Shown: positions 1 through 64,000 of the stretch, in pieces
Position numbering within the stretch: the first letter of the stretch is position 1
Layout of the letters: each line of letters begins with the position of its first letter
Source: a virus
Taxonomy: Duplodnaviria; Caudoviricetes
Virus record (IMG/VR): IMGVR_UViG_3300011429_000087
Location: 100,552-164,551 of that record
Strand: one strand, 5' to 3'
DNA: 64,000 bases
Program-made: the position numbers and the translations under genes
The notes under the pieces: model-generated
Databases searched by the model: none
What the model was told of the DNA's origin: nothing
Seen by the model: only the letters and a program-made list of their open reading frames with translations

Positions 1-1242
1 AAGCGTAAGTCCGAATTAGGCGACGATACTATCAAGGTGCCAGCCCTTTCTTCAGAGGACGCGATTGGGCGAGCCAAATATCATTTCCGTAAGCATCAGA
101 ATGATGAATTTCTAGAAGTTAAGTGCATTAAATTAATGGCCAAAGACATTTGGGAATTAATGATTAAAAATTCTTGGACTTGTGGCGACCCAGGCATCTA
201 TAATATTTCTATGGCTAACTCATATACTAATGTTGGCTATTTCGAGACGCTTGATTCTCCAAATCCATGCGGGGAAATTCCTCTCCCGGCATATGGGAAT
301 TGTTGTCTAGGTCATGTTAATTTATCAAATATGTTTGATGAAAATAAGAACGACGTTAATTGGAAGAAATTTGCCAATACTATCCGTATAGGCATTCGCT
401 TTCTAGATGATGTGCTTTCTGCTAATCATTATCCAATTCCAGAATGTAAGATGGTTGGCGAAAAGAGTCGGCGTATCGGCTTAGGAGTTACTGGACTTCA
501 TTATCTCCTGCTTAAATTAGGTTTCAAGTATGGCGATAAGAAGTGTGTAGAATTCTTAGACAGATTATTTGCCACATTTAGAAATGAGGCTTATATAGCC
601 TCAATTGACTTAGCTAAAGAAAAGGGGAGTTTCCCCGCATTCGACGCCTCTAAATATTGTAAGGAAGAATTTTTTAAGCAGCTTCCGCCGCGTATTCAGG
701 CGGCCATCAAGAAAAATGGTATTCGTAATGCCGTTATGTTAACTATTGCTCCGTGCGGGACTAACTCAATGGTTCTTGGAGTGTCTTCTGGCGTAGAGCC
801 TATTTTCGCCCCCATTTATGAAAGATCATTTAGAGACAAAACTGTATGGAAAAAAGAGATTGTCATTGATAGTCTCTTTGAAAACTTTTATCACAATAAA
901 AAGTCGCTTAAACATTTCGTATCAGCCTATGATGTGAGTGTAGAACAGCACATTATTGTTCAGGCAACAATTCAGAAGTATATTGATTCCGCCATCAGTA
1001 AAACAACTAACATTCCAGAGGATTATCCAGTCGATCAACTTGGGCAAGTGATTCTAGATTATGCCGAACATGTTAAGGGTTTTACGATCTATCGGACGAA
1101 TAGTCGGGGATTAGAGCCGCTTAAGCCTATTAAGTTTACTTCCGAGGAGGAATTAAAGGATTTGATGGATAAAAACCATTCATATTCGGCAGAATCTATA
1201 TCGGCGTGCAAGGATGGCGTTTGCGAATTCAAACCTAATTAA
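1..1242 (+). CDS. nrdJ: Ribonucleotide reductase, probably class II (B12-dependent), C-terminal part; frame is open from position 1
   Basis: NPCGEIPL thiyl motif, RRIGLGVTGL, TIAPCGT, SSGVEP, C-terminal CxxxxC; no beta subunit gene follows. Confidence 0.8.
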   Translation, partial: KRKSELGDDTIKVPALSSEDAIGRAKYHFRKHQNDEFLEVKCIKLMAKDIWELMIKNSWTCGDPGIYNISMANSYTNVGYFETLDSPNPCGEIPLPAYGNCCLGHVNLSNMFDENKNDVNWKKFANTIRIGIRFLDDVLSANHYPIPECKMVGEKSRRIGLGVTGLHYLLLKLGFKYGDKKCVEFLDRLFATFRNEAYIASIDLAKEKGSFPAFDASKYCKEEFFKQLPPRIQAAIKKNGIRNAVMLTIAPCGTNSMVLGVSSGVEPIFAPIYERSFRDKTVWKKEIVIDSLFENFYHNKKSLKHFVSAYDVSVEQHIIVQATIQKYIDSAISKTTNIPEDYPVDQLGQVILDYAEHVKGFTIYRTNSRGLEPLKPIKFTSEEELKDLMDKNHSYSAESISACKDGVCEFKPN

Positions 1243-1253
1243 CGGAGACGGAT

Positions 1254-1580
1254 ATGGTCAAGGCTAGAGATGATTATAATATTGTTCATCCACAAGTTGG
1301 TAAAGACGGTAAAGTTGATAAGCAACTCGCAATAATTACATTAGGAAAACGGCTAGGGCAAACTAATCTAGGCGACGCAAAGAATTTTATGAATCAATGT
1401 ATAAGTATTGATGGTGTAGACGCAATCCAAGCACTTGGTCTATATACTATTCAGATAGTTATTGCCAATACTTTTGATTATGAAACGGTCTTGACAGAGG
1501 TACGTGCCTTACTAGAACGAGCTATTTCTGCCATTATTATTCCGCTGAATAAACATGTCCCAAAAATTACTGCTGAATAA
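1254..1580 (+). CDS. Hypothetical protein
   Basis: 108-aa ORF, GGAG SD upstream, tightly packed in the operon. Confidence 0.6.
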   Translation: MVKARDDYNIVHPQVGKDGKVDKQLAIITLGKRLGQTNLGDAKNFMNQCISIDGVDAIQALGLYTIQIVIANTFDYETVLTEVRALLERAISAIIIPLNKHVPKITAE

Positions 1581-1845
1581 GCCAGTACCGCGACGAGTCT
1601 TTCCATGTCTTTTCTGCAACGTATGCAAAAAAGATTCGCCGGTCATCGTTGTTTTATTGGATGGAACTCCAACAGAAGTAGAACTAATTTTCTGTCCAGT
1701 ATGTCTTGACGTTTTAAGCTCACGATTTTACGGAAAAATCGAATGGCTGTCAAGACAGGAGTTAAAGAAACGAACTGATTATTGGGTTGCCACAAGACCA
1801 AATCGCTTTAACATTAAGAGTAAAATTAGTCTATATGTCGATTAA
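1555..1845 (+). CDS. Hypothetical Cys-rich (Zn-ribbon-like) protein
   Basis: CxxCxxC and CxxC motifs; overlaps neighbouring genes. Confidence 0.5.
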   Translation: MSQKLLLNKPVPRRVFPCLFCNVCKKDSPVIVVLLDGTPTEVELIFCPVCLDVLSSRFYGKIEWLSRQELKKRTDYWVATRPNRFNIKSKISLYVD

Positions 1846-2284
1846 TCAATGGGATCAACGATTTCTAGACTTAGCCTTGCTTGTTGCGTCTTGGAGCAAA
1901 GACCCAAGCACGCAAGTAGGTGCTGTTGTCGTAGATAATTTAAAGCGTGTAAAGGGCGTAGGTTTTAATGGATTTGCTCGTGGTATCAAAGATGCCGACC
2001 CGTTACTAAAGGATCGTAAAGCAAAATTGGATCGAATGATTCATGCAGAAATTAATGCCGTTCTAAATTCGCCTACGAATCTTGAAGACTGTACGATATA
2101 TTTAACAATACCTCCGTGCAATATGTGTGCTAATTTTCTTATCCAGGCTGGTATTAAAAGAATTGTTTGGTTTGCACCGTCTGATGAATTAATACAGCGT
2201 TGGGGAGATAGTTGGGCGTTAACATATAATTTATTGCGTGAAGCAAATATTAAGACAATGGAGTATGCCAAAGATGATATTTGA
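1835..2284 (+). CDS. dCMP deaminase (ComEB family)
   Basis: WSKDPSTQVGAV, HAEINA and PCNMC Zn motifs; ATG at 1835 is the likely start. Confidence 0.9.
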   Translation: MSINQWDQRFLDLALLVASWSKDPSTQVGAVVVDNLKRVKGVGFNGFARGIKDADPLLKDRKAKLDRMIHAEINAVLNSPTNLEDCTIYLTIPPCNMCANFLIQAGIKRIVWFAPSDELIQRWGDSWALTYNLLREANIKTMEYAKDDI

Positions 2285-2816
2285 AATTACATTGAGTGCT
2301 TTGCTTACGTATATTATATATCTATATTTGACCAGAGAAATTATTAAAGAAAAAGATGGTGAGGCATATTTAATTCGTTACTTTCTTTGGAAACCAAAGA
2401 AGGGTGATAAATATTATTTACATCATATCGTTAGATCCGACCATGACAGATCAGAACATTGTCATCCATTTAATTTTACAAGTTTTATTCTGTGGGGTGG
2501 CTATTATGAGATTGCCGATAATCAACAAGAAGATTTGCACCGTTTGTATGATGCTATCAATCCTAGAAAAGCATATATTGGATTAAAGCCAGAATGGAAG
2601 CCCTATAATAATGAAGAAGTGATTAGATGGTTTGGTCCGTTTTCTATTTTACATAGAAAAGCGGCGTGGCGTCATAGATTATTATTAAAAAATGATAGGT
2701 CTGCGTGGACTATAGTTAAGCGTAGTCCTAAGTTACGAGAATGGGGATTTTATCCAAATTGGGAATTTTGTCATAATACAAAGTATGATACTAAAACAGG
2801 AGTATGTAATGACTAA
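2274..2816 (+). CDS. Conserved phage protein, cupin-like, with N-terminal TM segment
   Basis: LHHIVRSDHDRSEHCHPFNF..GGYYE..HR pattern. Confidence 0.5.
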   Translation: MIFEITLSALLTYIIYLYLTREIIKEKDGEAYLIRYFLWKPKKGDKYYLHHIVRSDHDRSEHCHPFNFTSFILWGGYYEIADNQQEDLHRLYDAINPRKAYIGLKPEWKPYNNEEVIRWFGPFSILHRKAAWRHRLLLKNDRSAWTIVKRSPKLREWGFYPNWEFCHNTKYDTKTGVCND

Positions 2817-3489
2817 AGTATTAGATAATGGCTATGTTACCCTTAAAGATATTTGGGGTAGCGATGAGCGAATTATTGAGGCTGCTCGTATGTCCAGCGG
2901 TAAAGGCTTCTTAGGATGGGGAACGCTAGAAAAACCCGGGGACGAAAAGCTTCTTAAGTATCTATGGAAAAATAAGCACACAAGCCCATTCGAACAGTGT
3001 GGTTTAACTGTTGAGGTGCAGGCACCCATAATGGTATTTCGTGAGTGGCATCGCCATAGAACACAAAGTTACAATGAAATGTCTGGACGTTACACTCAGA
3101 TTCCAGATATTCACTATTTGCCGGAACCTTCTAGAGTAAAGGCTCAGTCTAAGGCCAATAAACAGGGAACTGGTAATCAGGAATTACCCCCAGAGATTGT
3201 AGCAGAATTCCTTAGTCGTGTTAAAGCAGAACAAGAACAAATTTATGCCACCTATCAATGGGCTCTTGATCATGGTATTGCTAAAGAAATTTCAAGGATT
3301 AATACTCCCATTTCCAGGTATTCCAGAATGGTGGCATCAGCAAACCTACTTAATTGGTTGAAATTTCTTACACTTCGAATGCCAGAAGCGGCACAATACG
3401 AGATTCGTCAGTACGCAAATGAAGTGGCAAAGATCATAGAAGAGAAGTTTCCTCGAACGTGGGAATTATTTATAAATAAGGAAGTCTAA
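2809..3489 (+). CDS. thyX: Flavin-dependent thymidylate synthase
   Basis: HTSPFEQ, REWHRHRTQSYNEMSGRY (RHRx7S), AQYEIR. Confidence 0.95.
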   Translation: MTKVLDNGYVTLKDIWGSDERIIEAARMSSGKGFLGWGTLEKPGDEKLLKYLWKNKHTSPFEQCGLTVEVQAPIMVFREWHRHRTQSYNEMSGRYTQIPDIHYLPEPSRVKAQSKANKQGTGNQELPPEIVAEFLSRVKAEQEQIYATYQWALDHGIAKEISRINTPISRYSRMVASANLLNWLKFLTLRMPEAAQYEIRQYANEVAKIIEEKFPRTWELFINKEV

Positions 3490-3490
3490 T

Positions 3491-5623
3491 ATGTTGTTAT
3501 CAATTTTAATGGCCGCAATTTTAGCTCAATCCGTCAATATTCAGCCACAACTTGTTCATATTCCGCCAGAAAAGACTTCTGCTGGTACTTGGCCTAATTG
3601 GGACATGACAAGTGTAGATTATACGACCTACACTATTACTTATAATACTGGCCCCAACGGTTTCTTGGCTAACGGCTTTATAGAAGTTGGTTTTGGTTAT
3701 CAGTTAAAAGATGATGGCATCACTAATGATCCTCATTATACCAATAATCTCGACTATATCATAATTCCTAACGACGGTGCTAGAGCAACGCCAGTAGATC
3801 AATTTCAAATTACTACGCCAACCGCCGCCAACTATACTACCGTTTCCGCCCCCGTCAATACAACTATTTCGCTTGAACATAACGCTCATCCTGCCGAACG
3901 TATTCTAAAAATATTATTTAATTCCGTATTGCCCGGCAATAGCACCGTCACTATTACTTTTGGCGACACTTCCCAAGGCGGCCCAGGAGCACTTATTCCG
4001 TGGAACCCCGGCAGACCGAGACTAGTTGTTTTTGAGAAGCGTAATCCCAATGTGACTATGGTAGCTTCTCCCACGAATTTTCCCATTATTCTATTTACAG
4101 GAAAGAATGCGACTGCATTCGTAGTAAACGCACCGCTGGTTGTAGAGGTTGAAAAGCCGTTTGAGTTCATTGTACAGGCAGTGCAGGGGAGGGATTTAAA
4201 CCCCGATGCAGGAATGACTCCTGTTGAAGATTTTACGGGCACTATCGCATGGGCTTGTCCAGAAGCCACCCTTATAGGAACACAAACCGAACGCACCTAC
4301 CTCCGTTCTGATCACGGGGTAAAAAGATTTACTGGTGTTTTTCACTATCTTGGCTTCTATACAATTGCCGTTAATTCTGATGGTAGTAATCAACTATTAA
4401 ATCTTCCATCCAATTTATCACTCAGTAACCAAATTAAGGTAGTTTCGCCCGGCCATTCTGATCGAATTTATGTTGGTGATTTACAGAGACATTCTTGTGA
4501 GGGTGGACACGCCGCTATTCCAGATTGGCTATGTTGGCGAGAACTCGCCAGTCTCGGCGATGATTTTGGAACCGTCGTAGAACATTCCGAATTGTTCTTC
4601 TCTGGTTGGCGTCACGCAAATAAAATTGCCCAGGACGCACAACTTTCTTATCCTAATTTTGTGGTATTTCCGGGATACGAATATGGATTACCAGGAGCAC
4701 ATCGTCATGTTATTTTTAAGACATTTACTACAGACCCCTCGTTGGCGGCATCTGCTACTGCCTCGGCAGAACTTCCTGCCCCGATAGTTGCCCCGACAAT
4801 TACCGACTTCCTTAATAATCTCCATAATCCACCCACTCCATCAATTCCAAGAATCGCTATTATTCACCATTCGCTTTGGGACAAATCTAATTTTCCCAAC
4901 ATTCCATTTGAATGGGGCTCTGATCTTGATGATTCCGTACAGAGGTTGGTAGAAATTTATAGTACGCACGGTTCATCGGAAGTTAATCATACTGGCACTG
5001 GCCTATTTGAGTATCCAATTGCCCACGATATTGCTAATGAAAGACCAGTATCCGAAACTGCCTCAGTAAGAGACGCCCTAAGAATGGGTTATAAATTTGG
5101 GATTATTGGGGGTAGTGATCGGCATGGCTATTATAGAAGCCAGAGTGCCGGTGACGATGGTGCCGGTCCTTATACGCGGGCCGGATTAGGATTTGTTCAT
5201 GGGTTTTTAACTACACCAGACCTGAGAGATCGTATTTGGGAAGGTTTAGAGAATCGGCATACTTACGCTACAACTGGCTCACGCATTTACCTGAATTTTA
5301 CTGTGCTTGACTCATTTATCGGCATGGGAGATTTTTATTCTGCCGACACTCCTCCAATTTTCCATATAGAATCCGCTTCTGCTGGATTAGCACTAAGTTC
5401 TCAACCTAAGATAACTGACGTATGGATTATTCGTGATGGCACTACTTTAGTTGGTTATTTTAGTTATGATCCTGGGCAAACTATTATTAATCAGAATTGG
5501 ACGGATAATGCCCCAATACTCGACAACCAGTATCATAATTATTATGTTAAAATCCTTCAAGATGACGGTCAAACCGCATGGTCAAGCCCAATTTGGACTA
5601 GTGTTGGTCCTGTGGGTCATTAG
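3491..5623 (+). CDS. Secreted PHP-fold metallohydrolase (CehA/McbA / DUF3604-like) with N-terminal beta-rich domains
   Basis: Signal peptide; GDLQRHS, EHSE, PGYEY, HRHVIF, VEIYSTHGSSE, GGSDRH, TYATTG, AWSSPIW. Confidence 0.75.
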   Translation: MLLSILMAAILAQSVNIQPQLVHIPPEKTSAGTWPNWDMTSVDYTTYTITYNTGPNGFLANGFIEVGFGYQLKDDGITNDPHYTNNLDYIIIPNDGARATPVDQFQITTPTAANYTTVSAPVNTTISLEHNAHPAERILKILFNSVLPGNSTVTITFGDTSQGGPGALIPWNPGRPRLVVFEKRNPNVTMVASPTNFPIILFTGKNATAFVVNAPLVVEVEKPFEFIVQAVQGRDLNPDAGMTPVEDFTGTIAWACPEATLIGTQTERTYLRSDHGVKRFTGVFHYLGFYTIAVNSDGSNQLLNLPSNLSLSNQIKVVSPGHSDRIYVGDLQRHSCEGGHAAIPDWLCWRELASLGDDFGTVVEHSELFFSGWRHANKIAQDAQLSYPNFVVFPGYEYGLPGAHRHVIFKTFTTDPSLAASATASAELPAPIVAPTITDFLNNLHNPPTPSIPRIAIIHHSLWDKSNFPNIPFEWGSDLDDSVQRLVEIYSTHGSSEVNHTGTGLFEYPIAHDIANERPVSETASVRDALRMGYKFGIIGGSDRHGYYRSQSAGDDGAGPYTRAGLGFVHGFLTTPDLRDRIWEGLENRHTYATTGSRIYLNFTVLDSFIGMGDFYSADTPPIFHIESASAGLALSSQPKITDVWIIRDGTTLVGYFSYDPGQTIINQNWTDNAPILDNQYHNYYVKILQDDGQTAWSSPIWTSVGPVGH

Positions 5624-5715
5624 TGTATTGATCAGACGGTATCTAGTAAGGTAGCGTCTGGTGAATTAAATCTGATTCTTCTCCGGTCGCACCCTGTGAA
5701 TTAGAGGAGAGAATC

Positions 5716-6198
5716 ATGAGAGAAGTCGCGTCATTAATGGGGTCTGGTACGCTGCCATATACAGCGGCAATACTCCATACCACATTAGGTGGTACTTTCG
5801 CTGGTACTTTAAGTGCTGGTGCTTCTGATGGCCGAGGTGTCAGAAATGGCACACAGGTCGTAATATCAAATCCCGAAGATTTAGTTTCGGTGCCAGCTAT
5901 TCATTCGTCTGGCATTACAGTTGGTACAACGCCAGTCAATATTCTCAGTCAAGCTAGCCACGATGCCCTATTAAAGCGTGGGCGAATGGCAGAAATCATC
6001 AATCTTGGTCCTGGCGACCTCTATATCGGCGGAACGTCAAACGTTACTACTGGTCTTGCTGGCGAATCTGGCTTTAAATTAATCGCCCCAACGGCCGGAA
6101 CGGTCCCACCTCAGAAGGTCAAGCTTCCAATCATGAACGGTTGTGATGTTTGGGCTGTTGCGAGTGCCGGTACGGACGTACGCATTCTAGTTTACTAA
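5716..6198 (+). CDS. Probable virion/decoration protein (beta-sandwich), paralogue of next gene
   Basis: Shares NPED, I.N.GPG..YIG..NVT..G..L and D.R.. with 6227..6673; GAGGAG SD. Confidence 0.5.
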   Translation: MREVASLMGSGTLPYTAAILHTTLGGTFAGTLSAGASDGRGVRNGTQVVISNPEDLVSVPAIHSSGITVGTTPVNILSQASHDALLKRGRMAEIINLGPGDLYIGGTSNVTTGLAGESGFKLIAPTAGTVPPQKVKLPIMNGCDVWAVASAGTDVRILVY

Positions 6199-6226
6199 GT
6201 CGCGTTCCAAATAAAGGAGGGCGACT

Positions 6227-6673
6227 ATGGCAAAGGAATACGTTGCCGTAATAGGCTCAGGCACTATACCAAATATAGGGCCATTTACTCCGTCTATGTC
6301 AGGAGCTTTTCCTGACGGACGATACCCACAAACCGCCCACCACGGTAAATTATATGGCCGTATGGGAACGGGTGCGATTATTCTCAACCCCGAAGATTTT
6401 TCTGTCTTCTTGGGTATTCGCTCACAGGCAATCGCCGTTGGAGCGTCAGCTATTCCATTGCCCACTTCTCCATTGGAAAATCGTCGGGCATTAGCAATTC
6501 ATAATAATGGTCCAGGTATTATATATATTGGCGATATCAATGTTACGGCATTGACCGGATACCCACTTGCAGTAAATGAAAAGATAGGATTAGATATAAC
6601 CGGAAATGATCATGTAGTTGTATATGGTGTATCTGATAGTACATCTGATGCTCGCGTTATAGAATTGGCATAA
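6227..6673 (+). CDS. Probable virion/decoration protein, paralogue of previous gene
   Basis: Same shared motifs; AGGAGG SD. Confidence 0.5.
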   Translation: MAKEYVAVIGSGTIPNIGPFTPSMSGAFPDGRYPQTAHHGKLYGRMGTGAIILNPEDFSVFLGIRSQAIAVGASAIPLPTSPLENRRALAIHNNGPGIIYIGDINVTALTGYPLAVNEKIGLDITGNDHVVVYGVSDSTSDARVIELA

Positions 6674-6675
6674 AC

Positions 6676-7857
6676 ATGAGTATTGGTCTAGGTGGATTAG
6701 TATCAATAGGTGGTGGAACTGGCGGTAGCAGTGGCTCCGGCGGTAGTGGCATTATTTCTATTAATGGTCAAACCGGACCAGCCATCGTAGAGATTGGCGT
6801 TAACGGTATTACTATAACTGCCGCAGGTAATCAAATTGTATTCAATGCTGCCGCCCTATCGGGACTTATCACGGCTAATCCGGGCAGTGGTCTTCGAGAG
6901 ATCAATTCTCAAACAGGCCCCACCATTCAGGTCAGCGGCATTAACGGTATCGACGTTTCTCAACCAAGATCAAACTTCATCCTATTAGACTATATCCCTC
7001 TTTCGGGGATTTTTGATGTTAATGGATTAGTTGGTCCATCAGTTATAGTTTCTGGTGTCAATGGTATCAACGTCTATCCAACTGGAGGAATTTTACTTGT
7101 TGACGGATTCTCTCTCGTCCCAACGAGTGGTGTATTCCTGATCAATGGAGAAGACGGACCATACATAACGATTGACGGTGTTAATGGTGCCACAGTCTTA
7201 ACTGGACCGGACAAGATCACAGTTGATGTATCCGCACTATCTGGTTTGATTCAGACATTTACTGGCAGCGGCATTACAAAGATTAATGACCAACAAGGTC
7301 CAGAAATTCAAATCAGTGGTATAAATGGTATAACTGTTACTCAGCCACGCAGTAACTTTATTCTCTTGGATGGAGCCTCGCTATCTGGCTTAATTGGGGC
7401 TGGCGGCGGCAGCATGAGCGGCAATGCCTGTTATACAACTACATTTACTGGTGTTCTAGAACAGACGTTTACGCATTCTCTTGGCACAAAAGCAATCATT
7501 GTACAGATTCAAGACACAAATGACGAATTTATATCCGCAGACTTAATCACTGCAATAGATATTGATAACGTTAGAATTAGATTTAATGACATACAGTCTG
7601 GACGTTTAACCGTACTTTCCTGTGGGGATAATGCTCCAACTCCTAGTGGTGTTACTAAGTTTGCCGCCTCTTTCTTAGGAATAACTAGTGGATTATTTGT
7701 GCATGGTCTTAATACTAGGGATGTGTTGGTTCAAATATATGATGATAGTGGCCCTCCAAAACAGATGATAGCAGACGATGTTATCATAGATACCCTGGAC
7801 GCGGTTAGTTTATTATTTAATCAGGCACAGTCCGGCAGAATTGTTATTATGGGCTAA
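6676..7857 (+). CDS. Gly-rich repeat fibre-like structural protein
   Basis: About 5 repeats of I.N.Q.GP.I.(V/I)SG(I/V)NGI; two C-terminal HxLxT..(I/V).VQI.D modules. Confidence 0.6.
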   Translation: MSIGLGGLVSIGGGTGGSSGSGGSGIISINGQTGPAIVEIGVNGITITAAGNQIVFNAAALSGLITANPGSGLREINSQTGPTIQVSGINGIDVSQPRSNFILLDYIPLSGIFDVNGLVGPSVIVSGVNGINVYPTGGILLVDGFSLVPTSGVFLINGEDGPYITIDGVNGATVLTGPDKITVDVSALSGLIQTFTGSGITKINDQQGPEIQISGINGITVTQPRSNFILLDGASLSGLIGAGGGSMSGNACYTTTFTGVLEQTFTHSLGTKAIIVQIQDTNDEFISADLITAIDIDNVRIRFNDIQSGRLTVLSCGDNAPTPSGVTKFAASFLGITSGLFVHGLNTRDVLVQIYDDSGPPKQMIADDVIIDTLDAVSLLFNQAQSGRIVIMG

Positions 7858-7873
7858 TTTATGGGGAAATTGA

Positions 7874-8641
7874 ATGACTAAAATCAATGGCGATCTTATT
7901 CCTAGTGCAAGTGGTATTGCAAATCTAGGCGTTAATGGTAATGCTGTCGGAGCATATGATATCGCTTCGATTGCTCCGTTTGCTCATATACATATGAACT
8001 CAGGAGTATTCCATGATACTCTAGCTGGCGAAAGCGGTGTTCTGCGTTATAGCCGTGCGGCCAACGCCTTCCAAGTATCAGTAGACGGTGGCAAGACATT
8101 TAATAATATCTCTGCTGGGGCAGTAACATCTATCGGAGTTATTGGTGGCGTCGATCTCACTGGTGCGGTCGATCTTGCAACGGTCGCTAGTGGATTTATG
8201 ACTATCCAAGACACTGGCGGAGCAAGTCCGCTTGTGTTTTCTGTAGACAACCAAGGTCTTTCAGGTTTTTGGCGGTTCCCCGCCCAAGGTTTTAATGGTC
8301 GTGTAGTAAATGCTCTTACTGACTTTAATGGTACTGAAGTGCAGGGGGTCGTTAACGTAGTTGGAGCTTCTGGAATCGTTGCCGATATTATCGGACAAAC
8401 ACTTACAATTGCCGCAGGCAATACAATTCCACGTAGTTTTGCTGCTACCGTAGGTTCTTCAAATCCTTGGGTTGTCACTCATAATCTAAATAGTCTTAAT
8501 GTAATAGTTCAGACATTTGATGCGACTGCTGCTAGACTACATATTGAACCAGACGATATTGAAATTACCGATTCCAATAATTGTACAATAAGATGGAATC
8601 AAGCACAGGCAGGATTAGTAGTTATTTTCGCAGCCTTCTAA
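7874..8641 (+). CDS. Fibre-like structural protein
   Basis: Gly/Ala/Ser-rich; C-terminal THNLNS..VIVQTFD module shared with 6676..7857. Confidence 0.55.
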   Translation: MTKINGDLIPSASGIANLGVNGNAVGAYDIASIAPFAHIHMNSGVFHDTLAGESGVLRYSRAANAFQVSVDGGKTFNNISAGAVTSIGVIGGVDLTGAVDLATVASGFMTIQDTGGASPLVFSVDNQGLSGFWRFPAQGFNGRVVNALTDFNGTEVQGVVNVVGASGIVADIIGQTLTIAAGNTIPRSFAATVGSSNPWVVTHNLNSLNVIVQTFDATAARLHIEPDDIEITDSNNCTIRWNQAQAGLVVIFAAF

Positions 8642-8655
8642 TTAGGTGATAGGAT

Positions 8656-9819
8656 ATGAGCAGATTAAATGGCTATCTTGATAGTTTCGTGGACCAAGCG
8701 GGTTATAGACAACACGCCGGAATTTGGAGCGGCATATCCCGGGGCGATACTATTATCCAGTCTAGTGGCCTAATTGCTCTTAGCGGTTATTTAGGCTTTG
8801 AGGCTCGTGTATTGGGCGGAAGTGGGGCCCTTAAATATCAAGGTGGAGCATTTGAAGGTTGGCAAGTTAAAATGGCTAATCTAAATCCAAATGCCGGATC
8901 TGGACGAGATGGATTTTTCCCTGTCGCCGTTTCTGGTATCTATAGTTTGCAAGATGTTTATTTTGCTAATCCTGATCTAATAATCCAGTCGAAGGCAAAT
9001 CCTCGCGGTAATGATCAAATGACCGTTACCACGAATGATCGTAAATTAATTTTTATTCAAGGACAAAGGGCACCGATTAATATTTCTGGTGCATTAAAAG
9101 TTCCAATCGTTGGTGGTGCAAACTTTAATGTCACTGGCGATCTTGCTATGTGTCATCACGCACAAGTGATGCAGTCAAATTCATTTAGCACTCCGGCAGA
9201 TGATGCCGAGGCTGATGCAAGAGCATTAGGGCCGGGTACGTTGACTCTTAATACTGGATCTGGTATTATTAATATTTCTACTGGCTCTGGTCTTTGTTTT
9301 GTTACTCTGAAAGCAGATACACAACTACCATATCTATTTGATAACTGGGCAAGAATAGGCATGTCTGGCCTAGCGGTCGAAGATAAAATGTTTACGCCCA
9401 ATACGACTGGATCTGGTATTAGTTTTATGAATACCGGCATGTATATGGTGAACTATCATATTACACTACAAAAGACGCTTTCCACTACTTCTAGAACTGT
9501 TGCAATTAGAGCAGTATTGAGAAATGCAGGTTCAGAGGGTGAGCAAAATAATGCCGGAGGAGCATTGAACGGTTCTGCTAAATTAGCAATCCCCGGAAGT
9601 ATTGCTTATGGTACGGTTACTAATGTTACGACTCTATCATGGTTTACCGTTTCGGCCTCATTTATAGTGAATGCTGACGCTGGACAATTCTTAGGATTTG
9701 AAGCTGCTGCGGCTAGTACCGGCGGTGCGGCAGGTCAAACTGTTTTTGCTAGTGCATCTGGTAGTTATGCGATCGTTCAATACATAGGACCGAAGCGTAC
9801 CTTTCCCGTTCTCGCTTAA
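8656..9819 (+). CDS. Structural protein with C-terminal C1q/TNF-like (BclA-C-like) head
   Basis: TGMYMVNYHITL...ASFIVNADAGQFL...YAIVQYIG strand pattern. Confidence 0.45.
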   Translation: MSRLNGYLDSFVDQAGYRQHAGIWSGISRGDTIIQSSGLIALSGYLGFEARVLGGSGALKYQGGAFEGWQVKMANLNPNAGSGRDGFFPVAVSGIYSLQDVYFANPDLIIQSKANPRGNDQMTVTTNDRKLIFIQGQRAPINISGALKVPIVGGANFNVTGDLAMCHHAQVMQSNSFSTPADDAEADARALGPGTLTLNTGSGIINISTGSGLCFVTLKADTQLPYLFDNWARIGMSGLAVEDKMFTPNTTGSGISFMNTGMYMVNYHITLQKTLSTTSRTVAIRAVLRNAGSEGEQNNAGGALNGSAKLAIPGSIAYGTVTNVTTLSWFTVSASFIVNADAGQFLGFEAAAASTGGAAGQTVFASASGSYAIVQYIGPKRTFPVLA

Positions 9820-9821
9820 GG

Positions 9822-10157
9822 ATGAACAACATGCTTTCTCTGCTAACAAGCTTCACTCTTGAAGAGTATGGAGTAATCGGGATTGTTCTACTCACACTGT
9901 TTGGGATTGTTCAAAAGCAAATTACTTTTAGTAATAAAATGGCTAGTGATCACGCCAAACAAAGAGAAGAGGATCTTGATAAGATCAGTGCCGCCCTCAT
10001 AATCATAAAAGAGGGTCAAGAGCAACAGACGAAGATGGCTGAAAAGGTTACTGAATCTGCTCAGAAGATATCTGAGAATCAGAACCTATTGGCCCAAGAT
10101 ATGAAAACAATTAAAGACATTGTTATTCAGAAATTGCCCGACATTAAACAATCTTAG
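9822..10157 (+). CDS. Small membrane protein, holin-like (BhlA/UviB architecture)
   Basis: One N-terminal TM helix plus coiled coil; last gene of the + block. Confidence 0.4.
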   Translation: MNNMLSLLTSFTLEEYGVIGIVLLTLFGIVQKQITFSNKMASDHAKQREEDLDKISAALIIIKEGQEQQTKMAEKVTESAQKISENQNLLAQDMKTIKDIVIQKLPDIKQS

Positions 10158-10369
10158 GCCGGGCAGCTTGAGGATTTGATGTATCGCCCTGACGCATTCG
10201 GTCGCCAGCGACCGACGCTTCTTCTGTCATTACAGCCGCTCCGTTTTTACGAGTTGGCTTCGGCGTCACTACATCAATAATATCGTCACGTAATTGACGC
10301 ACCGTTTCATTCGGAACCTTAAATGGTTCAAGCCGTACCCTTAACAGATTCATTAATTCAGCGTGAATA

Positions 10370-10834
10370 TCAGTAACCATTCTTTCCTCCAAAAAATGAG
10401 TCTCGTAATTTCTGCACTCTTTTATTATGCTTTTTATTAAAAGACTGTTCCATCGAATTAACTAAAGATTGTTTGGCGGTAGGATCTAACATCCTTGTGC
10501 GACCACCCAAAAGCACCTTATCTAATTGTCCCGCTTCTTTCTTCTTAAAAAGGGCAATCCCGTAAAGACTAGACAACATTTGATTGCTAATACGTTTCGC
10601 TTCTCGTGTCCAATCATCTAATACAGTAACTATTCCACTCATATCATCAATTAGTCTACTATCATTGAAGAATGTGATGTTATCCCTTTGAGCTTCTAGC
10701 TCTGGTAATAGCAAGATAAAGGCCCAATATGCCCGCCTAATTGGATCAATTTCGGGATTAATAAGAGTGGAATATATTTCTATACCCTGTCCTACTATAT
10801 AGTAGGAGTCTGCATTAAAGTAACAATTAATCAT
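10370..10834 (-). CDS. Hypothetical protein
   Basis: 154-aa ORF overlapping its neighbours. Confidence 0.55.
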   Translation of the reverse strand: MINCYFNADSYYIVGQGIEIYSTLINPEIDPIRRAYWAFILLLPELEAQRDNITFFNDSRLIDDMSGIVTVLDDWTREAKRISNQMLSSLYGIALFKKKEAGQLDKVLLGGRTRMLDPTAKQSLVNSMEQSFNKKHNKRVQKLRDSFFGGKNGY

Positions 10835-11346
10835 TCTGCTTTAATATTAAGAGATTCGGCTTTAGTTCTCGCCGATTTATATGGAAGCGGCTCGTTACAG
10901 TCTCGACAGATTTGAGTTACCTTACTAGAACCAGACTCTATTCTCGCTGGGGTTCTATTCATATGAAGACATGGCTTACCATTCTTGTCAGTCCCTTTTG
11001 GGAGGGCATCATTAAAGACACCGGGGGTAGTTTCTACGTCTGGTTCCTTATATGTTCTACTGGGGATTTTTCTTACAGAACCGTCTGGAAGTTCCAGTGT
11101 ATCGGCGTCTGCCGTAGCCTCCGTCCGATTTTCAGGAGTGCCACGTTTAGCAACTGGAGCGGCTCCATTTAATTGGGCTAGCCCGTCACGCGATATGAAG
11201 ACTTTTTCTAATAGTTCTTTGCATACAGAGCATATATCATAACTACGGCCAGTCTTTTTACCCTTGCTAGGTTTAATAGTTAACTGATTATCTAAATCGG
11301 CCTCTTTTTTACATAGATCACATTCTTCAACAAGTCTCTTAGCCAT
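10831..11346 (-). CDS. Hypothetical Zn-finger protein
   Basis: CDLC...CSVC and CxH...CRDC motifs. Confidence 0.55.
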   Translation of the reverse strand: MAKRLVEECDLCKKEADLDNQLTIKPSKGKKTGRSYDICSVCKELLEKVFISRDGLAQLNGAAPVAKRGTPENRTEATADADTLELPDGSVRKIPSRTYKEPDVETTPGVFNDALPKGTDKNGKPCLHMNRTPARIESGSSKVTQICRDCNEPLPYKSARTKAESLNIKAE

Positions 11347-11571
11347 TTTTATTATCCTCAAAATCTAGTCCACTATTTTCATCATCTTCTTGGGCCTCTT
11401 GATGCGAATCTCGCATGGCTTCCATTTCAGCTTCATAACTAAAAATAGCAATTGCTAGATTACTAGCGGCGATAATTACACTACCATTATCTGTGACACT
11501 AGGAATATTTGTATGAACAATCCCTAACGCCTCCTTAAAGGAGGCTTCCATAATATCTTTTGCAGTACGCA

Positions 11572-12195
11572 TTATTTTCTCCGATTCATTCGCTTATGGA
11601 TCTTAGCCATCTTGCGACGTTTTTCCTTTGCTTTATTGATACGGTAATCACGTTCGTCATTGAGTCGCTCGTTCTTTTCCATTTGACGTTCCATATGATC
11701 ATTAATCATACGTCCGCTTAAATGATCCATTTCATGTGCGACAATTTTGGCTTCGAGCCCACGAAACTCAGTCGTATGCTGCATTCCAAAAATATCAAAG
11801 TATGACAGAACGACGGCTTTTGGGCGGGCGATCATAGCAACCATGTTCGGGAGCGATAGGCAGCCTTCAGCCTTGCGTGTGACCGCTCGGCTAGCGGACA
11901 CGATGGTTGGATTAATGCATTCGATTACGCTACCGTCGGTTCTCTTCATAATAAAGAGGCTGCGTGCAATACCAATCTGAACACCAGCCAATCCCACGGC
12001 ATCATCACCCAACTTCACTAACTCTTCCTTCATTTTTTGAACAATAGATAAATCCTCTGGGGCCAAAGGTATATCGCACGGCAATGACTTTTGTTCTAGA
12101 ACTGGGAATCGCATATCGAAGTGCGTGATAATAAGAGGTGGTACTGCTGCGGGTACGAGTTGTGTTTCGGTCGCTACTGGTTGGCTATCCATCAT
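11572..12195 (-). CDS. def: Peptide deformylase
   Basis: VGLAGVQIG, EGCLS and HEMDH motifs. Confidence 0.95.
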   Translation of the reverse strand: MMDSQPVATETQLVPAAVPPLIITHFDMRFPVLEQKSLPCDIPLAPEDLSIVQKMKEELVKLGDDAVGLAGVQIGIARSLFIMKRTDGSVIECINPTIVSASRAVTRKAEGCLSLPNMVAMIARPKAVVLSYFDIFGMQHTTEFRGLEAKIVAHEMDHLSGRMINDHMERQMEKNERLNDERDYRINKAKEKRRKMAKIHKRMNRRK

Positions 12196-12941
12196 GAGAT
12201 TACCTCTGTTCCATTTTCAGTAATTAATAATGTGTGCTCAAAATGAGCACTGATAAAATCATATTTACTTGCCCAAGTCCAGCCGTCTGGAGAAAGTTCG
12301 TGACCCACCGAGGGTTGATCTAAGAAAATCGGTTCAACACAAATTGTAGTTCCAACGGCTAGACGTTGAGTTTGCAATTGTCTAATTGTGCCGTCATCCA
12401 GCCCTTTTAACGAATGAAATATAGTGGGCTCCATATGAACCGTTGTGCCAATTCCATGTCCACAAAAATCGTTTAAAATATAAATGTCACGACCAGCGGT
12501 TAATCTATCGCCTAACTCGGCTAATTGATAAAGAGAAAAATCAGGATGAATATGTTGGATCATGATTTTGAATATGTCCTCACAATCCCGTACGAATTTT
12601 AACCTTTCTTTAGAGGCATGACCGATAATATCGGTCATTGCCGCATCAACATTCCAACTATAATATTTAGTGCCAATATCAATAGTAAGAATATCACCAT
12701 CTTCTATCTTACGATCATTTGGGATGCCGTGGACTATCTCCTCAGTAAGACAGATACATGCTTCACCTGGGAAACCAAGATAGTGAAGAAATGCTGGTTC
12801 GCAGCCATGACTGCGAATAAAATCCCCGAGACGAGTTGACAGTTCTCGTTTAGTCATTCCGGGGACGGCGACTTCGAATCCGTATTCTATGGCGTCTCTA
12901 TTTACCTTGCCAGCGTATCGCATTGCGTCCAGTTTATTCAT
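12192..12941 (-). CDS. map: Methionine aminopeptidase type I
   Basis: HGIP, IDIG, VDAA, CGHGIG..HMEP, CVEP, SAHFEHT metal ligands. Confidence 0.95.
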   Translation of the reverse strand: MNKLDAMRYAGKVNRDAIEYGFEVAVPGMTKRELSTRLGDFIRSHGCEPAFLHYLGFPGEACICLTEEIVHGIPNDRKIEDGDILTIDIGTKYYSWNVDAAMTDIIGHASKERLKFVRDCEDIFKIMIQHIHPDFSLYQLAELGDRLTAGRDIYILNDFCGHGIGTTVHMEPTIFHSLKGLDDGTIRQLQTQRLAVGTTICVEPIFLDQPSVGHELSPDGWTWASKYDFISAHFEHTLLITENGTEVIS

Positions 12942-13858
12942 GTTGATCTATGCTTGTCGTAAAGGCTACGCCCATTATATATCTCGTCAGTAAATTTATT
13001 GGCTAAAAACACTATACGTGCTTCAATAGTCATACACTGTTCTAGATTATCTGCTAGACAGGCGTTTTGGAGGGCCAGCTTCTTAGCTTCGGGGATAATT
13101 AACTTTAAATCTGATTCTGTGCTAATTAAAATATGATTGGCCCACATAGCACTTAAATATCTAATCCCTAGCAAATGAGCGGAATCCTGTGGAATAAAAT
13201 TAGTCCCGTTAGTCTGAAAACCCGATATAAAGCCTATATTCCTTAAGAGACAGGCCGCGATTACAAGCGATCGGTCTATTCGGATGTCCACAGACGGCTC
13301 CCAACCCGTCTCAACCATTCCTAGGGCAACTTTGAGCGTTAGGGCCGTATGCGTCAGTAGGCCGCCACGATGGGCTAGCGGGCCACTGTCACCGTAAGCA
13401 TTACTAGACATCATGTCTATTAATCTTACGTGCTGACAAGTATTATTGATAATATCCCTATAATGAGGGTCATCAATATCTGCTATGACTTTCTCTACAT
13501 CCTCTTTAAGAACGCCGAGCACATGATCGTTTGGGCCGGGCACATAATCGGTTAAATTTTCAATCTGATCTTTGAATGCCGCTATATTCTTAGCTACAAA
13601 TGTTCTCTCATTATTATACGATTCAACAACAATAGTCATACTAACGAATTTTCCGGGCACAAAATCCTGTTCGGATTCATCAATTTGCAAATCCCAAACA
13701 CAGCCACGGAGCGATCCTGTGACATCCTTTACCGTTATCAATACGAACTTTTTACCTTCGCTTTTCTTAGAAGTTTTGTTCGCAACGGCGGATATTAAGA
13801 ATATCTGGCTATAAGTTTGACCGACTTGTAATGCCCGAATTGGGACATACTCTTGCAT
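12938..13858 (-). CDS. YhaM/CBF1-like OB-fold + HD-fold protein with degenerate HD motif
   Basis: KDVTGSLRGCVWD OB fold; HRGGLLTHT; LLRNIG where LLHDIG is expected. Confidence 0.65.
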   Translation of the reverse strand: MQEYVPIRALQVGQTYSQIFLISAVANKTSKKSEGKKFVLITVKDVTGSLRGCVWDLQIDESEQDFVPGKFVSMTIVVESYNNERTFVAKNIAAFKDQIENLTDYVPGPNDHVLGVLKEDVEKVIADIDDPHYRDIINNTCQHVRLIDMMSSNAYGDSGPLAHRGGLLTHTALTLKVALGMVETGWEPSVDIRIDRSLVIAACLLRNIGFISGFQTNGTNFIPQDSAHLLGIRYLSAMWANHILISTESDLKLIIPEAKKLALQNACLADNLEQCMTIEARIVFLANKFTDEIYNGRSLYDKHRST

Positions 13859-14045
13859 ATTTACTTTCCCGTAAATGGAATCTTTGGACCGGAAATAGTT
13901 CTTATCTGTTTCATCTTGCACTGACTACATTTTGCCGTTGTCAAAATCACAATATCAAGTTCTTCGTCAGGATTTAAAGTGATCGACTTGTCTTCGTGTA
14001 AGAATTTAACATTACAACTGCGACATTCTTTAATCGTGAACGACT

Positions 14046-14582
14046 TCATTTGCCCTCTCTTCGCATTGTTCTACGCATCTTTTCGATCGTCTTGTCTAGA
14101 TGCTGACTAATGGTTGCAGATGAAACCCGAGTTATATTGGCGATATCCTTCACTCTTGCTTCTTTGAAGAAACGTTCTTCAATAAGTGTTCGCTCATGAT
14201 CGGTCAATTCTGAAGTAACATACTCAATAAAGTCGCGACATTCGACCATACCAATACCAGAAATATTAGGTGGGTTGGCGTCGATGCGACCATCACAAAT
14301 ATCTTCATTAACAACAGTATTGACCTTGCCACGAAGTTTTGTCTGACGTTTGACGTATTTTAATAATTCGTGATACACGTATGTATATGCGTATGTTATG
14401 AACTTAACACCCTTAGAAGGGTCGAATCCTTTATTGGCCTTGAGCAACGCCAGCCATGCTTCCTGTTTGAGATCGCTATTGCTGCACGTAGCTTTATGTA
14501 ATTTAGCAATATGGGAAAAGCCATTAGCCATTTTGTTTATGAAGGGTTCCCACTTGGTGGTATCGAATTGTTCTGTATGCAT
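14046..14582 (-). CDS. Sigma70-family RNA polymerase sigma factor (regions 2 and 4)
   Basis: DLKQEAWLALLKA..FDPSKGVKFITYAY; C-terminal HTH. Confidence 0.85.
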   Translation of the reverse strand: MHTEQFDTTKWEPFINKMANGFSHIAKLHKATCSNSDLKQEAWLALLKANKGFDPSKGVKFITYAYTYVYHELLKYVKRQTKLRGKVNTVVNEDICDGRIDANPPNISGIGMVECRDFIEYVTSELTDHERTLIEERFFKEARVKDIANITRVSSATISQHLDKTIEKMRRTMRREGK

Positions 14583-14959
14583 GTATGATCTTCCAGAATT
14601 TGTGTTAATAAAATGTTAATGTAGACTTCTCGTTGCGTGGTTGTTAAATTCTTGAACTCTAGAACGATAGCTCCATTTCCGTTTACTGGCCTACTCTCTA
14701 ATACATCTGAGGGAGTATCGTATTCGAAGAATGATGCACCGTCTTTACTAAGAGCGTTTACTTTTTGTATCTCCGTATGGCTATCGTATAGACGCCACAT
14801 TGCCTCTAAAAATTGACCGAAACGAATTTTGCGTGTTACTTGATCTCCATATTTGGGGGTAATATTTAAAGAGATCGGCATATCATCCGAGATATGCTGT
14901 TCTCCTCTAGCCTTTTCGAATTCCCCCTTGATTACAACCCAATTAATATTCTTTAGCAT
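14537..14959 (-). CDS. Hypothetical protein
   Basis: ORF with GGAGG SD. Confidence 0.5.
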   Translation of the reverse strand: MLKNINWVVIKGEFEKARGEQHISDDMPISLNITPKYGDQVTRKIRFGQFLEAMWRLYDSHTEIQKVNALSKDGASFFEYDTPSDVLESRPVNGNGAIVLEFKNLTTTQREVYINILLTQILEDHTCIQNNSIPPSGNPS

Positions 14960-14994
14960 AGCAGTTCCTCCAGGGTTGGGAGTGACGGGACATA

Positions 14995-16242
14995 TTAAAT
15001 AATACACTCATTCACGGCTGCCACCGTCCCGTCTTCAATATAAAAACCCATTTTCCCCGAATCATCGACGCATTCTATCCATACTTGAAAGTCTCCATCT
15101 TTAGCGATTTCATCAATTAATACGAGGTTTTCCTTATCTAGCAGAGAGCCATCTTTGATTCGAATAACTCGTAGTTCTGGATTGGCGGCCATTGCCAATA
15201 CCATAGAGATTTTAATCTGTTGAGACGTTGATAATTGTGATAATGGTTGATCTTTAAAGGTCACGCCCTCATCACCGATTCTTAACCCATCAATAGGAAG
15301 TTCAGACTTTTCGATAGCGGTCTGACGTTCCATTTGAATAGCATTTAAACCAGACTCTATTTCACTTACGCGATTCTGTATTGTATTGATCTTTGTTGTA
15401 ATATCGTTATACGTCTTTATCTCACGAACTCTAGCATTAATTTCTCCTGCCCGACGGATTTTATCTTCTATTTCTGCTATCCTTGATCTTAGTGGGGAGC
15501 TATCTACTGGAGAAGTAGTGTCATATAATGCCTGTAGTCTATCTAATTCCGTTTTTAATGTATTGATTCGATTTGATAAATCAGTTCTATCAATCGTCTT
15601 CCGATCTGATTCGGCCAGATCCCTCTTAAGATTATTTAGTTCATCTAATAGTGCGGCAGTATCTACCTCACCTAACGAAGCATCAGTTGGTGGGGCAATA
15701 TTACTAATGTTAGCCGTGAGGGCTTTTGCTTCACGATGTAAGTCGGTACGTTCGGTATATAAAGCTTGATGTTTCGCGTCTAGTTCTACTAGATTTAACT
15801 TACTAATCTCCGCGAGCATTTCTCTTTGTTCTTTTGGAGTCTTACGCATAAACTCTAAAGGATCGAATGATAGGGAACCAATAAAGCTGTCAATCAATGC
15901 CTGGGGGCTCTTTACCGTGTCACCATTAGCTCGCTCAACCGTAAGACGGGTCGTTACTTCTTCTTCGCCGTTAAGGCGGAATTGTCGAGTAACGCGATAG
16001 TCGCCCATGTCAACAATAATCATGGCGTGATCTGTACCGTCCCTAATGGGCATGGGATTGATCTTGCTGGCGACAGACCACTTTAAGGCAAGCCAGAAAG
16101 AATCTAGGACGGAGCTTTTTCCTTGTTCGTTTTTGCCCGAAATAATAACCGTGCTTCCTTTGGGGGAAATGTCAACGGCTTTCAGCCTTTTAATATTTTC
16201 GGCAAAGAGATTAATGATTCTGAGGGACACTCTTATCTCCAA
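14995..16242 (-). CDS. SMC/SbcC/RecN-like coiled-coil ABC ATPase
   Basis: GKNEQGKSS Walker A, coiled coil, LSTSQ signature, IRIKDGSLLD Walker B. Confidence 0.85.
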   Translation of the reverse strand: MEIRVSLRIINLFAENIKRLKAVDISPKGSTVIISGKNEQGKSSVLDSFWLALKWSVASKINPMPIRDGTDHAMIIVDMGDYRVTRQFRLNGEEEVTTRLTVERANGDTVKSPQALIDSFIGSLSFDPLEFMRKTPKEQREMLAEISKLNLVELDAKHQALYTERTDLHREAKALTANISNIAPPTDASLGEVDTAALLDELNNLKRDLAESDRKTIDRTDLSNRINTLKTELDRLQALYDTTSPVDSSPLRSRIAEIEDKIRRAGEINARVREIKTYNDITTKINTIQNRVSEIESGLNAIQMERQTAIEKSELPIDGLRIGDEGVTFKDQPLSQLSTSQQIKISMVLAMAANPELRVIRIKDGSLLDKENLVLIDEIAKDGDFQVWIECVDDSGKMGFYIEDGTVAAVNECII

Positions 16243-16847
16243 TAGAAATTAAATGTAGACGCTTCCAGCACATCATCATCACAGTGTTGCGACATCTGAT
16301 GATATAATTCTAGGTCGTGATCCTCCACATTCTTGCCGTTCCAGCCAGCGGTCTTTTTAAAGACATTAAGCGTGTGACTCATACCGCCACAGGTGACATT
16401 ATCTACGATACCAATTCTTTTTGATTCCTTTCTGGAACTTCTAGGGCTGCGGTGTTTAAACTTCCAAAGATCGCCGAATGAATAGAATAGCTCAAATTTT
16501 GGGTTTTCCTCATTTAAGAGGATAAAATGATTGAATCTCTCTAATCTATCTTTATGCCAAGTATCATCATCGTCGATATAGCAAATCCAATCACAGTCTG
16601 GTGGTACAAACTGTATTGCATAATTACGGGCCGACGCTCCACTATCCTCTGAGCAAACTAAATTGCCCGGCGAAATATGAACGATACGTTTGTCTATATA
16701 TTGTGGAGCAATGCTTTCGAAGACGTTATGGCGGTCATAACTGATTATTAAAGTGAATTCTGGATAGGTCTGTACTAATACGGAGTCGATCGACTCTTTT
16801 AAAGATTCCCGACCAATCGTTGGCAGGATGATTGCAAACTTATTCAT
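16233..16847 (-). CDS. Glycosyltransferase family 2
   Basis: IILPTIGR..SVLVQTY; GASARN; YIDDDD; EDHDL. Confidence 0.85.
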   Translation of the reverse strand: MNKFAIILPTIGRESLKESIDSVLVQTYPEFTLIISYDRHNVFESIAPQYIDKRIVHISPGNLVCSEDSGASARNYAIQFVPPDCDWICYIDDDDTWHKDRLERFNHFILLNEENPKFELFYSFGDLWKFKHRSPRSSRKESKRIGIVDNVTCGGMSHTLNVFKKTAGWNGKNVEDHDLELYHQMSQHCDDDVLEASTFNFYWR

Positions 16848-17391
16848 GCTTACTCTTTCTATGTTTGTTTCTATTACACATTAAACAATATCTTTTATTA
16901 TTATAAATTTTTGTATTGTCTATTGAATATTCGTGTCCTTTTGGACAATGTGTTTTCTTTTTATTATCTTGTCCGACAAAATCTTTGTTTTTATGATACC
17001 ATTGAAGACATTTAATTTTTTGACACTCTTTACAAATTCTATTACCGTTTGATTTTAATTTGAGATTGTCTCCACTAAATGGATGACCATATATACAGTG
17101 AGTTTTCTTTGCATTAATGGCCGGAGGTGCTATTCCACGTAATATATTCTCTTTATTTGAAACAGGTTCAAGATGTTTAGGATTGATACATTTAGTATTT
17201 CTACACAAATGATCTATTACTTTTCCATCCTTTATAATTCTGTCAGTAAATAGTTCTATTGCTAATCTATGAACTGGGATAGTTATAATAGCATAACCAT
17301 TTTTAATTCTATCTTGCCATTCCCAACATTTAGTTTGTTTATTTTTCTTTGCCTTTTTTAAGATACGTTTCTTAATATCACTTTTAGCCAA
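16840..17391 (-). CDS. HNH homing endonuclease with C-terminal KTHC..GH Zn modules
   Basis: CWEW, IDHLCRN..CINP.HLEPV...EN. Confidence 0.9.
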   Translation of the reverse strand: MAKSDIKKRILKKAKKNKQTKCWEWQDRIKNGYAIITIPVHRLAIELFTDRIIKDGKVIDHLCRNTKCINPKHLEPVSNKENILRGIAPPAINAKKTHCIYGHPFSGDNLKLKSNGNRICKECQKIKCLQWYHKNKDFVGQDNKKKTHCPKGHEYSIDNTKIYNNKRYCLMCNRNKHRKSKHE

Positions 17392-17872
17392 TCAATTTTC
17401 TCCATACGAACATTTGCGTTGGTACGCGATAACATTTTTTGCCACCCATACCACCCCAACTCACTATTTCACACATATCAATTATTTTTAACATCATGAC
17501 ATTTTTAATGAGAGTAAACTCTGGCATGTCGGTTTCCCATCCATTTACTATTAAAATTGTTGCCTTCTGTTTAATATAGGATTTTAGTTGTCCAACTTTT
17601 AAGTGAAATCTAGTTTTTAGGAACGGGTTACAAAATTTTACTTCTATTTTTCCAAAATTTTCTACTTCGAAGTCGGCTGTAGAATCTACGTCGGCATCCT
17701 TAAGAAACTTACCATCTCTTCCAGCGGCTAAATTACTGTAGGACGGTCTAGTAAGCCCGTCCTTTTGAAGAAGGTCTATCCAAAGTTTTAGAATAGTCTC
17801 TTCGGTTTTTGAAGCTTCTTTAATGTCTTGTTTGAACTTATCTTTACTTCTTTTATCGAAGCGATAATTCAT
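17384..17872 (-). CDS. PD-(D/E)xK nuclease-like protein
   Basis: ADF.....IEVK motif. Confidence 0.5.
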   Translation of the reverse strand: MNYRFDKRSKDKFKQDIKEASKTEETILKLWIDLLQKDGLTRPSYSNLAAGRDGKFLKDADVDSTADFEVENFGKIEVKFCNPFLKTRFHLKVGQLKSYIKQKATILIVNGWETDMPEFTLIKNVMMLKIIDMCEIVSWGGMGGKKCYRVPTQMFVWRKLIG

Positions 17873-18080
17873 TGTTTACCATATATCTTTCTCAGACGTT
17901 CTATACCATCAACATATGCACGCATCATCTCTACAACATTAGCAGAATTATAATCGTGTTCTGGATAATAATGTAATGTAAGACTTAGTTCTTCACAGGC
18001 TTTATCAAGTCTATCATCATCAGTTAATGGTTTGTCTGGAGCACATCCTGTTGAGATTAGAAACGATAGCAACAACTTTT

Positions 18081-18647
18081 TCATGCGGTTGCTCCTAATA
18101 ACTGACGAAATTTAATAAGAAGTTTTGCAGTAGCAACAACATCGAATAAAGCTTGGTGATAACCGCCTTTAACTTCCTTCATGTCAATATCAAAGAATTT
18201 TACACATTGTTTAAGAGATGTGCCAGGAGGTGCTTTAGCTCCACCCATCATTAGTTGGATACAAGGATATGTATCTAAGTAACGGTACGTCAGAATCCTA
18301 TCAATATTCTGAGGTTCAACACCAAAAATCCAGTGGGCTAAGAATCTAAGATCAAAGTGTAGGTTATGACCACCAATTAATGAACATTGGTGAGTTACCC
18401 ACGCATCCATTAATTTTTCCGCAATCTCTTCTGGAGTCATTCCTGTGGCCTGACACTCTGCCACAGATAGGCCGTTTACGGCCAAAGCTTCTTGCTCAAC
18501 ATTATAGCTAGGGAGTTTAATAAGAGTGGAGAACTGATTAAGAATCTCTCCCTTGTCTAGATCAACTACACAGAATGCTATTGACAGTGGAGAATGCTTC
18601 TTATAGTCTAATCCCCCACTTTCAAAATCTAGGATTAATGCCTTCAT
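18081..18647 (-). CDS. DEDDh 3'-5' exonuclease
   Basis: LDFESGGL, GHNLHFDL, HQALFDV. Confidence 0.9.
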   Translation of the reverse strand: MKALILDFESGGLDYKKHSPLSIAFCVVDLDKGEILNQFSTLIKLPSYNVEQEALAVNGLSVAECQATGMTPEEIAEKLMDAWVTHQCSLIGGHNLHFDLRFLAHWIFGVEPQNIDRILTYRYLDTYPCIQLMMGGAKAPPGTSLKQCVKFFDIDMKEVKGGYHQALFDVVATAKLLIKFRQLLGATA

Positions 18648-18904
18648 TTTTATTCCTTTATTATAACAATTCGATTACTACAAAGTTTAATAGCATCTTC
18701 TACAATCTGTCCTATTCTAGAATATCCACCAAAACCGTTATAATATTTGATAAACTCTGTAGAGACAGTATCTTGAAAATGTTCTTGTACTGGAACTCCG
18801 CGTAGTGACACAATGTTTCCATCACTAATTGCCAATAGTATTTGTTTTATTGCTTGATCAACAGTTAGCATGTGGGGGTATCCTTTTAAAATCGCCTTGC
18901 AAGA

Positions 18905-18932
18905 AGTATATCACCAGAACTTAATTAGTCAA
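18905..18932 (-). promoter_or_regulatory. sigma70-type promoter TTGACT-N16-TATACT
   Basis: Direct match in an intergenic gap. Confidence 0.7.
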
Positions 18933-19475
18933 GTGAAATCATATATCTCTATTAAAGTGTGATCTGGTTTTATAATTCCTAGATTATAATATTGCCATGT
19001 GTGAGATATAGAAAAACACGTATAACCATTTGATTCTAAAGTGGTGGTAATTTTGTTTATATTGGCGTGATGCCTTAATAGGACTGATGGAAATTTAAAT
19101 GCATGGCCTTCTCCACTCTCACAAGAACCTATTGTATCAATTCCATTTTTTCTTAGGCATATAACTGCATGACGTATACCGGGGTCTATTTTATGTATAT
19201 CAAAATTTTGATTATTCATTCTAACTTGTCGGTTCTCAATAAATGTATTCCACTCTAACATTTTGTGTATTCCCGGTATTATTTCAAAATTCTAGGAGTC
19301 CCACCAAAATCAATTGGAACTAGGAGGTGATTGTGCGGGGGGCTGTACATTACTTATGGCAATAAGTTGCCCAAAGATTATATATACATCGGGTAGCGAG
19401 CTACCCTTGTATACAACGTTCTCGTTAGTCATTAACTGAATGAGTAGGCGAGACTGATCGCCAGTTAAGCTTACA

Positions 19476-20195
19476 TTATTTTCCACGCAGCAATTCTCCT
19501 ATATCGGCTGCTATCCTAGCGGCCTCTCTTTTAAGATCCTCTAATGTACCATTATTATCAATAACGATATGTCTTGGTTTATTCCATTCATAGCTATCTA
19601 GTGCCGTCTCTGAGAGATGGTTATCTACATGTCGGGTGTTACGTTTTATGCGGACAACTAGTCCGCCATTCTTTAAAGCTTCTTCGATTTCATTAGAAAA
19701 TCTTAGATCGGCGATCAGTACCACGTCTGCCGGACAATTAATACCAGAAATAGGTTCAATTATCTTCCACGTCTGTTTAAAGGGATACTCCGCCCACAAA
19801 TTCTGATATACTCTTTCACGGAATATATCGCTACCCATGATTTGAAGTAATTCGCGGTGAGTCATGGGGCCAGTTCTTAATTTATAATAGAATCGTTCCC
19901 CATCCCAAGATCCATCCTTTCCGGCCCTATCCAGGGTGTATTTCTCTCGCACCCCTTCTGGAAAACCGTCCCACATAACTTCTGTCAGTGTTTCCTTATC
20001 TTCATTGCTACCATATATCTTTGTCTTATCGAGTCCGAAAAGCTGAATACATATTTCCTTAAGAGGATCTGCAAAGTGTGTAATGGCAACACCTAATTGG
20101 TGATCGCCAGCAAGCCGGGCCATTAATTGACGAGCTAGTTCATCCTTCCCCGAACCTTTTTTACCTGAAATAGCAATGAATAACGGCTTCTTCAT
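19476..20195 (-). CDS. Deoxynucleoside monophosphate kinase (T4 gp1-like)
   Basis: SGKKGSGKD, FADPLKE, RELLQIMG, DLRFSNE, HLSE, IDNNGT. Confidence 0.9.
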   Translation of the reverse strand: MKKPLFIAISGKKGSGKDELARQLMARLAGDHQLGVAITHFADPLKEICIQLFGLDKTKIYGSNEDKETLTEVMWDGFPEGVREKYTLDRAGKDGSWDGERFYYKLRTGPMTHRELLQIMGSDIFRERVYQNLWAEYPFKQTWKIIEPISGINCPADVVLIADLRFSNEIEEALKNGGLVVRIKRNTRHVDNHLSETALDSYEWNKPRHIVIDNNGTLEDLKREAARIAADIGELLRGK

Positions 20196-20449
20196 AGGAT
20201 GTCTCCGTTCTTTTCTATACACTCGTTTTCATAAATTACGGTTAGCCGCCGGTACAGTTCCAGCTTGGCACACTCCAGAGCCCCAATAACCGTATTGTGA
20301 GCGGCATAGTTCCCCCCAAGTCTCTTGACCATATCCCAGGCAAGGCGGCTAACGCAATAATTAAACTCGCCGGGAGAAATGATGTTGGCATTAAGAGAAT
20401 CGAGATAGAAGTCAAAACGCTTACGATCTTTAATAGGAATGTATGGCAT
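20192..20449 (-). CDS. Conserved phage hypothetical protein
   Basis: MPYI...GEFNY...IGALECAKLELYRR...YE...NGD pattern. Confidence 0.6.
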   Translation of the reverse strand: MPYIPIKDRKRFDFYLDSLNANIISPGEFNYCVSRLAWDMVKRLGGNYAAHNTVIGALECAKLELYRRLTVIYENECIEKNGDIL

Positions 20450-21420
20450 TAAATGCTCCGCTTAATAGCTTCCAAGGCTCCATTAAAGTCATTATGCTCA
20501 AAAAGGAACTTCTTATTACGAATGCATCCTGCTAACCATATCGGTAGGTCGCGTGCTTTAAAGTCCTCCTCCAAGACGAAATAATTAGGAATGTTATAAT
20601 CCACTGCGATTGTGGCCTCGCTCTTGGTCCCCGCACCCTTTAGGGCAGATTCATTAATCAGTGTTAGAACAGCGTCGCTATTCTTAATAGCTCCTAAGTC
20701 CTTCTCAATAAAAAGACCTCCCGCTCCAATATACTCTTCAAGAGTTAGTTGAGATATATTTATTCCATAACGATCGTGTACGGCGAATCCTTCAAATACT
20801 GGATTGAAAATATCATAGCCCGCCCTATAAAGAGCCGGACTAACGATACTACGCCAACTTGCTCCGCCATCGGGAGAAAACTGCTGGCCGCCCGAAAGAT
20901 AAATCATCTTGTGCCTGCGGGGATAACATGCCGTAAACATCGGCGTCTTATTGGGGGCGAACTCTCGTAAATAGCGTTGTGTTAAGAGCCAGAGATTAAT
21001 CTCGTCATGCTCAGACGATGGCTCTAAATTAACTGGATCTAATAGAATAGACCACTTCTTGTTGAAGGATTCACAGAAATTAAACTTCTGTTTTGGTGTC
21101 CAAACGGTTGCAGTAAAGTTGGTGGCATTTGTAGCCAACCATATAGCAATGGCTAATGGCGATAGTTTATCTACATACTCTTCTGGATAACGAGGGTCTT
21201 CGCTCTTGCTATTACTGAAAAACACCGACTCAATTTTTTGACGAAATATGTCCCATTCCTTTCGGGGCACTCTCCGTCGCATTTCTCTTAGAACCGTCTC
21301 AATCCATTCGCTAGTTAAAGTTAAATCAAGGGTATGTAAATCATTTGGGCCGTCACATGAACCGCCGCTCATATGAAGGCCCACTAGTATTGCTTTATCG
21401 TGCGAGGTTAATTTAGTCAT
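20449..21420 (-). CDS. Nucleoside 2-deoxyribosyltransferase-like domain fused to a degenerate LAGLIDADG-like N-terminal domain
   Basis: IYLSGG..WR..FNP..DLGAIKNSD..GAGTKSE; N-terminal ILVGLHMSGGS and LSPLAIAIW. Confidence 0.65.
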   Translation of the reverse strand: MTKLTSHDKAILVGLHMSGGSCDGPNDLHTLDLTLTSEWIETVLREMRRRVPRKEWDIFRQKIESVFFSNSKSEDPRYPEEYVDKLSPLAIAIWLATNATNFTATVWTPKQKFNFCESFNKKWSILLDPVNLEPSSEHDEINLWLLTQRYLREFAPNKTPMFTACYPRRHKMIYLSGGQQFSPDGGASWRSIVSPALYRAGYDIFNPVFEGFAVHDRYGINISQLTLEEYIGAGGLFIEKDLGAIKNSDAVLTLINESALKGAGTKSEATIAVDYNIPNYFVLEEDFKARDLPIWLAGCIRNKKFLFEHNDFNGALEAIKRSI

Positions 21421-21638
21421 ACTTTTGGTGCTTTCGGTCGGGGAATCGGCCCCATCCAATATCCCCCTTCGGGGAATTTCTCATCAAACAGTTCCGTTCC
21501 CATATACATGATATACGCTTCTGCTGAACCTTCTGGATCTCTTGGCATGCTAACTTCGTAAATACTTACGCCATACGCATGAGCATGCCAGTAAAGTCCA
21601 TTAATCTTCGGTCGTTCCTTTGTCCACTTTAGATTCAT
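21417..21638 (-). CDS. Small phage protein, paralogue of 59854..60072
   Basis: KWTK..P...G.YW...W.GPIP.P. Confidence 0.55.
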   Translation of the reverse strand: MNLKWTKERPKINGLYWHAHAYGVSIYEVSMPRDPEGSAEAYIMYMGTELFDEKFPEGGYWMGPIPRPKAPKV

Positions 21639-21792
21639 TAACTAACTCCCGTTATATAGTCAATCCTCCAGCACGTTAAAAGCCGTGCCTACGCCAAGCA
21701 AAATCGTGACGCCAGCGAATGCTATAATAAGGACCGGCAAACCTATAGTACAGCCAATCCAAAACAATATCTTTTCTTTTCGATCAAGTTTC

Positions 21793-22893
21793 TTATAGCG
21801 TAATCGAATTGTCATGTTTTAACTCCTTCACAAGTTGTTCTTCCGTCATCTTCCATAACCACTCTGTTGGCTGTTTATTGGATAGTAATTGAAATACACC
21901 GGCCTGATATTCGTGCGGCACATTTGCCTGAATCCAAATGGCATGATATTTACGCCATATTTTAGGATCATAGGTTGGCCCATCCGACGGGTTAAGGCCG
22001 CTTACTTTCTTCCACCATTCATTGATTTCTGCGTTAATTTTATTATAACGATTCTGTACCAACGCAATTACATCGTCTAGGACCACTCGCCACGTTGGCG
22101 GGCACTGAGCGGCCACCGCCGCTATCGAACCGTCTCGACAGCCCTCTACGACGCGAGGAATCGAGACATTAGTGAGGAAGCGGTGGGCCATTACGTAGAC
22201 TGGCGACTTCGCCTTAACTCGGAGGCCCGACGCAAAGCGTATGACGTAGCCCTCTTCATTCTCTGCGAACGGAAGGTTGCCTAGATCGGTGTGTCCACAA
22301 ATCTTGGGACGCCCGAAACCACAAAAGATGGCTAGATCATTTACCTGTTGCGTGGGCCATTCTGAGCCGTCTCGATTAAAGACAGTTAATAGAACGAGTT
22401 CACGCCGACCGGCGTAATCAACAACAATACGGTTCTCTGGATATAGGATCTCTACTATTGGAGTTACGTTGTCTGGAACTGTAGATAGATCGTACTCCGA
22501 GAGCATCTTCGTAGCTTCGCGTGCCTGTGGCGAATCCATAGAGCCGGGTGTAGCTACGGCCCACTCGCCAGTAGGAAGCTTATACAATGACCCCATTGAG
22601 CCGTCTAGCTTCTCAAAGACTTCGAACGGCTCATTAGGAAGTTTTTCTAGGCTGGCTTCTGGACGCTCTCCAATATTGAAAAATTTTGGAAATGAGCGTG
22701 CGACAAGATCGCCGGTCGTAGTATTGAAAATAATGCCACGACACATGCGATTGATTGGATTCCAGCCATCTTCGAAGGCACAAACGTCAGTATACTTAAA
22801 AATGCTTAGATGTGGAAATGCCGGATGCGTCTGTTCGCTTACGCGAGCAGCCGCAACCTCGGCACGTATCATATCAAGCAAAGCCATCGTCAT
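21793..22893 (-). CDS. RNA ligase 1 (T4 RnlA family)
   Basis: CRGIIF, SFPKFFN, EKLDGS, EEGYVI, RVKAK. Confidence 0.9.
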   Translation of the reverse strand: MTMALLDMIRAEVAAARVSEQTHPAFPHLSIFKYTDVCAFEDGWNPINRMCRGIIFNTTTGDLVARSFPKFFNIGERPEASLEKLPNEPFEVFEKLDGSMGSLYKLPTGEWAVATPGSMDSPQAREATKMLSEYDLSTVPDNVTPIVEILYPENRIVVDYAGRRELVLLTVFNRDGSEWPTQQVNDLAIFCGFGRPKICGHTDLGNLPFAENEEGYVIRFASGLRVKAKSPVYVMAHRFLTNVSIPRVVEGCRDGSIAAVAAQCPPTWRVVLDDVIALVQNRYNKINAEINEWWKKVSGLNPSDGPTYDPKIWRKYHAIWIQANVPHEYQAGVFQLLSNKQPTEWLWKMTEEQLVKELKHDNSITL

Positions 22894-23439
22894 TAGATCA
22901 CCTGAATCCATTTAGAGTTTTGCCAACGAACCCCATTCTTATTGAGGCCAACCACTAGCATATCACCGGCAGTCAAATTGTCAACCGCAACCGACCAGAA
23001 ATCATTGACTGCTTGCTCTGGCGTCTTGCCGTGAGTTTTAGCAGAAACTACATCAATTAGGCCGTTATCTGCTCTTTGCAGACGAATCTGCGTTGATAGA
23101 TACCACGTATTCTTGGCACTGAGTTTAAGTGCCAAATTGGGATCAATCTGATTAAGCCGAGCGAACTTCTCAAGCCATGTTAGACTATAGTTCATGGGTA
23201 CATCTCACTTAAATGATCTTGTATACCAATATAAATTGGCTTAGGTATAGACTCTCTCATAAACATATCTTCATTTTCAAAGAGTTTAGCCGCCCTAGTA
23301 TATTGACGCTTCAATAAAAAATTACATATCTTTAACATAGCATGTAAATCATCGGCCGAATGATTTCGTAATCTTCCAGTGCCCTTGTTAATAGCCCTTA
23401 AGATTGTACGTCTCCAACCTCTAATATTTTGTGGATTAA

Positions 23440-24138
23440 TCATTTGCCAAACTTTCCGGCAATTGCCTTAGCACATTCTCGACGAACTCTTTCGTCCAGT
23501 TTCGCCATTGGAACACCAGTGGTGAAACTATGGAAATAATCACCAATTTTGTTACGAGTTTCAAACACTATCTTGGCAGCGTCCATCAATGCTCGTCCCT
23601 GTGGGTATGGCCTATTGATAAATGTTGGACCACGTCCCTGAGCATCTGCTTGTGCCACTAACGCCACGCTATTCACATAATCACCAAGTCTTTGGATAAG
23701 ATCAACCTTCTTTACTGGCCTAAGATCAAAAAATCTATGAACATTAAGATGGTCGCGAGCACAAGCAACTGCCACATCCGTCCACTCTTGAGGCACATTA
23801 AATCTTGCTCCAAGAGCCATAGTAGGTTCAATACCCAAGAATTCGTGGTCGTAGTGGTGGGGAAGATTATCTGTAGGAGTTAATGCCTTACCAAGATCGT
23901 GACACATAGCCGCCCACAATTCATCCATTGTAACGTCGAGTTCAAATGCTCTATCCACAACCAATAGAGTATGGACGAACGCATCCCCCTCGGGATGATG
24001 TTGAGGAGGCTGGATGCGGCCTTTCAGGGCAGTAATCTCTGGCGGCAAAATACCAAGCCGATCTGCTTCGAGTAGAACGTCACTAGGCTTTGGACGCTCC
24101 AGAAGGCCGTCAAAGAAGAAGTGGAAAAAGTTATTCAT
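23440..24138 (-). CDS. HD-domain phosphohydrolase, like the HD domain of multifunctional CCA-adding enzyme
   Basis: QPPQHHPEGDAFVHT, CHDLGKALTP, HHYDHE, ADAQGR. Confidence 0.85.
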   Translation of the reverse strand: MNNFFHFFFDGLLERPKPSDVLLEADRLGILPPEITALKGRIQPPQHHPEGDAFVHTLLVVDRAFELDVTMDELWAAMCHDLGKALTPTDNLPHHYDHEFLGIEPTMALGARFNVPQEWTDVAVACARDHLNVHRFFDLRPVKKVDLIQRLGDYVNSVALVAQADAQGRGPTFINRPYPQGRALMDAAKIVFETRNKIGDYFHSFTTGVPMAKLDERVRRECAKAIAGKFGK

Positions 24139-24146
24139 GGTTTTAC

Positions 24147-25175
24147 TTAGATCCGATAGAGTAGCGTAGTGTTACCTACTAGGTGACGATTATAAGAAGT
24201 GCTCTCAACGAAGAGGGTAAATTCGCCGTGCGTTCCAGGACGCAGCCGGATATCTTGCCCTGCTGGCAAGCCAAGTTTCCGACGGGCCTGTTCACCACCA
24301 TACAATGCTCCGGTCTGTTTGTCAAGAATCATAAGGTTCTTTGTTGAAGCAACTTTCTCTGGCTTTGTGAGTTCATAGAAGGCATGCCCCACAGAATAGG
24401 TTAGTCCTTTACTTCGAACGAAAGCTGCAATTTCAGTATTTTGATCCCTAGAATCAACCCGGAATCGTTTGAATTGCGTAGTAAGATCGGTCATGCGGTT
24501 AACATCACCCGGGGTGACGGCATCCATGTTAGCCATATAAGACTGAGTTGATTGACGCACGCTCTGACCGCTCCCACGGCTGGCAAAATAGCCCCGTGAT
24601 CCGGCGTTATTTCTTACAAGATAGTCGGCCACACCTTCGTCTGTAGCTTCCCAGGGCCGAACATTGTAGGCTGGAATCCCCATGTCAGTTAGATAATGCT
24701 CACCCCCGGGCGGGCAGTTACCAACAATACTGATATTTTCATCGGCCAGAGCACGACCGATGAGTGTCCGGATAGCATTTAGATCATAGATTTTCGACTC
24801 ATTCTCTTGACCGTCTGTAATCACTACGATAAGAAGACCGTCATCCTTACGCTTCTGATTAATACCAATTCTAATGGCATCCGCCACGGCATCGTAAAGA
24901 GCCGTCCCGCCACCTGGATTATAGTTAGAAGCATTGAAGTTCGTTTCTGCCGGTTTTACCACGTTGCTAAAACGAATCGTTGAGAGATCGGCCCTCTGAT
25001 TGGTATTTTTAGCTTCCTGTGTCAGCGTATCAACCTGATTCTTGAATGCATTTCGGGCCGACTCACGAATACCACGCATCGAACCGCTCTCGTCCAATAC
25101 AAGCTTAATGTAATTGATAGGACGACGCTTATGGTTCTTACGAGCCTTCTCTACTAGTTTGGCAAAGTTGTTCAT
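24147..25175 (-). CDS. vWA-domain protein
   Basis: LDESGSM MIDAS, GGTALYDA, VITDGQENES. Confidence 0.85.
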   Translation of the reverse strand: MNNFAKLVEKARKNHKRRPINYIKLVLDESGSMRGIRESARNAFKNQVDTLTQEAKNTNQRADLSTIRFSNVVKPAETNFNASNYNPGGGTALYDAVADAIRIGINQKRKDDGLLIVVITDGQENESKIYDLNAIRTLIGRALADENISIVGNCPPGGEHYLTDMGIPAYNVRPWEATDEGVADYLVRNNAGSRGYFASRGSGQSVRQSTQSYMANMDAVTPGDVNRMTDLTTQFKRFRVDSRDQNTEIAAFVRSKGLTYSVGHAFYELTKPEKVASTKNLMILDKQTGALYGGEQARRKLGLPAGQDIRLRPGTHGEFTLFVESTSYNRHLVGNTTLLYRI

Positions 25176-25642
25176 TTCCCATTAACTCCATTTTTAAAGA
25201 TTGACAAATCTGACCATTCGGTTTCTCCGTCCACCGGAATATAACGCATGATCTGTTTTTTAAGCACTTCCAAGGGTACATTATGCTTGTTCCTGAGGAA
25301 CAATTCGGAGGGAATCCAGGGACCGGGAGTGCGAATTACTTCATATTCTGCTCCGCACTTTTTGGCAACGTCGATGTAGGTATTGACCTCGGTAAGAGTT
25401 GTGGAGGTATTGGAAACGATCACGAATTCGTGGGATGAATTCTTGTCCATAAGTGCTTCGATCGCCTTTGTCCGGCACCAGACGTGAGCTTGTCCGAGCT
25501 TACGAGGATCGAATTGATAATTGCCATTCTTGCTAAAAAAATCATCAGACTCGAACCAATTGACTTTTGGTTCTCCACCAAGATGTTGGGCAATAGTGCT
25601 CTTGCCAGAGCCGGATGGGCCACGAATTATAATGAGTTTCAT
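25172..25642 (-). CDS. P-loop kinase (AAA_33 / polynucleotide-kinase-like)
   Basis: IRGPSGSGKST, SDDFF, VSNT, RNKHNVP. Confidence 0.8.
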   Translation of the reverse strand: MKLIIIRGPSGSGKSTIAQHLGGEPKVNWFESDDFFSKNGNYQFDPRKLGQAHVWCRTKAIEALMDKNSSHEFVIVSNTSTTLTEVNTYIDVAKKCGAEYEVIRTPGPWIPSELFLRNKHNVPLEVLKKQIMRYIPVDGETEWSDLSIFKNGVNGK

Positions 25643-26154
25643 GCTTTAGATGTAATTTCGTAAACGCCAGGGCCAATACATGTTAATCCCCATACATTAA
25701 TAGATTAAGAGTAGCTAAAACGTCTCGTAGCTGAGGTAATGTGCCTTCGCTAATTCTCTTGCAGTTCGCTAGGCGGTCTTTTAGATCACTATCTGATTCT
25801 TCTTTATATTTACGTTTACCGTCTGGTTCTAGCGTCTCTTTTGTTCTACGTTGCCCGTTAGGATGCCACATACGCTCATGTCCAGACTCAAATAGAATGA
25901 TAATGTCTTCAATAACCTTGATTCGCTCTGAAAGAGGCGAGGTTGGATATACTACAGGAGGTTGCATCAAAAATCCCCGTCATCATCCTCGTCTTCGTCA
26001 TCGAAACGCTTTTTGTGGCGGCGACGATTAAGATCGTGTTTGGCGTCCTGTTTATGTGGCTGATTACCAAATCGTTTGCCGCAATTTGCACATTCAGGAT
26101 CTTTATCGCCATTATAAGAGCCGCAATCTGTACACTGAATCAACTTCATATTAC

Positions 26155-26493
26155 TCATTTTGACCAATCCACTGACAAGTTATGTTCCTTAATAAGAGCC
26201 ATGCAATCATCACACGGCTTACTGAGCTTCATTTCGCCACGCTTGTTGATACGAATCACGTAAATACTATAACCAGAAAGATCACTTTTATTCAGAATAC
26301 TCAGAGCCTTAGCAACTGCCCTAACTTCTGCATGGCAAGTTGTATATGGGCCAGATCCTTTAGGGTGCGTCTTATAAGGGACGTTAAAAGCCCCGGTAAT
26401 CGGACGCCCCCTCTTATGGATAACCGCTCCGTGCCGGTAATGTTCGCACGGAGACTGAAGGGCCAACTTCATGGCGTGCTTCGTGTTTGTCAT
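26155..26493 (-). CDS. Cytidine-deaminase-like Zn protein of unknown substrate
   Basis: HGAV, CHAEVRA, SKPCDDC. Confidence 0.8.
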   Translation of the reverse strand: MTNTKHAMKLALQSPCEHYRHGAVIHKRGRPITGAFNVPYKTHPKGSGPYTTCHAEVRAVAKALSILNKSDLSGYSIYVIRINKRGEMKLSKPCDDCMALIKEHNLSVDWSK

Positions 26494-26812
26494 GGCCGCT
26501 ATTCTACAACGGGGCCGCTGCCAGTCAAGTTATTTTTTGAGGAATTTTTTTCGTAGCGGTTGCACTCTAGAACTTCTGAAAATTGCACCGGCTCTATCTC
26601 TGGATTCTTTACGGGATTCCAGAAACAAATGACCGTGTATCCTTCATTTCTAATTTCTGTCTGCTTAGGCTCTGGCTTAATAGTATCTTTATCTTCCCAT
26701 TCGTCCTTATCCTCATCGTCAGAATCGGAAAGAAGAATAGTGGCTTTTTCGGTTTGACGGACGCATAGGCCGTGTATGCATGTAAAGCAAAGAGGACGAG
26801 CATTTTTATTAG

Positions 26813-27391
26813 TCATGACTTTTCCAATTTCATTTTATATCTTTCTTTTATGTCTTTTCTACAAGTTCTGCAAACTCGCCCCCCGTTTGGCAATACATAA
26901 GTATTTTTTATTGTAAATTCGTGAGATCGCTTACAGTGAGTTTTTCTAGCGTTTTGGGCACATATTCCGTAACCACGTAGTACGTTCTCTGCATTAGTGA
27001 CCAACTCCATATGTATCGGATTAATACATGCCCTATTTCTACATAAATGATCTATAGTCAGAATATCATTTATTGGACCGTATATTTGTTCGTAGCACCA
27101 TCTGTGTGCTTGCCAAGTTTCACCTTCATAAGAGAAATTACCATAACCATCACGATCTTTATAACCAGCCCATTCAATACATCGTATACCGTTAAATAAT
27201 TTATCTGTAAATAAAAGATGGGAATTAAATCTTGTAATTGGATCTGTACGAGATAATACACGTAATCTATACGTTTCTTTTCTTAAGCTTTTTTCTGTTC
27301 TTTTAAGTATATCTAATAAATCTTTTGTGGGAATGACGCCATAAAAATCTATTAATATCTGTTTGTCTTCATTTGTCCATGAACCAATCAT
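26813..27391 (-). CDS. HNH homing endonuclease
   Basis: CIEW..GYG..AHR..IDHLCRNRACINP.H. Confidence 0.9.
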   Translation of the reverse strand: MIGSWTNEDKQILIDFYGVIPTKDLLDILKRTEKSLRKETYRLRVLSRTDPITRFNSHLLFTDKLFNGIRCIEWAGYKDRDGYGNFSYEGETWQAHRWCYEQIYGPINDILTIDHLCRNRACINPIHMELVTNAENVLRGYGICAQNARKTHCKRSHEFTIKNTYVLPNGGRVCRTCRKDIKERYKMKLEKS

Positions 27392-28383
27392 GATTTTAAT
27401 AAGTAATCCGATCCAACTATTTTTAATTTAATTCTTCCATATTTTGGATGGGTTTTATCTGGCACAGGTTGTAAAACCACGCCTTCTTTAATATGTGTGA
27501 CATTGGGAACGGTCGTTTGACCTTCAGATAGAGCTTTTGTATCTTCTATATTAAATGGTCCTCGATATAAAATAGGAACCCATTTAGTTTCGTCGGTCGT
27601 CATACAATCGTCATTAAGTGTGGCTAGCCAAACTGCTTCATCAAAGTTTAGCCATTGTCCTTTGTAAAAAATATCAAAGGCTCTAAAGAAAACTTGGTTA
27701 CTTGTACGACCATACGGAAATCCCTTAAGATGACCATAGATTTCTCCATAGAGCATGTGGTCGGGACTTGCTTCGCAGAATTTTTTTATCCACGGATTTT
27801 GCTCCAGACATTGCCACCATAGACTATTTGGATCTTCCATCTTCCATTCTTTGCATCCGGCAAACATCTTGCCATGGGTAAATACAAAGCGTCCTGTTGA
27901 ACCTTCTAATTTTTCAGAGATAACTACTTCTTCGCCCTCAGTTAGCAAGGCTGTACGGTTATAATAATTATCAAGATCATAGACCGGCCAATATCCATTG
28001 GGGCCTTGGCATGAAGCCCCTTTGGTGCTTAGGGCGTGTAGTTCTGACTCGTATCTTTCGACCTGAAGGCGTTCTAGGTAATTCTCGCCGAGTACAGCGT
28101 CATCAGGGGCAGGGATCAAAAAGCCATACGAAGTAACCCCACGTAACTTCTGTACCCTAACTCTATGTTTTGGGCCATGCCCAGGCTTCGCTAACCAACT
28201 AAACTCGCTCCGCGTTGTATCCACCACGTAGTCCGGTGGAATATAAATTCCTTTTTCTACACCTTCCCACTGTGCAGAATTAATGCATACGGTCCAACCG
28301 TCGACCTTGACAAGACTAAGCTTGTCGGCATTTGGATGTTTCTCTTTAATAATTTGAACCACTGGGATTAGATGATCTGACAT
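27388..28383 (-). CDS. RNA ligase, DRB0094 family
   Basis: N-terminal HPNADKL OB module, SEKLEGS, LYGEIYG, FRAFDI, KEGVV, KLKIV. Confidence 0.85.
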   Translation of the reverse strand: MSDHLIPVVQIIKEKHPNADKLSLVKVDGWTVCINSAQWEGVEKGIYIPPDYVVDTTRSEFSWLAKPGHGPKHRVRVQKLRGVTSYGFLIPAPDDAVLGENYLERLQVERYESELHALSTKGASCQGPNGYWPVYDLDNYYNRTALLTEGEEVVISEKLEGSTGRFVFTHGKMFAGCKEWKMEDPNSLWWQCLEQNPWIKKFCEASPDHMLYGEIYGHLKGFPYGRTSNQVFFRAFDIFYKGQWLNFDEAVWLATLNDDCMTTDETKWVPILYRGPFNIEDTKALSEGQTTVPNVTHIKEGVVLQPVPDKTHPKYGRIKLKIVGSDYLLKS

Positions 28384-28402
28384 TATATACCTTTAGTAAA
28401 AA

Positions 28403-28476
28403 TGGTGGGTCCAGAAAGGATCGAACTTTCGTCTCCTGCTTAAGAGGCAGAAGCTCTACCATTGAGCTATGGACCC
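28403..28476 (-). tRNA. tRNA-Lys(CTT)
   Basis: Cloverleaf, loop CTCTTAA, encoded CCA. Confidence 0.9.
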
Positions 28477-28479
28477 TAG

Positions 28480-28555
28480 TGGTCCGCATGGTAGGAGTCG
28501 CACCTACAGCCTTTTCCGTGTAAAAGAATTGCTCCACTGTTGAGCTACACGCGGA
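28480..28555 (-). tRNA. tRNA-Val(TAC)
   Basis: Loop TTTACAC, T-loop TGCGACT, CCA. Confidence 0.85.
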
Positions 28556-28635
28556 TGGTCTAGGTGGCAGGAGTCGAACCTGCGAACTTCCACGTTCCAA
28601 ACGTGGCACTCTGGCCAAACTGAGTTACACCTAGA
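28556..28635 (-). tRNA. tRNA-Pro(TGG)
   Basis: CCACG-TTTGGAA-CGTGG, CCA. Confidence 0.9.
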
Positions 28636-28912
28636 TAAAATCTTATCAACTTTCGTCTCTAATTAACAGGAATCTTGAAATCCCCATTATTTCTAATCAC
28701 ATTAAGCATGATAGCACGGAGACGTTTTGTATTATCACTATATCTCTGTCCCCAATCGGCAGCTAGGATAAGTTAGTTATATACACATAAGTTCCCGCCG
28801 TAGCGATATATCGCCCAAGCCTAAGTTGCTTGAGTACGTCTCTAGCAATCCTTACACACATATTACGGTTACGCCTTGACATGACTGTTCCTTGTAATGT
28901 TATGGTAGAATA

Positions 28913-28989
28913 GTGGGAAGGTTGGGCTTGAACCAACTTTATTGGCGAGTATGCCAGTGGTTTATCCTGTCGAGTTAACCTACCTCCCG
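28913..28989 (-). ncRNA. Atypical tRNA-like element (C1:A72, 14-nt D loop, 6-nt anticodon loop, no CCA)
   Basis: Acceptor, D and T stems pair; loop ATACTC. Confidence 0.6.
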
Positions 28990-28995
28990 TAATAG

Positions 28996-29238
28996 TTAGC
29001 TCTGGCTGTTGCTGGGGGCCACGGTGGTCGCCGGAGCCGTGGATGGAGTCACGGCCGCAACGGTAGGGCGGGCGGCGTAACGAGCGGTACGCTCGGAAGC
29101 AATGAACTCCGCTAGAGCCTCCTCACGCTTAATGGCACGGGCCTTCTGATCCTTCGTCATGCGGAAGCGATGGCCGGTCGTGGCCTGGAAAGTATCTAAT
29201 GTAAGAGAATTGAGATCGACAGTTACGGGTAGTTCCAT
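28996..29238 (-). CDS. Small protein with one LTL..F...TG.RFR repeat
   Basis: AGGAG SD; motif shared with 46214..46693. Confidence 0.65.
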   Translation of the reverse strand: MELPVTVDLNSLTLDTFQATTGHRFRMTKDQKARAIKREEALAEFIASERTARYAARPTVAAVTPSTAPATTVAPSNSQS

Positions 29239-29287
29239 TTTAAGCTCCTAAAGCGTCCCCGAAGGGACTATGTTTAATGACAGCCTA

Positions 29288-29689
29288 TTATGCACGCTTG
29301 GTAGCGTCATTTAATTTATTTTTAATTCTATTCCTTAGAGGTTTTCCAGAAGCCAGAACTTTGTCAGGATGTCCGCCGGCCCACGGCACAGCATGAAGCG
29401 GCATATTCTCTAGCCAGTCTTGTACGGTCGGAATAAACCCCAAGTCATCAATAATATGTTGCTCGACAACTTCACGCACAGCAATTACTCTACCTTCGGA
29501 GTTCTTGAAAGCATGTCCGAAAACACGCTCCACAATAAAGCACCCAAAAGCGTTGTGCAGCAAAGCTCGATGCCTAACGTCAGGCATGGTCGCCTTGCTT
29601 CCGTCAATGAAGTCATGGATGGCAGAATAATCCTCGGGTTTGCCTCCCCAACGTTTCATTGATGAAAGTGCGTGAAAATGCGAGTTCAT
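29288..29689 (-). CDS. DUF6915-like phage protein
   Basis: HALSS..WGG..EDY..IH.FID.SK...RHRALLH. Confidence 0.6.
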   Translation of the reverse strand: MNSHFHALSSMKRWGGKPEDYSAIHDFIDGSKATMPDVRHRALLHNAFGCFIVERVFGHAFKNSEGRVIAVREVVEQHIIDDLGFIPTVQDWLENMPLHAVPWAGGHPDKVLASGKPLRNRIKNKLNDATKRA

Positions 29690-30088
29690 TTAATCGTGTT
29701 CGCAATCGTCCTGTTCGATCGTGCCATTGCGGAATACAGTAATAGTCGTATGATCACCGAAGATTTGTTCTAGGATTTCTTCATCTGGAAGCTGAAAATT
29801 CCAATCAAATTCGCCATCAAGAAAGTGGTAAGAGTCTTCGAACCCATTCTCATAATCACCAGCATCTTCCGCCATACCATTAAGTCGCACCGTCGCTTCA
29901 TGAACCCTAAAGATACATGGATCGCCATCATTGAAATATGGCGTGTATTGACGCCAACGAATTTTTTCCAGTTTTGGATTGGCGTCAAAGACCGGCCCGA
30001 AGAAATCTCTGATCCCATCCTTACCAATAGCAAGAATCTTAGCCTTTAGTTCTTTTTGTAGTTTCTTAATCTCTTCAAATTTATTCAT
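29690..30088 (-). CDS. Conserved phage hypothetical protein
   Basis: WRQYTPYFNDGDPC, IFGDH. Confidence 0.6.
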   Translation of the reverse strand: MNKFEEIKKLQKELKAKILAIGKDGIRDFFGPVFDANPKLEKIRWRQYTPYFNDGDPCIFRVHEATVRLNGMAEDAGDYENGFEDSYHFLDGEFDWNFQLPDEEILEQIFGDHTTITVFRNGTIEQDDCEHD

Positions 30089-30645
30089 TGATATGTCCTT
30101 TTGGCTAGTTAATTATGCACCTCGACGCATTTTATCCAAAGTTTCCTGAACGCGGCGACGCTGCCGCCGCTCAGTCATATTGCCAATTCCAGTAATAACT
30201 GTGACAATAGAATACACGATACCAATTACGCCTAAAATTGCCAGACAAATTCCCAAAGGCATCCATAGCGGAGAAGTAACCCACCACCATGACCATGTGG
30301 CGACCTCCCCTATACCAGCAAGCTTCAGGAATAGAAAAATTAGGAAGATAAAGCCGCTTAAGCCAATGCTGTTGGATTTGTTCATATTACTTAATTTCCA
30401 AAATACCACCGGATGTAGAAGTAATATATCTACGACCCTCGAATTCAATTATAGCAATAATAGATCCATTGCCATTAACGCAACCGATTTGATGAATATT
30501 TGCTTCGTTCTTTTTAAATGAATTAGGACTTGGTACTATAGCAGCAGACAAAATTATTAGAGGTGCCACTATCATACATACGTATCCAGCAATATTTTCT
30601 TTTTTCATTGGTAATTCCTTTACTGGTAAAGACCAGATGTGATTA

Positions 30646-30722
30646 TGGTAGGCCACCAAGGACTCGAACCTTGCTATGACACCTTATAAGAGTGCTATCG
30701 TCTACCCGACGATTCGTGGCCC
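30646..30722 (-). tRNA. tRNA-Ile(TAT)
   Basis: GCACT-CTTATAA-GGTGT, A73, CCA; G at position 8. Confidence 0.85.
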
Positions 30723-31129
30723 GCTGTGCGAAGCACATTATACTCTCTTTTTCCGCCATGTCAATATAGTTTTTAGTCTATGAAGCAAAAAGTTCCGACC
30801 ACCGCCGAACCGGAAACATCGCTTGCAGCTTGCGTCGTGTTTACGTACAACTACAGCAGCTTCATTACACGTATCACATGGCGTTTCATCAGCATCTAAA
30901 AGGGCTTTAAATTTCCTTAGGCTTTGACGTATTTCCCTTTCGTGGTCATCTGTTTCGAAAAAAGCGGGCCAACCAGTCCTATTAACAAGAATATTAAAAG
31001 CTTCATCGTCTGATAATGCGGGGAAGAATTCTTTAACGATTTCTACTGACATTATTTTATCTCCATAATCAATAGACAGATTAACACTATTAAGAAAAGA
31101 AAGAACGCTATTTGTTTCTTATTCATAAA

Positions 31130-31203
31130 TGGTTCCCAGGGCTGGAATCGGACCAACACCAACTGATTCAGAATCAGGTATACTACCATTATACGACCCG
31201 GGA
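31130..31203 (-). tRNA. tRNA-Gln(CTG)
   Basis: Loop TTCTGAA, U1-A72, CCA. Confidence 0.85.
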
Positions 31204-31205
31204 AT

Positions 31206-31275
31206 TGGTCTGCCTAGATGGAACCGTCTTCTGTGTATCAGACAGATGCACTTATACCATTATACTACAGGCAGA
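31206..31275 (-). tRNA. tRNA-Ile(GAT)-like with truncated variable/T arm
   Basis: TCTGT-CTGATAC-ACAGA; T region reduced to AGACGGTTCCATCT; CCA. Confidence 0.6.
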
Positions 31276-31276
31276 A

Positions 31277-31347
31277 TTCCGAGACTAGGACTCGAACCTA
31301 GATAGGCGACTTCAAGGGCCGCCGTCCTACCGTTAGACGATCTCGGA
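31277..31347 (-). tRNA. tRNA-Gln(TTG), C33 variant
   Basis: GCGGC-CCTTGAA-GTCGC. Confidence 0.85.
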
Positions 31348-32099
31348 TCAGTTTTCTCAATCTTTATCTTCTAGTAAAACACTAGGCTTATACTTTGCTA
31401 AAAGCCTTTGAAGCTCTCGACGTTCTTCCATTGTCTTATCCGCTTTAACCTTTTCACGGGCCTGTTTAGCACGAAACGACGCATTCTTCCTACGAAACAG
31501 TCGCCTCTCCATCTCCTTATCTGTTTCATCTCTAAAAGAGATGACATAGATAGTGTCTGCGTCTTCGCAATGATTCACTACCTTTATAATTGCGTCGTCG
31601 TATTGCGGACCAGCGAAGTCATCCAAGATGTATTTAAGATTTGCGATATACGCTCTAAGGGGCATTTTGTCATAAGCAATACCAGAGATATCTAGAGGCT
31701 CGCTGTTATCTCTAATTCTTTTTCTTTTAGCCATAATATATTTGTTCCTTCGGCCAACCAATAGTTTTCTGATGAGCTATAAATCCCTCTGAACTGTTGA
31801 ATCTGTGAGTAACGGTCCAGTAGCTATTTTTATTAACATCGTCCATTCTACAAATCACAACCGGGCCATGACCGTATTGACTGGCGGTAATGTCTATCGC
31901 CAAACCGTCATACTCTAGGAATGCGTGTTCGTTGTTGCAGACAATTGTTGCATAAATACCAATCTGTTTTAGGGCGTTATACAGCATTACCGAAGCAATC
32001 CCGCACATGCCACATAAATCCTCGTAAGGCCAACGCTCCTCGGCCCACTTACGGATCTTTTTAGCAACCCTTTCAATCTTGTTCACGGCGTAAGTCACG

Positions 32100-32498
32100 T
32101 TAATCCCACAAGTTTCCAAAATATTCGCAAAAGAGCTTCATGCCTTCTTTATGGTGTTTGTTGGCAGCTTCGTAGGCTTCTTTTCCTTCTAGGATCGTCT
32201 CATCCATATTAATAACAGCTTCGAAGGAAATTATCATTTTATCAAGAATCTCGTCCCATCTCTTTTCGCCAATCTTGCCGTCACCATCTACATGAAGTTC
32301 GCTTGGATAGCCGTGGCATATTTCTTTAAACCTTTTAAGTCTTGGGAGGATAAACTTGGCAATTGTATGGTCAAGATTCCAAAGTTCACTATCATCAAAT
32401 CCACGGCGACGACGCTGCCACCACCACTTAATCCTATTGGTTACGTGGTATGGTCGAATTCCAATCACTTTATGATAATAGTAGTAAAGACTTTCCAT
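32100..32498 (-). CDS. Conserved phage hypothetical protein
   Basis: RRGFDDSELWNLD..A.FILPRL..GYP..LF.EYF.NLWD. Confidence 0.6.
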   Translation of the reverse strand: MESLYYYYHKVIGIRPYHVTNRIKWWWQRRRRGFDDSELWNLDHTIAKFILPRLKRFKEICHGYPSELHVDGDGKIGEKRWDEILDKMIISFEAVINMDETILEGKEAYEAANKHHKEGMKLFCEYFGNLWD

Positions 32499-32528
32499 GT
32501 TTCACCGCATTTGATGTTCCTGCAAGAA

Positions 32529-32614
32529 TGGTGGTACGGGAAGGATTTGAACCTTCGAACCGACTAGGGACCAGATTTACAGTCTGGCGGTATTAGCCAC
32601 TCACCCATCGTACC
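32529..32614 (-). tRNA. tRNA-Tyr(GTA)
   Basis: CCAGA-CTGTAAA-TCTGG, long variable arm, CCA. Confidence 0.9.
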
Positions 32615-32883
32615 ACGTTAGTATTCGGCATTCTTTATACTTTTAATGACTGCCGTTTCCTGACGACCAATCCACTTCTTGGCAGCGTCGGCAGTCTTCC
32701 ATCTAAGATTCTCCAGAGAAAATTCATCAATAATATCTCCGTCACTTTCCTTCACTGTCCAGAGAATCTTATTATCCTCTAGAACCTGCGTTACTCTCCA
32801 TTGCAAGTGCGATCCGTCATCGTGATAGACAGACGAAGCACTGTAGATAGTATTATCGTTGTCATCAAAGTCTTTGTACCATC

Positions 32884-33225
32884 TCATCGCAAATACTCAT
32901 TTTCTAGATCGTCGGCAATCTCTTTAAAAGACTTGCCACCATCATTCATGTTGGCTAATTTACCTATATTGACATCTTCACCTAACCAACGTTCAACGGG
33001 AGGTGGCGGCATAGACATCGCTCGATTAAAAGTAACATGATTACCACAGTCTTTCTCGACATTAATTTGTACCCCATCCTTAATAGCTAACCGGCAGGCT
33101 ACGCCAAGACAACAATGAAAAGTTTGATTGCCCCTAACCACGCATAGCATTCCTTGTATCTGATGGTATTTACCGCCCCGCAGTGCGTCAACTAGCTTAC
33201 GAACATTCTTCTGATTTACAATCAT
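32884..33225 (-). CDS. Phage hypothetical protein, paralogue of 46940..47299
   Basis: ALR.GKYHQ..G.LC..HCCLGV.C..MND..F..IAD. Confidence 0.65.
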   Translation of the reverse strand: MIVNQKNVRKLVDALRGGKYHQIQGMLCVVRGNQTFHCCLGVACRLAIKDGVQINVEKDCGNHVTFNRAMSMPPPPVERWLGEDVNIGKLANMNDGGKSFKEIADDLENEYLR

Positions 33226-33648
33226 GGATTATTTCCAAATTTAGCCTTAAGCCGTTCGAACATTTTACGGTCGTGTTCAAGCGTCGCAGCTTCATTCCTT
33301 AACTTTTCAGCAGCAGCCTCTTCCGTCTTCCTTTTAGTTTCTTCCGCCTTCTTCTTTTGAATCAATTCAATCATTATCTTTATAGGATCTGGCTCTAGTA
33401 ATATTTCTAGTGGAATACGAATAGTGTCCCAGTATTCATCCGAACAACAATTACATGAACGCTCATAAATACGGATGTTGATACCACTTTGATCGTGGTC
33501 AATATCTTGAATACTAAGACGTTTATTATCTGTAATCTCTTTAACTTCTATCAGTTTTGTGGCAAGATTATAAATCTCTTCTTTGATATCAAAACTTTTC
33601 AGGTATTCTTCTTTAGTGAACATGATGCTTTACATCCTTTATTGTTAA

Positions 33649-33735
33649 TGGTGCCCAAGGAGGGACTTGCACCCTCACGCCATTTCTGGCACGGGATTTT
33701 GAATCCCGCTCGGCTGCTAATTACGACACTTGGGC
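33649..33735 (-). tRNA. tRNA-Leu(CAA)
   Basis: CGGGA-TTCAAAA-TCCCG, variable arm, CCA. Confidence 0.9.
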
Positions 33736-33794
33736 CTTTTGAATAGATAGAGCAAGCCACAAAGGAATTTCAGCACTTAGCCGACGCCCATCAG

Positions 33795-33822
33795 AGTATA
33801 CTCTTAAAAATCTCTTTGTCAA
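33795..33822 (-). promoter_or_regulatory. sigma70-type promoter TTGACA-N16-TATACT
   Basis: Direct match upstream of tRNA-Leu. Confidence 0.75.
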
Positions 33823-33832
33823 GGACGAAAAA

Positions 33833-33918
33833 TGGTGCCGTGGGTAGGATTTTACCTACATGGTAAGCAAGCTTACCGGCGAGTTCAACCCCGCTGCGTC
33901 TAATTCCGCCACCACGGC
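33833..33918 (-). ncRNA. Leu-type tRNA-like RNA with 6-nt anticodon loop and 6-nt T loop
   Basis: Perfect acceptor GCCGTGG/CCACGGC+ACCA; loop GTTGAA; T loop TAAAAT. Confidence 0.7.
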
Positions 33919-34534
33919 GAATCTATTTTAGCTTTACTCTCTGAGTAAGTCAATCGGGAAAAAAAGTCGTCGCTCACGCCATGCTATATTCCCGTCAGCC
34001 CCTTCGTTCCAACTATTGGGGACAACGTCCAGATATTTAATCTTAATGAAGTCATAAGAGTAATCTAGAATCTCTACCTCAAAAATCTTACGTGGATCTA
34101 GATATGCACCACCTATTAGGGCATCCGCACTACTGTAAATCTGTACTTTTGATCCTGTCGGATATTTGTTTTCCAATAATTCTCTTGAAAATGATTCTGG
34201 TGCAGACCTGACAGTGTGCGTGATATCACAGGCCACTAAACATACTAGAAGGAGCGATAGTAATGTTTTCATTAATTATTCCTAATTTGTAGTAATTGAA
34301 CAGCTTTACCATCAATATTAACTATAACATATTGTTGGTTAGTAACTTTATCCGTAATCAAAATAGTTTTTGCATCGGCAGTAGCAGTATTATGTTTTTC
34401 AATCACCACTGTAAATCTTTGATTCTCTGGATTGTTTGCTTTTATGGCGTTTATTAAACAATCTCCGCACGATACACATACAAACAACACGAATAACATA
34501 AGTTTTTTCATATACTTTTCTCCATAAATTAAAA

Positions 34535-34619
34535 TGGTCCCCAAGAGAGGATTCGAACCTGCACGCCCTTACGGGCAATAGCTTCTAAGGCTATCGCGGC
34601 TGCATTACGCCACTCCGGG
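34535..34619 (-). tRNA. tRNA-Leu(TAG)
   Basis: ATAGC-CTTAGAA-GCTAT, variable arm, CCA. Confidence 0.9.
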
Positions 34620-34645
34620 ATATGTTACTCCATAACTAAAAGAAA

Positions 34646-34721
34646 TGGCGGGCCGGTCAGGAGTCGAACCTAAACGAATCGTTTTGGAGACGATTATGCT
34701 ATCCAGTTACATCACCGACCC
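34646..34721 (-). tRNA. tRNA-Trp(CCA)
   Basis: ATCGT-CTCCAAA-ACGAT, G73, CCA. Confidence 0.9.
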
Positions 34722-34723
34722 AT

Positions 34724-34797
34724 TGGCTGGCACCCTTGGAATCGAACCAAGATGACCAAATTAACGGTTTGGCATAATACCATTATATGAGACGCCA
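34724..34797 (-). tRNA. tRNA-Asn(GTT), C33 variant
   Basis: CCAAA-CCGTTAA-TTTGG, G73, CCA. Confidence 0.85.
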
Positions 34798-35565
34798 AAA
34801 AGTTGAAGCCTCTTAGAAAGCCCCCTTTTCCACACTATTTCGGATCTTGCAAAACATATCGAGATACTGATCCACATGATCTGAATCGAAACAGTTAGGA
34901 TCTTGTCTCCAGCACCAGTTTGGAATAGTCTGTGGAATACGCCAACTATCACACAATAGGAGACGATTCAGTGTTGGAACAACCTGTGAAAGTTCAAGGA
35001 TACCAGCAATCATAAGGTCGGGCGTATCCTTTATGTCCCGGTGATAACTAACAGTGAAAACATTCTTATTGTCCGTCACAGCTTGCTCAAGACGCTCTGT
35101 CGCAATCAGCCGCCCAATCTTTCGAGAGGGCGAACTTTCCTCGGCTGACGCCCGTGAGATCCCGAAAGCAAGGTGTGGCACGTTTAGAGTCTGATCGCCA
35201 GCGGCCGGTCGGCCGACGATTCGACAAACGAGCGTAGCGAGGATGCGATTGCGATTACGTGTGCGAATGAAATAGGCACGAGTAGCATTCATTTTAAACT
35301 TCTCCATTTAATGGAAAACTTGTTTTGGGTTTTGCATTTAGGACAAACATACGATGGGTCGTCCTGTCCCTCTTTAATCTTCGCTAAGAATTCCTTTTCG
35401 CAGCGACCACACCATAACACTGTGACGCCGCGAACTAATTCAATCCTCATATCTTTATAGAACGGGTAAGTTGTCATTATTATGCCTTAAAATATTATTT
35501 TGTTTCGTGTCGAATTCACTTTTAGCGTATTTCATCTTATACAGGGTCAGATGGTTTCGTATTAA

Positions 35566-35640
35566 TGGAGCCTCTGGCCTAGAATCGAACTGGCGTCCCA
35601 ACTTTACAGGAGTTGAATATTACCACTATACTACAGAGGC
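35566..35640 (-). tRNA. tRNA-Thr(TGT), C33 variant
   Basis: CAACT-CCTGTAA-AGTTG, CCA. Confidence 0.85.
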
Positions 35641-36323
35641 AGTGTGCGTGTTGTCATAAAGATACTACAAATTTCAAATTTTGCAGTTTATCGTGTGCCG
35701 TTACATTTAATAATAAATTTTATCCTAATAAAAGAAAACCGTGTTGGACAGATAATGCTCTAATAGAAGCTATTAAAAATTCCAAATCTTTCCTTCAAGT
35801 ATGTCAAAAACTATATCCTAAGCCAGGAGGTAGAAATTATAAAACTATTCAACGTCATATTAAAAGACTAAACTTAGATATATCTCATTTTAATGAGTGT
35901 GTTCAAAAGATACCATTTTATTGTATTTATTGTGCAAAAGAATTAAATCGTAAAAAACGACAAAATCTTTATTGTTCTTTTTCTTGTCAACATCAATTTC
36001 AAAGAAGTGAATACATTAAGCGGTGGTTAGTCGGTCAAGAAACCGGCGGTACTCATCAAGTGTCACATCATATTCGTCGTTGGCTTTTTGAGCAACGTGG
36101 AGAACAATGCTGGCAATGCGGCTGGAATAAGAAACATGCGTCCGATGGTAGATGTCCGTTAGAAGTTGACCATATTGATGGTCACTACGCCAACAACCGA
36201 CCAGAAAACTTACGTCTTTTGTGTCCAAATTGTCACAGTTTAACTTCTACTTATAGGGCTCGTAACAAAGGTAATGGTCGTCATGTTCGCCGTCAACGTT
36301 ACGCTAATGGACAATCGTTTTGA
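35613..36323 (+). CDS. HNH endonuclease with Zn fingers, antisense to the tRNA array (true start probably just after the tRNA)
   Basis: CWQCGW..LEVDHIDG..NN..ENLRLLCPNCH. Confidence 0.9.
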   Translation: MNITTILQRQCACCHKDTTNFKFCSLSCAVTFNNKFYPNKRKPCWTDNALIEAIKNSKSFLQVCQKLYPKPGGRNYKTIQRHIKRLNLDISHFNECVQKIPFYCIYCAKELNRKKRQNLYCSFSCQHQFQRSEYIKRWLVGQETGGTHQVSHHIRRWLFEQRGEQCWQCGWNKKHASDGRCPLEVDHIDGHYANNRPENLRLLCPNCHSLTSTYRARNKGNGRHVRRQRYANGQSF

Positions 36324-36324
36324 A

Positions 36325-36401
36325 TGGTATTCCGGTAAGGACTCGAACCCTCAACCTTGGAGTTAGAAACTCCACGCTCTGGCCCGTTGAGCTACCGGAA
36401 C
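36325..36401 (-). tRNA. tRNA-Arg(TCT)
   Basis: TGGAG-TTTCTAA-CTCCA, CCA. Confidence 0.9.
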
Positions 36402-36406
36402 ATACT

Positions 36407-36943
36407 TTATTTCTTAAAAGCCTCTGCAAAGATATCTGCATCTTCCTGTAAAAAGAAGATAAAGGAGATTTGAAGATTATTGGTCTTGATAATTTCCTCA
36501 AGAGTATCTAGTGCGATCCGCACCTGATCTGCGGCGACTCGTTTAGGGAAACCATAAGCTCCCGTAGAAATCGCCGGAAAAACAAGTGTCTTACAGTTAT
36601 TGAGAATTGCTTTAAAAATGCTAGAGGAGTAAGCGTTACGAAGCAATAGATTTGCGTCTTGTTTGTCCTCATACTCGTCCCAAATTGGACCTACCGCGTG
36701 GATAATAAAAGACGCCGGAAGTCCGTGGCCCCGAGTAATCACGCACTCGCCCACATTACATCCATAAGCGTGTTCTGCCGTATCTCGCAGTCGTTCACAT
36801 TCTTCTAGAAGTCCTGGGCCAGCAGCTTGGTGAATAGCTCCGTTAACACCTCCACCACCTAAGACAGAAGAGTTGGCAGCATTTACGATGGCATCAACCT
36901 TGCACTTCGTGATGTCACCGACACGAATGTCTGGCTTAAACAT
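36407..36943 (-). CDS. Macrodomain protein (YmdB/MacroD-like ADP-ribose hydrolase)
   Basis: GDIT..DAIVNAAN..LGGGGV.GAIH.AAG, IIHAVGP, FPAISTGAYGFP. Confidence 0.95.
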   Translation of the reverse strand: MFKPDIRVGDITKCKVDAIVNAANSSVLGGGGVNGAIHQAAGPGLLEECERLRDTAEHAYGCNVGECVITRGHGLPASFIIHAVGPIWDEYEDKQDANLLLRNAYSSSIFKAILNNCKTLVFPAISTGAYGFPKRVAADQVRIALDTLEEIIKTNNLQISFIFFLQEDADIFAEAFKK

Positions 36944-37040
36944 TAACTAAATCCTTCCTGATAAACTCTTTATGCTGCTTTTCAGTCATTTTCTTGGTGC
37001 GTGACATATTTATACCTTAAAAATCCTTCGTGACGCCCCT

Positions 37041-37068
37041 ATTATACTCTACTTTCGCCGGGAGTCAA
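37041..37068 (-). promoter_or_regulatory. sigma70-type promoter TTGACT-N16-TATAAT
   Basis: Direct match. Confidence 0.75.
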
Positions 37069-39251
37069 GCGGGCAAATCTTTTTTATCGCGAAAAACGAT
37101 TCCGACCGGGAAACGTGGCAGATCGTCGTCGGTAAGATCAAAGTGTCTCACTGTCAATTGTCTTCCAATAAAGGACTTACGATTCTTAAACATCGCTTCT
37201 CGTTCTTCCATTGAAACTTTCATACTACATTCGAAAGTCTGCTCTGAGGTATTATTCTTACAAACCCATACAACTTTTCCAGCCATTTTACCTCTACCGT
37301 CGCGAGCGTCAGTAACTAAAAACTCTGAATCTTGGAATTTCTTAACCTTTAAAAGTTCTCTAGAGCGATAACCCCATAAGTATTTCCCCTCATGAAGTCG
37401 AATAATAGCCCCCTCATATCCTTCCTGAACAAAGACGTCATGAACGTCCCACATTTCTTTTTCAGAGGTAACATCTATAGTTGGGACTATCTTAATAAGA
37501 CCGCCAGTCCAGGCGGCTCGTTCGTATCCTTTTAAAAGCTTACGACGATTTTCCCAGTTGAGATCGTCAAATCCTGTCGACACTGGAATATCGTAGATGT
37601 GGTACTCGATCGTTTCGCTTTCAGGCTTAAATGACTTGCCCTTGGGGTCAGCAGACTTGGTGAGGGACGTAATTCTCTGGCAGGATTCGCCATGAATATA
37701 AAGTTCTCCATCTAATACACTATCCTTTGGGAGCCAATCTAAAGATGCCACAATATGTGGTATGTTCCAAGGCTTTCCTCCTCTGGAAGTGAGAGAGATT
37801 TCGTCTCCGTCCCAAGAGGCTAAAGCACGACAGTTATGAACAACGGTATTATTGGCAACATAATTATGATTTTTTTCTACTTCGATGTCATATTTCGTTG
37901 CTTTTGGCATTCTATGTGAACGCCTTACCTTAAAATCTATCCACTTAAACTCATCTTTTGCTTTATTGATATAATTATTCGTACTAAAATAGAACTTATA
38001 TTCTGCTCCATGACATTGCTTATTACGTAACTTATTTAAAATAAACAGAGTATCTTTTGTATCAAATGTTAAAAACTGTCCCGAGCACTTACTATTATTA
38101 ACTCTTTTATCAGTATAGATATTTGGTATACAGTTCCATACTATGTCAAAGTATTTTACAAACTCTTGGATCTGTTCTTTAGAATGTCCATGCGTACTGA
38201 TCGACAAGATCGGCGTGTCCCGGTTATTATTATTGTATGACAAACTACCGTCGTCACCAATCCATAATGATATGGCTTCTGGTGTTAGAAGCTTTTTCAA
38301 AGTCTTATATAAAACAAGTTTTCTTTTACCACACAAATCCGAATGTCCGGTAAAGTACCATAGTTTTATAGGAAAATTAGAATTTGTTAATGCGTCAGAT
38401 ACAAAACGAAAGCCTTGACTACCATACTCCGTGATAATTTCTGATACATTTCCTTTAATGTCTAAAGTCGTAATTTTGAAATTAAAATATGCCTTATTTG
38501 TATGTTGAAATACTACTCTATATGATTGTCCAGTCCCACGTTTTTCTATTACTATCATACTATCGCCAAGCAGCGTTCCAGCTATCAGGCTATTAAGATA
38601 GTCTGAATGTGTTTTAGTCTGAATCTTATCTTTCCCAGGTGCTAAATCTATAGCCTTTTTCCAGCCATTTTGTGTGAAAAATTTATGATCGCTTGTACAT
38701 TTAATATGTTTGCCATAAACTGGCACGATCTCTAACCATTCCTTATAATCTAATTCTCCATTATTAAACCAATTAATAACTGGCTGATATTCAAATATAC
38801 CACTTTGTTCATTAAGTGACAAAACATTTACTGGGAGTTTATTTTCAACAATTTCTTCTATTGTTAATTTTCCTTTATCGGTATCTATTAAAGTATTACG
38901 AAATAAACATCCATCTAATTTTGGCTGCACTGACGCGGGAAATTTAACCTTTCCGGGTTTAAAGTCATGTGCAAGCATAGGAAGATATAGGGACTCTTTG
39001 GCCCCTTCTGGCGTCTCAGAATACTTCCTTTCAACCTTATAAGTCCAAAGCGACTTGGCTTCTAACTTAGCCTGTTCCTCTGGAGAAGTCTCATTGCTAC
39101 GCCCAACGTTCTTACCTTCGGCAGTTTTACGTGATATTTGCATGACACCATGTACTTGCCCGTATTCGGTCACAATAACCGGACCTTCTGTCCAGACGGT
39201 CCACTGTCTGAGATCGCCGGACTTGGCTTTATGATATAATGTCGGCAACAT
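37065..39251 (-). CDS. ATP-dependent DNA ligase interrupted by an intein
   Basis: PMLA, QPKLDG|CR, LDGELY, YEGAIIR, LLKVK, PRFPV. Confidence 0.9.
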   Translation of the reverse strand: MLPTLYHKAKSGDLRQWTVWTEGPVIVTEYGQVHGVMQISRKTAEGKNVGRSNETSPEEQAKLEAKSLWTYKVERKYSETPEGAKESLYLPMLAHDFKPGKVKFPASVQPKLDGCLFRNTLIDTDKGKLTIEEIVENKLPVNVLSLNEQSGIFEYQPVINWFNNGELDYKEWLEIVPVYGKHIKCTSDHKFFTQNGWKKAIDLAPGKDKIQTKTHSDYLNSLIAGTLLGDSMIVIEKRGTGQSYRVVFQHTNKAYFNFKITTLDIKGNVSEIITEYGSQGFRFVSDALTNSNFPIKLWYFTGHSDLCGKRKLVLYKTLKKLLTPEAISLWIGDDGSLSYNNNNRDTPILSISTHGHSKEQIQEFVKYFDIVWNCIPNIYTDKRVNNSKCSGQFLTFDTKDTLFILNKLRNKQCHGAEYKFYFSTNNYINKAKDEFKWIDFKVRRSHRMPKATKYDIEVEKNHNYVANNTVVHNCRALASWDGDEISLTSRGGKPWNIPHIVASLDWLPKDSVLDGELYIHGESCQRITSLTKSADPKGKSFKPESETIEYHIYDIPVSTGFDDLNWENRRKLLKGYERAAWTGGLIKIVPTIDVTSEKEMWDVHDVFVQEGYEGAIIRLHEGKYLWGYRSRELLKVKKFQDSEFLVTDARDGRGKMAGKVVWVCKNNTSEQTFECSMKVSMEEREAMFKNRKSFIGRQLTVRHFDLTDDDLPRFPVGIVFRDKKDLPA
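37833..38909 (-). mobile_element. Intein (359 aa) with LAGLIDADG homing endonuclease
   Basis: Starts CLF, block B CTSDHKF, LIAGTLLGDS and WIGDDGS, ends VVHN|C. Confidence 0.9.
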
Positions 39252-39831
39252 ATTTATTTTTCCAAGGATGTTTTGCCATTCTTTCATATTTGCATCGTCT
39301 ACAGTGACGATAGCCATGTTTATCTAACCATGTATTCTTTTCGTCAAATATATGCCCATTATTACAATGAGTTTTTCGTAAATTTTGTGCGGGAGGACTA
39401 TTGCCACGCAAGACATTTTCTGTGTTTGGAACTGGCTCAAGATGTAATATATTAACGCAATTTCTATTTTTACATAAATGGTCTATTACTAACTCTTTTT
39501 TGAGAACGCCATTGAAATATTCCCAAGCATAACGATGTGCTCGGCGTCGTTTATTATTGATAGATATGACGCCATAACCTTCTCTAGAAGTTTTTCCTGT
39601 CCAAATCCAGCATGGCGTTTCATTAAAACTATGTTCTGATATCATGACTCGACGCATGATTTTGTCTATATTACTTTTTACTCTTGGATTTTTTAAGCCA
39701 AGCCGAATAGACGCCTGTTGTACCGAGGAAAGCGAACGATTTAATATCCTGGCTATTTCTGCATGAGTAAATTTTCCACACAGATTTTGTAATATTTCTT
39801 TCTCATCTTCTGACCACTTATTATCACCCAT
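39229..39831 (-). CDS. HNH homing endonuclease with N-terminal HTH
   Basis: CWIW..GYG..AHR..IDHLCKN..CVN..HLEPV. Confidence 0.9.
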   Translation of the reverse strand: MGDNKWSEDEKEILQNLCGKFTHAEIARILNRSLSSVQQASIRLGLKNPRVKSNIDKIMRRVMISEHSFNETPCWIWTGKTSREGYGVISINNKRRRAHRYAWEYFNGVLKKELVIDHLCKNRNCVNILHLEPVPNTENVLRGNSPPAQNLRKTHCNNGHIFDEKNTWLDKHGYRHCRRCKYERMAKHPWKNKYVADIIS

Positions 39832-40069
39832 CTTGACGCTTTCGCTTTCTAGATAAATATAGTGTTGCACCACCAGTTAATAATAAATAAATACTAATGG
39901 GCTCGGGCACTGGAGCCTGAAAGCAATTGCCGCCGTCCCCGCCCTCTATAGGCTCGGTGTGGCCCGGAGCCTCCAAGGCTTGGGGATGAACACGCCCCTC
40001 TTTATAACAGCCCCCCAGGAAAAGAAGTGCTAGAGCAATTCCACTTTTCTGGTATAGTTTATTGTCCAA
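39824..40069 (-). CDS. Mini lipoprotein with C-terminal PEP-CTERM sorting signal
   Basis: AGGAGA SD before TTG; lipobox-like LFLGGC; VPEP + TM + RKRKR. Confidence 0.75.
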   Translation of the reverse strand: MDNKLYQKSGIALALLFLGGCYKEGRVHPQALEAPGHTEPIEGGDGGNCFQAPVPEPISIYLLLTGGATLYLSRKRKRQDG

Positions 40070-40449
40070 GTTCGCGTCTCCTGATCGAATGATGCAATCG
40101 GCTTGTCTGTAATGCCACATTCTAGAAAATAGATATGTCTGCTTTCGTCAATACGACGAACACTGATAATGCAATTATCCCCCTTTTCTCCCGTACATTC
40201 TATCCTATCATTTACTAGGTAGCCTTTGCTACCTAATTCATGATCTCTTAGTTCTGAAATCTGATCTTCTAGTATATTTTCTGAAAAGATATAATGTTGA
40301 GGTTCCTCCACCTGTGGCGGCGGCTCTAGTTTCTGAGTGCCGACTATAGGTTTGACTTCATTCTGCGTGTAGCCGTGTGAAACTAAAAACATCATAGCTG
40401 GAATTACTAGAATTGCAAGTATGAAAAGCGTTCCTCTAACAATACGCAT
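40030..40449 (-). CDS. Membrane-anchored hypothetical protein
   Basis: N-terminal TM segment. Confidence 0.55.
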   Translation of the reverse strand: MRIVRGTLFILAILVIPAMMFLVSHGYTQNEVKPIVGTQKLEPPPQVEEPQHYIFSENILEDQISELRDHELGSKGYLVNDRIECTGEKGDNCIISVRRIDESRHIYFLECGITDKPIASFDQETRTWTINYTRKVELL

Positions 40450-41122
40450 CTTTGTAAGTCCTTATAAGGAATTCACTGGCCCAATTGTAATCAGGATTAG
40501 GAGGCACTAATTTATTATTTAGAGAATGGAATAGTTTTTCATGTGCCGCACAAGCTTCCAAAAGTTTGTCTAATGGCACTAAACCTTTTTTAATTAGTAG
40601 TAAAGCAGACGCCATACTTCTGTCCTCTACGAAGATATCAAGCCTACCAGTTTTCTTAAGATTGATAGCCTGCCACATCGCCCGCAAGCCATGTGCCCCA
40701 AGCTTAACATCGTAACCAACCGTATTATCTATATTTCCTTTTCCATGTCCCTTTAGGAGTCTCTTTTGTTGTCCATCAAAGAATCCTAGTAGTCCCTTAA
40801 ATAGTTTTTGAGAAACTAAACGATGACGATTTTCTATTAGTTCCTGCCCAATATGGTCGATATACTGTTGATGCTCTGGCCGAGCATATAAGACTTCTAA
40901 CTCTGTGCTTCGTCCTTTTAAGGCTTCCTTTAAAAATTCCTTCAGTGTAATGAATCGAGTATCTACACCATCTTTAATGTGTTGACTACCAACCATGTTG
41001 TCGAGCCCGAGTACGGCCTCGACGGGAGGCAGCACAATTTCAAAATAGTCTCTATCAGAGGTTGGCAGTGCCAATCCCTGTGCGTGGCTCCCTCGAAAGC
41101 ATTTATATATGATATTAGACAT
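40436..41122 (-). CDS. Pol-beta-superfamily nucleotidyltransferase (RlaP/YcgL/NrdC.11-like)
   Basis: GSHAQGL..SDRD; GYDVK..AHGLR. Confidence 0.8.
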   Translation of the reverse strand: MSNIIYKCFRGSHAQGLALPTSDRDYFEIVLPPVEAVLGLDNMVGSQHIKDGVDTRFITLKEFLKEALKGRSTELEVLYARPEHQQYIDHIGQELIENRHRLVSQKLFKGLLGFFDGQQKRLLKGHGKGNIDNTVGYDVKLGAHGLRAMWQAINLKKTGRLDIFVEDRSMASALLLIKKGLVPLDKLLEACAAHEKLFHSLNNKLVPPNPDYNWASEFLIRTYKDAYC

Positions 41123-42227
41123 ACAACTTGTTTTTATTTATGTAGTCAGAAATTCCGGACGGTAATTTGCCATGATCACCCGCTCGGGCCTGTGTGCTAC
41201 TATATTCATCACTACGTTGGATGTACTGAATCTTTAGACCTGAACTCTTAAGGTGGATTGGCGTTTTGCCACGCTGATTTACAATAAAATTCATGTCTTT
41301 TAGAGAATTAGTATGACCGTCGATAGCAATAGCGTCTTTCACAACGGCATTAAAAGTATCCACGCCCATAACATATGGCATTTCTCGTTTAAACTTGTAC
41401 TTAGTATAAAGCATCTGTCTAAACCCAAGAAATGTCTCGTGCGTTGTGGTAAGCAACACGCCCTTACCGGCGATATTCAACATATTGACACGATTTGCTA
41501 AATCAATTTCAGTAGCAACGTCTTTGCGGAAATTGGTCATAGACAGTTCAAATAAAGCGTCTCCTCCAATGTCTAGATGACAATTAGTCACTGGATTAAA
41601 CGAGCCTCGATAGATTGCCTTAGCGTTACGAATCATATCTGTGGCACGTTGCATATGACCTTTAATATCGAAATAAAGTGGATTATCAGTTGTAAGATTG
41701 AGCCTAATCTTTTCTTCCATAGATAGATTAGGCCAACGAATAACGTCGATATAAACGCCCCAACGGGCCGATCCGACATCCTCTTTAAGCAATGCCCAAC
41801 GTAAAATATCAAGAGCCTGATACCCCGCCCGCCGAATAGCCACTTTCCGCATTGTCCTAGAATGCACGCGAAAATGTACAATATAAATATTATCATCTGT
41901 TAAGACGCACATCCAGGCATGAGTTTCGCCACCAGTCTTGCCTTTCGCGTAAGTACCAGTAACGGCCACTGAAAATAGCTTCTTCCCGCTACGCGGGAAG
42001 CCACTGGCTTTGGCCTGATTAAAGATAGCTTGTGCCATCCTAACGGCCATAGCTTCTGAAACGGCTCGTTCTTTAGTTTTGGGCTGAAATGCCTGATTAT
42101 ATGGGGTCATTCCCATAAGTAGAAAGTCAGACGCACCAGCATAAGATAGGATCTCTGCTTGGAGCGGTACTCCAATACCAACTTCAGAAATCACGCCTTC
42201 GTAACCAGAGCCAAAAAGATCCTTCAT
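41115..42227 (-). CDS. NMN adenylyltransferase-like protein with CinA/PncC-like N-terminal domain
   Basis: GSFNPVTNCH (HIGH-type), VMGVDT, SSTQAR; N-terminal GAS..PY..RAVS.AMA. Confidence 0.7.
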   Translation of the reverse strand: MKDLFGSGYEGVISEVGIGVPLQAEILSYAGASDFLLMGMTPYNQAFQPKTKERAVSEAMAVRMAQAIFNQAKASGFPRSGKKLFSVAVTGTYAKGKTGGETHAWMCVLTDDNIYIVHFRVHSRTMRKVAIRRAGYQALDILRWALLKEDVGSARWGVYIDVIRWPNLSMEEKIRLNLTTDNPLYFDIKGHMQRATDMIRNAKAIYRGSFNPVTNCHLDIGGDALFELSMTNFRKDVATEIDLANRVNMLNIAGKGVLLTTTHETFLGFRQMLYTKYKFKREMPYVMGVDTFNAVVKDAIAIDGHTNSLKDMNFIVNQRGKTPIHLKSSGLKIQYIQRSDEYSSTQARAGDHGKLPSGISDYINKNKLYV

Positions 42228-42231
42228 GGTT

Positions 42232-43824
42232 TTACCAGTTATTTCCAGCAAGAAGTTTGGTGCGAAGATTGATTAGATCCTGCGACAATACTTCGGGTGG
42301 GCGAACCCGAGTAAAGAAACGTTCACTAATATTCGCTCTAACCTCGGCTGGCGAAGTGAGAACGCCCGGCTTAAAGGCCGTGTCCATTGAGTCGGCTCGG
42401 CGGCCATCGAAGTAGGGAACAAGTAAGTGCCGACCAGAGAGGCAATTGGCGGCATTATTGGCGAACGTCACCGGATAGACGGTGGGGCGATCGGTTAGTC
42501 CGCCATTGTCAATAACCGCAACTTCCCCAGGAATACTTGACTTGGCTGGCGTCTCGGACTTTTTAACGGTTGGTCTAGCATTAACGCCTACAGCAGCTAG
42601 CTTCATAGAAAGTCCAGTGTGGTCGCGGGCAATACTATTACGTAGGTGTCCGCCGACCCCGAACGCACCTGAGCCAAAAGGACTCCATCCGTTCTCAAGA
42701 CACGTATTAATAATACCAATCATTGATTCCCAATCCATTGAATCGCCCTGAATCCAGCGAATTCGGGTGGAAATCTTTAGACCATCACTTTCAGCGAACA
42801 CGCCGTACTTTTCGCATGTCTTAAGGATGTGCAATACACATTCGACAGGATCACCAGAATCGGGACGAAGAACCATAACGTTCTTACTATTAGCCCATCC
42901 ATCTAAAACCTTACTATTTGCGATCATATTTACAAGACTATCTACCGTCTTATTAAAATCATAGGTATCGCTAACGTGAGCGGTTATACCAGTCTCACGC
43001 CCAATATCAAACAGTGCTTCATGAGCTTCGCACTCGCAACTAAATCCTGTAACCGTATGATGAGCTAGAGCATGAATCGAACAACCGCCAGAAGACTGAT
43101 TACTATTCTTCCAGAACTGATAGGCCCCCGCAACTGTATCGGTGCCCGGCATTACTAGAAGATGGGCAAGTCCTAGAACTTCACTCTCCTGAGCACATGA
43201 TCCGGCACGATCACTGAAGTCGTGGCACATTATTGAGCAAGCAAATTCGACTTGAGCATCGCTCCACGAAGGATGGGCTTTGCGGCAGCGTTCCTTAAGA
43301 TATTCAAACCACCATTTTAGCGTGGTTACACGCTCCATAGAAGACCAAACGTGGAGCAGTTTGCTCTCGAACCAAACACCTAGGCCACCATATCCAACTG
43401 CCGTAGTCACCTGAATAACGGGTTCGTACGGGAAGGCAACAGTACCATCGGCGAATGCCTCAATCTTAATGGGGATAATGCCGTGATTTTCATTCACGAT
43501 ACGTTCCCACATGGCACGGTCCCACAGATACGGTGTTCCACCGGCATGGAAAGTTTTGAGGAAGGCGTCGGCCTCTTCGATTTCTTCCATTGTTATCGGC
43601 GTTGCAAATAGATCCCGCAGGATTCTAGAAAGCCCGGTAAAAACTAGCCGATCATCCTTGGCAAAACTGTGCCACTTATCCATACCTCGTCGCGGCACAA
43701 CATGAAATACTGACCGCTCTTTTTCTTCTTCAGAGATATGAACGGAGCCAATGGTATAGGCGTCAGCGACTAGTGGACGCGGAACCTTTGGCGTACCAGA
43801 CAAATACTCTTTAATAGTTAGCAT
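42232..43824 (-). CDS. nadV: Nicotinamide phosphoribosyltransferase
   Basis: DAY, HDF..R, GTDT, VSDTYD, LRPDSGDP, IQGD, FGVGG, MK. Confidence 0.85.
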   Translation of the reverse strand: MLTIKEYLSGTPKVPRPLVADAYTIGSVHISEEEKERSVFHVVPRRGMDKWHSFAKDDRLVFTGLSRILRDLFATPITMEEIEEADAFLKTFHAGGTPYLWDRAMWERIVNENHGIIPIKIEAFADGTVAFPYEPVIQVTTAVGYGGLGVWFESKLLHVWSSMERVTTLKWWFEYLKERCRKAHPSWSDAQVEFACSIMCHDFSDRAGSCAQESEVLGLAHLLVMPGTDTVAGAYQFWKNSNQSSGGCSIHALAHHTVTGFSCECEAHEALFDIGRETGITAHVSDTYDFNKTVDSLVNMIANSKVLDGWANSKNVMVLRPDSGDPVECVLHILKTCEKYGVFAESDGLKISTRIRWIQGDSMDWESMIGIINTCLENGWSPFGSGAFGVGGHLRNSIARDHTGLSMKLAAVGVNARPTVKKSETPAKSSIPGEVAVIDNGGLTDRPTVYPVTFANNAANCLSGRHLLVPYFDGRRADSMDTAFKPGVLTSPAEVRANISERFFTRVRPPEVLSQDLINLRTKLLAGNNW

Positions 43825-43835
43825 TCATTAATCCT

Positions 43836-44924
43836 TTAGCCTCCCACCTGAGAAGGTGAGTCAATAATCTTACCCGTGTTGTTAAGCATATTCAATAAAA
43901 TTCGTGTAGTATGAAAATCCCGAGAGGGCATCTTTGCCCCTGCGTTATATAGCAGATAGAGTTCAACCTGATTTGTTGGTAAAATAGTTCCAGTAGGTGT
44001 GGCGTGTGGAGTAGTTCTGCGGTTAGCCTGTGTGATGGGTTTACCACGAAAATCCTTAATCATGTCCCAATTGTCTTTTGTGGAATCTGGATAGTCATTA
44101 GAGATATTGCCCTCAAAGAAAAGTTCTGCATTATCCTTGGCATCATCACTAATGTTAATTGCTGCCCCTGTAGTATCGGGCCCCTTCTTATACACGTTGT
44201 TGCGGAAGTTAGCTTGAATTCCCGGACTCTTTAACTCCGTCCCGACGTTGCCATAATTGTAGATTAGACAATTGTACATATCAAAGAATGGAATACCAAC
44301 AACCTGGGGACTTCTCTCCATACTTGAGGCAATAATACTCTTAATAAGCGATATATTGTAGGAGCCATATCGAAAAAGCGGTCCCCTGCTGTGGGGCCCC
44401 TCTGGATGGAAGCTTTTATTCAGGGCTTCCGCAAAGATACAATGAGAATATGTCGCATTATTTGCTTTGTAGTCTTGAGATAATAGTTCGTCCACAGACC
44501 AATTAAAATCGCAGTGATCGAAATAAATATTCTTTACTTCGCCAATGTGCTTGGGATTTCCCACTTTACAGGCGTCTCTATTATCCCATCCATCTTTCGG
44601 AGGTACTGTATCTCCAGTTCTTATACGTATATGTCTTAGTAATGTTTCGTATGTTTCTACTCTTAATTCTTCGCCGCGTAGCGTTACTGGAGAGGGGGCA
44701 CTGATTGCTTCTAATGTAAAGTATGGATTCTTGACGGTGAGCGGGGTAGTATGCCAAATATCTCCGCCGACCTTAAAATGGATCGAACGAGGATATGGTT
44801 GATTAAGAGCCATTCTTAAACTACCATCACCATCTTCATATAAGTTGGTGACATCAAGATCACGACCACCTTTACCTGCTACTGTATCTGATGCAAATCC
44901 TTCTGCTCCTGGGAAAATTACCAT
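43836..44924 (-). CDS. Pectate lyase, PL1-type beta-helix
   Basis: FPGAEGF..GKGG..VTNL..G.GSLR.A, DHC.F.WSVDE, RSP, NCLIYNYG. Confidence 0.85.
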   Translation of the reverse strand: MVIFPGAEGFASDTVAGKGGRDLDVTNLYEDGDGSLRMALNQPYPRSIHFKVGGDIWHTTPLTVKNPYFTLEAISAPSPVTLRGEELRVETYETLLRHIRIRTGDTVPPKDGWDNRDACKVGNPKHIGEVKNIYFDHCDFNWSVDELLSQDYKANNATYSHCIFAEALNKSFHPEGPHSRGPLFRYGSYNISLIKSIIASSMERSPQVVGIPFFDMYNCLIYNYGNVGTELKSPGIQANFRNNVYKKGPDTTGAAINISDDAKDNAELFFEGNISNDYPDSTKDNWDMIKDFRGKPITQANRRTTPHATPTGTILPTNQVELYLLYNAGAKMPSRDFHTTRILLNMLNNTGKIIDSPSQVGG

Positions 44925-45364
44925 GTTAGTTCGATATCGAAATGAATAATAGTGCTGCCGTATGGACCGGGTTCAACAATTGGAAAGTCATTGCACGTTT
45001 TGGCAAATATATGTGTACCGGCATAAGGGCCACTATCAATTATAACCTTAACAGCACAGACAGCACCAGTGGGAGAATTACAAACAACGCTGTTGGGGGC
45101 CTGTTGAATTGCACAATTATTCTGACCATAAATTGTAACGGTAATTCCCCAATAAGACTGAAGGATCATGCGACTGAGAGGTTCGTCAAAATTTTCGAAT
45201 CTCCTTGCGGCAATTTCTTCGGCAATAAGCTGACCCAGTGCGGCTTCGTTACTTGTTACCTGTACGATGGGCCGCATAGCCTTTATTTCCTTTGTTGCGG
45301 GCAGGATCATGGCCGCAGTCATAAACAAAATAAGCCCAAAGATTCCAATAATTACTGATTTCAT
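44918..45364 (-). CDS. Secreted/membrane hypothetical protein
   Basis: N-terminal hydrophobic segment, Cys pairs. Confidence 0.5.
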   Translation of the reverse strand: MKSVIIGIFGLILFMTAAMILPATKEIKAMRPIVQVTSNEAALGQLIAEEIAARRFENFDEPLSRMILQSYWGITVTIYGQNNCAIQQAPNSVVCNSPTGAVCAVKVIIDSGPYAGTHIFAKTCNDFPIVEPGPYGSTIIHFDIELTW

Positions 45365-46107
45365 TTCCAATTCCTCCAAATTTGTGTACCGTCAAAGACA
45401 GTCCATGTAATGTTATTTGGGTCGATATTGGGACAAGCAACGACATTAACGAATGCAGATGGATATCTCGGCATTTTGTCGACGTTACCACCCCAATGAT
45501 TTATTTGAAACTTGGCTATTTCACCATGATGCCAGTGGCCGTGAAAATACCAATCGGGCTGATGTTTCTGTACTATCAAGCTTAATGCAGCCCTATCACT
45601 TGCACCAGGGCTTCCTTCAAATATTGGAAGTTTCCACTTGGGGGGAATTCTAAATACGTCCGCCCGTTCGTGGCAAAACATCGTATGGATTGGTCCACCA
45701 TCCCAAGCTAGAGCATATTCTACTTGTGCCCTTGTAATACTTTCTTGGGGCCACCAATTAATACCGATAGTACGATCTTTGAGGTCGGGCGATGTTGCCC
45801 CACCAAAGAACATAGCTCGGCGACCGTTAAACGTTTTAGTGTCGCCTCGCTGTACCCATTCTAATTTGGGATTAATGTCGCCTTTAGCTAAGGCATCGAA
45901 GTTCTCATGGTTTCCGTCCACAACTAAGATGGGGAGATTGAAACTGGGCTTCCATCGAGAAGGCCCTTGTGGCGTGGGCCAACCGTCCCCAAGGTCGCCA
46001 AGCTGCACCACCACCGTTGCGGTAGGGTGCTCTGTCAGTGCGGCCAGGACGCTCGTGTTAGCGGCGTCAAAGTTGCCATGCACGTCACCGATTATGATGA
46101 TTTTCAT
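45361..46107 (-). CDS. Calcineurin-like metallophosphoesterase
   Basis: GDVHG, GDLG, GNHE, HGHWH. Confidence 0.9.
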   Translation of the reverse strand: MKIIIIGDVHGNFDAANTSVLAALTEHPTATVVVQLGDLGDGWPTPQGPSRWKPSFNLPILVVDGNHENFDALAKGDINPKLEWVQRGDTKTFNGRRAMFFGGATSPDLKDRTIGINWWPQESITRAQVEYALAWDGGPIHTMFCHERADVFRIPPKWKLPIFEGSPGASDRAALSLIVQKHQPDWYFHGHWHHGEIAKFQINHWGGNVDKMPRYPSAFVNVVACPNIDPNNITWTVFDGTQIWRNWK

Positions 46108-46117
46108 ATTAGTTTTG

Positions 46118-46192
46118 TGGGTCACGCGATGGGAATCGAACCCATATTCCCGAATTCACAGTCCGGTGTTCTACCATTGAACTACGCATAAC
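46118..46192 (-). tRNA. tRNA-His(GTG)
   Basis: G-1/C73, loop CTGTGAA, CCA. Confidence 0.9.
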
Positions 46193-46213
46193 ATATCTCA
46201 CTTTTTCGACTTT

Positions 46214-46693
46214 TTACTCGGCATAGCCATTAGCTTTTAACCATTGCCGAAACGCCTGCTCTCTGGTTAGATGACGCTCAATATCACTTTTTAGCATTCT
46301 AAAGCGTTTTCCTGTTTTCTGAGAGAAATTTTCAAGAGTTAATCCCTCAATAAGTTTCGTGCTACGCTTAACCCCCTTCGATTCAAGCAACTCTAGGAAT
46401 GCCAGTTCCCTCGTAATTCCCCTCATGGACTGATCTTGGTCGATCCTAAAACGCTGCCCCATTTCCGCTTCGTAGTTTTCTAGGGTCAACTTATCCCACC
46501 CACACTTAGGAGTAATAATCTTACCGCTCAGGGTTTGAGGCTTATTATCTTTAACGATCTCATAGTCCTGCTTGATGAAATCTGGCAGTATACTACGAAT
46601 ATAATCGTCGCTAGGCTCTGTAGCCGAAACGGCACCAATTAAATCCCACAGAATAGTAGAACCATCAACCTTGTGGCGTAACTTGACAGACAT
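46214..46693 (-). CDS. Protein with two LTLEN..G.RFR..TRE.AF repeats
   Basis: Internal tandem duplication. Confidence 0.65.
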   Translation of the reverse strand: MSVKLRHKVDGSTILWDLIGAVSATEPSDDYIRSILPDFIKQDYEIVKDNKPQTLSGKIITPKCGWDKLTLENYEAEMGQRFRIDQDQSMRGITRELAFLELLESKGVKRSTKLIEGLTLENFSQKTGKRFRMLKSDIERHLTREQAFRQWLKANGYAE

Positions 46694-46939
46694 CGGTTTG
46701 ATCCTTTTCTGGAGCGGCGGGAATGGCCGCCTCTTTTTTAAACCGCTCCAGTATAGCACAAGCGTCTGGCGGAAGCAAGTCAATAATATTGAGAACTGTT
46801 TTCCCGAGCCAGCCGTTCCAGTTTCGTCTATTTGGGCTATGTTTTGTAGTACAATCCCCTATAAGAAAGGCCAGACCGCCTTCTAGAACTATTAAATTGC
46901 CTACTTTGCATGCACCTTGATCGAACGCTTCTTTAAGAG

Positions 46940-47299
46940 TCATAGATTAAAAGTATGTTTGATATGGTCTGCGATTTGTTTAAATGTAGCACCTCTATTA
47001 TCATTCATAGTTACTAGATCGCTTTCTACATCAACGGGAAGTCCAACTAGATCATTGATCGTATCCGGTAGCGAAGCGTCATGACTTTCGCCTTTATAAG
47101 AGAAATCTATAACGTTATCATTATTTTTATTTGCTTCGACCCCAATATCTTCTTTAACAAGAACTCTACAGAGCACTCCTAAACAGCAATGAAATGATTG
47201 CCCCTTTTTTACTTTACACAAAGTTCCCGTAGTCTGGTGATACTTACCACTTCGTAGAGCAGTAACCCACTTACGTAGCAATTTCTTGTTTGGCTTCAT
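46940..47299 (-). CDS. Phage hypothetical protein, paralogue of 32884..33225
   Basis: Shared HCCLGV.C motif. Confidence 0.65.
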   Translation of the reverse strand: MKPNKKLLRKWVTALRSGKYHQTTGTLCKVKKGQSFHCCLGVLCRVLVKEDIGVEANKNNDNVIDFSYKGESHDASLPDTINDLVGLPVDVESDLVTMNDNRGATFKQIADHIKHTFNL

Positions 47300-47654
47300 A
47301 CATAACTCCTATTTTACGCTAGTAGCGTGTGTTCGACTTCACCCATAACAGCAACAGCAGTTTCGACCTCGGGTCTATGGTCGTCAAGATTCATGAGGCG
47401 AACTTTTGCTTGATGCAGTTTAACTTTTAGGCCACCAGCTTCCATGTTATGATGCACCCAAGCTTCTGCAAGCTTATGGAACAGGGACGTTTGCCAAAAT
47501 GGCGGAAAGAATAATCCCTCGGCAAATCCGTGAGGCCAAAATCCGCTTTTGTTTAGTTCGTCAAAAGCCTTTAGATGATTTGGGTTATGGGGATCAAAGA
47601 AATTTACTATGTTTTGTTTCTCTTCATTTAGAGGCATAGGAATTCTACTTTTAA

Positions 47655-47729
47655 TGGTTCCCTAGCTAGGATTTACACCTAGATTACAGATCCCGATGAC
47701 CTGCGTGTTAGAATTGACACTACCAGGGA
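47655..47729 (-). tRNA. Atypical tRNA, nominally Arg(TCG)
   Basis: All four stems pair; loop CATCGGG, no D-loop GG, T loop TGTAAAT, CCA. Confidence 0.65.
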
Positions 47730-47822
47730 ATATTAGTGGTGATTGCGGAGGCAGGATAGGCCACTTTTCTAAGCCGCGTCATGAGTATTCGATAATCTCT
47801 GGTGGAGATTAGTGTATTTGCA

Positions 47823-47897
47823 TGGTGGACCCATCCGGTACTGCCCCGGAAACTTAACTTTGCAAAAGTTATGTGTTACTTTTAGCACCATGAGCCC
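47823..47897 (-). tRNA. tRNA-Ala(TGC)
   Basis: G3:U70, loop TTTGCAA, atypical T loop GGCAGTA, CCA. Confidence 0.85.
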
Positions 47898-47911
47898 TTC
47901 GGAGAAATATT

Positions 47912-48382
47912 ATGTCCCGTACAATCGAACGTAACTGTCAGTTTTGCCAAAAATCTTTTCAGGCCCCTGCCAAAGAAGTCGCTAGAGGAAATGGTCGATT
48001 TTGTTCAAGGTTTTGCGGACGCCATGTTAAAAGACCAAAACCTGATAATTCTGTTTGTGCGTTTTGTAACAAGCCATTCTATCGACAAATAAGTTCGTTC
48101 GTTAATTCTAGAAGCGGCCTCAGATTTTGTTGTAGAGAACATAAAGACCTTGCACAACGAATTGGGGGTATAGAAGCCATTCAACCAGATCATTATGGAA
48201 TCGGACAACATGCTGATTATCGTAAATTAGCTCTTGCGTCTTTACCACAAGCTTGTAATCGTTGCGGTTACGATAAATATGTCATCGTTCATCATAAAGA
48301 TCGAAATCGCAAGAACAATTGTATTGAAAATTTAGAGGTAATTTGTCCTAACTGTCACGCCCTAGAGCATTGGAAGGATTAA
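47912..48382 (+). CDS. HNH endonuclease with Zn fingers, antisense to the tRNA array
   Basis: CNRCGY..VHHKDRN..NN..ENL.VICPNCH. Confidence 0.9.
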   Translation: MSRTIERNCQFCQKSFQAPAKEVARGNGRFCSRFCGRHVKRPKPDNSVCAFCNKPFYRQISSFVNSRSGLRFCCREHKDLAQRIGGIEAIQPDHYGIGQHADYRKLALASLPQACNRCGYDKYVIVHHKDRNRKNNCIENLEVICPNCHALEHWKD

Positions 48383-48386
48383 ATCA

Positions 48387-48555
48387 TCCCCCAGGAAGGA
48401 TTCGAACGTTCGTTACCGGCACCCGATTAACCGTGTCTTTGCGGCCCTTAAATGTTAAGGATTATCGGACCCTAACTTTGTTTATAGCCCCGCTGCCTTC
48501 CTTTCTTACGAAAGGCGATCAGTATAATTGTTTAATGGTACTCCCGGCCCGGCCG
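48387..48555 (-). ncRNA. Candidate structured ncRNA ending in a tRNA-like T arm
   Basis: Own promoter at 48560-48587; GNRA hairpin; 3' GAACG-TTCGAAT-CCTTC. Confidence 0.4.
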
Positions 48556-48559
48556 ATTC

Positions 48560-48587
48560 ATTATGCCATAGAACTTAAGAAAGTCAA
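48560..48587 (-). promoter_or_regulatory. sigma70-type promoter TTGACT-N16-CATAAT
   Basis: Direct match. Confidence 0.7.
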
Positions 48588-48603
48588 GTCTTTTTTATTA
48601 TTT

Positions 48604-49428
48604 TTAGCAGCAGCACTCATCTTCACTGTCGCCACAATCGGAACAGAACCGGAAGTCTACTGGCTCTACAGTCTCTTCGTTAGGCGTAACGTCCCCGAAC
48701 GTCTCCCCGTCGAGCGGAGGGCTCTGCCGAGGAACCTCGGCGACCACCTTGTATTTCCATGCACGAAGCTTTTGAAAGTTACAATCCTCGGGAACACAAA
48801 CAGCGTCCGCAGGATTTACTTTAACGAGAACGATACGATCATCGCCAACAGCAAAGCCGTAGGCGTATTCATAAGAGCCAATATGAAGACCCTTTGAACA
48901 GCCAACACGGAAGTCGTCGTCGACCGTGTTACGAAGCACTTCACAGGTTTTACCAACACGATTGTCGAACGTATTAGTATGCTTATCCTTCCAATCGTTC
49001 GTAATAGTCTTATAACCAATGAAACAGCCATCATCAGTGATGGGCATATGTCCGTGCTCAAGGAACGTATAAAGTTCCTGCACTGAACGTGAAGACGGAT
49101 TGGCCTGGAGATTCTCAAGAAATTTCACAAGAGGCTTGAATGGCAATCCTTCACGCACGAACTTAAGGATACGTTCCACGACAATACCACCAACAGGAGT
49201 CCCCCGAAAGAGAACCTGTCCGCCATCTACGATAATGTTCTTTGATAGCTTCTGAATTGACTGTTTAATGGCGGTGTTATTAGATAGCTTTGCAGCGATA
49301 TTAAATTTGCGACCCTTAATAGCCGTCACAATCTTGTGATAATTAGTATGCGTATTCGCAATAGTATACGCTTTATTCTCGTGGACGAGGATAATCGTAC
49401 CATCATTCAGAATCATTGAACTGTTCAT
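48604..49428 (-). CDS. rIIB: rIIB-like protein
   Basis: FL.NL..NPS..S..ELY.FL, ITDDG.F..YK, CS.GLH...Y..F, VKVNPAD.V.VP.D; follows rIIA. Confidence 0.85.
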   Translation of the reverse strand: MNSSMILNDGTIILVHENKAYTIANTHTNYHKIVTAIKGRKFNIAAKLSNNTAIKQSIQKLSKNIIVDGGQVLFRGTPVGGIVVERILKFVREGLPFKPLVKFLENLQANPSSRSVQELYTFLEHGHMPITDDGCFIGYKTITNDWKDKHTNTFDNRVGKTCEVLRNTVDDDFRVGCSKGLHIGSYEYAYGFAVGDDRIVLVKVNPADAVCVPEDCNFQKLRAWKYKVVAEVPRQSPPLDGETFGDVTPNEETVEPVDFRFCSDCGDSEDECCC

Positions 49429-49432
49429 AAGG

Positions 49433-51388
49433 CTAGACTCCCTTAGCTTTGATGTAAATCTCAATCTCTTTAGCAACGCTATCCACTTCGTGCGTCGGAA
49501 TGTAATCCAACCGCGTCAGGATCGGATATTTCGCCATAAATATACTGCTAAAATTCGGCTTGTCAACCAATTTAATTTCGAAAAGTGAAGCCATTTGGGC
49601 AATCTCATGCTCGCCACTTAGGTCATGACGAGCTTTTGTAAATTTTGCAAAATCTTCACACACTTTGTTAATATGTTTAATCTTGTTAAGAAGATCCTGA
49701 TTAATACTTGTAGATCCAGGATGCTTGATGGCGGCGAATTCATAGTCAGTAAGATTTTTAATACGTTCTTCGATCTTATTCTTTGCAAGAGTAAAGATGT
49801 CTTCAAGATCCCCATCATATTTTGAGTACAACCTTGTTGGAATGCCATAAACTGTTTTGATTCCAGCGTAGTTCATCATACTTTTTAGAAAGTCTATATT
49901 ATGCTTCTTTCCATTAAACATAATATGATTATTATCGCGATGGACGATAGCGATTCCGTCGCCTTCCTCAAAGGATTCCACATTATCCCACGAACGACTA
50001 TTAAAATTCAGTTTGCGGATGCAGGATTTATTACGTTCCATAGAGGAAACTACATTAGCTTCCTTTGGAGGATCTGGCAACTGACTAAGTTTAATAAGTG
50101 GTTCATTAAAATCCTTCAGGAACTTAGTACGATCCTGAATCTTAGCCAGATAAACTCCACCATTTCGACCATTTTGACTAGTCATCCAGTGAATGATTTT
50201 ACTGCGAATTTTCTTTGACAATTCATCCAGGCCAGAATCATTTTCGATAATGTTGGGTGGAGATTCGGCAGTAGCGTGAGTAAAATCGCTGGCATGACCG
50301 TCGATATACAACATTACCCTATTACTACGTCGTCGTGTATTATACGACATGCGAACAATTTTGTAGTTATTAATTGATTCCCCGGAAAGAACGAACTGAT
50401 TGTTCACGTTTCGTAGACGGCTGCTATAACGAGTCTGAATATAGATTTTTTCGATTGTAGTCTTTGCCAAGGACATTTCGTCAATCATCTTCTTATTCAT
50501 GTCTGATGCAATAAGACTCATCTTATCTTCGATAAATTTAATTGTACGATCGTCCATGTGAAGTTCTTCGCGAGACGCCGCGAAAGAACACTCGCCAACC
50601 TTAGCATAAAGTTCTACGCTAGTATCATAAGACTGAAGGCCGTAGCTATCCACTCGGATAGAAGTAACTTGATAACAAACCTGTCCCATAACAACAGACA
50701 GTGACGCCATTCCGTTATTACTAGTAACCTTATATCCATTTCCTTCAATATCTACTTTAGGTTTATTAAAAGTGGTGATCTGACCACCAACGATATTCGG
50801 TTTAACATTAAAGTAATGATAGACTGATGAAGCAGCCTTGAGAAATGAGTTGTGATCTTGCTGCTTAATAGCAATCCTGATCTCTACGCCGTTAGCTTCG
50901 CTAGTCGGCGACTTAGCCAATAGAGTGATTGAGGGTAGATTCTTTTCATTCTTAAAAAGAGAATAAGTATAGGCTATACCTTTGTAATATGAAGTAACGG
51001 TAAAACCATCCGTGTATGCGAATGGAGACTTTGAGCCAAGGCCAAGGGCACCAGTGAATTCGTCTGAATGACTACGGGTGGAGGCAAAATAGACCGTGTA
51101 AATTTCCTTCACATCTTCTGGCGAAAGACCGAGGCCGTAATCGCGGATCTGAAAGAACGGCTCGATAAAGTTAGGAAGATGAACGTCGAAAGGCTTATGA
51201 CCATTTCCTGCCTCAATCTGAGCATCTGAAGCGTTAGTGCTTAACTCACGAATAACGGCACGAGGAATGTCACTGTAAAGTTTAGAAGATAGGATTTCGA
51301 AAGCTTTTGCGGTCGCCGCAATGGTAAAACCAGACTCGGCGGCAATCCCGTCACGCTCTACCACCCCATTTGCTTCTGCGAGCTTCAT
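49433..51388 (-). CDS. rIIA: rIIA-like protein (GHKL/HSP90-type ATPase N-domain)
   Basis: LYSD...AVIRELSTNA.DA, IRDYGLGLS, GLGSKSPFAY. Confidence 0.85.
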   Translation of the reverse strand: MKLAEANGVVERDGIAAESGFTIAATAKAFEILSSKLYSDIPRAVIRELSTNASDAQIEAGNGHKPFDVHLPNFIEPFFQIRDYGLGLSPEDVKEIYTVYFASTRSHSDEFTGALGLGSKSPFAYTDGFTVTSYYKGIAYTYSLFKNEKNLPSITLLAKSPTSEANGVEIRIAIKQQDHNSFLKAASSVYHYFNVKPNIVGGQITTFNKPKVDIEGNGYKVTSNNGMASLSVVMGQVCYQVTSIRVDSYGLQSYDTSVELYAKVGECSFAASREELHMDDRTIKFIEDKMSLIASDMNKKMIDEMSLAKTTIEKIYIQTRYSSRLRNVNNQFVLSGESINNYKIVRMSYNTRRRSNRVMLYIDGHASDFTHATAESPPNIIENDSGLDELSKKIRSKIIHWMTSQNGRNGGVYLAKIQDRTKFLKDFNEPLIKLSQLPDPPKEANVVSSMERNKSCIRKLNFNSRSWDNVESFEEGDGIAIVHRDNNHIMFNGKKHNIDFLKSMMNYAGIKTVYGIPTRLYSKYDGDLEDIFTLAKNKIEERIKNLTDYEFAAIKHPGSTSINQDLLNKIKHINKVCEDFAKFTKARHDLSGEHEIAQMASLFEIKLVDKPNFSSIFMAKYPILTRLDYIPTHEVDSVAKEIEIYIKAKGV

Positions 51389-51867
51389 ATATGTTTCCAG
51401 GTTTTCCTGTGTTTGATGTTGAAGATTGTTAGCCAGTAGACTTTGAACTTCGCAGCTATAATATCCGTTTTTTCACCTTTGTCAAGTAAATCTCGAATTT
51501 TAAGAACTTGTTGCTCGTTTAGTTTGGCACACCCGTTGCGAGAACCACGGCTTACGCCCTTTCCTCCTCCGCCATGCCTTCCTTTATTGACCATATCTAT
51601 AGTATTATCTTGATAAGTTCCTAAAAATAAGTGATCTGGCCTGACGCATGGAGGGTTATCACATTTATGACAAACGTTCATGCCCGTTGGGATTGGGCCA
51701 AAATGTATTATCCAAGATGCTCTGTGGGCTCTTATATTACGACGATTTTCGTCTGTAAAACCTCCATAACCATCTTTATCTTTACTACCAGTCCACAACC
51801 AGCAAGAACCAGTTTTGTCAACGTGTTCCCAAAATCGCACAGCTAATGGACGTTTCTTTGGTGCCAT
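51385..51867 (-). CDS. HNH homing endonuclease
   Basis: CWLW..GYG..AHR..VCHKCDNPPCVRPDHL. Confidence 0.9.
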   Translation of the reverse strand: MAPKKRPLAVRFWEHVDKTGSCWLWTGSKDKDGYGGFTDENRRNIRAHRASWIIHFGPIPTGMNVCHKCDNPPCVRPDHLFLGTYQDNTIDMVNKGRHGGGGKGVSRGSRNGCAKLNEQQVLKIRDLLDKGEKTDIIAAKFKVYWLTIFNIKHRKTWKHI

Positions 51868-51876
51868 ATTAAAATG

Positions 51877-51950
51877 AATGGATAGAGAGATTCGAACTCT
51901 CACCGTTTGATTGGAAGTCAAACATGCTAACCGTTAAACACCATATCCAC
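51877..51950 (-). tRNA. tRNA-Gly(TCC)
   Basis: TTTGA-CTTCCAA-TCAAA, U73. Confidence 0.9.
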
Positions 51951-52584
51951 ATTATAGGATACCATCCACCTTGTCATCTAAATACTTCAGTCCCTTTTCA
52001 GTAATAGAATAACTGGCTTCACCAGTCTTCTCTTCAAAGTGCATTTCTATCATGCCTTGGTCGTATAAGTCGCTTAGAATTAAATCTATTCTAATTTTCT
52101 CCATTTCTACTGCGACATCTTCTGCTGATACTAATTCTTTATCTGATAGATTCCATAAAGAACTCATAAGAATCCATTCAGAATATTCACCCTTATCCCG
52201 ATTGGCAGGGTTTCCCGCCAAATCGTGTGATTTAGAACATTTCTTTAGAGGTTTAAGGTTTTCTTTTATGATATGGTACATTCTAGATTCTTAGGAGGAA
52301 ACTTAATCTTTCCAAGGACACACCAATCAAACACAAAGTCTAGCTGTGACTGAGTTAGTTCGTTATTCGTTGAGTGCCATCTACCCACAGATAATTTAAT
52401 CCAGCCATTCTTTTCTAAGAAATGCTCTGGATCTTCCTGTGCCGCCCTTGATTGCTTTTTTAGAGGATAAAGATCCTCAATGATTTTGTCTGCCTCTTCA
52501 CAGTGTCCTAATTCCTCGACGACAATAAACTTACCGTCTGGTGACAGCCACCCATTTTGTTGCAGTTTCTTTTTCATGTTAAAA

Positions 52585-52805
52585 GACGCGGTTTGATAAC
52601 AGGTTGACGACTCTGAATCCCTGATACTAGTAGTTACACCGCAAGGTCGCCACTAGGATGTCCCGTTGTCTCCCAAGTTTATCATTCCCGGGTGGGTGGC
52701 TAGCCGCTGCTTTATAATATACTACAAGTTTGATGCAGCAAACATCTTGTAGCGTTGAGGGTTTCTGCCTTCTATACACCCACAGATTGCCCAATTCCTC
52801 GGGCG
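52585..52805 (-). ncRNA. Candidate structured ncRNA or long 5' leader
   Basis: ORF-free, follows promoter 52812-52839, several stems. Confidence 0.45.
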
Positions 52806-52811
52806 TTGTTT

Positions 52812-52839
52812 ATTATACGCTCTAAACTTAAAAAGTCAA
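52812..52839 (-). promoter_or_regulatory. sigma70-type promoter TTGACT-N16-TATAAT
   Basis: Direct match. Confidence 0.75.
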
Positions 52840-55331
52840 CAGGAAAATTAATTCTCGCTAGGCTCGGTGTGCGTCGATTTAGAGGCTTCCAGCTTTTTAA
52901 TCCTCTCTTCTAACATGCCAATTATAGCTAAAAATCTCTCATTTTGATCTACTATAGATTGCATAGCCTGATTATGTAAGCTTATAGCAACATGAATGGT
53001 TTTCATAACATTTTCATGCTCAGTAAATATAGTGGCCGCATTATAAAGCACTAAATATATGTGGATGAATGCCGCCCGAATCTCTTCCGGGGTCATTAAT
53101 TCCGTACTCAGTTCTGGCGGTTCATTAGAGACTTCTACGACCTGAGTAACAATCCCAACATATTCACGATCAGGCCACTGACAAAGCTTTCCGGCCTTGT
53201 CATCGGTTATGTTGGTTACTTTAACTTGCTTACCCGACTCTGTTAGATAGACGGTGTAACCGAATGCTGCCGCAGCTTTCTTAGAGAACCATCCGTGATG
53301 TTTCAAGCGTTCCGTCATTTAAGAGCCCCCCTTACCGCATCTACCATATCCTTATGGCGTTTTACGAACGCCTCGAAAGATTCATCCTTTCGTCGATAAG
53401 TTGTAACGGTCCACGGTTCACCGGGATGGTTAGGGTCTTGAATCGTGGTAGAAATAGTCTGGTCGGGCTGATCTGTAGTGCCAGCCCCAAACGACACTAC
53501 GGCCACCTGGGCGTATCCATTAGTGGTGGATTGATCCACGCCGAAGGTAAACAAAGCAAGGATAATGGAGGCAAGTAAATGCATATGTCACTATTTCCTT
53601 TATAAGAGATGTTTCTTCATCGTCAGGATGGCCGCAGTAATAAGTGTAGCAATCCATAAAAGGTTGAGAACTATCATCAGCCAGAACAACTTGGTCATTC
53701 GATCCTCATTAAGTGCCACCAGAATTCTCCTTTTCGGGATCAGCTATTAAACTTACAAAGAACCACAAAATAACTAAAACAACATAGATAACAGCTAGCG
53801 GAGAGGCTAGCTTATAAAGACCGAAGCCAATTAAAATTGCCACACCGATTTCTACGTAGAAAGGGATTTTCATGATTACGTCCCTGGCGGAATAAACCTA
53901 CCGAGTGGTACTAAATCATTGCACTTAAAATTAAAACAGTCTTTTAGCTGCTTCTGGACCTTACTAGTACTTAAAGCACGGTTAGTCATGACTACCGCAT
54001 CTACGGCGTCACCATTAAGATTGGTGCCATGAATGGTTGGCACCTTTTTAGAAAGTACATCTGACCACCAGCCATAAAACTTCTTAGGTACTTTTACCAT
54101 TGTTAGTTTTCCTTACATCTCTTATGAGGATTGATGTGGACGACATAAAAACAAACGATCCGGCAACTGCAATAGCAGTTAAGTGGGCCGGATATTCTAC
54201 TTAATGCATAATCATCATTGTCAGGGCTTTTAAGAAGCCGACAACAATAATGGTGCCTATAAAGTATCGCAGGAATTTGTCTTGATTTTTAGGGGTCATG
54301 TTATCCTTCGATTTTATATACAAACTTCCAGTAGTTTCATTGGCTAACGCCTTAATCTCTTCTGCCAGTTCTAGCATTTCTTCTTTTGTCTAGAATTTTA
54401 CCCACTTTATTACCCTTTAATGGAGGTGTTAGATTTCCTTACAGTGCCTATATACTTAACTTATTCCTTTGGAGGCTCTACTTCATAGACCCAATTTAGA
54501 GGGCCCCCCACTATAGCAATAACACAGAAAATTAGGATGGCTGGTATCCAGTAGGCGACAAATGTAGCGAAACCGCCTAAGAACTTAACGAAACGGTCGG
54601 TTGATTTTGATATCATTTTAATAGAGGGAAATGTCGATTCCCGTGCTCTTTTTCAGGGGTCTTACTTTAACAAGTCCCAATGGAATACTTACTAGATAGA
54701 ATAGGTGGAACAGGATGAATATAGGGAGATAAAGGATAGCAACGAGCATTATGGATATTAGTTGTGCCATTACGTTATTCCTTATTAACTCTCTTCTTTT
54801 AAGAGGATCTTTAATTCCCCAAGCCTATACTCTATACGATTAGCTTCATTCCAATGACCCTTAGAACAAGCGTCGTGGTAGAGGAATTCGAGGTGGGCGG
54901 TTTCGGATAAGATTAACTCTTTAAGCGTTAGCATTTTAATTTACCCCACCTTACCCCATTTCGCCACACCCTCCGACGGGAACTCTCTCACTTAAATTTA
55001 ACTTCTCTGAGCCAAATACCACCTATTCCCCAGGGAACTCTGTACTATTTCTAGTTTTCCTTCCTTTAAGTCTGATACTAGGGAGACAATTTGAAGATCC
55101 TTTAAAGAGGAAGATAAATCCGCCAGATTAGTTATATTAGTAAAGGCCCCGGACCGGGTTTCCTGCTCCATTATATCCTGTATCCTCTGAATGAGATTTT
55201 TCATCTTTAGGTCATCCTAGTTCTTATCTTTAAGGGACCGACGGAGTTCCATCTGAAGGTCGGAAATCCGACAGTTTGCTATGGTGCCGAGCACCACGGC
55301 CATTATAATGAACCACCACACCATGAACATT

Positions 55332-55973
55332 TTAAGTATCCAGTGAAGAGAGGAATCCGATTTTCCGCCCCCATTCTACTTGCTTTCTGGCCCATGTCAA
55401 GTAGGAATTTCGTTCGTGTTCGTGGTAGGTTATCCAGACGGGATATAAAATCCTGTGAAGGGGAGAATACTTTTCGGATAGAAAGGCTTTTTCACTAGCT
55501 AAGTCTGGAGCAAATAACCACTCCCTAAGTTTACTTTTAAGTCTTTCCTGGGAAGGTATAAGATAGTAGGATTCAGTAAGTTTACTGCCAGCATGACTTG
55601 GCGTTAAAGTACCGGGGGTCGTAATAGTTGGACCCCTATAAATGTCGGCACAATAAATTGGTACAATACAGTCCCACATAATAGAGAAGAGTCTGAGTCC
55701 TGACGGTTTAAGCCCCGTGATTTTCAGGACTGCCACCACTCTCCTTACTGTATTCCAGGCCCTCTTAATATGTTCCATCTGATAAGGGATAAGCCAATCC
55801 ATCTGGCCTTGTTGGTGAGGCGAGAATTCGGGAGTTGTTAAAAACTTAACAGAATTCTTGGCGGGAAGACGTTGATCCTCATAATAAGAATAAGGATGGA
55901 TATAAGTTCGTTCTCCGCCCTCTACTATAGTGAGGAGTGGTTTTGAATGATTCTTTTGATATTTAGATGACAT
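55332..55973 (-). CDS. Hypothetical protein
   Basis: 213-aa ORF near the start of the leftward block. Confidence 0.5.
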   Translation of the reverse strand: MSSKYQKNHSKPLLTIVEGGERTYIHPYSYYEDQRLPAKNSVKFLTTPEFSPHQQGQMDWLIPYQMEHIKRAWNTVRRVVAVLKITGLKPSGLRLFSIMWDCIVPIYCADIYRGPTITTPGTLTPSHAGSKLTESYYLIPSQERLKSKLREWLFAPDLASEKAFLSEKYSPLHRILYPVWITYHEHERNSYLTWARKQVEWGRKIGFLSSLDT

Positions 55974-56315
55974 GGGGTGATTTTAGAAGAACTCCAGAGA
56001 TTATGGGAGCATGGGGTGGATTTATCTTCCTCTTAAGTGGAATCCTAAAAGACTTAGCTTTTCCCTTACTATTATGCCTGGAATTCAGGAGGGAACGAAA
56101 GACGCTTACCAGGAAACCTAATCTCATCAATCCTCAGGATCGCCTTACTTAAGCCGAGGGGCGACGCCGGATGTGCGGGGTCCGCCCCGTGGCCGGGCAC
56201 GGGCAAAAAGTGCATGGGGGTGGGGTCGCACCACCAACGGCAAGGTTTTCCCCAAACCGGTCCGAGGGACTCTCTTGCCTATCTGGCCCACATTTAGAGC
56301 CACCCGTGCATAGAT

Positions 56316-56553
56316 AGGATACCACGTTTCCGTGGCGTGTCAAGTCGGTTTCCCTTTTCAGGGATCGTTGACGCCCAGAGTATACGTCAAGAACCCCACC
56401 TGTCAAACTGAAAAATAAAAAAGATTTAACCTTGACAAATTCGGCGGCGTGTGTTATGCTTCGTGGTTCGGAGGATGAGACGGCGTGCCGATCCGGCACA
56501 AAAGAATTTCCCCGATTTCTACTTGCATTCTTCAGGAATCGCGGTACTATACT
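56316..56553. promoter_or_regulatory. Divergent promoter cluster
   Basis: Leftward TTGACA-N16-TATCCT (56316-56343) and TTGACA-N16-TATACT (56379-56406); rightward TTGACA-N17-TATGCT (56432-56460) and TTGCAT-N16-TACTAT (56523-56550). Confidence 0.75.
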
Positions 56554-56581
56554 GACGTTCCGAAACACAAGGGAGAAACCG

Positions 56582-57535
56582 ATGAGTGCAGAAGTCGAAA
56601 CGGATCGTGGGGCCTTCACTGAGAAGGCCGCGTGGTGGGATACCGATGGTGTCCGGGTCATCAATGAACGTCTTCCGATGGAGGACTTTCTCGTCAAGGC
56701 CCGTATGTCCTACAATGTCACCAAAGAACAAGCAACCCGTTTCAATAAGGCGGGAGTGCAGGTCGATGTACCGAATCAGTTTAATCTGATTCGTGACGAT
56801 GACGAGACGGTTGTGTCACCGTCTACGGTTACGAAGAAGTACGAAGTTCGTATCCCTCGCGATCTCGCGATGGTCGTCGATCCGATCGTGCAGGGCGGAC
56901 TCGGTATCTATGATACCGCCTTCACGCTATACGGTGGACAGTCGGAAGTCGTGACGGTTCGTCTATGTGACATCAAGTCAAAGCCCGGAAACGACTCAAG
57001 CGATTGGACCTATTACCTTGTGTGCCAGAACTATCACGGTACTGGTAAGGCACGTTTCAAGATCGCCGGAAATCGTGTCGTCTGTCACAATACGGTTACT
57101 GCCGCGTTCGCTGGCGGGGCTGATCTTTCAATGGTTCACACTAAGAGTATCGTGCAGAAGTTCGCCGATGCTCCCAAAGTCTGGACGGCTGCCGCTACTG
57201 CCATTGCCGCACACTGTGACAAGCTGGCAAAGCTGGACAAGGTTGTAAACGTCCCGGAGACGATCGACGAACTGTTGGCGATCGACGACGACGCGACGAC
57301 TCAGCAGAAGAACCGTCGGGATCGTCTGGTCGCTGCCGCTTGTATGCCGATGATGGGAACGCACGGTAGGACTCTCTACGACATCTTCAATGCCGTCACC
57401 TACGACACGACGCACAACGCGGGCGGCAAGGCGGGGAAGACGATGACGGGCCGAATGGAATCTATTTTGGATGGAACGCGAGGAGACTTTGAAGAGACGA
57501 TGACGAGTAAGCTGTTTGCTCTCGCCGGAGTCTAA
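56582..57535 (+). CDS. DUF932-family phage/plasmid protein
   Basis: AW, R.D...V...Y, YL...N.H.G.G, RVVCHNT, HT, GRT.Y..FNAVT...H. Confidence 0.8.
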   Translation: MSAEVETDRGAFTEKAAWWDTDGVRVINERLPMEDFLVKARMSYNVTKEQATRFNKAGVQVDVPNQFNLIRDDDETVVSPSTVTKKYEVRIPRDLAMVVDPIVQGGLGIYDTAFTLYGGQSEVVTVRLCDIKSKPGNDSSDWTYYLVCQNYHGTGKARFKIAGNRVVCHNTVTAAFAGGADLSMVHTKSIVQKFADAPKVWTAAATAIAAHCDKLAKLDKVVNVPETIDELLAIDDDATTQQKNRRDRLVAAACMPMMGTHGRTLYDIFNAVTYDTTHNAGGKAGKTMTGRMESILDGTRGDFEETMTSKLFALAGV

Positions 57536-57549
57536 AAAGAAAGCAGAAC

Positions 57550-57574
57550 GTGGGGCCGGGAAACCCGGCCCCAC
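57550..57574 (+). terminator. GC-rich hairpin after the DUF932 gene
   Basis: GTGGGGCCGGG-AAA-CCCGGCCCCAC; no clear U tract. Confidence 0.5.
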
Positions 57575-57591
57575 TGGGGGACTAAAAAGAC

Positions 57592-57993
57592 GTGCCACGC
57601 AAAGATAAAACAAAACATCAGGAGTATAGTTTAGTACGTTATCATCAAAGACGTGCTAACGCGATTGAGTTTCTTGGTGGGCAGTGTGTCAAATGTAAAT
57701 CGTTAGATAGGTTAGAATTTGACCATATAAATCCCGCCACAAAGTCATTTCACGTCAACGATAAAATTTCTGGCGATTTAGATACTCTTATGCCAGAATT
57801 GCTTAAGTGTCAACTTTTATGCCATAGTTGCCATATGCAAAAAACTATTCTTGAGCGTGGAGATAAACCGTCCCAACATGGGTCAACTACTATGTATGGG
57901 CACGGCTGTAGGTGTCAATCTTGTAAAGCGGCAAATGCTACCTATTGGCAAAAATATAAAGCCAAAAAAAGACTTGACGCCACTAAAAAGTAG
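57592..57993 (+). CDS. HNH endonuclease
   Basis: LGGQCVKC..LEFDHINP..K..C.LLCHSCH; GCRC..C tail. Confidence 0.85.
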   Translation: MPRKDKTKHQEYSLVRYHQRRANAIEFLGGQCVKCKSLDRLEFDHINPATKSFHVNDKISGDLDTLMPELLKCQLLCHSCHMQKTILERGDKPSQHGSTTMYGHGCRCQSCKAANATYWQKYKAKKRLDATKK

Positions 57994-58198
57994 AGTATAC
58001 TAGCGTCATGGGTTACTATTATTTGCCGGGCGGAAACCACGGCGACCCGATGCGGGCCCTAAAGCTTCTGGTGAAGTTTCTTCTATGGGCAAGCCTGATA
58101 GGATTTATCGTCCTGTTGGTTCGAAAGATCACCGGAAAGATTCCTTGACTTCCGCGAGAGGCGGGGTAAAGTAAGGTAACTTCAAAAGGATCAAGACG

Positions 58199-58516
58199 AT
58201 GGACGAGACGACTAAGGCAGTCAACTACCTCCGCTCCAATGCCTGGGACTACCGCTCGCGGTTCGGCCATGATCGCAATACGTTCAGATACATCAGTGCC
58301 ATCAAGCAGGTTCGGGAAGATTTGGGGCTGACGTTGAGGGTGGCGAAGGATGCGATGGATCAGTGGCGGGACGCTGGTTTTCCGTCCGAGTTCTCCAATG
58401 CCATGCCAAATATCACTTTGTCCGGGGCCAAGCTGATTATGCAGAATCTTCTGCTTCGCGGCCTGCCCGGCCTGACCTCCCTGGAAAGGGATGCCATCCG
58501 TATCCTCGCTGATTGA
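58199..58516 (+). CDS. Protein with ribosomal bL12 (L7/L12) CTD-like motif
   Basis: ISAIKQVREDLGLTLRVAKDAMD; own promoter at 58145-58172. Confidence 0.55.
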   Translation: MDETTKAVNYLRSNAWDYRSRFGHDRNTFRYISAIKQVREDLGLTLRVAKDAMDQWRDAGFPSEFSNAMPNITLSGAKLIMQNLLLRGLPGLTSLERDAIRILAD

Positions 58517-58531
58517 CACCACAACAGGACG

Positions 58532-58585
58532 AAGACCGTCTCGACAATAAACTCCGAGTGGAGCTACGCCGGGGCGGTCTTTTTT
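58532..58585 (+). terminator. Intrinsic terminator
   Basis: AAGACCGTCTCG...CGGGGCGGTCTT followed by a T run. Confidence 0.6.
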
Positions 58586-58816
58586 AATTTGACAAACTTT
58601 TTTGATATGATAGACTTTGGGGGTCAACGCTTCCGGGACTTTAGGGCTGTTCTCTCCCCAGTTCTTTTCAGGCCACTTCCCGATTCCTCCTCGGGTCGTT
58701 CGGCTCTGACTTCAGAATACCTCAGAACTGGAAAGACGCAACCCGCAAAATAAAAATAAAAACTAGCTTGATTCCTGTAAGTCTTAGGCTATACTATTGG
58801 CACAAGGAAACCATAA

Positions 58817-59350
58817 ATGACACGCCACGAACTTCTGACGCTGTGCGAGACGATCCGGGGCGAGCTTCTTCCAGGATTCCCGGAAATTCAGACGGTACGG
58901 TTTTCGATCAGCAACCGCTATACGCGAAGCCTGGGGCGTGCTCGTTACTGCACGGGGGAAGTGATCCTGTCGGGCCCGGCCTACGTTGCCGTATCCCTGA
59001 ACGATCACCTTGCACCTGATACCGTCCGTCACGAACTAGCCCACATAGTGGCGTGGCGGCGTCACGCGGTGGCGGGGCACGGGCATACGTGGCAACGCCT
59101 TGCCGTGTCGATGGGATGCACGGGCGACCGCTGCACGCTAGGTGTGAAGCTTGGGAATGAAGTTACGCTGTCCTGTGGGGCCTGTGGGCATCAGACGGAG
59201 GAACGGGAAAACACTCTCAGAAGGTGGCACCGAAAGGGATCGCGTGCTATGTGCCCCAAGTGCCTTAAGGGCCTGCCGTTCCCCTGGGAAAGGTCCGTCA
59301 TGATGGCGGCGGCAGAGACGCCGAAAAGAATTTTGATTCAGAGGGGTTGA
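58817..59350 (+). CDS. SprT-like Zn metalloprotease with C-terminal Zn ribbon
   Basis: TRSLGRA, HELAH, GHG..W, CGAC..CPKC. Confidence 0.85.
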   Translation: MTRHELLTLCETIRGELLPGFPEIQTVRFSISNRYTRSLGRARYCTGEVILSGPAYVAVSLNDHLAPDTVRHELAHIVAWRRHAVAGHGHTWQRLAVSMGCTGDRCTLGVKLGNEVTLSCGACGHQTEERENTLRRWHRKGSRAMCPKCLKGLPFPWERSVMMAAAETPKRILIQRG

Positions 59351-59374
59351 CATCCTGAAAAGGTAGGGTACAGT
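59347..59374 (+). promoter_or_regulatory. sigma70-type promoter TTGACA-N16-TACAGT
   Basis: Direct match upstream of an ORF-free structured region. Confidence 0.7.
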
Positions 59375-59379
59375 ATGAA

Positions 59380-59630
59380 CGCCGGGACGGTTCGCTACCG
59401 CCGGTTGAGCGAAGCCCAACAAGCCTAGCACCCTGAAGCGGGTAGCTTCAATGCCCATACCGTTCCGAGGCTAAGAGGGACGGCGGGGCCACGTATGCCC
59501 CGTTAACAAAACGAGCCGCAAGGTTCGGTAGCTAGCATCACTACCCTTTTAAGGTAGGACGGAATCCCCATGGCTTTTTCATAGCTATGCCGTTAGGTGT
59601 GAAAAGGGCCCCGAGAGGGATCTCGGGGCC
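59380..59630 (+). ncRNA. Candidate ~250-nt multi-hairpin ncRNA with Lys- and Glu-like anticodon stem-loops
   Basis: At least 8 stems, G:U pairs valid on + strand, bounded by promoter and a 10-bp terminal hairpin. Confidence 0.65.
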
Positions 59631-59853
59631 TCTGCTATTTCTGGTTGACACCTAGCAAAGCTATGCTATACTCTGGTAACTCAAGGGAGACAGTCGTGCC
59701 CGAATCCATTCAGAAGATCATCCAGGATAGTAAGCTCAGTCCCGCTCAACTTCTGCACGAAGTTTGGACGAACCTTCGACTGCTCGATTCTGTCAACGGC
59801 ACGAACTATGCCAAACAGATTTCTAAAGAGCTTGAGAAATGGAGGGTCGACAG

Positions 59854-60072
59854 ATGAAGTGGACAAAGCGACAGCCCAAGGTTAGCGGCTACTACTGGCT
59901 GAAGCAACCGCAACGCGACGGGGGCTACTACATTCCTACCGTGGTCAAAGTCAAGATTAGTGACGATCCAGAATGGCCGGAGGCGACTTATTCCTCCTGC
60001 AATTATGAGTTGGACTCCGACTTTCATCCTGCGGCCCTTTGGGCCGGGCCGATTCCGCCCCCGAGGGACTAA
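59854..60072 (+). CDS. Small phage protein, paralogue of 21417..21638
   Basis: MKWTKRQPKVSGYYW...WAGPIPPP; GGAGG SD. Confidence 0.6.
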   Translation: MKWTKRQPKVSGYYWLKQPQRDGGYYIPTVVKVKISDDPEWPEATYSSCNYELDSDFHPAALWAGPIPPPRD

Positions 60073-60301
60073 CATGGAACACAGAATCAAAACGAGCCGG
60101 GGCGAAATCCTTATCAAGGATTCGCACATCTTCGAGATCGTCGTTCCCGATAACGAGCAGCTTGTCGTGACTTTCAGGGAATCAAATCTTTCCTTTAGGG
60201 TTGGCGGACTTCCTGGGGACGCCAAAGCTACGCCCCAGTGCGGAAGGGATTTTCAGGTTGACAAGTCCCAGTAAGGTGGCATAATGGGGCTTCGCCTCAA
60301 C

Positions 60302-60377
60302 GGCCCTGTCGTCCAACGGCCAGTGACGCCGCCCTTTCAAGGCGGAGACGAGAGTTCGACCCTCTCCAGGGCTACCA
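60302..60377 (+). tRNA. tRNA-Glu(TTC)
   Basis: CCGCC-CTTTCAA-GGCGG, CCA; own promoter at 60258-60285. Confidence 0.9.
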
Positions 60378-61000
60378 CTTGACACCTTTAAGAACTGAGG
60401 ATATACTACTCTCAACTTCAAAGGGGAACCAAATGGACCTGTTCAAAAAGATCCGCGAAATCCAGGATGAGAAATGTCTGCGGGATGAGGATATGGTTCT
60501 CCTCTTGTGCATCAATCTTCAGATTTTGGACTCGACGTTCCTAACGAGGCATGGGGAAAAAATCGTGGCAGAGCTTGCGTGTCCAAAAAGCTGAGTTATA
60601 GTTATCTCAACTTCAAGGGAGCTAACTTATGTGCCGCGACTGGACCGGGGACCACGAAATCCGAGCCGACGAGGAAGACGACGTTAAGGGCTGCGTCGAG
60701 TGCGGTCAGAAGGATTGCCCGGGTGACTGCGATCCTTACGCTCATTTGCCGTTCCTTCGGAAGTATGAGCCGACGGACGAAGAACTTGAAGAGATGAACC
60801 GCGTGTGGCAAAATGCACACCGGGGATGTGTGGGGAACTAAAATGCCACAATCTCTTTTCGACTACATCCGTGAGTATCAAGACTCGCACGATTGTAGTG
60901 ATGACGACATGATTGAGATTCTTTGCGATTGCATCGAAGTTGTTCAGAATGCCGATCCTAAGTGGGAAAATCTGACTGGACTTATAAAGGAATGTCTTTC

Positions 61001-61074
61001 GGGCTCTTAGCTTAGTGGCAAAGCTACCGGCCTTTAACCGGCAGACCGGGGTTCGATTCCCTGATAGCCCACCA
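61001..61074 (+). tRNA. tRNA-Lys(TTT), C33 variant
   Basis: ACCGG-CCTTTAA-CCGGC, A73, CCA. Confidence 0.85.
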
Positions 61075-61082
61075 ATTAACCT

Positions 61083-61270
61083 TTCTGCCACCCCTGTACT
61101 AGATGGCGTCATGGGTGGAAACCAAAGCGATCCGGTGCCTCGGGGCGGGACTTTAACCTGTCCTCGGGGCACTAGTATTTTTTGCCGTTTCACGGCAAAG
61201 CTTGTTCTCCTCCCGGCGACCTTGGCAGTTGTGTTAACACTATAACACAGAATTGGCTGGCGTCCAGCCA
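61083..61270 (+). ncRNA. Candidate structured RNA downstream of tRNA-Lys, with Lys- and Glu-like anticodon stem-loops
   Basis: 15-bp stem capped by ACTTTAA; TTTGCC-GTTTCAC-GGCAAA; further hairpins. Confidence 0.55.
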
Positions 61271-61324
61271 GAAATAAAAGATTTGACTTTGTAAGATTAT
61301 GTGCTATATTGTGGTGGGTGAAAT

Positions 61325-61657
61325 ATGAAACTCTTCCTCGACGACGAGAGGGCCCCACCCTCACCACAGTATCAAGTGGCATACCAAGGCTGGCAAGCAG
61401 TTGTCTACCTTGTGAGAAATAATTTCGCCATCGAGGAACTGAGTCTCGATCATGACCTAGGCGATGGTGTGCCAACTGGCTACGATGTTGCCGCTTGGCT
61501 TGAGAAAGTTGTTCTCACGCAAGGCGTACAGCCTCCAAAGATCCTGCGGGTACATTCTGCCAACCCTGTCGGTCGGGCACGGATTTTGCAAGCTTTTCAG
61601 AGCATCGCAAGATACTGTGAAGCGAATGGGATGGAGATTCCTCAAGTTTTCGGTTGA
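61325..61657 (+). CDS. Cyclic-phosphate-processing receiver-like domain protein
   Basis: KLFLDDER.P, LSLDHDLG..TGYDV, HSANPVG; own promoter at 61283-61310. Confidence 0.8.
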   Translation: MKLFLDDERAPPSPQYQVAYQGWQAVVYLVRNNFAIEELSLDHDLGDGVPTGYDVAAWLEKVVLTQGVQPPKILRVHSANPVGRARILQAFQSIARYCEANGMEIPQVFG

Positions 61658-61737
61658 CACAACGCGAAGCGAGAGTATACTAGGACCAGCTTCACGGGTT
61701 GTGAAGTCTAAACATTCCCTTTTTAGGAGTTCGGACA

Positions 61738-62004
61738 ATGGCGAAGCAGATTCAGGTTACGAAGTCGTGGGGCATCGGCTCCATCCCCGAGACGAAGGGC
61801 CGCTACATTCTGTGCGGCTCCGACTACTCAGCCCCGCGTTTCATCGACGCCGTGTCGGTCGGGAACGGCGTCAAGGTGTTCAATATGGACGGCACCGAAG
61901 TTCGTCAGGACGCGACGCTGCGTCACTTCGGCCCGCTGCCCGGTCAGGACCGCTCGATTGCGGCCTCTGCCCGGTTCGCTGCGGAGCCGGCCCAGGCGAG
62001 CTAA
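61738..62004 (+). CDS. Small hypothetical early protein
   Basis: AGGAG SD, promoter at 61654-61681, downstream hairpin. Confidence 0.65.
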   Translation: MAKQIQVTKSWGIGSIPETKGRYILCGSDYSAPRFIDAVSVGNGVKVFNMDGTEVRQDATLRHFGPLPGQDRSIAASARFAAEPAQAS

Positions 62005-62394
62005 CGCCTCGGGATTCGTCAGCCTCGGCGGGGTCAATCCCCCGCCGGGGCAGTTTTGCGTTTAAAGGGTACACGATGAACGAATTTCTCATTCGATGTT
62101 ATCTTGCATACCTTCGGTTTCGTGATATAGTGTGGGACCAACTAAGCGGCTTGCGAGATTCACTTCGGGACGGGACTTCCCGTCTCGGAAATCGAGGATG
62201 CACTATGGGGAATCATCTTCCATGAGTAACGACATCGCCCACTTTAATTCGCCCGGCCCTTTCGTTGTGGCCGTAGGCAATGCGTTCGATGGGCTCGTGG
62301 TGTACGGCCCGTTTGATACGTCGGAGGATGCTCAAACGTTTGGGGAAGGCTGTAAGAGGGGAGAGGACTGGACGATCGTGAAGCTTGAGAAGCC

Positions 62395-62841
62395 GTGAGT
62401 TTCCTACTCACAATCTTCCTTTCAGTGGGTGGCACGGATTTAGCTACACTTGATGTTAAGCGTGAAGAAATTCGCCCCCTACTAAATGCTCTAGCGGTAG
62501 TCGAGTCTAACAATAACGATGCCGCCGTGGGCGACAATGGGCGTGCCATAGGACGCTATCAGATTTGGGAAATCTACTGGCATGATGCTGTAGAGTTTTG
62601 CCCTTCTCTTAAGGGGGAATATCAGGACGTACGTAGTAAAGACTACGCTGAAAGAATCATAACGGCATATCTCTTGCGTTACGCTAGGGATGCCGTAGAG
62701 TGTAAGGATTTCGAACAGTTGGCCCGTATCCACAATGGGGGTCCGAAAGGGCACAAGAAAAAAGCTACCCTGAAATATTGGAATAGGGTGCGGGAAAATC
62801 TAGAAGTGCCGAAACGACGCTTTATATACTGGAAAATCTAG
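62395..62841 (+). CDS. Invertebrate-type lysozyme/destabilase-like muramidase with signal/anchor
   Basis: VES..GD..G.YQI..YW.DA..Y..RY..ARIHNGGP.G..T..YW. Confidence 0.75.
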   Translation: MSFLLTIFLSVGGTDLATLDVKREEIRPLLNALAVVESNNNDAAVGDNGRAIGRYQIWEIYWHDAVEFCPSLKGEYQDVRSKDYAERIITAYLLRYARDAVECKDFEQLARIHNGGPKGHKKKATLKYWNRVRENLEVPKRRFIYWKI

Positions 62842-63060
62842 CCAGTTCCTTTTGTGCCAGAGTCGCCCTTTATAAGGGCGGAGCGGTGGCTGCATCCCCA
62901 GGCCCGGCAACGGGCCGAAAATTTTTCCGAGTAAGTTTTACCAACTCGGTTTTTTCTGGCACGCTTTTTGCTCAGTGGCGTTACTTTTTGGTAACGGTCA
63001 ATTCTTCCGTCACCATTCAGTAACACTAGTCGCCCGGTGGGCACACTCTCCAACGCTACT

Positions 63061-63132
63061 AATCTATCTCCGATTTTTAGAGTGTCAAATAATTTTTAAA
63101 TCTCTTGACACCCTTTTAAGGTATGGTATTCT
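63061..63132. promoter_or_regulatory. Back-to-back promoter pair
   Basis: Leftward TTGACA-N16-TAGATT; rightward TTGACA-N16-TATTCT. Confidence 0.55.
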
Positions 63133-63170
63133 AAGAATGTCTAGGAAGCATTAAGGAAAGGAAACAAATC

Positions 63171-63455
63171 ATGCCAGAATGCTACTGCGATTCTGTGACG
63201 CATCCGAACGGCGAATGTATGGCAAATTATGCCATTCCCGATAGAAGCGGCCCCTACTTCACGAAAGGGAAGAAGTATCAAATTCGAAACGGTATCGGCA
63301 ATCTTTATGCCGTGACTGACGATTTGGGGCACGAAAGATATCTTTCCAAGCAAGATGGGGTGCCATGTCCGCACCTTCCGCCATTGGGAAATCTTCAGCA
63401 TCATAGATGCTTTAGCTCCGAACATCTTGGACAATGGAAGTATATGGCGAATTAA
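63171..63455 (+). CDS. Hypothetical protein
   Basis: AGGA SD, downstream of promoter. Confidence 0.55.
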   Translation: MPECYCDSVTHPNGECMANYAIPDRSGPYFTKGKKYQIRNGIGNLYAVTDDLGHERYLSKQDGVPCPHLPPLGNLQHHRCFSSEHLGQWKYMAN

Positions 63456-63765
63456 TAGGGGCCAATTTCAGAAGTGATTAAAAATCATATTAATGCAAAA
63501 AATGGGCCAAAATCTGCCCCTGTCATGTTTGTTACCATCCGGTGACGTAACCGGCTGGTAACAGTCACCAAACGGTAACGGAAATATATTCCGATCTTTC
63601 GGCATTGGCACGATACTTGCTAAAGCGGCAAATCCTGCACTAGTATAGCCTATGCAAGCGGCGACGCAAGAGCGAAAACCCTTCCCACAATTTTCCTTTT
63701 AGTGGAGTTGCCGTCCGTCCGACATAGGTTATAGTCCAAGCGAACCAAACAAAAGGGAATCTACC

Positions 63766-64000
63766 ATGCAGACGATGACACGAAACGAATTGACTGCGTT
63801 TCTGACGGGGATTCGGGGGGCGACGTTCGCGACTCTGACGACAGAGACAGAACCGAAACTACTGAAGACCGGGAATACGCTCGGGAGCGTTCGGAAGGTG
63901 TCTCGCGTGAACGTCTGTCTTGGGTTTCAGTATGAAGCCGCAGTAAACCGTCAGCGAATCCGGGAAGATGGGATTCCCGATTTCGAAGCAAAGCCCCGGC
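63766..64000 (+). CDS. Phage hypothetical protein, truncated by the window end
   Basis: MQTMTRNEL..GATFATLTT..YEAAVNRQR; SD-like AAGGGA. Confidence 0.6.
   Translation, partial: MQTMTRNELTAFLTGIRGATFATLTTETEPKLLKTGNTLGSVRKVSRVNVCLGFQYEAAVNRQRIREDGIPDFEAKPR

Follow-up and report, generated by a model that had tools for sequence, protein, structure and literature searches.

Four of the 17 tRNA genes of an uncultured T4-like phage with a 165-kb (164,551-bp) genome, namely those for Gln(UUG), Asn(GUU), Thr(UGU) and Lys(UUU), carry C at position 33 of the anticodon loop, where the other 13, like nearly all known tRNAs, carry U. The four genes are intact and not decayed, the excess of C33 in this phage is non-random, and comparison with the sequences of relatives indicates that C33 is derived and lineage-specific. 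On these grounds they may be working tRNA variants kept by selection against a host enzyme acting on the anticodon loop, a possible reading that is put forward tentatively.

All 17 tRNA genes called by ARAGORN in the genome lie inside the window, i.e., the 64,000-nucleotide stretch that was analysed. The main array (28403..36401, minus strand) comprises 13 of them, from Lys(CUU) to Arg(UCU), with U33 in ten and C33 in Gln, Asn and Thr; the small ORFs within the array gave no informative match in Pfam. The fourth C33 gene, tRNA-Lys(UUU), lies at the end of the genome in an island of 52% G+C that also contains tRNA-Glu(UUC), which has U33, the genome as a whole being AT-rich (41.6% G+C). No host was identified by BLAST against phages and plasmids, by similarity of the tRNAs or from the G+C-rich island. 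An earlier note had read C33 in these four tRNAs, with the register fixed by stem pairing, and U33 in the remaining regular ones; ARAGORN and Infernal bore this out, with C32-C33 placed in seven-base anticodon loops and U33 found in 13/13 of the others.

The four C33 tRNAs form cloverleaves with a seven-nucleotide anticodon loop of the shared form C32-C33-NNN-A37-A38, closed by the anticodon stem, and depart from canonical elongators in lacking the U33 of the U-turn. Scored by Infernal with Rfam RF00005, they reach 46.3-56.7 bits, all above the gathering score of 29 and inside the range of the phage's U33 tRNAs (35-72 bits). tRNA-Gln(UUG) (31277..31347, minus strand; C33 at base 31316, loop CCUUGAA) has the anticodon stem GCGGC/GUCGC, scores 56.2 bits and does not encode CCA; a degenerate tRNA-like remnant adjoins it at 31209-31274. 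tRNA-Asn(GUU) (34724..34797, minus strand; C33 at base 34766, loop CCGUUAA; 46.3 bits) has the stem CCAAA/UUUGG and the discriminator base G73, which is typical of tRNA-Asn. The anticodon stem of tRNA-Thr(UGU) (35566..35640, minus strand; C33 at base 35609, loop CCUGUAA; 47.6 bits) is a perfect five base pairs, CAACU/AGUUG, and its T stem is irregular, with two non-Watson-Crick pairs. In tRNA-Lys(UUU) (61001..61074, plus strand; C33 at base 61032, loop CCUUUAA; 56.7 bits) the stem ACCGG/CCGGC consists of four Watson-Crick pairs and A27.C43, a C6.U67 mismatch being also present. For each of these four anticodons the phage has no other tRNA, and the codons they read (AAA, AAY, ACA and CAA) make up ~13% of the phage total. 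The identical Asn gene, C33 included, recurs in a contig from another ENA sample (L245; 99.9% identity over 2.4 kb), and an assembly error was therefore rejected.

The survey of related phages that the earlier note had proposed covered four to five syntenic clusters (L243+L240, L244, L246 and L001/L242), in which every tRNA seen has U33 and no conservation of C33 was found; C33 is thus derived and private to this phage's lineage. In L001/L242, genes neighbouring the tRNA are 97-100% identical to the window, yet the positional homologue of Gln(UUG) has U33, so that U33 and C33 alleles of this tRNA coexist among near-identical phages. The Asn(GUU) orthologues of L243 and L244 have U33 as well, the former being 84% identical, with differences that include compensatory stem changes. 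At the syntenic site equivalent to Thr(UGU), L243, L244 and L246 carry Thr(UGU) tRNAs that have U33 and very different bodies. Since sister phages have U33, the change is recent.

Across IMG/VR tRNA samples the background frequency of C33 is 2.8-5.2%, and 4/17 departs from both a sample of 18/643 (2.8%; binomial P = 0.001) and a pooled one of 70/1906 (3.7%; P ~0.003). Counts per locus are overdispersed: four or more C33 were observed in 3/71 tRNA-rich viral loci, with about 0.3 expected, and the count of this phage is therefore unusual but not unique. An excess in phages over cells was not reproduced in a matched control, where, on small numbers, cellular loci had 8/262 (3.1%) against 18/643 (2.8%) in viral ones, the cellular value falling to 1.6% once long arrays were removed. 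Cellular C33 occurs mostly in tRNA arrays, and also in a chromosomal Sulfurimonas tRNA-Glu. Outside each scan's own ascertained isoacceptor, C33 was found in 0/78 Thr(UGU), 0/79 Gln(UUG) and 5/92 Asn genes. In IMG/VR, C33 recurs in at least 71 Lys(UUU) and at least 80 Thr(UGU) genes; the Lys(UUU) genes among the matches listed form 29 sequence clusters. In Pseudomonadota genomes, the C33 Lys pattern scored 0/401 vs 47/61 for the U33 pattern. One IMG/VR contig (L005) has an anticodon arm identical to that of the C33 Lys(UUU) inside a different Lys body; searches of IMG/VR with the exact arms of the Asn, Thr and Gln alleles returned only chance matches outside tRNAs. Overall, C33 in IMG/VR phages is spread over many isoacceptors in no consistent set. 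A C33 set shared across phages was considered and rejected, the loci with C33-Lys or C33-Thr lacking C33 in the other three isoacceptors.

Within this phage, 8/17 tRNAs have anticodons with two or more U, and all four C33 tRNAs belong to these eight (70/2380, P = 0.029). AriB (PMC12409363) targets three of the four, Lys(UUU), Thr(UGU) and Asn(GUU), a coincidence of 14/2380 that was computed post hoc, and LshCas13a, which prefers Lys, Glu, Gln and Thr (PMC11042736), likewise favours three of them, Lys, Gln and Thr. Counting against selection, U33 is kept here by Glu(UUC), a preferred Cas13a target, and by Lys(CUU), Ile(UAU) and Arg(UCU), which are of t6A type and likewise have two-U anticodons. 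Across IMG/VR, C33 was not seen to go with U-rich anticodons in general (2.6% for two-U and 4.5% for one-U anticodons). Known loop enzymes do act at U33, which supports selection by an enzyme of this kind: PrrC cleaves 3' of U33 (PMC2610378), Cas13b6 excises it (PMC13692257), and a U33C tRNA receives no t6A from E. coli TsaBCDE (PMC8887486), a modification that is given as a positive determinant for PrrC in a work cited by PMC12409363 (its reference 40). Conversely, U33C substrates are cleaved normally by colicin E5 (PMC1635277) and gamma-toxin (PMC2275089), the only nucleases for which we know of published U33C tests, and the mapped determinants of AriB are U16, U39 and A41, not position 33, with Gln(UUG) left uncut (PMC12409363).

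Under selection by a host anticodon-loop enzyme, U33 would have been recently replaced by C in working phage tRNAs, and C33 retained since the enzyme sees these tRNAs differently. By a direct route, a loop nuclease that reads or cuts at U33 would be less effective on C33, candidates being PrrC-, RloC- or Cas13-type HEPN enzymes and a PARIS-like AriB. We know of no nuclease that is blocked by U33C. By an indirect route, C33 would prevent the host from modifying Lys, Asn and Thr with t6A37, and Asn also with queuosine; modifications of this sort serve certain nucleases as positive determinants. Through either route, decoding of AAA, AAY, ACA and CAA could continue while host tRNAs are disabled. 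What the sequences show is that C33 is present, derived and enriched in intact genes; that selection acted, and through which enzyme, is an inference. The proposal of selection in the earlier note is plausible and partly supported, by the derived state, the preserved cloverleaves and the restriction to U-rich anticodons, which AriB, Cas13a and PrrC prefer; nuclease evasion would be one form of it, and against that form stand the indifference of colicin E5 and gamma-toxin to U33C and the location of AriB's determinants away from position 33. Other observations that count against selection are that phages with C33-Lys or C33-Thr do not share the set of four, that the U33 sister phages do well, and that C33 is as frequent in cellular as in viral loci of the matched control.

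Were the four tRNAs pseudogenes, in decay or without function, or decoys instead of decoders, the lack of an encoded CCA in Gln, the remnant beside it, the T stem of Thr and the C6.U67 and A27.C43 oppositions of Lys would find an explanation. Such decay is improbable, given RF00005 scores (46-57 bits) on a par with those of the U33 tRNAs, intact anticodon stems, compensatory evolution and G73 in Asn, the identical Asn gene in an independent sample, and the position of each tRNA as sole carrier of its anticodon; the broken stems, low scores and want of compensatory change that mark tRNA pseudogenes were not found in the four. Tolerated, nearly neutral variation, in which C33 has no adaptive role, is a more serious possibility, if a doubtful one. 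U33 would then be less essential than its conservation implies, phage accessory tRNAs would be less constrained than those of the host, and a few lineages would gain C33 through drift or recombination between tRNA alleles. The absence of C33 from all relatives, the Gln(UUG) allele pair in near-identical phages, the scatter of phage C33 over isoacceptors, the ~3% in cellular loci, some stem mismatches in Lys and Thr, and the indifference of some loop-reading enzymes to U33C (PMC1635277, PMC2275089) are all in keeping with neutrality. Harder to accommodate are four changes in 17 tRNAs at the most conserved loop position (P ~0.001-0.003), the overdispersion among loci, the preservation of the structures otherwise through compensatory changes, and the restriction to U-rich anticodons (P = 0.03); moreover, mutation bias does not favour T-to-C, since the genome is AT-rich.

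Post-transcriptional editing of C33 back to U33 was also weighed, in view of an RNA-repair-type block beside the array (21793..28383, minus strand). By PHROGs and Pfam, it encodes an Rnl1-like ligase (21793-22911), an HD protein (23440-24138), an AAA_33 kinase-like protein (25172-25642), an HNH protein (26813-27391) and an RNA ligase of PF09414 (27388-28383), together with a 112-aa protein (26155-26493) to which a predicted model and fold search assign a CDA fold. A Macro-domain protein (36407..36943, minus strand; Pfam PF01661, 131 bits) lies beside tRNA-Arg(UCU) and is conserved at the equivalent position in L243 and L244. The two RNA ligases and the kinase-like, HD and Macro-domain genes by the array suggest that the phage invests in countering RNA damage, which favours selection against a host loop enzyme. 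The 112-aa protein is a second, minimal HAE...PCxxC deaminase some 2 kb from the tRNA array, its linkage to RNA ligase is maintained in relatives, and one homologue is labelled TadA by JGI. Even so, editing by this or another enzyme is very unlikely: the deaminase is equally present in the relatives L240/L243, whose tRNAs are all U33, and hence does not co-vary with C33, and its model best matches dCMP and cytidine deaminases (TM ~0.6), with TadA weaker, the fold being generic for the CDA superfamily. To our knowledge, C33-to-U33 tRNA editing has been described in no system. The editing suggested in the earlier note is accordingly unsupported, and the specific proposal that this deaminase converts C33 to U33 in all four tRNAs is likewise very improbable; if true, neither phages nor bacteria would offer an earlier example of tRNA C-to-U editing, position 33 would be new as a site of it, and the precursor and mature tRNAs would differ in sensitivity to host enzymes.

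Selection against a host loop enzyme can be set beside systems already characterised. In phage T4, Pnkp and Rnl1 repair tRNA-Lys cut by PrrC; an Rnl1-like ligase, a second RNA ligase and a kinase-like protein likewise lie beside the tRNAs here, but no complete Pnkp (kinase and phosphatase) was identified, and repair and an altered U33 would be separate answers to the same attack. Natural C33 is found in a functional tRNA, the cytoplasmic initiator tRNA-Met of multicellular eukaryotes, which is a single species, unlike the four bacterial-type elongators of this phage. For the t6A enzymes of bacteria and yeast, C33 is an anti-determinant (PMC8887486). Phage T5 neutralises the PARIS nuclease AriB with its own tRNAs for Lys(UUU), Thr(UGU) and Asn(GUU), isoacceptors that this phage likewise encodes (PMC11464382; PMC12409363). 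As in T5, changes lie in or near the anticodon arm: the E. coli AriB targets have U39/A41 (PMC12409363), and at position 39 Lys (C39/G41) and Thr (A39) of this phage differ from them, whereas Asn does not and keeps the U36-A-A-U39 motif. Unlike in T5, where escape from AriB is through U39A, A41C and U16C (PMC12409363), the shared change is at position 33, and the set includes Gln(UUG), which is not an AriB target. Nuclease-insensitive phage tRNAs have been hypothesised for cluster C1 mycobacteriophages facing VapC and others (PMC10264068; van den Berg et al., 2023), following the same logic of phage tRNAs altered at anticodon-loop sites read by tRNases. The cases in that work, which makes no mention of position 33, are set against a known host and known cleavage sites.

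If C33 protects tRNAs from loop nucleases, or from modifications that open them to such enzymes, a single base would confer a form of invisibility to host immunity, and position 33 would be added to those at which phage tRNAs are known to escape. The U33 sister phages, with the Gln(UUG) difference between near-identical genomes, provide natural U33/C33 allele pairs.

The record is a single virus of 164,551 bp (41.6% G+C), the window being its final 64 kb, and the genes it carries mark it as a large T4-like phage, among them rIIA, an Rnl1/gp63-like RNA ligase and NAMPT; in the window, an ATP-dependent DNA ligase is split by a LAGLIDADG element. Phage and plasmid BLAST searches found no cultured phage near this genome. 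ARAGORN identified 17 tRNA genes in the whole genome, all 17 within the window. Four of them have the anticodon loop C32-C33-NNN-A37-A38, with C at position 33, where almost every tRNA has U: tRNA-Gln(UUG) (31277-31347, minus strand), tRNA-Asn(GUU) (34724-34797, minus), tRNA-Thr(UGU) (35566-35640, minus) and tRNA-Lys(UUU) (61001-61074, plus). The earlier note had read C33 in these four and U33 in the other regular tRNAs, and both readings were borne out: flanking stems fix the register of the four loops, ARAGORN places U33 in the remaining 13 (13/13), and the same Asn gene, C33 included, is found on an independent contig of 2.4 kb assembled from another ENA sample (L245, 99.9% identical). The C33 tRNAs score 46-57 bits with Infernal, mid-range for this phage (35-72 bits), and read approximately 13% of its codons. 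Elsewhere in the main array, the ARAGORN tRNA-Ile(UAU) at 30646-30722 (minus) is absent from the Rfam tRNA matches of that region up to E = 1. A degenerate tRNA-like element between two Gln genes (31209-31274, minus; Rfam 33 bits), missed by ARAGORN, combines a loop resembling that of Ile(GAU), CUGAUAC, with a shortened T arm; an intact tRNA-Ile(GAU) occupies the corresponding array part of the related contigs L243 and L244, directly after a Gln gene in L244.

Syntenic relatives were recovered through the array-adjacent RNA ligase, the small deaminase and the ORF between Asn and Thr. The survey of related phages proposed in the earlier note returned U33 throughout the recovered clusters, in every tRNA visible in a 169-kb JGI contig (L240+L243; 14 tRNAs), an NCBI contig (L244; 13), L246 (1), L001 (6) and L242 (6). 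By sequence comparison, C33 is the derived state, private to this window's lineage. Between L243 and the window the Asn genes are 84% identical, the differences being compensatory stem changes and, in L243, U33. L001 and L242 share flanking genes 97-100% identical to the window, whereas their Gln(UUG) segment is only 87% identical and its tRNA carries U33; both alleles thus occur among near-identical phages. At the syntenic site, the Thr genes have diverged too far for a point mutation to be called. No further IMG/VR tRNA matched the Asn, Thr or Gln C33 alleles exactly in the anticodon arm. The four are genuine, intact tRNAs that have changed recently.

The array adjoins an RNA-repair-type block encoding an RNA ligase (PF09414), an HNH protein, a 112-aa CDA-fold deaminase, an AAA_33 kinase-like protein, an HD protein and an Rnl1-like ligase. 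A Macro-domain protein lies at the opposite array end, and the relatives' arrays additionally contain NADAR and HD_4 proteins. This context is consistent with a phage lineage under RNA-directed pressure, without pinpointing the attacker. The minimal 112-aa deaminase (26155-26493, minus; HAE...PCxxC), inside the RNA-ligase/kinase block, is distinct from the 165-aa dCMP-deaminase-like gene at 1787-2284. Its predicted structure (pLDDT 89) matched dCMP and cytidine deaminases in a fold search (TM ~0.6), with TadA ranked below. Homologues adjoin the RNA ligase equally in relatives with U33 tRNAs, so the deaminase does not track C33; the C-to-U editing suggested earlier is therefore not supported, and editing of C33 to U33 is a long shot.

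At the genome end, Lys(UUU) and Glu(UUC) sit together in an island of 52% G+C, and the Lys gene may have been acquired with C33 already present; the same anticodon arm occurs in a different Lys body on an unrelated 276-kb viral contig. The island (window 56000-64000 plus genome 1-4000; 47-52% G+C versus 41.6% genome-wide) carries small ORFs (DUF932, SprT-like) together with both plus-strand tRNAs, the only two of the genome, and resembles an early region or one gained by horizontal transfer. Structured RNAs without ORFs flank the Glu and Lys tRNAs (59380-59630 and 61075-61280, both plus; fold z-scores -3.5 and -4.6). One contains the hairpin CUACC-CUUUUAA-GGUAG, identical to a canonical U33 Lys anticodon arm, and the other a 15-bp stem capped by ACUUUAA. 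Chance also produces 5-bp hairpins with these loops at other places in the genome, so decoy function is no more than a lead.

The most likely reading, held tentatively, is that the C33 tRNAs are selected variants altering recognition by a host anticodon-loop enzyme; the main rival, tolerated lineage-specific variation, is a real if lesser possibility. The viral background comprised three IMG/VR pattern scans, each ascertained on one tRNA (about 350 loci among the matches listed), with ARAGORN counts taken after removing each scan's ascertained isoacceptor. C33 occurred in 18/643 (U33 Lys scan), 19/630 (C33 Lys scan) and 33/633 (C33 Thr scan), that is 2.8-5.2% by scan and 3.7% pooled, against which 4/17 gives P ~0.001-0.003. 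With the isoacceptor on which each scan was ascertained set aside, 0/78 Thr(UGU), 0/79 Gln(UUG) and 5/92 Asn(GUU) genes had C33. Per-phage counts are overdispersed, with at least four C33 in 3/71 tRNA-rich loci, placing this phage in the top few per cent rather than making it unique. IMG/VR holds at least 71 confirmed C33 Lys(UUU) genes, forming 29 sequence clusters among the matches listed, and at least 80 C33 Thr(UGU) genes, in many viral contigs; the literature searched contained no paper on C33 in phage tRNAs. On the cellular side, 0/401 Pseudomonadota genomes matched the C33 Lys pattern, compared with 47/61 for the U33 pattern. A bacterial and archaeal control ascertained like the viral scan gave 8/262 C33 (3.1%, small numbers), or 2/123 without arrays, and so shows no 8-12-fold excess in phages. 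Of these eight, six belong to long Acidobacteriota MAG tRNA arrays, the source of most 'cellular' C33 (contigs L303, L353 and L256; 14-30 tRNA genes per 3-5 kb, 1-3 C33 each). The other two are chromosomal tRNA-Glu(UUC) genes of two Sulfurimonas MAGs (L247:3372-3447, L283:6279-6354) with an A32-C33 loop, so at least one cellular lineage has C33 in its ordinary tRNA operons.

All four C33 tRNAs fall within the 8/17 with at least two U in the anticodon (P = 0.029, noticed post hoc). Three of them, Lys(UUU), Thr(UGU) and Asn(GUU), make up precisely the target set of AriB, the PARIS nuclease (PMC12409363), and the four preferred LshCas13a substrates include three of the four isoacceptors (PMC11042736), both overlaps again being post hoc. 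However, the mapped AriB determinants are U16, U39 and A41, whereas the changed site here is 33, and Gln(UUG), C33 in this phage, is not cut by AriB (PMC12409363). PrrC cleaves 3' of U33, as does RloC (PMC2610378), and a Cas13b removes U33 of tRNA-Val, yielding a U>p messenger (PMC13692257). Among the phage tRNAs of the IMG/VR samples, C33 is proportionally most frequent in Val (UAC, GAC, CAC); a 2026 preprint reports U33 excision from tRNA-Val(GAC) by a Cas13b. For enzymes cutting at U33, direct resistance through C33 is a plausible hypothesis. Counting against protection, colicin E5 accepts C33 (PMC1635277) and gamma-toxin is indifferent to U33C (PMC2275089). The E. coli t6A machinery, TsaBCDE, cannot install t6A37 on a U33C tRNA (PMC8887486), and E. 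coli TGT requires UGU in its substrate, according to a reference cited in PMC1635277; PrrC reportedly uses t6A as a positive determinant (reference cited in PMC12409363). The best-documented consequence of C33 is thus loss of host loop modifications.

Follow-up and report, generated by a model that had tools for sequence, protein, structure and literature searches.

Small stable RNAs encoded beside phage tRNA genes are known from T4 (RNA C and RNA D), and the trailer of a tRNA transcript can itself give rise to an RNA, as with E. coli 3'ETS-leuZ. Phage tRNAs that counter tRNA-cutting defences have become a recent and active topic. The nuclease PrrC cleaves tRNA-Lys to leave a 2',3'-cyclic phosphate at position 33, and RloC, when overexpressed, prefers tRNA-Glu (PMC2610378). 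AriB cleaves tRNA-Lys(UUU), of which T5 carries a resistant copy, and the T5 tRNAs Lys(UUU), Thr(UGU) and Asn(GUU) serve as replacements against this PARIS nuclease (PMC11464382, PMC12409363). AriB depends on Mg and cuts at 40/41, which leaves it unconnected with the healing of cyclic-phosphate ends. Anticodon-loop variants of phage tRNAs have been described in relation to tRNA-cutting defences (PMC10264068), and T4 mends PrrC-cut tRNA with Pnkp and Rnl1 (PMC2610378, PMC10264068). For cREC and cREC_REC proteins, a phosphoesterase role on cyclic phosphates is a prediction only (PMC7824862, PMC9503650). The statements on PrrC, RloC, AriB and T5 tRNA-Lys in an earlier note on this DNA agree with the literature.

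Here we analysed a window of 64,000 nt from a 164.5-kb phage genome (~80% complete). Our preferred interpretation, held at slightly better than even confidence, is that the window contains a conserved, probably early block, shared across a clade, that combines two tRNAs, a predicted cREC phosphoesterase and two folded RNAs. The locus is a compact natural test case, with two tRNAs of the U34 type, one of them carrying a rare C33, together with a predicted cREC enzyme and two conserved RNAs.

The terminal block with tRNA-Glu, tRNA-Lys and cREC

The tRNA-Glu and tRNA-Lys genes sit in a GC-richer, promoter-dense terminal block, with the following features.

60258..60285, + strand: promoter before tRNA-Glu (TTGACA-N16-CATAAT)
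60302..60377, + strand: tRNA-Glu(UUC), loop CUUUCAA, CCA encoded (ARAGORN; Rfam 52.7 bits)
60379..61010, + strand: promoter (60379-60407) and three small ORFs (60433-60594, 60629-60841, 60843-61010) leading into tRNA-Lys
61001..61074, + strand: tRNA-Lys(UUU), loop CCUUUAA (C33), CCA encoded (ARAGORN; Rfam 56.7 bits)
61203..61250, + strand: conserved block CUUGUUCUC..CCUUGGCAGUUGUG, upstream of the cREC promoter
61283..61310, + strand: cREC gene promoter (TTGACT-N16-TATATT)
61325..61657, + strand: stand-alone cREC_REC protein, 110 aa (PF20274, E 5.7e-22; phrog_1479)

The earlier note had placed both tRNAs in a promoter-dense plus-strand region, and this holds: positions 56000-64000 contain 24 sigma-70-like sites vs 6.2 +/- 2.6 in shuffles, and near-consensus promoters precede ncRNA1, tRNA-Glu, the next operon and the cREC gene. 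The block would be transcribed by the host polymerase from these host-type promoters, and is for that reason probably early; the strong consensus promoters would then deliver both tRNAs, Glu(UUC) and Lys(UUU), in working form. A chimeric assembly of the GC-rich last 8 kb was considered and rejected because the same junction occurs in L091-L093 and a P0010 contig.

Relatives (L083, L084/85, L088, L089, L090 and ten strain-level contigs) form a small clade of environmental phages. The recurring order of DUF932, SprT, ncRNA1, small ORFs, tRNA-Glu, ORFs, tRNA-Lys, trailer element and cREC was found in full in L084/L085, L088 and L091-L098 and in part in L083, L089 and L090. The order tRNA-Glu, tRNA-Lys, cREC is retained in all contigs long enough to display it, which bears out the synteny that the earlier note proposed to look for. 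Block proteins of the relatives are ~50-88% identical to those of the window, and the best-conserved DNA of the block is its RNA elements (ncRNA1 and the tRNA-Lys trailer). An ORF between the two tRNAs (MCRDWTGDHE) has homologues in L084, L088, L089 and L090; the block at 61203..61250 is common to L084 and partly to L088, and is missing in L090. Both L089 and the end of L083 carry the identical tRNA-Glu promoter sequence. A search of the phage record collection for close relatives returned only a tRNA-Glu match in Synechococcus phages B3 and B23, and viral contigs searched via SprT or DUF932 gave no useful relatives.

ARAGORN identified 17 tRNAs in the phage, all within the window, and Rfam adds one weak minus-strand tRNA. 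The total of 18 falls short of the ~22 tRNA-like genes estimated previously; nevertheless, Glu(UUC) and Lys(UUU) are indeed the only two on the plus strand, and both exceed the Rfam tRNA cut-off (RF00005, 29 bits). The stop codon of the last small ORF (60843-61010) falls within tRNA-Lys. All five tRNA-Glu genes compared carry the loop CUUUCAA. Position 33 of tRNA-Lys is C in place of the usual U, and C33 recurs in three further tRNAs of this phage, namely Thr(UGU), Asn(GUU) and Gln. The situation is similar to T5 in that tRNA-Lys(UUU) is deviant in its anticodon arm, that the promoters are of host type and that Thr(UGU) and Asn(GUU) are among the other C33 tRNAs. In addition, AriB needs U39, and this tRNA-Lys has C39. 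However, T5 owes its resistance to positions 39 and 41 rather than 33, and the tRNA-Lys of the relatives L084, L088 and L090 has a normal U33.

With regard to the receiver-like protein, to which the earlier note had assigned a promoter of its own, both parts of the claim were confirmed. The match to PF20274 (78.6 bits, cut-off 27) covers profile positions 1-87 of 88, and the motifs LDDER, SLDHDLG, TGYD and VHSANPVG align with 11 other phage cREC members; no related solved structure was found by sequence. Genes for an Rnl1-like and an Rnl2-like RNA ligase, a PNK-like kinase and an HD phosphohydrolase are present elsewhere in the genome, and the predicted cREC phosphoesterase, acting on cyclic-phosphate ends, could cooperate with these distant enzymes. 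The set recalls T4, as does tRNA-Lys(UUU), but the repair genes lie 33-40 kb from the block and cREC would be a healing enzyme of a different kind. RtcB was looked for and is absent, and nothing was recognised as a T4-type Pnkp phosphatase domain; the genome does have a Macro domain and genes of NAD salvage. As a full-length, stand-alone protein with all motifs, in a genome with RNA ligases, the product resembles other cREC_REC members, but its gene follows tRNA-Lys and not an RNA ligase, sirtuin or Nudix gene. Replacement (tRNAs) and repair (cREC), as suggested in the earlier note, are plausible roles. What the analysis establishes is the set of parts, their structures and their synteny; early timing, cREC activity, the functions of the RNAs and a counter-defence role of the block are inferred.

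It is possible, though unlikely, that the two tRNAs were placed under strong early promoters for the supply of GAA and AAA codons, with cREC and the RNAs as unrelated neighbours. In the phage body (41.6% GC; 40,550 codons) GAA ranks third and AAA fifth in codon use, making up 72% of Glu and 57% of Lys codons, respectively. Elsewhere cREC is mostly found away from tRNAs (51/60 loci in other phages have none within 6 kb), and the conserved gene order spans the whole block, beyond the tRNAs, cREC and RNAs; the linkage of cREC and tRNA may simply be conserved gene order in the clade. However, AAT, GAT and ATT are used as often or more, yet tRNA-Asn is in the minus-strand array and ARAGORN found no Asp tRNA or ATT-reading Ile tRNA among the phage tRNAs. 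C33 in the Lys, Thr, Asn and Gln tRNAs also points to pressure on the anticodon loop beyond supply alone. Under our preferred interpretation, Glu(UUC) and Lys(UUU) would both read heavily used codons and belong to the class attacked by PrrC- and RloC-type nucleases.

ncRNA1 and the tRNA-Lys trailer

Two RNA elements accompany the tRNAs, with the following features.

59347..59374, + strand: sigma-70-type promoter of ncRNA1 (TTGACA-N16-TACAGT)
59381..59645, + strand: ncRNA1 structured RNA (H1 59460-59483, H2 59484-59502, H3 59512-59527)
59541..59557, + strand: Lys-type anticodon-arm look-alike CUACC-CUUUUAA-GGUAG in the variable module of ncRNA1
59558..59594, + strand: helix Px (GACGG/CCGUU), enclosing AAUCCCC and an apical 'Glu-like' hairpin
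59569-59589, + strand: 'Glu-like' hairpin of ncRNA1, 7-bp stem, loop UUUUCAU
59606..59631, + strand: ncRNA1 terminator hairpin, conserved loop GGGA (11 pairs, 3 compensatory)
61075..61180, + strand: ncRNA2, conserved 3' trailer of the tRNA-Lys transcript
61088-61118, + strand: ncRNA2 hairpin A, conserved 13-nt loop
61134-61173, + strand: ncRNA2 terminator hairpin B, 16-bp stem, loop ACUUUAA at 61150-61156
61181..61199, + strand: second 'Glu-like' hairpin UUGCC-GUUUCAC-GGCAA (stem-loop 61182-61198)

The earlier note had described two ORF-free structured RNAs, and both regions fold better than shuffles (z -2.9 for ncRNA1, z -4.2 for 61072-61282). Only ncRNA1 appears to be independent; ncRNA2 is without a promoter of its own and forms the 3' trailer of the tRNA-Lys transcript, whose terminator it supplies.

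Sequence comparison suggests that ncRNA1 is a genuine promoter-to-terminator structured RNA and a well-supported new family with a modular, recombining architecture. Plus-strand ORFs at 59381-59645 are all <30 aa (the sole one has 22 aa). The homologues in L083 and L088 are preceded by the same -35 context and a -10, and the terminator hairpin is followed by the U run CUGCUAUUUCU, as in an intrinsic terminator. The family was found in four lineages (window, L089, L083 and L088), and the small number of independent lineages weighs against our preferred interpretation. RNAalifold predicted 46 pairs, 13 with compensatory changes; in the 3' domain, 22 pairs were 99.1% paired with 8 compensatory changes (slid controls, 35-47%). 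A 59-nt stretch is 100% identical to L083, vs 67-79% for adjoining genes. The scaffold of H2, GUUAACAAAA, H3, GUAGCUA, Px domain and terminator is kept (L088 is without H1), and the strand GUAGC at 59528-59532 could base-pair with GCUAU at 59634-59638 in the tail.

Rfam searches at E up to 10 of the window and four relatives returned only tRNAs, with no match to either RNA. DNA patterns, exact or degenerate, built from the core of ncRNA1 and the conserved loop of ncRNA2 had no match in viral, metagenome or genome contigs, and when ~1 Mb of loci was scanned with a covariance model of the 3' domain of ncRNA1, just the four known lineages came up. At the ncRNA1 site of L084/L085 there is just a short RNA that lacks the core, which that lineage can therefore do without. 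The phage genome contained no complementary targets of the conserved RNA loops; pairing of GUUAACAAAA with 61229 as an antisense (9/10 match) was rejected as unconserved in relatives. A tmRNA was also rejected, given that ARAGORN found none, that acceptor stem and CCA are lacking and that short frames after GUAGCUA give atypical tags.

We propose that ncRNA1 would act as an independent small RNA with a conserved scaffold and a swappable middle module, most likely as a protein-binding RNA with a putative partner. Like YrlA (RF02553), which is bound by Ro60/Rsr, it has a conserved scaffold with tRNA-like parts, and the B-type ncRNA1 of L083 and L088 reads GUAG-CUA-CCGCAA, fitting a stem, three bases and CNGCAA. 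The window reads CUAGCAUCA at that site, without the CNGCAA motif, and the enclosed part would be ~160 nt. A Y RNA with Ro60 was rejected, as there is no RF02553 match and TROVE is absent from the 80%-complete genome with controls working; DUF2828 was not found either, in a search without a positive control. Neither search thus pointed to a protein partner of ncRNA1, which counts against our preferred interpretation. The motif ACAGCAA has 4 matches in the window vs 7.2 expected, and none within 59347-61657.

Both RNAs resemble T4 RNA C/D and 3'ETS-leuZ in being folded, non-coding and transcribed with or beside tRNA genes; as with trailer RNAs, ncRNA2 is presumably freed by tRNA processing, and ncRNA1 by its own terminator. 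They differ in having no sequence or Rfam relation to these RNAs, and in the own promoter and swappable module of ncRNA1.

The trailer is 80-85% identical to those of L090, L088 and L084, vs 65-78% for adjoining genes. Pairing is retained at 97% and 96% in its two hairpins, with one compensatory pair each, and hairpin A, also conserved, bears no resemblance to tRNA. After hairpin B comes AGUAUUUUUU, where the U run begins a few bases past the stem, making termination efficiency uncertain.

Origin and meaning of the anticodon-like loops

All four anticodon look-alike loops reported earlier are present as written (59541-59557, 59569-59589, 61150-61156 and 61182-61198). Their proposed order, Lys then Glu in each RNA, is not conserved, and three of the four loops are not kept among homologues, an outcome that the earlier note had named as refuting its idea. 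The perfect Lys-type loop CUUUUAA of ncRNA1 is specific to this phage; the site reads CUGCC-CCUUAAA-GGUAG in the closest relative (L089), with two loop positions changed, and holds a 75-nt insert in L083 and L088, and the motif shared there, CCUUAA, is not an anticodon. The window CUACC also has an alternative partner in the upstream GGUAG (59527-59531). Invariant loops on covarying stems had been proposed as a check; the Px and apical stems do covary across four lineages, but the loops differ, reading UUUUCAU, AUUUCAUA, AAUUCAA and UGUCCAUAU at the 'Glu' site, with GUUUUCAUA as a further variant and never the CUUUCAA of tRNA-Glu. A SNP (59575 T>G, 7/9 covering strain contigs) opens the closing pair, making a 9-nt loop the majority allele. 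The 'Glu' hairpin at 61181..61199 is missing in L090, L088 and L084. Most of the striking anticodon resemblance is therefore specific to one phage, and under our preferred interpretation the ncRNA1 module would resemble the tRNA-Lys anticodon arm by happenstance.

Hairpin B differs in that its loop reads ACUUUAA, CCUUUAA or CUUUUAA among three lineages (window, L090 and L088), keeping UUUAA over a divergence too small to reveal selection; positions 32/33 and the stem vary, with the closing pair changed once from G-C to A-U. Its tip matches the tRNA-Lys anticodon arms of other clade members, not of its own genome (15 nt, p 0.003; 11 nt, p 0.01; shuffle, uncorrected for 16 comparisons). The tip could be leftover tRNA sequence, or the docking point of a factor that recognises the Lys anticodon arm.

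The former would fit a somewhat less probable account than codon supply, in which cutting and repair by homing endonucleases left tRNA-Lys fragments in hairpin B or the ncRNA1 module with no anticodon function. HNH endonuclease genes adjoin tRNA-Lys in L084 and L088, occupy the ncRNA1 site in L084 and lie nearby in the window. The shared bases at the hairpin B tip and the mosaic alleles of ncRNA1 (two hairpin-2 types and two payload types in all four combinations, the B-type payload with a T-arm-like GGUUCGACUCC / GGGUUCAACUCC hairpin) are also consistent with it. However, the likeness to tRNA ends at the anticodon arm, its significance is marginal once corrected, and hairpin A is conserved though unlike tRNA.

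We consider it improbable that ncRNA1 and the trailer are scaffold RNAs presenting tRNA parts as bait for host factors that read anticodon arms, be they anticodon nucleases or enzymes of tRNA modification. What is presented would then be swapped among phages, from a Lys anticodon arm here to a T-arm-like minihelix in L083 and L088; if true, phages would have a counter-defence at the RNA level that has so far not been described.

Least probable of all is the proposal of the earlier note that ncRNA1 and the trailer soak up PrrC or RloC while resistant tRNAs replace, and cREC heals, the cut ones; given the fate of the loops, this is not supported for ncRNA1 and may hold for trailer hairpin B only. 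Even there, the L084 trailer has a different hairpin (loop CCUAAAAA), and loop-keeping trailers are 84-89% identical, so that five unchanged bases are expected by descent in ~1 in 4 cases. Also against it, mnm5s2U34 and t6A37 of tRNA-Lys matter for PrrC, and unmodified hairpins would be without them. In its favour, C33 of tRNA-Lys adjoins the PrrC cut site (PMC2610378), and competition by overexpressed viral tRNA has been raised as a possibility (PMC12409363). A whole-genome census of both strands (5-bp stem, 7-nt loop) gave 1709 hairpins, 18 of them with NNUUUAA or NUUUC(A/G)N loops; the 2.3-kb plus-strand stretch has three such non-tRNA loops vs ~0.1 expected (a post-hoc count), an excess that our preferred interpretation leaves unexplained. 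Hairpin B, with its copy of the Lys anticodon arm, offers a concrete and cheap test of the decoy idea.

Structure and spread of ncRNA1

ncRNA1, a folded RNA upstream of tRNA-Glu, extends from the promoter TTGACA-N16-TACAGT to a terminator hairpin (59381-59645), and no credible ORF was found within this unit. Homologues were recovered from three contigs of related phages (L089, L083 and L088), whereas the corresponding site in L084/L085 holds only a short RNA that has the terminator end alone in common with ncRNA1. Rfam returned no ncRNA1 match for the window or for four relatives. Between the window and L083, a run of 59 nt is 100% identical, compared with 67-79% for the neighbouring genes. 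RNAalifold predicted 46 pairs across the four ncRNA1 lineages, 13 of them with compensatory changes, and in our manual model of the 3' domain (22 pairs, 8 with compensatory changes) 99.1% of cells were paired, against 35-47% in slid controls. Judged from these alignments, ncRNA1 represents a genuine family of structured RNAs, known to date from this clade alone; the family is well supported, has a swappable module and is new. A likeness to handle-plus-tRNA-part RNAs that go with Ro60-like proteins mostly failed to hold up for this phage.

From 5' to 3', the architecture comprises an optional 5' extension, H1, H2, the invariant GUUAACAAAA, the tetraloop hairpin H3 (with a different stem in each of the four lineages), the invariant GUAGCUA, the variable module, helix Px (GACGG/CCGUU) enclosing AAUCCCC and the apical hairpin, GAAAAG, and the terminator, in which an apical A-GGGA-U is conserved (loop GGGA plus the closing A-U pair). 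The alleles are mosaic, with two H2 versions and two variable-module versions present in all four combinations. Hairpin 2 (59484-59502) reads GGGGC-CACGUAU-GCCCC in the window and L083 or GGGGA-CAAUAGAU-UCCCC in L089 and L088, and the payload (59533-59557) is of type A in the window and L089 and of type B in L083 and L088.

An earlier note proposed that ncRNA1 and ncRNA2, the latter being the trailer of the tRNA-Lys transcript, act as anticodon decoys alongside replacement tRNAs and end repair against anticodon nucleases. Its parts inventory was right and its observation is confirmed in part, but by the test that the note itself had set, conservation of the loops among homologues, the decoy proposal fails for three of the four loops at issue (two per ncRNA). 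The first, CUACC-CUUUUAA-GGUAG (59541-59557), perfectly reproduces the canonical tRNA-Lys(UUU) anticodon arm in the window phage and in its strain-level variants. Its equivalent in the closest other lineage (L089) is CUGCC-CCUUAAA-GGUAG, with the stem kept and two loop positions changed, including the third anticodon base, and in L083 and L088 it is replaced by a 75-nt insert in which a 6-7-bp stem surrounds two hairpins, one T-arm-like and one reading CCC-UUAAUC-GGG. The sole motif common to the variable modules is CCUUAA. The second is the 'Glu-like' apical hairpin, where the stem covaries well and the loop varies: UUUUCAU (window), AUUUCAUA (L089), AAUUCAA (L088) and UGUCCAUAU (L083), compared with a uniform CUUUCAA in the tRNA-Glu anticodon loops (5/5 clade genes). 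Of the nine strain-level contigs covering this hairpin, seven have G at position 59575, which opens the closing pair and leaves a 9-nt loop.

The tRNA-Lys trailer and the frequency of anticodon-like loops

ncRNA2 (61075 to about 61250) lacks a promoter; the operon that starts at promoter 60379-60407 ends with tRNA-Lys, and ncRNA2 is its 3' trailer. The last small ORF (60843-61010) has its stop codon inside the 5' end of tRNA-Lys (61001-61074), so RNase P processing would remove the stop codon from that mRNA. The initial 60 nt of ncRNA2 are highly conserved in four lineages and include hairpin A (61088-61118), whose 13-nt loop is conserved; in hairpin B (61134-61173), a terminator-like 16-bp stem precedes AGUAUUUUUU. 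Pairing is retained at 97% in hairpin A and 96% in hairpin B, and with only one compensatory pair apiece neither is proven by covariation. The fourth loop at issue, the 'Glu-like' GUUUCAC of hairpin 61181-61199, was absent from all relatives.

The loop of hairpin B reads ACUUUAA in the window, CCUUUAA in L090 and CUUUUAA in L088, and the L084 trailer has a different hairpin (loop CCUAAAAA), with an ORF between the tRNA and the element. Likeness of the hairpin B tip to tRNA-Lys arms extends past the loop: the L088 tip has 15 nt (CGGACUUUUAAUCCG) in common with the L084 tRNA-Lys (shuffle p 0.003) and the L090 tip matches the window's tRNA-Lys over 11 nt (shuffle p 0.01); neither p value is corrected for the 16 comparisons. 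UUUAA in three trailers is explicable by descent alone, because their divergence is only 11-16%. A decoy role may be entertained for this trailer hairpin only; the conserved tRNA-Lys trailer element, with a tip that copies the Lys anticodon arm, is itself new.

The whole genome (both strands) contains 1709 hairpins that combine a 5-bp stem with a 7-nt loop, and in 18 of them the loop is Lys-like (NNUUUAA) or Glu-like (NUUUCRN). Of these 18, three that do not belong to tRNAs fall in the 2.3-kb + strand stretch, against ~0.1 expected, in a post-hoc count. The excess holds for this phage, and the comparative data do not extend it to relatives.

At the start of the trailer element stands CUCCUUUCUGCC, or ACCUUUCUGCC in the window, which resembles the 16S rRNA 3' end (anti-Shine-Dalgarno), is predicted to be unpaired in 3/4 lineages, and lies at:
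window 61079-61090
L088:4214-4226
L090:1204-1216
L084:5569-5582

The GC-rich terminal block and its relatives

The window forms the final 64 kb of an IMG/VR phage record of 164.5 kb, which is rated as linear with a completeness of 80%. GC content is 41.6% for the phage and 49-54% for the last 8 kb (56000-64000), the step from ~41% falling near 56400, in a region of divergent promoters. As independent contigs carry the identical junction, the GC-rich tail is native, and a chimeric assembly was ruled out as its source. The block contains 24 sigma-70-like promoter sites (shuffles give 6.2 +/- 2.6), mostly near consensus and on the + strand; its probably early operons have a common leader, CAACUUCAAAGGAG, ahead of their start codons.

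No close relative was present in the phage collection or the viral contigs, and protein look-ups succeeded. The SprT-like gene directly upstream of ncRNA1 led to one relative (L083, 52% identical), and the small ORF 59854-60069 led to L084/L085, L088, L089 and L090 as well as to ten contigs from different samples (L091-L100) that match the window at 99.8-100% identity. Every contig of sufficient length keeps the order DUF932, (HNH), SprT, (gp82-like), ncRNA1, small ORFs, tRNA-Glu, small ORFs (with HNH in some), tRNA-Lys, trailer element, promoter, (ORFs) and cREC, a predicted phosphoesterase for cyclic-phosphate ends. AT-rich HNH homing-endonuclease genes adjoin tRNA-Lys and occupy the ncRNA1 site in relatives, and such insertions fit the mosaic composition of the block:
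L084:3140-3520 and 4934-5300
L088:3760-4125
window 57592-57993

Putative replacement tRNAs and RNA-repair-type genes

ARAGORN called 17 tRNAs, all within the window and 15 on the minus strand; the only two on the + strand, Glu(UUC) and Lys(UUU), were also found by Rfam. U is near-universal at position 33 of tRNAs, and it is present in tRNA-Lys of L084, L088 and L090, in contrast to C33 in the window. Three further tRNAs of this phage, those for Gln, Asn and Thr, carry C33; the coordinates of all five tRNAs are:
60302-60377, +, tRNA-Glu(UUC)
61001-61074, +, tRNA-Lys(UUU), C33 loop CCUUUAA
31277-31347, -, tRNA-Gln(UUG), C33 loop CCUUGAA
34724-34797, -, tRNA-Asn(GUU), C33 loop CCGUUAA
35566-35640, -, tRNA-Thr(UGU), C33 loop CCUGUAA

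This set of C33 tRNAs is new, and it suggests possible pressure on anticodon loops, given that the nuclease AriB (PARIS) is reported to target Lys(UUU), Thr(UGU) and Asn(GUU) in E. coli (PMC12409363) and that PrrC cleaves between positions 33 and 34 (PMC2610378). A weak extra tRNA (Rfam, 33.4 bits; 31209-31274, -) lies between two tRNA-Gln genes, with no ARAGORN call.

Plain codon supply is a live alternative explanation for tRNA-Glu and tRNA-Lys, since GAA ranks third and AAA fifth among the codons most used by the phage body. Replacement of tRNAs and repair of their ends can reasonably be inferred from the conserved synteny and genome context; neither is new in kind, and the decoy was the novel element of the proposal. 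cREC is a full-length domain and, as the earlier note had stated, has its own promoter; it retains the family motifs LDDER, SLDHDLG, TGYD and VHSANPVG. Its predicted role is the resolution of cyclic phosphates at RNA ends or in ADP-ribose derivatives (PMC7824862, PMC9503650). Its coordinates come first below, followed by those of the RNA-repair-type genes of the phage, all 33-40 kb away from the block:
61325-61657, +, cREC_REC (PF20274), E 5.7e-22
21793-22911, -, Rnl1-like RNA ligase
23440-24138, -, HD protein related to the CCA-enzyme phosphohydrolase domain
25172-25642, -, PNK-like kinase
27388-28383, -, Rnl2-like ligase
36407-36943, -, Macro domain protein

Outside this clade the link between cREC and tRNAs is weak: among 60 other phage loci with cREC, 51 lack any tRNA within 6 kb of it, and Lys(UUU) and Glu(UUC) occur together near it in just one lineage. 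In an unrelated phage lineage (L054, L055, L057 (3871-7602)), cREC lies within a tRNA-Lys(UUU)/Leu/Val/Glu(UUC)/tmRNA array. The RNA-repair-type set of the window phage (21793-28383 and 36407-39317, minus strand) adjoins the tRNA arrays, and the same region holds a vWA-like protein of 341 aa, an HNH gene and an ATP-dependent DNA ligase split by an intein that carries a LAGLIDADG endonuclease.

What the first reader, a model, noticed from the sequence alone, without database searches (positions are those of the whole stretch)
59380..59630. Stand-alone ~250-nt structured RNA displaying a canonical tRNA-Lys anticodon arm and a Glu-like arm
Seen: promoter TTGACA-N16-TACAGT, no credible ORF, and a terminal hairpin GGCCCCGAGA-GGGA-TCTCGGGGCC. 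Stems include GCCGG/CCGGT, TGAAGC/GCTTCA, CCGTTCC/GGGACGG, GCGGGGC-CACGTAT-GCCCCGT, CGAGCC-GCAA-GGTTCG and a closing GCCTAGC/GTTAGGT. CTACC-CTTTTAA-GGTAG (59541-59557) is a 5-bp stem with the 7-nt loop of bacterial tRNA-Lys(UUU). CATGGCT-TTTTCAT-AGCTATG (59569-59589) is a 7-nt U33-UUC-A37 loop. Caveat: the 14-mer acccttttaaggta recurs in the promoter spacer at 63110, so it could instead be a DNA operator.
Basis: partly seen in the sequence, partly recalled or inferred. Interest (0 to 1): 0.82.

Follow-up and report, generated by a model that had tools for sequence, protein, structure and literature searches.

The report
New modular phage non-coding RNA
This is a real non-coding RNA gene with its own promoter, from a previously undescribed family found in a few large soil phages; base-pair covariation supports its fold, but the tRNA-like loops that drew attention are not conserved in its relatives.

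Summary

Rfam 15 gives no match even at E<=10. I found four further distinct variants on metagenome contigs from related phages, plus at least seven near-identical copies from other samples.

A covariance model aligns them. 16 of 37 pairs carry changes on both sides and 98.8% of cells are paired, against 38-47% in slid controls.

The part shared by all variants is a 3' domain, a four-way junction:
- P1: GUAGC pairs with the 3' tail GCUAU.
- P4: a variable arm.
- P5-H5: carries the invariant internal loop AAUCCC.
- T: a GC-rich terminal hairpin with an invariant GGGA loop.

The "tRNA-Lys arm" is the cap of the variable arm P4. Its loop reads CCUUAAA in the 91%-identical relative. In two other types a 65-nt or larger three-way junction takes its place.

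The "Glu" hairpin (H5) is conserved as a helix, but its loop is not. In six of seven near-identical copies U59575 is G, which breaks the pair that closes the 7-nt loop.

So this is a new, modular, structured phage RNA of unknown function. It is most likely a stand-alone early RNA acting in trans. The anticodon-decoy reading is not supported. No expression data could be obtained.

The parts
59347..59374 (+). Sigma-70-type promoter of the RNA (-35 TTGACA, 16-nt spacer, -10 TACAGT). The -35 abuts the stop codon of the SprT-like gene.
   Evidence: Equivalent promoters precede the RNA in L003 (TTGACA-16-TAGAAT), L029 and L044 (TTGACT/TAGAAT). None is obvious in L028.
59381..59405 (+). Pa hairpin of the optional 5' domain (outer GCCGG/CCGGT, inner CGGT/ACCG).
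   Evidence: The inner stem covaries: CGGT/ACCG (window), AGGG/CCCT (L028), CGGG/CCCG (L044, L045). Absent from L003 and L029.
59406..59459 (+). Rest of the 5' domain, including hairpin TGAAGC-GGGTA-GCTTCA (59434-59450).
   Evidence: Identical in L028 apart from one base, so no covariation test is possible. L044 has a related but rearranged version.
59460..59483 (+). H1 hairpin CCGTTCC-GAGGCTAAGA-GGGACGG.
   Evidence: Lies within a 59-nt block (59453-59511) that is 100% identical to L003. L029 lacks its 5' half and L044 lacks it entirely, so it is not part of the universal core.
59484..59502 (+). H2 hairpin CGGGGC-CACGTAT-GCCCCG.
   Evidence: The sixth pair is C-G in the window and L003, and A-U in L028 and L029. 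The loop is CACGUAU or CAAUAGAU. The loop variant is shared across types, which indicates recombination inside the gene.
59503..59511 (+). Invariant single-stranded linker UUAACAAAA.
   Evidence: Identical in the window, L028, L003 and L029. In L044, GUUAAC and UAAAAC occur inside the H5 extension.
59512..59527 (+). H3 hairpin CGAGCC-GCAA-GGTTCG.
   Evidence: Covaries: CGGGCC/GGCCCG (L028), GGAAC/GTTCC (L029), GGGU/ACCU (L003). Three of 6 pairs carry changes on both sides.
59528..59532 (+). P1 5' strand GUAGC, a long-range helix with the 3' tail.
   Evidence: GUAGC/GCUAU in the window, L028, L003 and L029; ACAGC/GCUGU in L044 and L045, one compensatory U-A to C-G change. Predicted de novo by MFE folding of L044, by RNAalifold of L003+L029, and by folds of the isolated 3' domains.
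59541..59557 (+). P4 variable arm; in the window a 5-bp hairpin capped CUUUUAA (the 'tRNA-Lys arm').
   Evidence: The stem is CUACC/GGUAG versus CUAGG/CCUAG in L003 and L029 (two pairs changed on both sides). The loop is CCUUAAA in L028. A 64-65-nt insert replaces it in L003 and L029, and a three-way junction with a T-arm-like hairpin replaces it in L044.
59558..59594 (+). P5 (GACGG/CCGUU) enclosing the invariant internal loop AAUCCC and hairpin H5 (59569-59589, the 'Glu-like arm').
   Evidence: Three of 5 P5 pairs and 5 of 6 H5 pairs carry changes on both sides across 6 sequences. GGAAUCCCC is invariant in all. 59575 is T in the window and L021 but G in six other copies.
59595..59606 (+). Purine-rich linker ending in the invariant AAAAG.
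59607..59630 (+). T: GC-rich terminal hairpin with the invariant loop A-GGGA-U. It resembles an intrinsic terminator but lies inside P1.
   Evidence: terminator-like. Five of 10 pairs carry changes on both sides while the loop stays fixed.
59631..59642 (+). Conserved 3' tail UCUGCUAUUUCU; GCUAU (59634-59638) is the P1 3' strand.
   Evidence: Invariant in four variants and CUGCUGUUU in L044 and L045. It is conserved whatever follows: a promoter, an extra hairpin, or a Shine-Dalgarno sequence plus ATG.

Best explanation
The locus is the gene for a stand-alone, early-expressed, structured non-coding RNA of about 260 nt, belonging to a family not described in Rfam.

Shown:
- It has its own sigma-70-type promoter.
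- No reading frame is conserved.
- Homologues occur in related phages, and six helices are supported by compensatory changes.
- The family-wide core is a 3' four-way junction. P1 pairs an internal GUAGC with the 3' tail. P4 is a variable arm. P5-H5 carries the invariant internal loop AAUCCC. T is a GC-rich hairpin with an invariant GGGA tetraloop.
- Upstream modules (Pa/Pb, H1, H2, H3) come and go between variants.

Inferred:
- Transcription ends in the U-rich tail just after T.
- The tail then pairs back to form P1, which tucks the 3' end into the fold and gives a compact, stable RNA.
- This RNA acts in trans during early infection, binding a protein or nucleic-acid partner through its invariant unpaired motifs (AAUCCC, UUAACAAAA, GAAAAG, GGGA loop).
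- It behaves as an accessory, moron-like gene in the host-takeover region.
- The anticodon-like loops in this window are lineage-specific caps on variable arms, not the functional heart of the RNA.
For: Transcription unit: promoter and terminal hairpin. Promoters are conserved in L003, L029 and L044.

Non-coding: no ORF is shared, L044 has none of 25 aa or more, and indels are not multiples of three.

Fold: z = -3.78 on the + strand and -1.9 on the - strand. G-U pairs occur on the + strand only.

No known family: Rfam at gathering score and at E<=10 on the window, L003, L029 and L044; ARAGORN.

Homologues: L003, L028, L029, L044 and L045, plus seven near-identical copies from several samples.

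Covariation: 13 of 37 pairs with changes on both sides in 4 sequences, 16 of 37 in 6 sequences; 98.8-99.4% of cells paired against 37-49% in slid controls; 0 of 500 shuffles reach the observed values.

P1: one compensatory change, and independent prediction in five folds.

Conservation exceeds that of neighbouring genes. A 59-nt block is 100% identical to L003 and the 3' core 76% identical, while the flanking genes are 61-68% identical at nucleotide level and 52-61% at protein level.

The tail is conserved regardless of what follows it. The RNA sits at different places among the early genes in different phages and is absent from the related 169-kb phage contig L036, as expected of an accessory gene.
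Against: Only five distinct variants exist, from one narrow clade, and they are related to each other. The shuffle statistics therefore overstate independence.

P1 rests on a single compensatory event. In the window and L028 it competes with a predicted pairing of GGUAGCUAGC to the 5' domain.

L028 has no recognisable promoter.

In L044 and L045 the tail runs straight into a Shine-Dalgarno sequence and the ATG of a 68-aa ORF with no promoter between them. That fits a cis-acting leader at least as well as a trans-acting RNA.

The U tract after T is poor for an intrinsic terminator.

No partner has been identified. SprT-like, the 72-aa and the 66-aa neighbours do not co-vary in presence with the RNA.
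Confidence: 0.6

Rival explanations
1. Cis-acting structured leader or attenuator, riboswitch-like or protein-responsive. The fold senses a ligand or factor and sets how much transcription passes hairpin T, or how accessible the next ribosome-binding site is, thereby tuning the small early genes downstream.
For: In L044 and L045 the conserved tail is followed within 3 nt by AGGUGG and, 5 nt later, the ATG of a 68-aa ORF homologous to window 60074-60274, with no promoter in between. T is terminator-like with a weak U tract, as in attenuators. A compact junction with invariant internal loops closed by a P1 helix is typical of aptamers (inference from general riboswitch architecture).
Against: In the window and L003 a near-consensus promoter (TTGACA-16-TATACT, 11 of 12 matches) starts 3 nt after the tail, so the downstream genes do not need read-through. 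L028 and L029 insert a second small hairpin, with a U run in L029, after the tail. P1 uses the sequence 3' of T, so T lies inside the fold rather than serving as a separate expression platform. The gene downstream differs between variants. No Rfam riboswitch matches.
Confidence: 0.2
2. One reading: a decoy that presents tRNA-Lys(UUU)-like and tRNA-Glu(UUC)-like anticodon arms to soak up host anticodon nucleases of the PrrC, RloC or AriB type.
For: In this window the two loops do have anticodon-loop form, and 0 of 500 shuffles of the unit give two such hairpins. tRNA-Glu(UUC) and tRNA-Lys(UUU) genes lie 0.7-1.4 kb downstream, and this early pair is conserved across the clade. The phage encodes Rnl1-like and Rnl2-like RNA ligases, which is consistent with pressure on tRNAs. 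Arms in the other types carry T-loop-like hairpins.
Against: The Lys loop is CCUUAAA in the closest distinct relative and is replaced by large domains in the other types. H5 loops vary in sequence and in length from 7 to 9 nt, or carry a long extension. 59575 is G in 6 of 7 near-identical copies, which destroys the 7-nt loop. L036 keeps the tRNA pair but has no such RNA. The invariant parts of the RNA are elsewhere: AAUCCC, the GGGA loop and the tail. From general knowledge, PrrC-type nucleases depend on the modified wobble base, and the enzymes that add it recognise a full tRNA body.
Confidence: 0.07
3. A DNA-level element, or decayed tRNA or tmRNA genes. The hairpins would be operator palindromes, promoter-spacer relics, or remnants of a tRNA cluster with no function as an RNA.
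For: The 14-mer ACCCTTTTAAGGTA recurs in the spacer of the promoter at 63105. The RNA's own promoter spacer contains AAGGTAGG, as the P4 arm does. L044 holds a perfect T-arm-like hairpin that scores locally against the tmRNA model. The region is rich in tRNA genes.
Against: Compensatory changes maintain six helices. G-U pairs make the structure strand-specific. There is no cloverleaf, acceptor stem or CCA end, and ARAGORN and Rfam tRNA/tmRNA models find nothing at gathering score. A repeated 14-mer is not unusual in 64 kb. A 59-nt block is 100% conserved against 52% protein identity next door, which is not decay.
Confidence: 0.04

Closest known systems
Small stable RNAs of unknown function encoded beside the tRNA genes of T-even and T5-type phages, such as T4 RNAs C and D (recalled from the literature, not checked here)
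   Same: Phage-encoded, non-coding, 100-300 nt, in or near tRNA gene regions, transcribed by host RNA polymerase early in infection, partly tRNA-like hairpins, function unknown.
   Different: No sequence or structure homology could be tested, because no model for them turned up in the Rfam searches. The T4 RNAs are co-transcribed with tRNAs and processed, whereas this RNA has its own promoter and a terminal hairpin. The four-way-junction core with AAUCCC and the GGGA loop is not described for them.
tRNA anticodon stem-loops (tRNA-Lys UUU, tRNA-Glu UUC)
   Same: In the window only: 5-bp stems with the 7-nt loops CUUUUAA and UUUUCAU, which have the Y32-U33-NNN-R37 form.
   Different: No cloverleaf, no acceptor stem or CCA end, and the loops are not conserved in homologues.
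GOLLD and ROOL, large structured RNAs often found in prophages next to tRNA genes (Rfam families)
   Same: Phage-associated, highly structured, modular with variable arms, located near tRNA genes, function unknown.
   Different: They are 2-3 times larger. Nothing matched in the window, L003, L029 or L044 even at E<=10.
Bacterial Y-RNA-like YrlA (stem plus a tRNA-like module that binds Rsr/Ro)
   Same: A modular RNA combining a conserved helix with T-arm-like elements; types B and C carry T-loop hairpins.
   Different: No Rfam match, and no TROVE (Rsr/Ro) or RtcB gene in the 164-kb contig. The T-loop is absent from the window's type.
Riboswitch aptamers and attenuator leaders
   Same: A multi-helix junction closed by P1, invariant internal loops, and a terminator-like hairpin; in L044 it sits directly before a ribosome-binding site.
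   Different: In most variants it is an independent unit followed by a new strong promoter. T lies inside P1. No known aptamer class matches.

Membership tests
tRNA (RF00005; ARAGORN) | Cloverleaf with a 7-bp acceptor stem, D arm, anticodon arm and T arm | tested here: not met
   ARAGORN and Rfam find 17 and 15 tRNAs in the window but none at 59380-59642. There is no hit at E<=10 on 59250-59750.
   59541-57 (CUUUUAA) and 59569-89 (UUUUCAU) in the window.
   The loop is CCUUAAA in L028. A 64-65-nt insert replaces it in L003 and L029, and a three-way junction in L044. H5 loops vary. 59575 is G in 6 of 7 near-identical copies.
   Needs biochemistry.
tmRNA (RF00023; ARAGORN) | tRNA-like domain with an acceptor stem and T arm, plus a tag reading frame | tested here: not met
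   ARAGORN finds none. The only hit is a 17-nt local T-arm match in L044, at 13 bits against a gathering score of 47.
Any Rfam 15 family (4227 models) | Score at or above the family's gathering threshold | tested here: not met
   The best sub-threshold hits are unrelated (ftsZ-DE on the opposite strand, 27 bits against 72).
Y RNA / YrlA ribonucleoprotein | A linked or co-encoded Ro/Rsr (TROVE) protein, usually with RtcB | tested here: not met
   No TROVE or RtcB match in the 164-kb contig, which is about 80% complete.
Intrinsic terminator (hairpin T only) | GC-rich stem followed by a U run | tested here: inconclusive
   It passes the simple scan, but the tail CUCUGCUAUUUCU is U-poor next to the stem, the loop is invariant, and the tail pairs with GUAGC to form P1.
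Structured non-coding RNA (general criteria) | Helices maintained by compensatory substitutions in homologues; no conserved ORF | tested here: met
   16 of 37 pairs carry changes on both sides and 98.8% of cells are paired, against 38-47% in slid controls. No ORF is shared.

The most novel reading that the evidence does not exclude
The RNA is a modular decoy scaffold. A conserved four-way-junction core, stabilised by tucking in its own 3' end, carries exchangeable arms that imitate parts of tRNA: an anticodon-like hairpin in this phage, and T-arm or T-loop hairpins in the other types. These arms would titrate host tRNA-targeting defence proteins early in infection, working alongside the conserved early tRNA-Glu/tRNA-Lys pair and the phage RNA ligases. 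Rapid turnover of the arms would then reflect an arms race rather than lack of constraint.
Probability: 0.08. Interest if true: 0.85.

Novelty: new variant of a known kind. Interest (0 to 1): 0.5.

Why it matters
Few phage-encoded structured RNAs are known and almost none are understood. This one is well supported for its size: it has its own promoter, six covarying helices, a 59-nt block identical between phages whose neighbouring proteins are only about half identical, and a modular build in which whole arms are exchanged.

It sits in the host-takeover region of large tRNA-rich soil phages. Next to it lies an early tRNA-Glu/tRNA-Lys pair that is conserved across the clade, and the same genome carries two RNA ligases. 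That context points to a role in translation-centred conflicts between phage and host.

Even without a known function it is a ready candidate for a new Rfam family and for structure probing. The comparative data also correct an attractive but unsupported reading, the anticodon decoy.

Tried and rejected
- Phage database searches with the locus and with an 8-kb flank found nothing.
- A viral-contig scan with the SprT-like protein gave only one weak, unrelated locus.
- Exact-pattern scans for core motifs gave only chance hits, in coding DNA or unrelated terminators. This covers viral contigs, metagenome contigs and genome contigs. All hits were checked by BLAST or by the covariance model.
- L005/L015 and L006/L017 share the 15-mer TAGGACGGAATCCCC after promoter-like sequences, but show no further similarity.
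- For several relatives the DNA could not be fetched: the contigs carrying P0004, P0007, P0009 and P0012. The P0007 contig has a 367-nt gene-free gap at the expected place.
- Distant relatives of the 72-aa neighbour (L040-L042) and the 169-kb relative L036 have no copy.
- The full-length MFE fold pairs the 5' GGGACGG with the 3' CCGTT and closes the molecule with the ends. I rejected this because covariation supports the local P5 helix instead.
- A small leaderless ORF (MNAGTVRYRRLSEAQQA) at the 5' end is not conserved in L028.
- A 51-52-aa frame in L003 and L029 diverges after about 17 residues through an indel, and is absent from the other types.
- I considered pairing between the P4 loop and the conserved early mRNA leader CUUCAAAGGG. 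It gives 9 of 10 pairs in the window but fails in L028 and type B, so I dropped it (inspection).
- I considered a kissing interaction between AUCCC and the GGGAU of the T loop. Both are invariant, so covariation cannot test it, and a 4-nt loop makes it sterically doubtful.
- Two literature searches found no described decoy of this kind and no matching phage RNA.

Full report
**Setting**

The window is the last 64 kb of a 164,551-bp IMG/VR phage contig, about 80% complete. It carries 17 tRNA genes. The final 8 kb (56000-64000) differs from the rest:
- GC is about 51% against about 41% elsewhere.
- Genes run on the + strand.
- Near-consensus sigma-70 promoters are dense: 21 found against 5.2 expected.

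The genes here are small and mostly unannotatable. Those with a match are a DUF932 protein, an HNH endonuclease, a SprT-like metalloprotease (58817-59350) and a destabilase-like lysozyme. This looks like an early, host-takeover region.

**Checking the observation**

The promoter is at 59347-59374 and the GC-rich hairpin at 59607-59630. All named stems are there. No credible ORF exists.

The + strand folds better than all 200 shuffles (z = -3.78), while the - strand gives z = -1.9. Two hairpins with anticodon-loop form lie 30 nt apart, and none of 500 shuffles of the unit has two. The 14-mer repeat at 63110 is real but not statistically remarkable.

Rfam 15 gives nothing at the gathering score or at E<=10. 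ARAGORN finds no tRNA or tmRNA here.

**Finding relatives**

The phage, viral-contig, metagenome-contig and genome-contig collections gave no true homologue. The large protein collection did.

- The only relative of the SprT-like protein (52% identity) lies on a 2.5-kb JGI contig, L003. That contig carries a clear homologue of the RNA downstream.
- Relatives of the 72-aa protein encoded just downstream (59854-60069) led to seven near-identical copies of the locus from several samples (L018-L023, L027).
- They also led to a 91%-identical variant (L028) and a further variant (L029).
- A covariance model built from the window and L028 (R1) recovers L029 at 122 bits and L003 at 111 bits.
- With filters off it also recovers a shorter, more divergent form in L044 and L045 (31 bits, E about 1e-8).

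The RNA is single-copy in its genome. It is absent from a related 169-kb phage contig, L036, and from more distant relatives.

**Architecture**

Three types exist.

- **Type A** (window, L028) has a 5' domain (hairpins Pa and Pb), then H1, H2, the linker UUAACAAAA and H3, followed by the 3' domain.
- **Type B** (L003, L029) lacks the 5' domain. L029 also lacks the 5' half of H1. In place of the 7-nt cap of arm P4 it has a 64-65-nt insert, which holds a T-loop-like hairpin (UGG-UUCGACU-CCG or GGG-UUCAACU-CCU).
- **Type C** (L044, L045) keeps Pa but lacks H1-H3. Its P4 arm is a three-way junction holding a canonical T-arm-like hairpin (GCGGG-UUCGAAU-CCCGC) and a UUCG-capped hairpin. Its H5 is extended.

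Searches support these descriptions.

All types share the 3' domain:
- P1 5' strand ([G/A][U/C]AGC)
- arm P4
- P5 enclosing the invariant AAUCCC and hairpin H5
- a purine-rich linker ending AAAAG
- hairpin T with the invariant loop A-GGGA-U
- the tail CUGCU[A/G]UUU, which supplies the P1 3' strand

**Covariation**

| Alignment | Sequences | Pairs changed on both sides | Cells paired | Slid controls | Shuffles reaching observed |
|---|---|---|---|---|---|
| A8 | 4 | 13 of 37 | 99.4% | 37-49% | 0 of 500 |
| A9 | 6 | 16 of 37 | 98.8% | 38-47% | 0 of 500 on four of five measures |

In the six-sequence alignment P5 has 3 of 5 pairs changed on both sides, H5 has 5 of 6 and T has 5 of 10.

Individual helices:
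- P4 switches between CUACC/GGUAG and CUAGG/CCUAG.
- Pa's inner stem reads CGGU/ACCG, AGGG/CCCU or CGGG/CCCG.
- H2's sixth pair is C-G or A-U.
- P1 is GUAGC/GCUAU in types A and B, and ACAGC/GCUGU in type C. That is one compensatory U-A to C-G change plus G-U to A-U.

P1 is also predicted without constraints in five folds: the MFE of L044, RNAalifold of type B, and the folds of the isolated 3' domains of the window, L028, L003 and L029. The centroids of L003 and L029 give exactly the four-way junction.

G-U pairs occur only on the + strand. These alignments are fitted to the model and the sequences are related, so the statistics lean towards the structure. Even so, the pattern is far outside the controls.

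**Conservation and mosaicism**

Between the window and L003 a 59-nt block (H1, H2 and the linker) is 100% identical. The 3' core is 76% identical. The flanking SprT-like and 72-aa genes are 61-68% identical at nucleotide level and 52-61% at protein level.

The H2 loop variant CAAUAGAU is shared by L028 (type A) and L029 (type B). CACGUAU is shared by the window (A) and L003 (B). Modules have therefore recombined within the gene.

The RNA also sits at different places in the early region:
- after SprT in the window
- after a gp82-like gene in L003 and L029
- between a 73-aa ORF and the homologue of window ORF 60074-60274 in L044

**What this means for the tRNA-arm reading**

The "Lys arm" is the cap of the variable arm P4. 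Its loop is CCUUAAA in the closest distinct relative, and whole domains replace it in types B and C.

The "Glu arm" is H5, a conserved helix whose loop varies in sequence and length:

| Variant | H5 loop |
|---|---|
| window | UUUUUCAUA |
| L028 | AUUUCAUA |
| L003 | UGUCCAUAU |
| L029 | AAUUCAA |
| L044, L045 | extension capped UAAAA |

The one difference among the near-identical copies is T59575G, present in six of seven. It removes the U-A pair that makes the 7-nt loop.

The early tRNA-Glu(UUC)/tRNA-Lys(UUU) gene pair is conserved throughout the clade, including L036, which has no such RNA. The invariant nucleotides of the family lie elsewhere.

So the anticodon-decoy model is not supported as the function of the family. 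It cannot be fully excluded for this lineage, for three reasons. The coincidence of two such loops is statistically unusual. The other types carry T-loop hairpins on the same arm. And the phage encodes Rnl1-like and Rnl2-like RNA ligases.

**Most likely mechanism**

Shown: a promoter-driven, non-coding, structured RNA with a conserved four-way-junction core and exchangeable modules.

Inferred: transcription stops in the U-rich tail after T. The tail pairs back to GUAGC to form P1, which gives a compact RNA with a protected 3' end. This RNA acts in trans through its invariant unpaired motifs on a protein or RNA partner during early infection.

The main rival is a cis-acting leader or attenuator. 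It is suggested by type C, where the tail runs directly into the ribosome-binding site of a 68-aa ORF. Against it, a near-consensus promoter starts right after the tail in the window and L003, and T lies inside P1.

A DNA-level element or decayed tRNA genes are unlikely, given strand-specific covariation and the extreme conservation.

**Comparison and novelty**

No Rfam family matches, and it is neither a tRNA nor a tmRNA. A Y-RNA-like ribonucleoprotein lacks support: there is no Rfam match and the contig has no TROVE or RtcB gene, although the contig is only about 80% complete.

In kind it resembles the small stable RNAs encoded near the tRNA genes of T4- and T5-type phages, and the larger phage-associated GOLLD and ROOL RNAs. 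These comparisons rest on my own knowledge, not on a test run here. In sequence and fold it is new.

I rate it a new variant of a known kind (a phage accessory structured RNA) with moderate interest. It is well supported as an RNA, but it is rare, its function is unknown, and no expression data are available.

Noticed in passing
window 60302-60377 and 61001-61074; L028, L029, L030, L031, L036: An early-region pair of tRNA-Glu(UUC) and tRNA-Lys(UUU) genes, each behind its own strong promoter, is conserved across the whole phage clade, including L036, which lacks the RNA. The window's tRNA-Lys has the unusual anticodon loop CCUUUAA (C at position 33); relatives have UUUUUAA or CUUUUAA. All tRNA-Glu loops are CUUUCAA.
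   Followed up: partly
window 61075-61290: The ORF-free stretch after tRNA-Lys, the subject of another first-stage note, is conserved at 83-90% nucleotide identity over 100-156 nt in L029, L030 and L036. That exceeds the neighbouring genes, so it is probably a second conserved RNA or a tRNA trailer element.
   Followed up: partly
window 21793-22911 (-) and 27388-28383 (-): A T4 Rnl1-like RNA ligase (PF09511, 70 bits) and an Rnl2-type RNA ligase (PF09414, 67 bits) are encoded in the body of the phage, the latter next to a tRNA array. This suggests capacity for tRNA repair.
   Followed up: no
window 56000-64000 and contig start: GC content jumps from about 41% to about 51% at about 56000 and stays high to the contig end. 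The first 4 kb of the contig are also raised (47%), so the early region probably continues across the contig ends. No terminal repeat was found.
   Followed up: partly
window 60408-60435, 60596-60630; L003 1478-1515 and 1700-1738; L036 7826-7862: Early mRNAs share a conserved leader, (C)AACUUCAA(A)GGGA, that runs into the Shine-Dalgarno sequence just after the -10 TATACT. This may be a common translational or regulatory signal.
   Followed up: no
window 57592-57993 versus L018, L019, L021: The 133-aa HNH endonuclease gene is called in the window and in L020, but not in the otherwise near-identical copies L018, L019 and L021. This is a presence/absence polymorphism typical of a homing endonuclease.
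   Followed up: no
L005 9530-9700 and L015 2210-2380; L006 and L017: Unrelated viral contigs share the 15-mer TAGGACGGAATCCCC a short distance downstream of promoter-like -10 boxes, in apparently non-coding stretches. There is no further similarity to this RNA, so it is probably chance.
   Followed up: partly
L028 316-345 and L029 2446-2470: In two variants a small extra hairpin (CUGGC-GUA-GCCAG or CUGGC-UUC-GCCAG) sits between the RNA tail and the next promoter, followed in L029 by a U run. It may be a second terminator.
   Followed up: no

Follow-up and report, generated by a model that had tools for sequence, protein, structure and literature searches.

A conserved non-coding element joining a predicted trailer RNA and terminator to a predicted antisense promoter behind a phage tRNA-Lys gene

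What is encoded in the short interval between a phage tRNA-Lys gene and the promoter that follows it, and do the tRNA-like hairpin loops found there imitate the tRNAs encoded nearby? The interval lies in the last 64 kb of the 164.5-kb linear IMG/VR virus record IMGVR_UViG_3300011429_000087, whose completeness is estimated at about 80%; these 64 kb, the whole stretch of DNA that was analysed, are referred to here as the window. The window contains 17 tRNA genes, of which only tRNA-Glu(UUC), at 60302-60377, and tRNA-Lys(UUU), at 61001-61074, are placed on the plus strand by ARAGORN. Strong plus-strand promoters of sigma-70 type are densely set in this region (59347, 59645, 60258, 60379, 61283 and 61654), and the element described below occupies the space between tRNA-Lys and the promoter at 61283, beyond which lies a gene encoding a cREC-domain protein (Table 1). 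A first-pass annotation had recognized here a second structured RNA, in which a loop resembling that of the adjacent tRNA-Lys is followed by a loop resembling that of tRNA-Glu, in the same order as in an RNA near 59380.

Table 1. Coordinates, in window numbering, of the element's features and of its neighbours.
Feature	Position	Strand	Basis or remark
tRNA-Lys(UUU)	61001..61074	+	ARAGORN; Rfam tRNA, 56.7 bits; context, outside the element
Module 1	61077-61183	+	CCUUUCUGCC, P2, linker, T, U tail
Single-stranded motif CCUUUCUGCC, 5' end of module 1	61080..61089	+	invariant in 13/13
Hairpin P2, CCACCC/GGGUGG plus UG/CA	61088..61118	+	covariation, matched length changes
Hairpin T, 16 bp, one bulged U, loop ACUUUAA 61150-61156	61134..61173	+	dG -28 kcal/mol
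U-rich tail of predicted terminator, AGUAUUUUUU	61174..61183	+	U count after stem
Small 'Glu-like' hairpin, variable spacer	61181..61199		predicted UUC triloop (+), GAA triloop (-)
Module 2	61200-61266	-	predicted sigma-70 promoter and start region
Conserved block GCYUGUUCUC..CCC..CCUUGGCAGUUGUG	61200..61238	-	12 homologues and paralogous cassettes
Predicted sigma-70-type promoter, -35 TGGACG 61266-61261, -10 TATAGT 61244-61239	61239..61266	-	promoter scan
cREC promoter TTGACT-16-TATATT	61283..61310	+	promoter scan
cREC gene	61325-61657	+	cREC_REC PF20274, E 5.7e-22

All of the pairings listed in that annotation, together with both loops, are present where it had placed them. The region from 61075 to 61285 folds at -80.1 kcal/mol, compared with -61.9 +/- 4.5 kcal/mol for 200 shuffled sequences (z -4.08; none as good), and its minus strand folds almost equally well (z -3.97). 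In the minimum-energy fold the 15-bp stem is capped by ACTTTAA and the Lys-like loop does form, while the Glu-like loop zips up to a UUC triloop, a caveat that the annotation itself had raised. Furthermore, the two loop types occurred together in none of 3000 dinucleotide shuffles; a stem-capped N-Y-UUU-R-N loop arose in seven of them (0.23%), and the Glu-like loop in one. The 164.5-kb record, however, contains 20 hairpins with a loop of N-Y-UUU-R-N type, 13 of them ending in UUUAA, and Lys-like loops are therefore not rare against the genome itself.

Copies of the element were found on 13 distinct environmental phage contigs, the window included (the others being L121, L086, L083, L084, L087, L113, L093, L090, L091, L088, L089 and L143). 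The relatives were drawn from contigs encoding matches to the cREC protein and from one metagenome pattern scan, and were filtered with an HMM of the element. No close relative was found among GenBank phages, and IMG/VR likewise yielded none, whether it was searched with an exact pattern, through the SprT neighbour or with two motif patterns; five IMG/VR pattern matches (L095, L096 and L145-L147) failed the element HMM. Pattern matches in bacterial genomes were discarded as chance occurrences (22 of 22), and the sole covariance-model match in those genomes (L164, 22 bits) lies inside an ORF of 668 aa. Most members share one arrangement of genes, namely tRNA-Glu, tRNA-Lys, element, (HTH and zinc-ribbon ORFs), cREC. 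The element stands directly 3' of tRNA-Lys in seven of the 13; in five, either a small ORF precedes it (L090, L091 and L143, where the ORF lies between tRNA-Lys and the element) or there is no tRNA-Lys at all (L088 and L089, in which ARAGORN detects none). By inspection of the sequences, the ORF of L091 (404-583) encodes a strongly hydrophobic protein of 59 aa, and an unrelated hydrophilic ORF stands in its place in L090. A type I toxin-antitoxin reading of the small upstream ORF was rejected on the same inspection, the ORF being hydrophobic in L091 and not in L090.

When the same pairs of sequences are compared, module 1 is 70-96% identical where the third codon positions of cREC are 39-78% identical, and the identity of the 3' module is 61-82% for pairs with cREC third codon positions in that range. 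By this measure the element is under purifying selection and is much better conserved than the silent sites of the adjoining cREC gene. Since the lengths of the modules differ by non-multiples of three and no reading frame is common to the copies, the element is non-coding. A minus-strand ORF of 263 aa (60684-61475), which lies antisense to two small genes, tRNA-Lys and the element, was dismissed as spurious because it is absent from all relatives. Stop-free stretches on the plus strand are not common to the relatives either, and a 17-codon ORF starting from an ATG in the P2 loop was discarded, the ATG being missing in the other group of sequences. Rfam returned only the two tRNAs for this region of the window, even at E up to 10, and within 61075-61300 neither the tRNA covariance model, at its gathering score or at E up to 10, nor ARAGORN yielded a match. 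The two halves of the element can occur apart: L089 carries the 5' half only, through the U tract, and partial paralogues of the 3' half lie without the 5' half at other intergenic sites in L090, L091, L088 and L143. The modules are therefore separable.

Comparison of the 13 copies supports the principal helices of module 1. In a covariance-model alignment, 90.1% of the cells in P2 and in the 10 basal pairs of T are paired, and seven pairs have changed on both sides; none of 500 shuffles is as good, and controls in which the pairing was slid reach 40-62%. The basal 10 pairs of T, taken alone, are paired in 94.6% of cells, with double changes at four pairs. In P2, one pair has changed from C-G to U-A in three sequences and 1-nt changes in length are matched on both strands, while the loop, GYACUAGNUGGCGUC (13-17 nt), is highly conserved. 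Two of the helices proposed in the first-pass annotation are thereby supported as features of the family, as the 15-bp stem is paired in 91% of cells across the relatives, with double changes at three pairs, and CCACCC/GGGTGG in 85%, with double changes at two. The remaining helices fared less well. CTGCCA/TGGCAG can form in the window, but across the relatives it shows no covariation, is not compensated and has lost its partner in L089; of TGTGTTA/TAACACA only the outer four pairs hold (75% of cells paired); and TGGCTGG/CCAGCCA, although present, is not conserved (39% paired).

P2 and T contain 39 G.U cells and only 4 A.C cells, an excess which implies that both helices have been selected on the plus strand. 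Together, the covariation, this G.U bias and the purifying selection support the earlier proposal of a structured RNA trailing tRNA-Lys, and indicate that it is conserved, non-coding and of plus-strand sense. The opposite arrangement would be a single minus-strand small RNA gene, with leftward transcription of the entire element from the conserved promoter of module 2 and a functional RNA complementary to the one described in the first-pass annotation. Conservation does end on the right precisely at this promoter, the two strands are almost equal in folding, as noted earlier, and the spacer hairpin is slightly stabler on the minus strand in several members. On that strand, however, the 39 G.U cells in P2 and T become C.A mismatches, and inspection of the sequence reveals no run of U after T, nor is there one at the left edge; conversely, a U tract follows T on the plus strand in 12 of the 13 members. 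We therefore regard a minus-strand gene as highly improbable.

As judged from its sequence, T is a classic intrinsic terminator in these 12 members. Across all 13, its stem comprises 10-16 bp with a dG of -18 to -29 kcal/mol, and the 10 nt that follow it contain 6-8 U, except in L090, which has 4; a terminator scanner likewise reports T as a plus-strand terminator in L091 and L093. In the window, no further plus-strand promoter was found from the one at 60379 to the one at 61283, and none precedes the element in L091 or L093; a strong plus-strand promoter follows module 1 in every member. With the anatomy of T, this distribution of promoters identifies T as the probable terminator of the tRNA-Lys early unit. 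In the predicted arrangement, tRNA-Lys is the last gene of the early unit transcribed from the promoter at 60379, and module 1 is the structured 3' end of that unit. T resembles intrinsic (Rho-independent) terminators in its G+C-rich hairpin of 10-16 bp, its loop of 4-8 nt and its U-rich tail, as well as in closing a transcription unit shortly ahead of the promoter that follows. Yet in the window's group the U tract begins 4 nt past the stem, unlike in intrinsic terminators, and T differs from a bare terminator in being preceded by a conserved, covarying hairpin and by invariant single-stranded motifs.

A conserved hairpin placed before a terminator is also a leader-like layout, which raises the question as to whether module 1 is a cis-acting attenuator, with P2 and the invariant motif sensing a ligand, a tRNA or a protein and setting the read-through of T into the HTH and cREC genes. 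GGGUGG can pair either with the upstream CCACCC or with a downstream CCUCCC, and in the window's group the string GGGUGG-AAACCAAA-GCG is loosely like the T-box core. Nevertheless, such a role is extremely improbable, given that every member has a strong promoter of independent action downstream of the element, that no T-box (RF00230) or riboswitch match was obtained at E up to 10, that the other group lacks the T-box-like string (GGGUCGAGAG), and that the downstream pairing partner is missing in L089. The resemblance to a T-box was itself ruled out, there being no Rfam match and the string occurring in one group only. A long-range pairing of GGGUGGA with UCCUCCC was also rejected, as it shows no compensation and its partner is missing in L089.

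The 5' motif of module 1 may take part in a further interaction. UGCC(A) of CCUUUCUGCC and UGGCG of the P2 loop are 100% paired, with one-sided changes only, and their pairing may create a pseudoknot. RNAalifold prefers UGCCR/UGGCG over P2, so that the two are alternative candidates for the fine structure of module 1; a pseudoknot combining UGCCR/UGGCG with the inner part of P2 is 93% paired, its pseudoknot helix being without double changes. The phage genome holds no site complementary to CCUUUCUGCC. Mimicry of the anti-Shine-Dalgarno sequence was considered for CCUCCUUUCU, which is like the 3' end of 16S rRNA, and was rejected, since the window, L121 and L086 are without CUCC.

While the first-pass annotation had read the 3' half of the element as further RNA hairpins, the alignment points instead to a minus-strand promoter. 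The spacer of this promoter is 16 nt in all 12 homologues and, in the window, ends in TGT; TGn is invariant in the 12 (n being T, C, G or A), and the -10 element is TAT(A/G)NT in each of them, with T1, A2, T3 and T6 invariant and position 5 free. The -35 element ranges from TTGACA, in five members, to the weak TGGACG of the window. Nine of 12 positions match the consensus in the window and 8-12 of 12 in the relatives, the scanner reporting 12 of 12 for L091 and 11 of 12 for L093. Because substitutions in the -10 and TGn elements occur only at tolerated positions, the pattern fits a sigma-70 promoter. Read on the minus strand, the conserved block beside it is the initial transcribed region ACACAACUGCCAAGG...GGGAGGAGAACA, with a predicted start site near 61232. 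Furthermore, the genome's own early promoters match the promoter part of the module HMM in reverse orientation, and in the paralogous cassettes the same promoter is followed by the same start region, CAACUGCCAAGG...GAGAACAGGC. Module 2 is thus predicted to be a minus-strand sigma-70 promoter with a conserved start region, and not an array of RNA hairpins. An A/T-rich tract at 61267-61282 separates it from the cREC promoter, the two standing back to back.

Cassettes consisting of the conserved block and the minus-strand promoter were located at 4264-4345 in L091, at 9151-9238 and 2440-2570 in L090, at 2120-2240 in L088 and at 6945-7030 in L143. From the cassettes of L091 and L090, the minus-strand transcript opens a frame of more than 50 codons after GGGAGAACAGGCU-GUG/UUG.

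The terminator and promoter anatomy of the locus would also suit plain punctuation, that is, a terminator with divergent promoters, at which the extra conservation reflects DNA-level sites for phage or host regulators and the trailer serves only termination and 3'-end protection. That module 2 reappears in the relatives as a cassette set between other terminators and promoters agrees with this, as do the similar layout at 62901-63132 of the window and the sigma-54-like motifs in the spacer of four relatives. Conversely, P2 lies upstream of and apart from the terminator and displays covariation of RNA type with a plus-strand G.U bias, its loop and CCUUUCUGCC are invariant where the neighbouring gene is saturated at silent sites, and L089 keeps module 1 without module 2. 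Punctuation as the whole explanation is consequently fairly unlikely, although binding of proteins to the DNA could account for part of the conservation of primary sequence.

It is against this background that the tRNA-like loops have to be judged. Module 1 varies most at the apex of T. The loop there is Lys-like in the window (ACUUUAA), in L121, L086 and L083 (CCUUUAA) and in L084 and L087 (CUUUUAA), and is otherwise GUAACA (L093, L090 and L088), GAAA (L091), CCUAA (L089), CCUAAAAA (L143) or UCCA (L113). The homologue alignment therefore did not reveal the conservation that the earlier reading called for: the Lys-like loop is confined to six of the 13 members, which form one shallow group, and its conservation among these six does not exceed that of the remaining module (L084 and L087 are 79% identical). 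Its occurrence by chance, judged by the shuffles, is low without being negligible. In a canonical 7-nt anticodon loop, position 32 is a pyrimidine, U33 precedes the anticodon at 34-36, and position 37 is a purine; the window has A32 and C33, and a pyrimidine 32 together with U33 is found only in the CUUUUAA loops of L084 and L087. On this evidence the Lys-like loop is best described as no more than the variable apical loop of the predicted terminator.

The Glu-like hairpin is similarly restricted. TTTGCC-GTTTCAC-GGCAAA is present in the window, but its stem is 46-69% paired across the relatives and is not conserved, and the hairpin reaches -9.9 kcal/mol, and is thus strong, in no members other than the window, its near-twin L121 and L086, the values in five others being 0 to -5 kcal/mol. 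It lies in a hypervariable spacer which, in L084, L087, L093 and L090, carries TGGCAC-N5-TTGC, the sigma-54 promoter consensus, in the hairpin's place. The element has no relationship in sequence to the RNA near 59380, its covariance model and its HMM each finding a single copy in the window. The convergence of the two RNAs that the first-pass annotation had suggested is not supported, as it depends on two loops that are not conserved in the element family.

These observations bear directly on the possibility of a decoy, in which the anticodon arm of tRNA-Lys is imitated by the apex of T and that of tRNA-Glu by the hairpin after it. The pair would titrate host anticodon nucleases or inhibit them, and would belong, along with cREC and the phage tRNAs, to a decoy-replace-repair module. 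Several points are in its favour. A Lys-like 7-nt loop is present in only 0.23% of shuffles, as described above, and six sequences preserve the UUUAA core above a stem that has undergone compensatory changes. The apex of L084 and L087 is GGA-CUUUUAA-UCC, and CUUUUAA closed by an A-U pair is the canonical bacterial tRNA-Lys loop, as in E. coli and B. subtilis. In addition, the window's tRNA-Lys has an unusual C33, and the context of phage tRNA-Lys, tRNA-Glu and cREC fits a tRNA-directed conflict (PMC10264068, PMC7824862). Yet unrelated apical loops occur in seven of the 13 members, at least four of which keep both tRNA-Lys and tRNA-Glu, and L088 and L089, without a tRNA-Lys that ARAGORN can detect, still have the element. 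The six Lys-like members amount to one shallow group whose loop is no more conserved than the module, and the loop of the window itself has A32-C33 and not Y32-U33. The Glu-like hairpin is restricted to the window, L121 and, in part, L086, and closes to a triloop; hairpins with UUUAA in the loop are common in the genome (13); and there is no tRNA-like Rfam match. A decoy function for the element is therefore very improbable. By inspection, the apex of L087 differs from the anticodon arm of the L093 tRNA-Lys at 1 nt in 16, but this match consists mostly of G/C stem and is not decisive for regarding the apex as a copy of a tRNA-Lys arm.

A narrower form of this idea, in which the lineage of the window, L121, L086, L083, L084 and L087 recruited the terminator apex to imitate the anticodon arm of tRNA-Lys, is likewise given only a slender chance. 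The apex in the window carries C33, as does the phage's own tRNA-Lys, and the same applies to its closest kin. If recruitment did occur, the apex might act as a competitor that resists cleavage, directed at a Lys-specific anticodon nuclease or at some other protein that binds tRNA-Lys, and the locus would present an RNA decoy layered on a terminator, beside replacement tRNAs and an enzyme that processes RNA ends, cREC.

The reading that we favour, and consider reasonably probable, is that of a composite operon-end element, in which a conserved trailer RNA ending in an intrinsic terminator is combined with a conserved antisense promoter. Transcription from the promoter at 60379 would end at T, and excision of tRNA-Lys would then leave a stable trailer RNA of about 105 nt, a small RNA whose invariant unpaired motifs might serve in base-pairing or in binding a protein. 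The promoter of module 2 would fire back towards T, giving an antisense transcript complementary to the trailer. Both a stable regulatory trailer RNA and an antisense RNA from module 2 are thus predictions of the comparative analysis. Points that weigh against this reading are the weak -35 element of the window and its 4-nt gap between stem and U tract, the lack of a phage site complementary to CCUUUCUGCC, and the preference of RNAalifold for UGCCR/UGGCG over P2.

Small RNAs derived from tRNA trailers and 3' ends are known from other systems, such as 3'ETS-leuZ of E. coli and the stable RNAs of the T4 tRNA cluster, whose function is unknown. Like these, the element has no promoter of its own and is conserved above neutral sites; in 7 of 13 members it lies directly 3' of a tRNA gene, and the operon terminator forms its end. 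It bears no sequence or Rfam relationship to them, however, and differs further in the five members that have a small ORF before the element or no tRNA-Lys.

Two other comparisons are instructive. The thrS mRNA operator of E. coli mimics the anticodon arm of tRNA-Thr, and T is similar in presenting a stem with a 7-nt loop that bears the anticodon triplet of the neighbouring tRNA; unlike in thrS-type mimics, the loop is not conserved, has A32-C33 in the window, and caps a 15-bp terminator stem and not a 5-bp arm. The oop RNA of phage lambda is a short antisense RNA that converges on the 3' end of an operon, and module 2 similarly provides a conserved opposite-strand promoter aimed at the 3' end of the early unit. 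The module 2 transcript differs from oop in being predicted only, T has no minus-strand U tract, and the relatives have further copies of the module 2 cassette in several of their intergenic regions.

The element, which has no Rfam match, is a previously undescribed conserved non-coding element from the early region of large soil and groundwater phages. It is new as a phage non-coding element, while being of a general kind already known, and it adds to the few structured phage RNAs known to be kept beside tRNA genes. It also calls for caution when phage tRNA regions are read for decoys, as 'anticodon-like' loops of terminators can be lineage-specific decoration.

Several further observations were made on the surroundings of the element. 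The anticodon loop of the window's tRNA-Lys is CCUUUAA, with C33 in place of the near-universal U33; the tRNA-Lys of L086 (773-846) has CCUUUAA as well, and those of the other relatives have CUUUUAA or UUUUUAA. Phage tRNAs have been proposed to counter anticodon nucleases (PMC10264068), and the C33 tRNA-Lys could be a nuclease-resistant variant of the type proposed in that work. For the cREC domain family, Iyer and colleagues (PMC7824862) predicted a role in the processing of 2',3'-cyclic phosphate or cyclic ADP-ribose ends. Among cREC loci generally, most of the 60 that were scanned (of 80 fetched) have no tRNA nearby; the linkage of tRNA and cREC is specific to this phage group.

In the record as a whole there are seven sigma-54-like motifs of the form TGGCA[CT]-N5-TTGC, where shuffled sequences give an expectation of 0.49, and the record contains no sigma-54 gene or activator gene above the cut-off. 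Four of the seven are of consensus grade and intergenic, two of them on the plus strand of the window (62957-62972 and 63606-63621) and two on the minus strand at genome positions 1352 and 1505. A second intergenic region, at 62901-63132 of the window, has a layout like that of the element, with two plus-strand terminator hairpins, a sigma-54-like motif and divergent promoters; its sigma-70 promoters stand back to back, at 63088-63061 on the minus strand and 63105-63132 on the plus strand. Finally, the minus-strand gene for an ATP-dependent DNA ligase (37065-39317) is split by an intein with a LAGLIDADG endonuclease domain.
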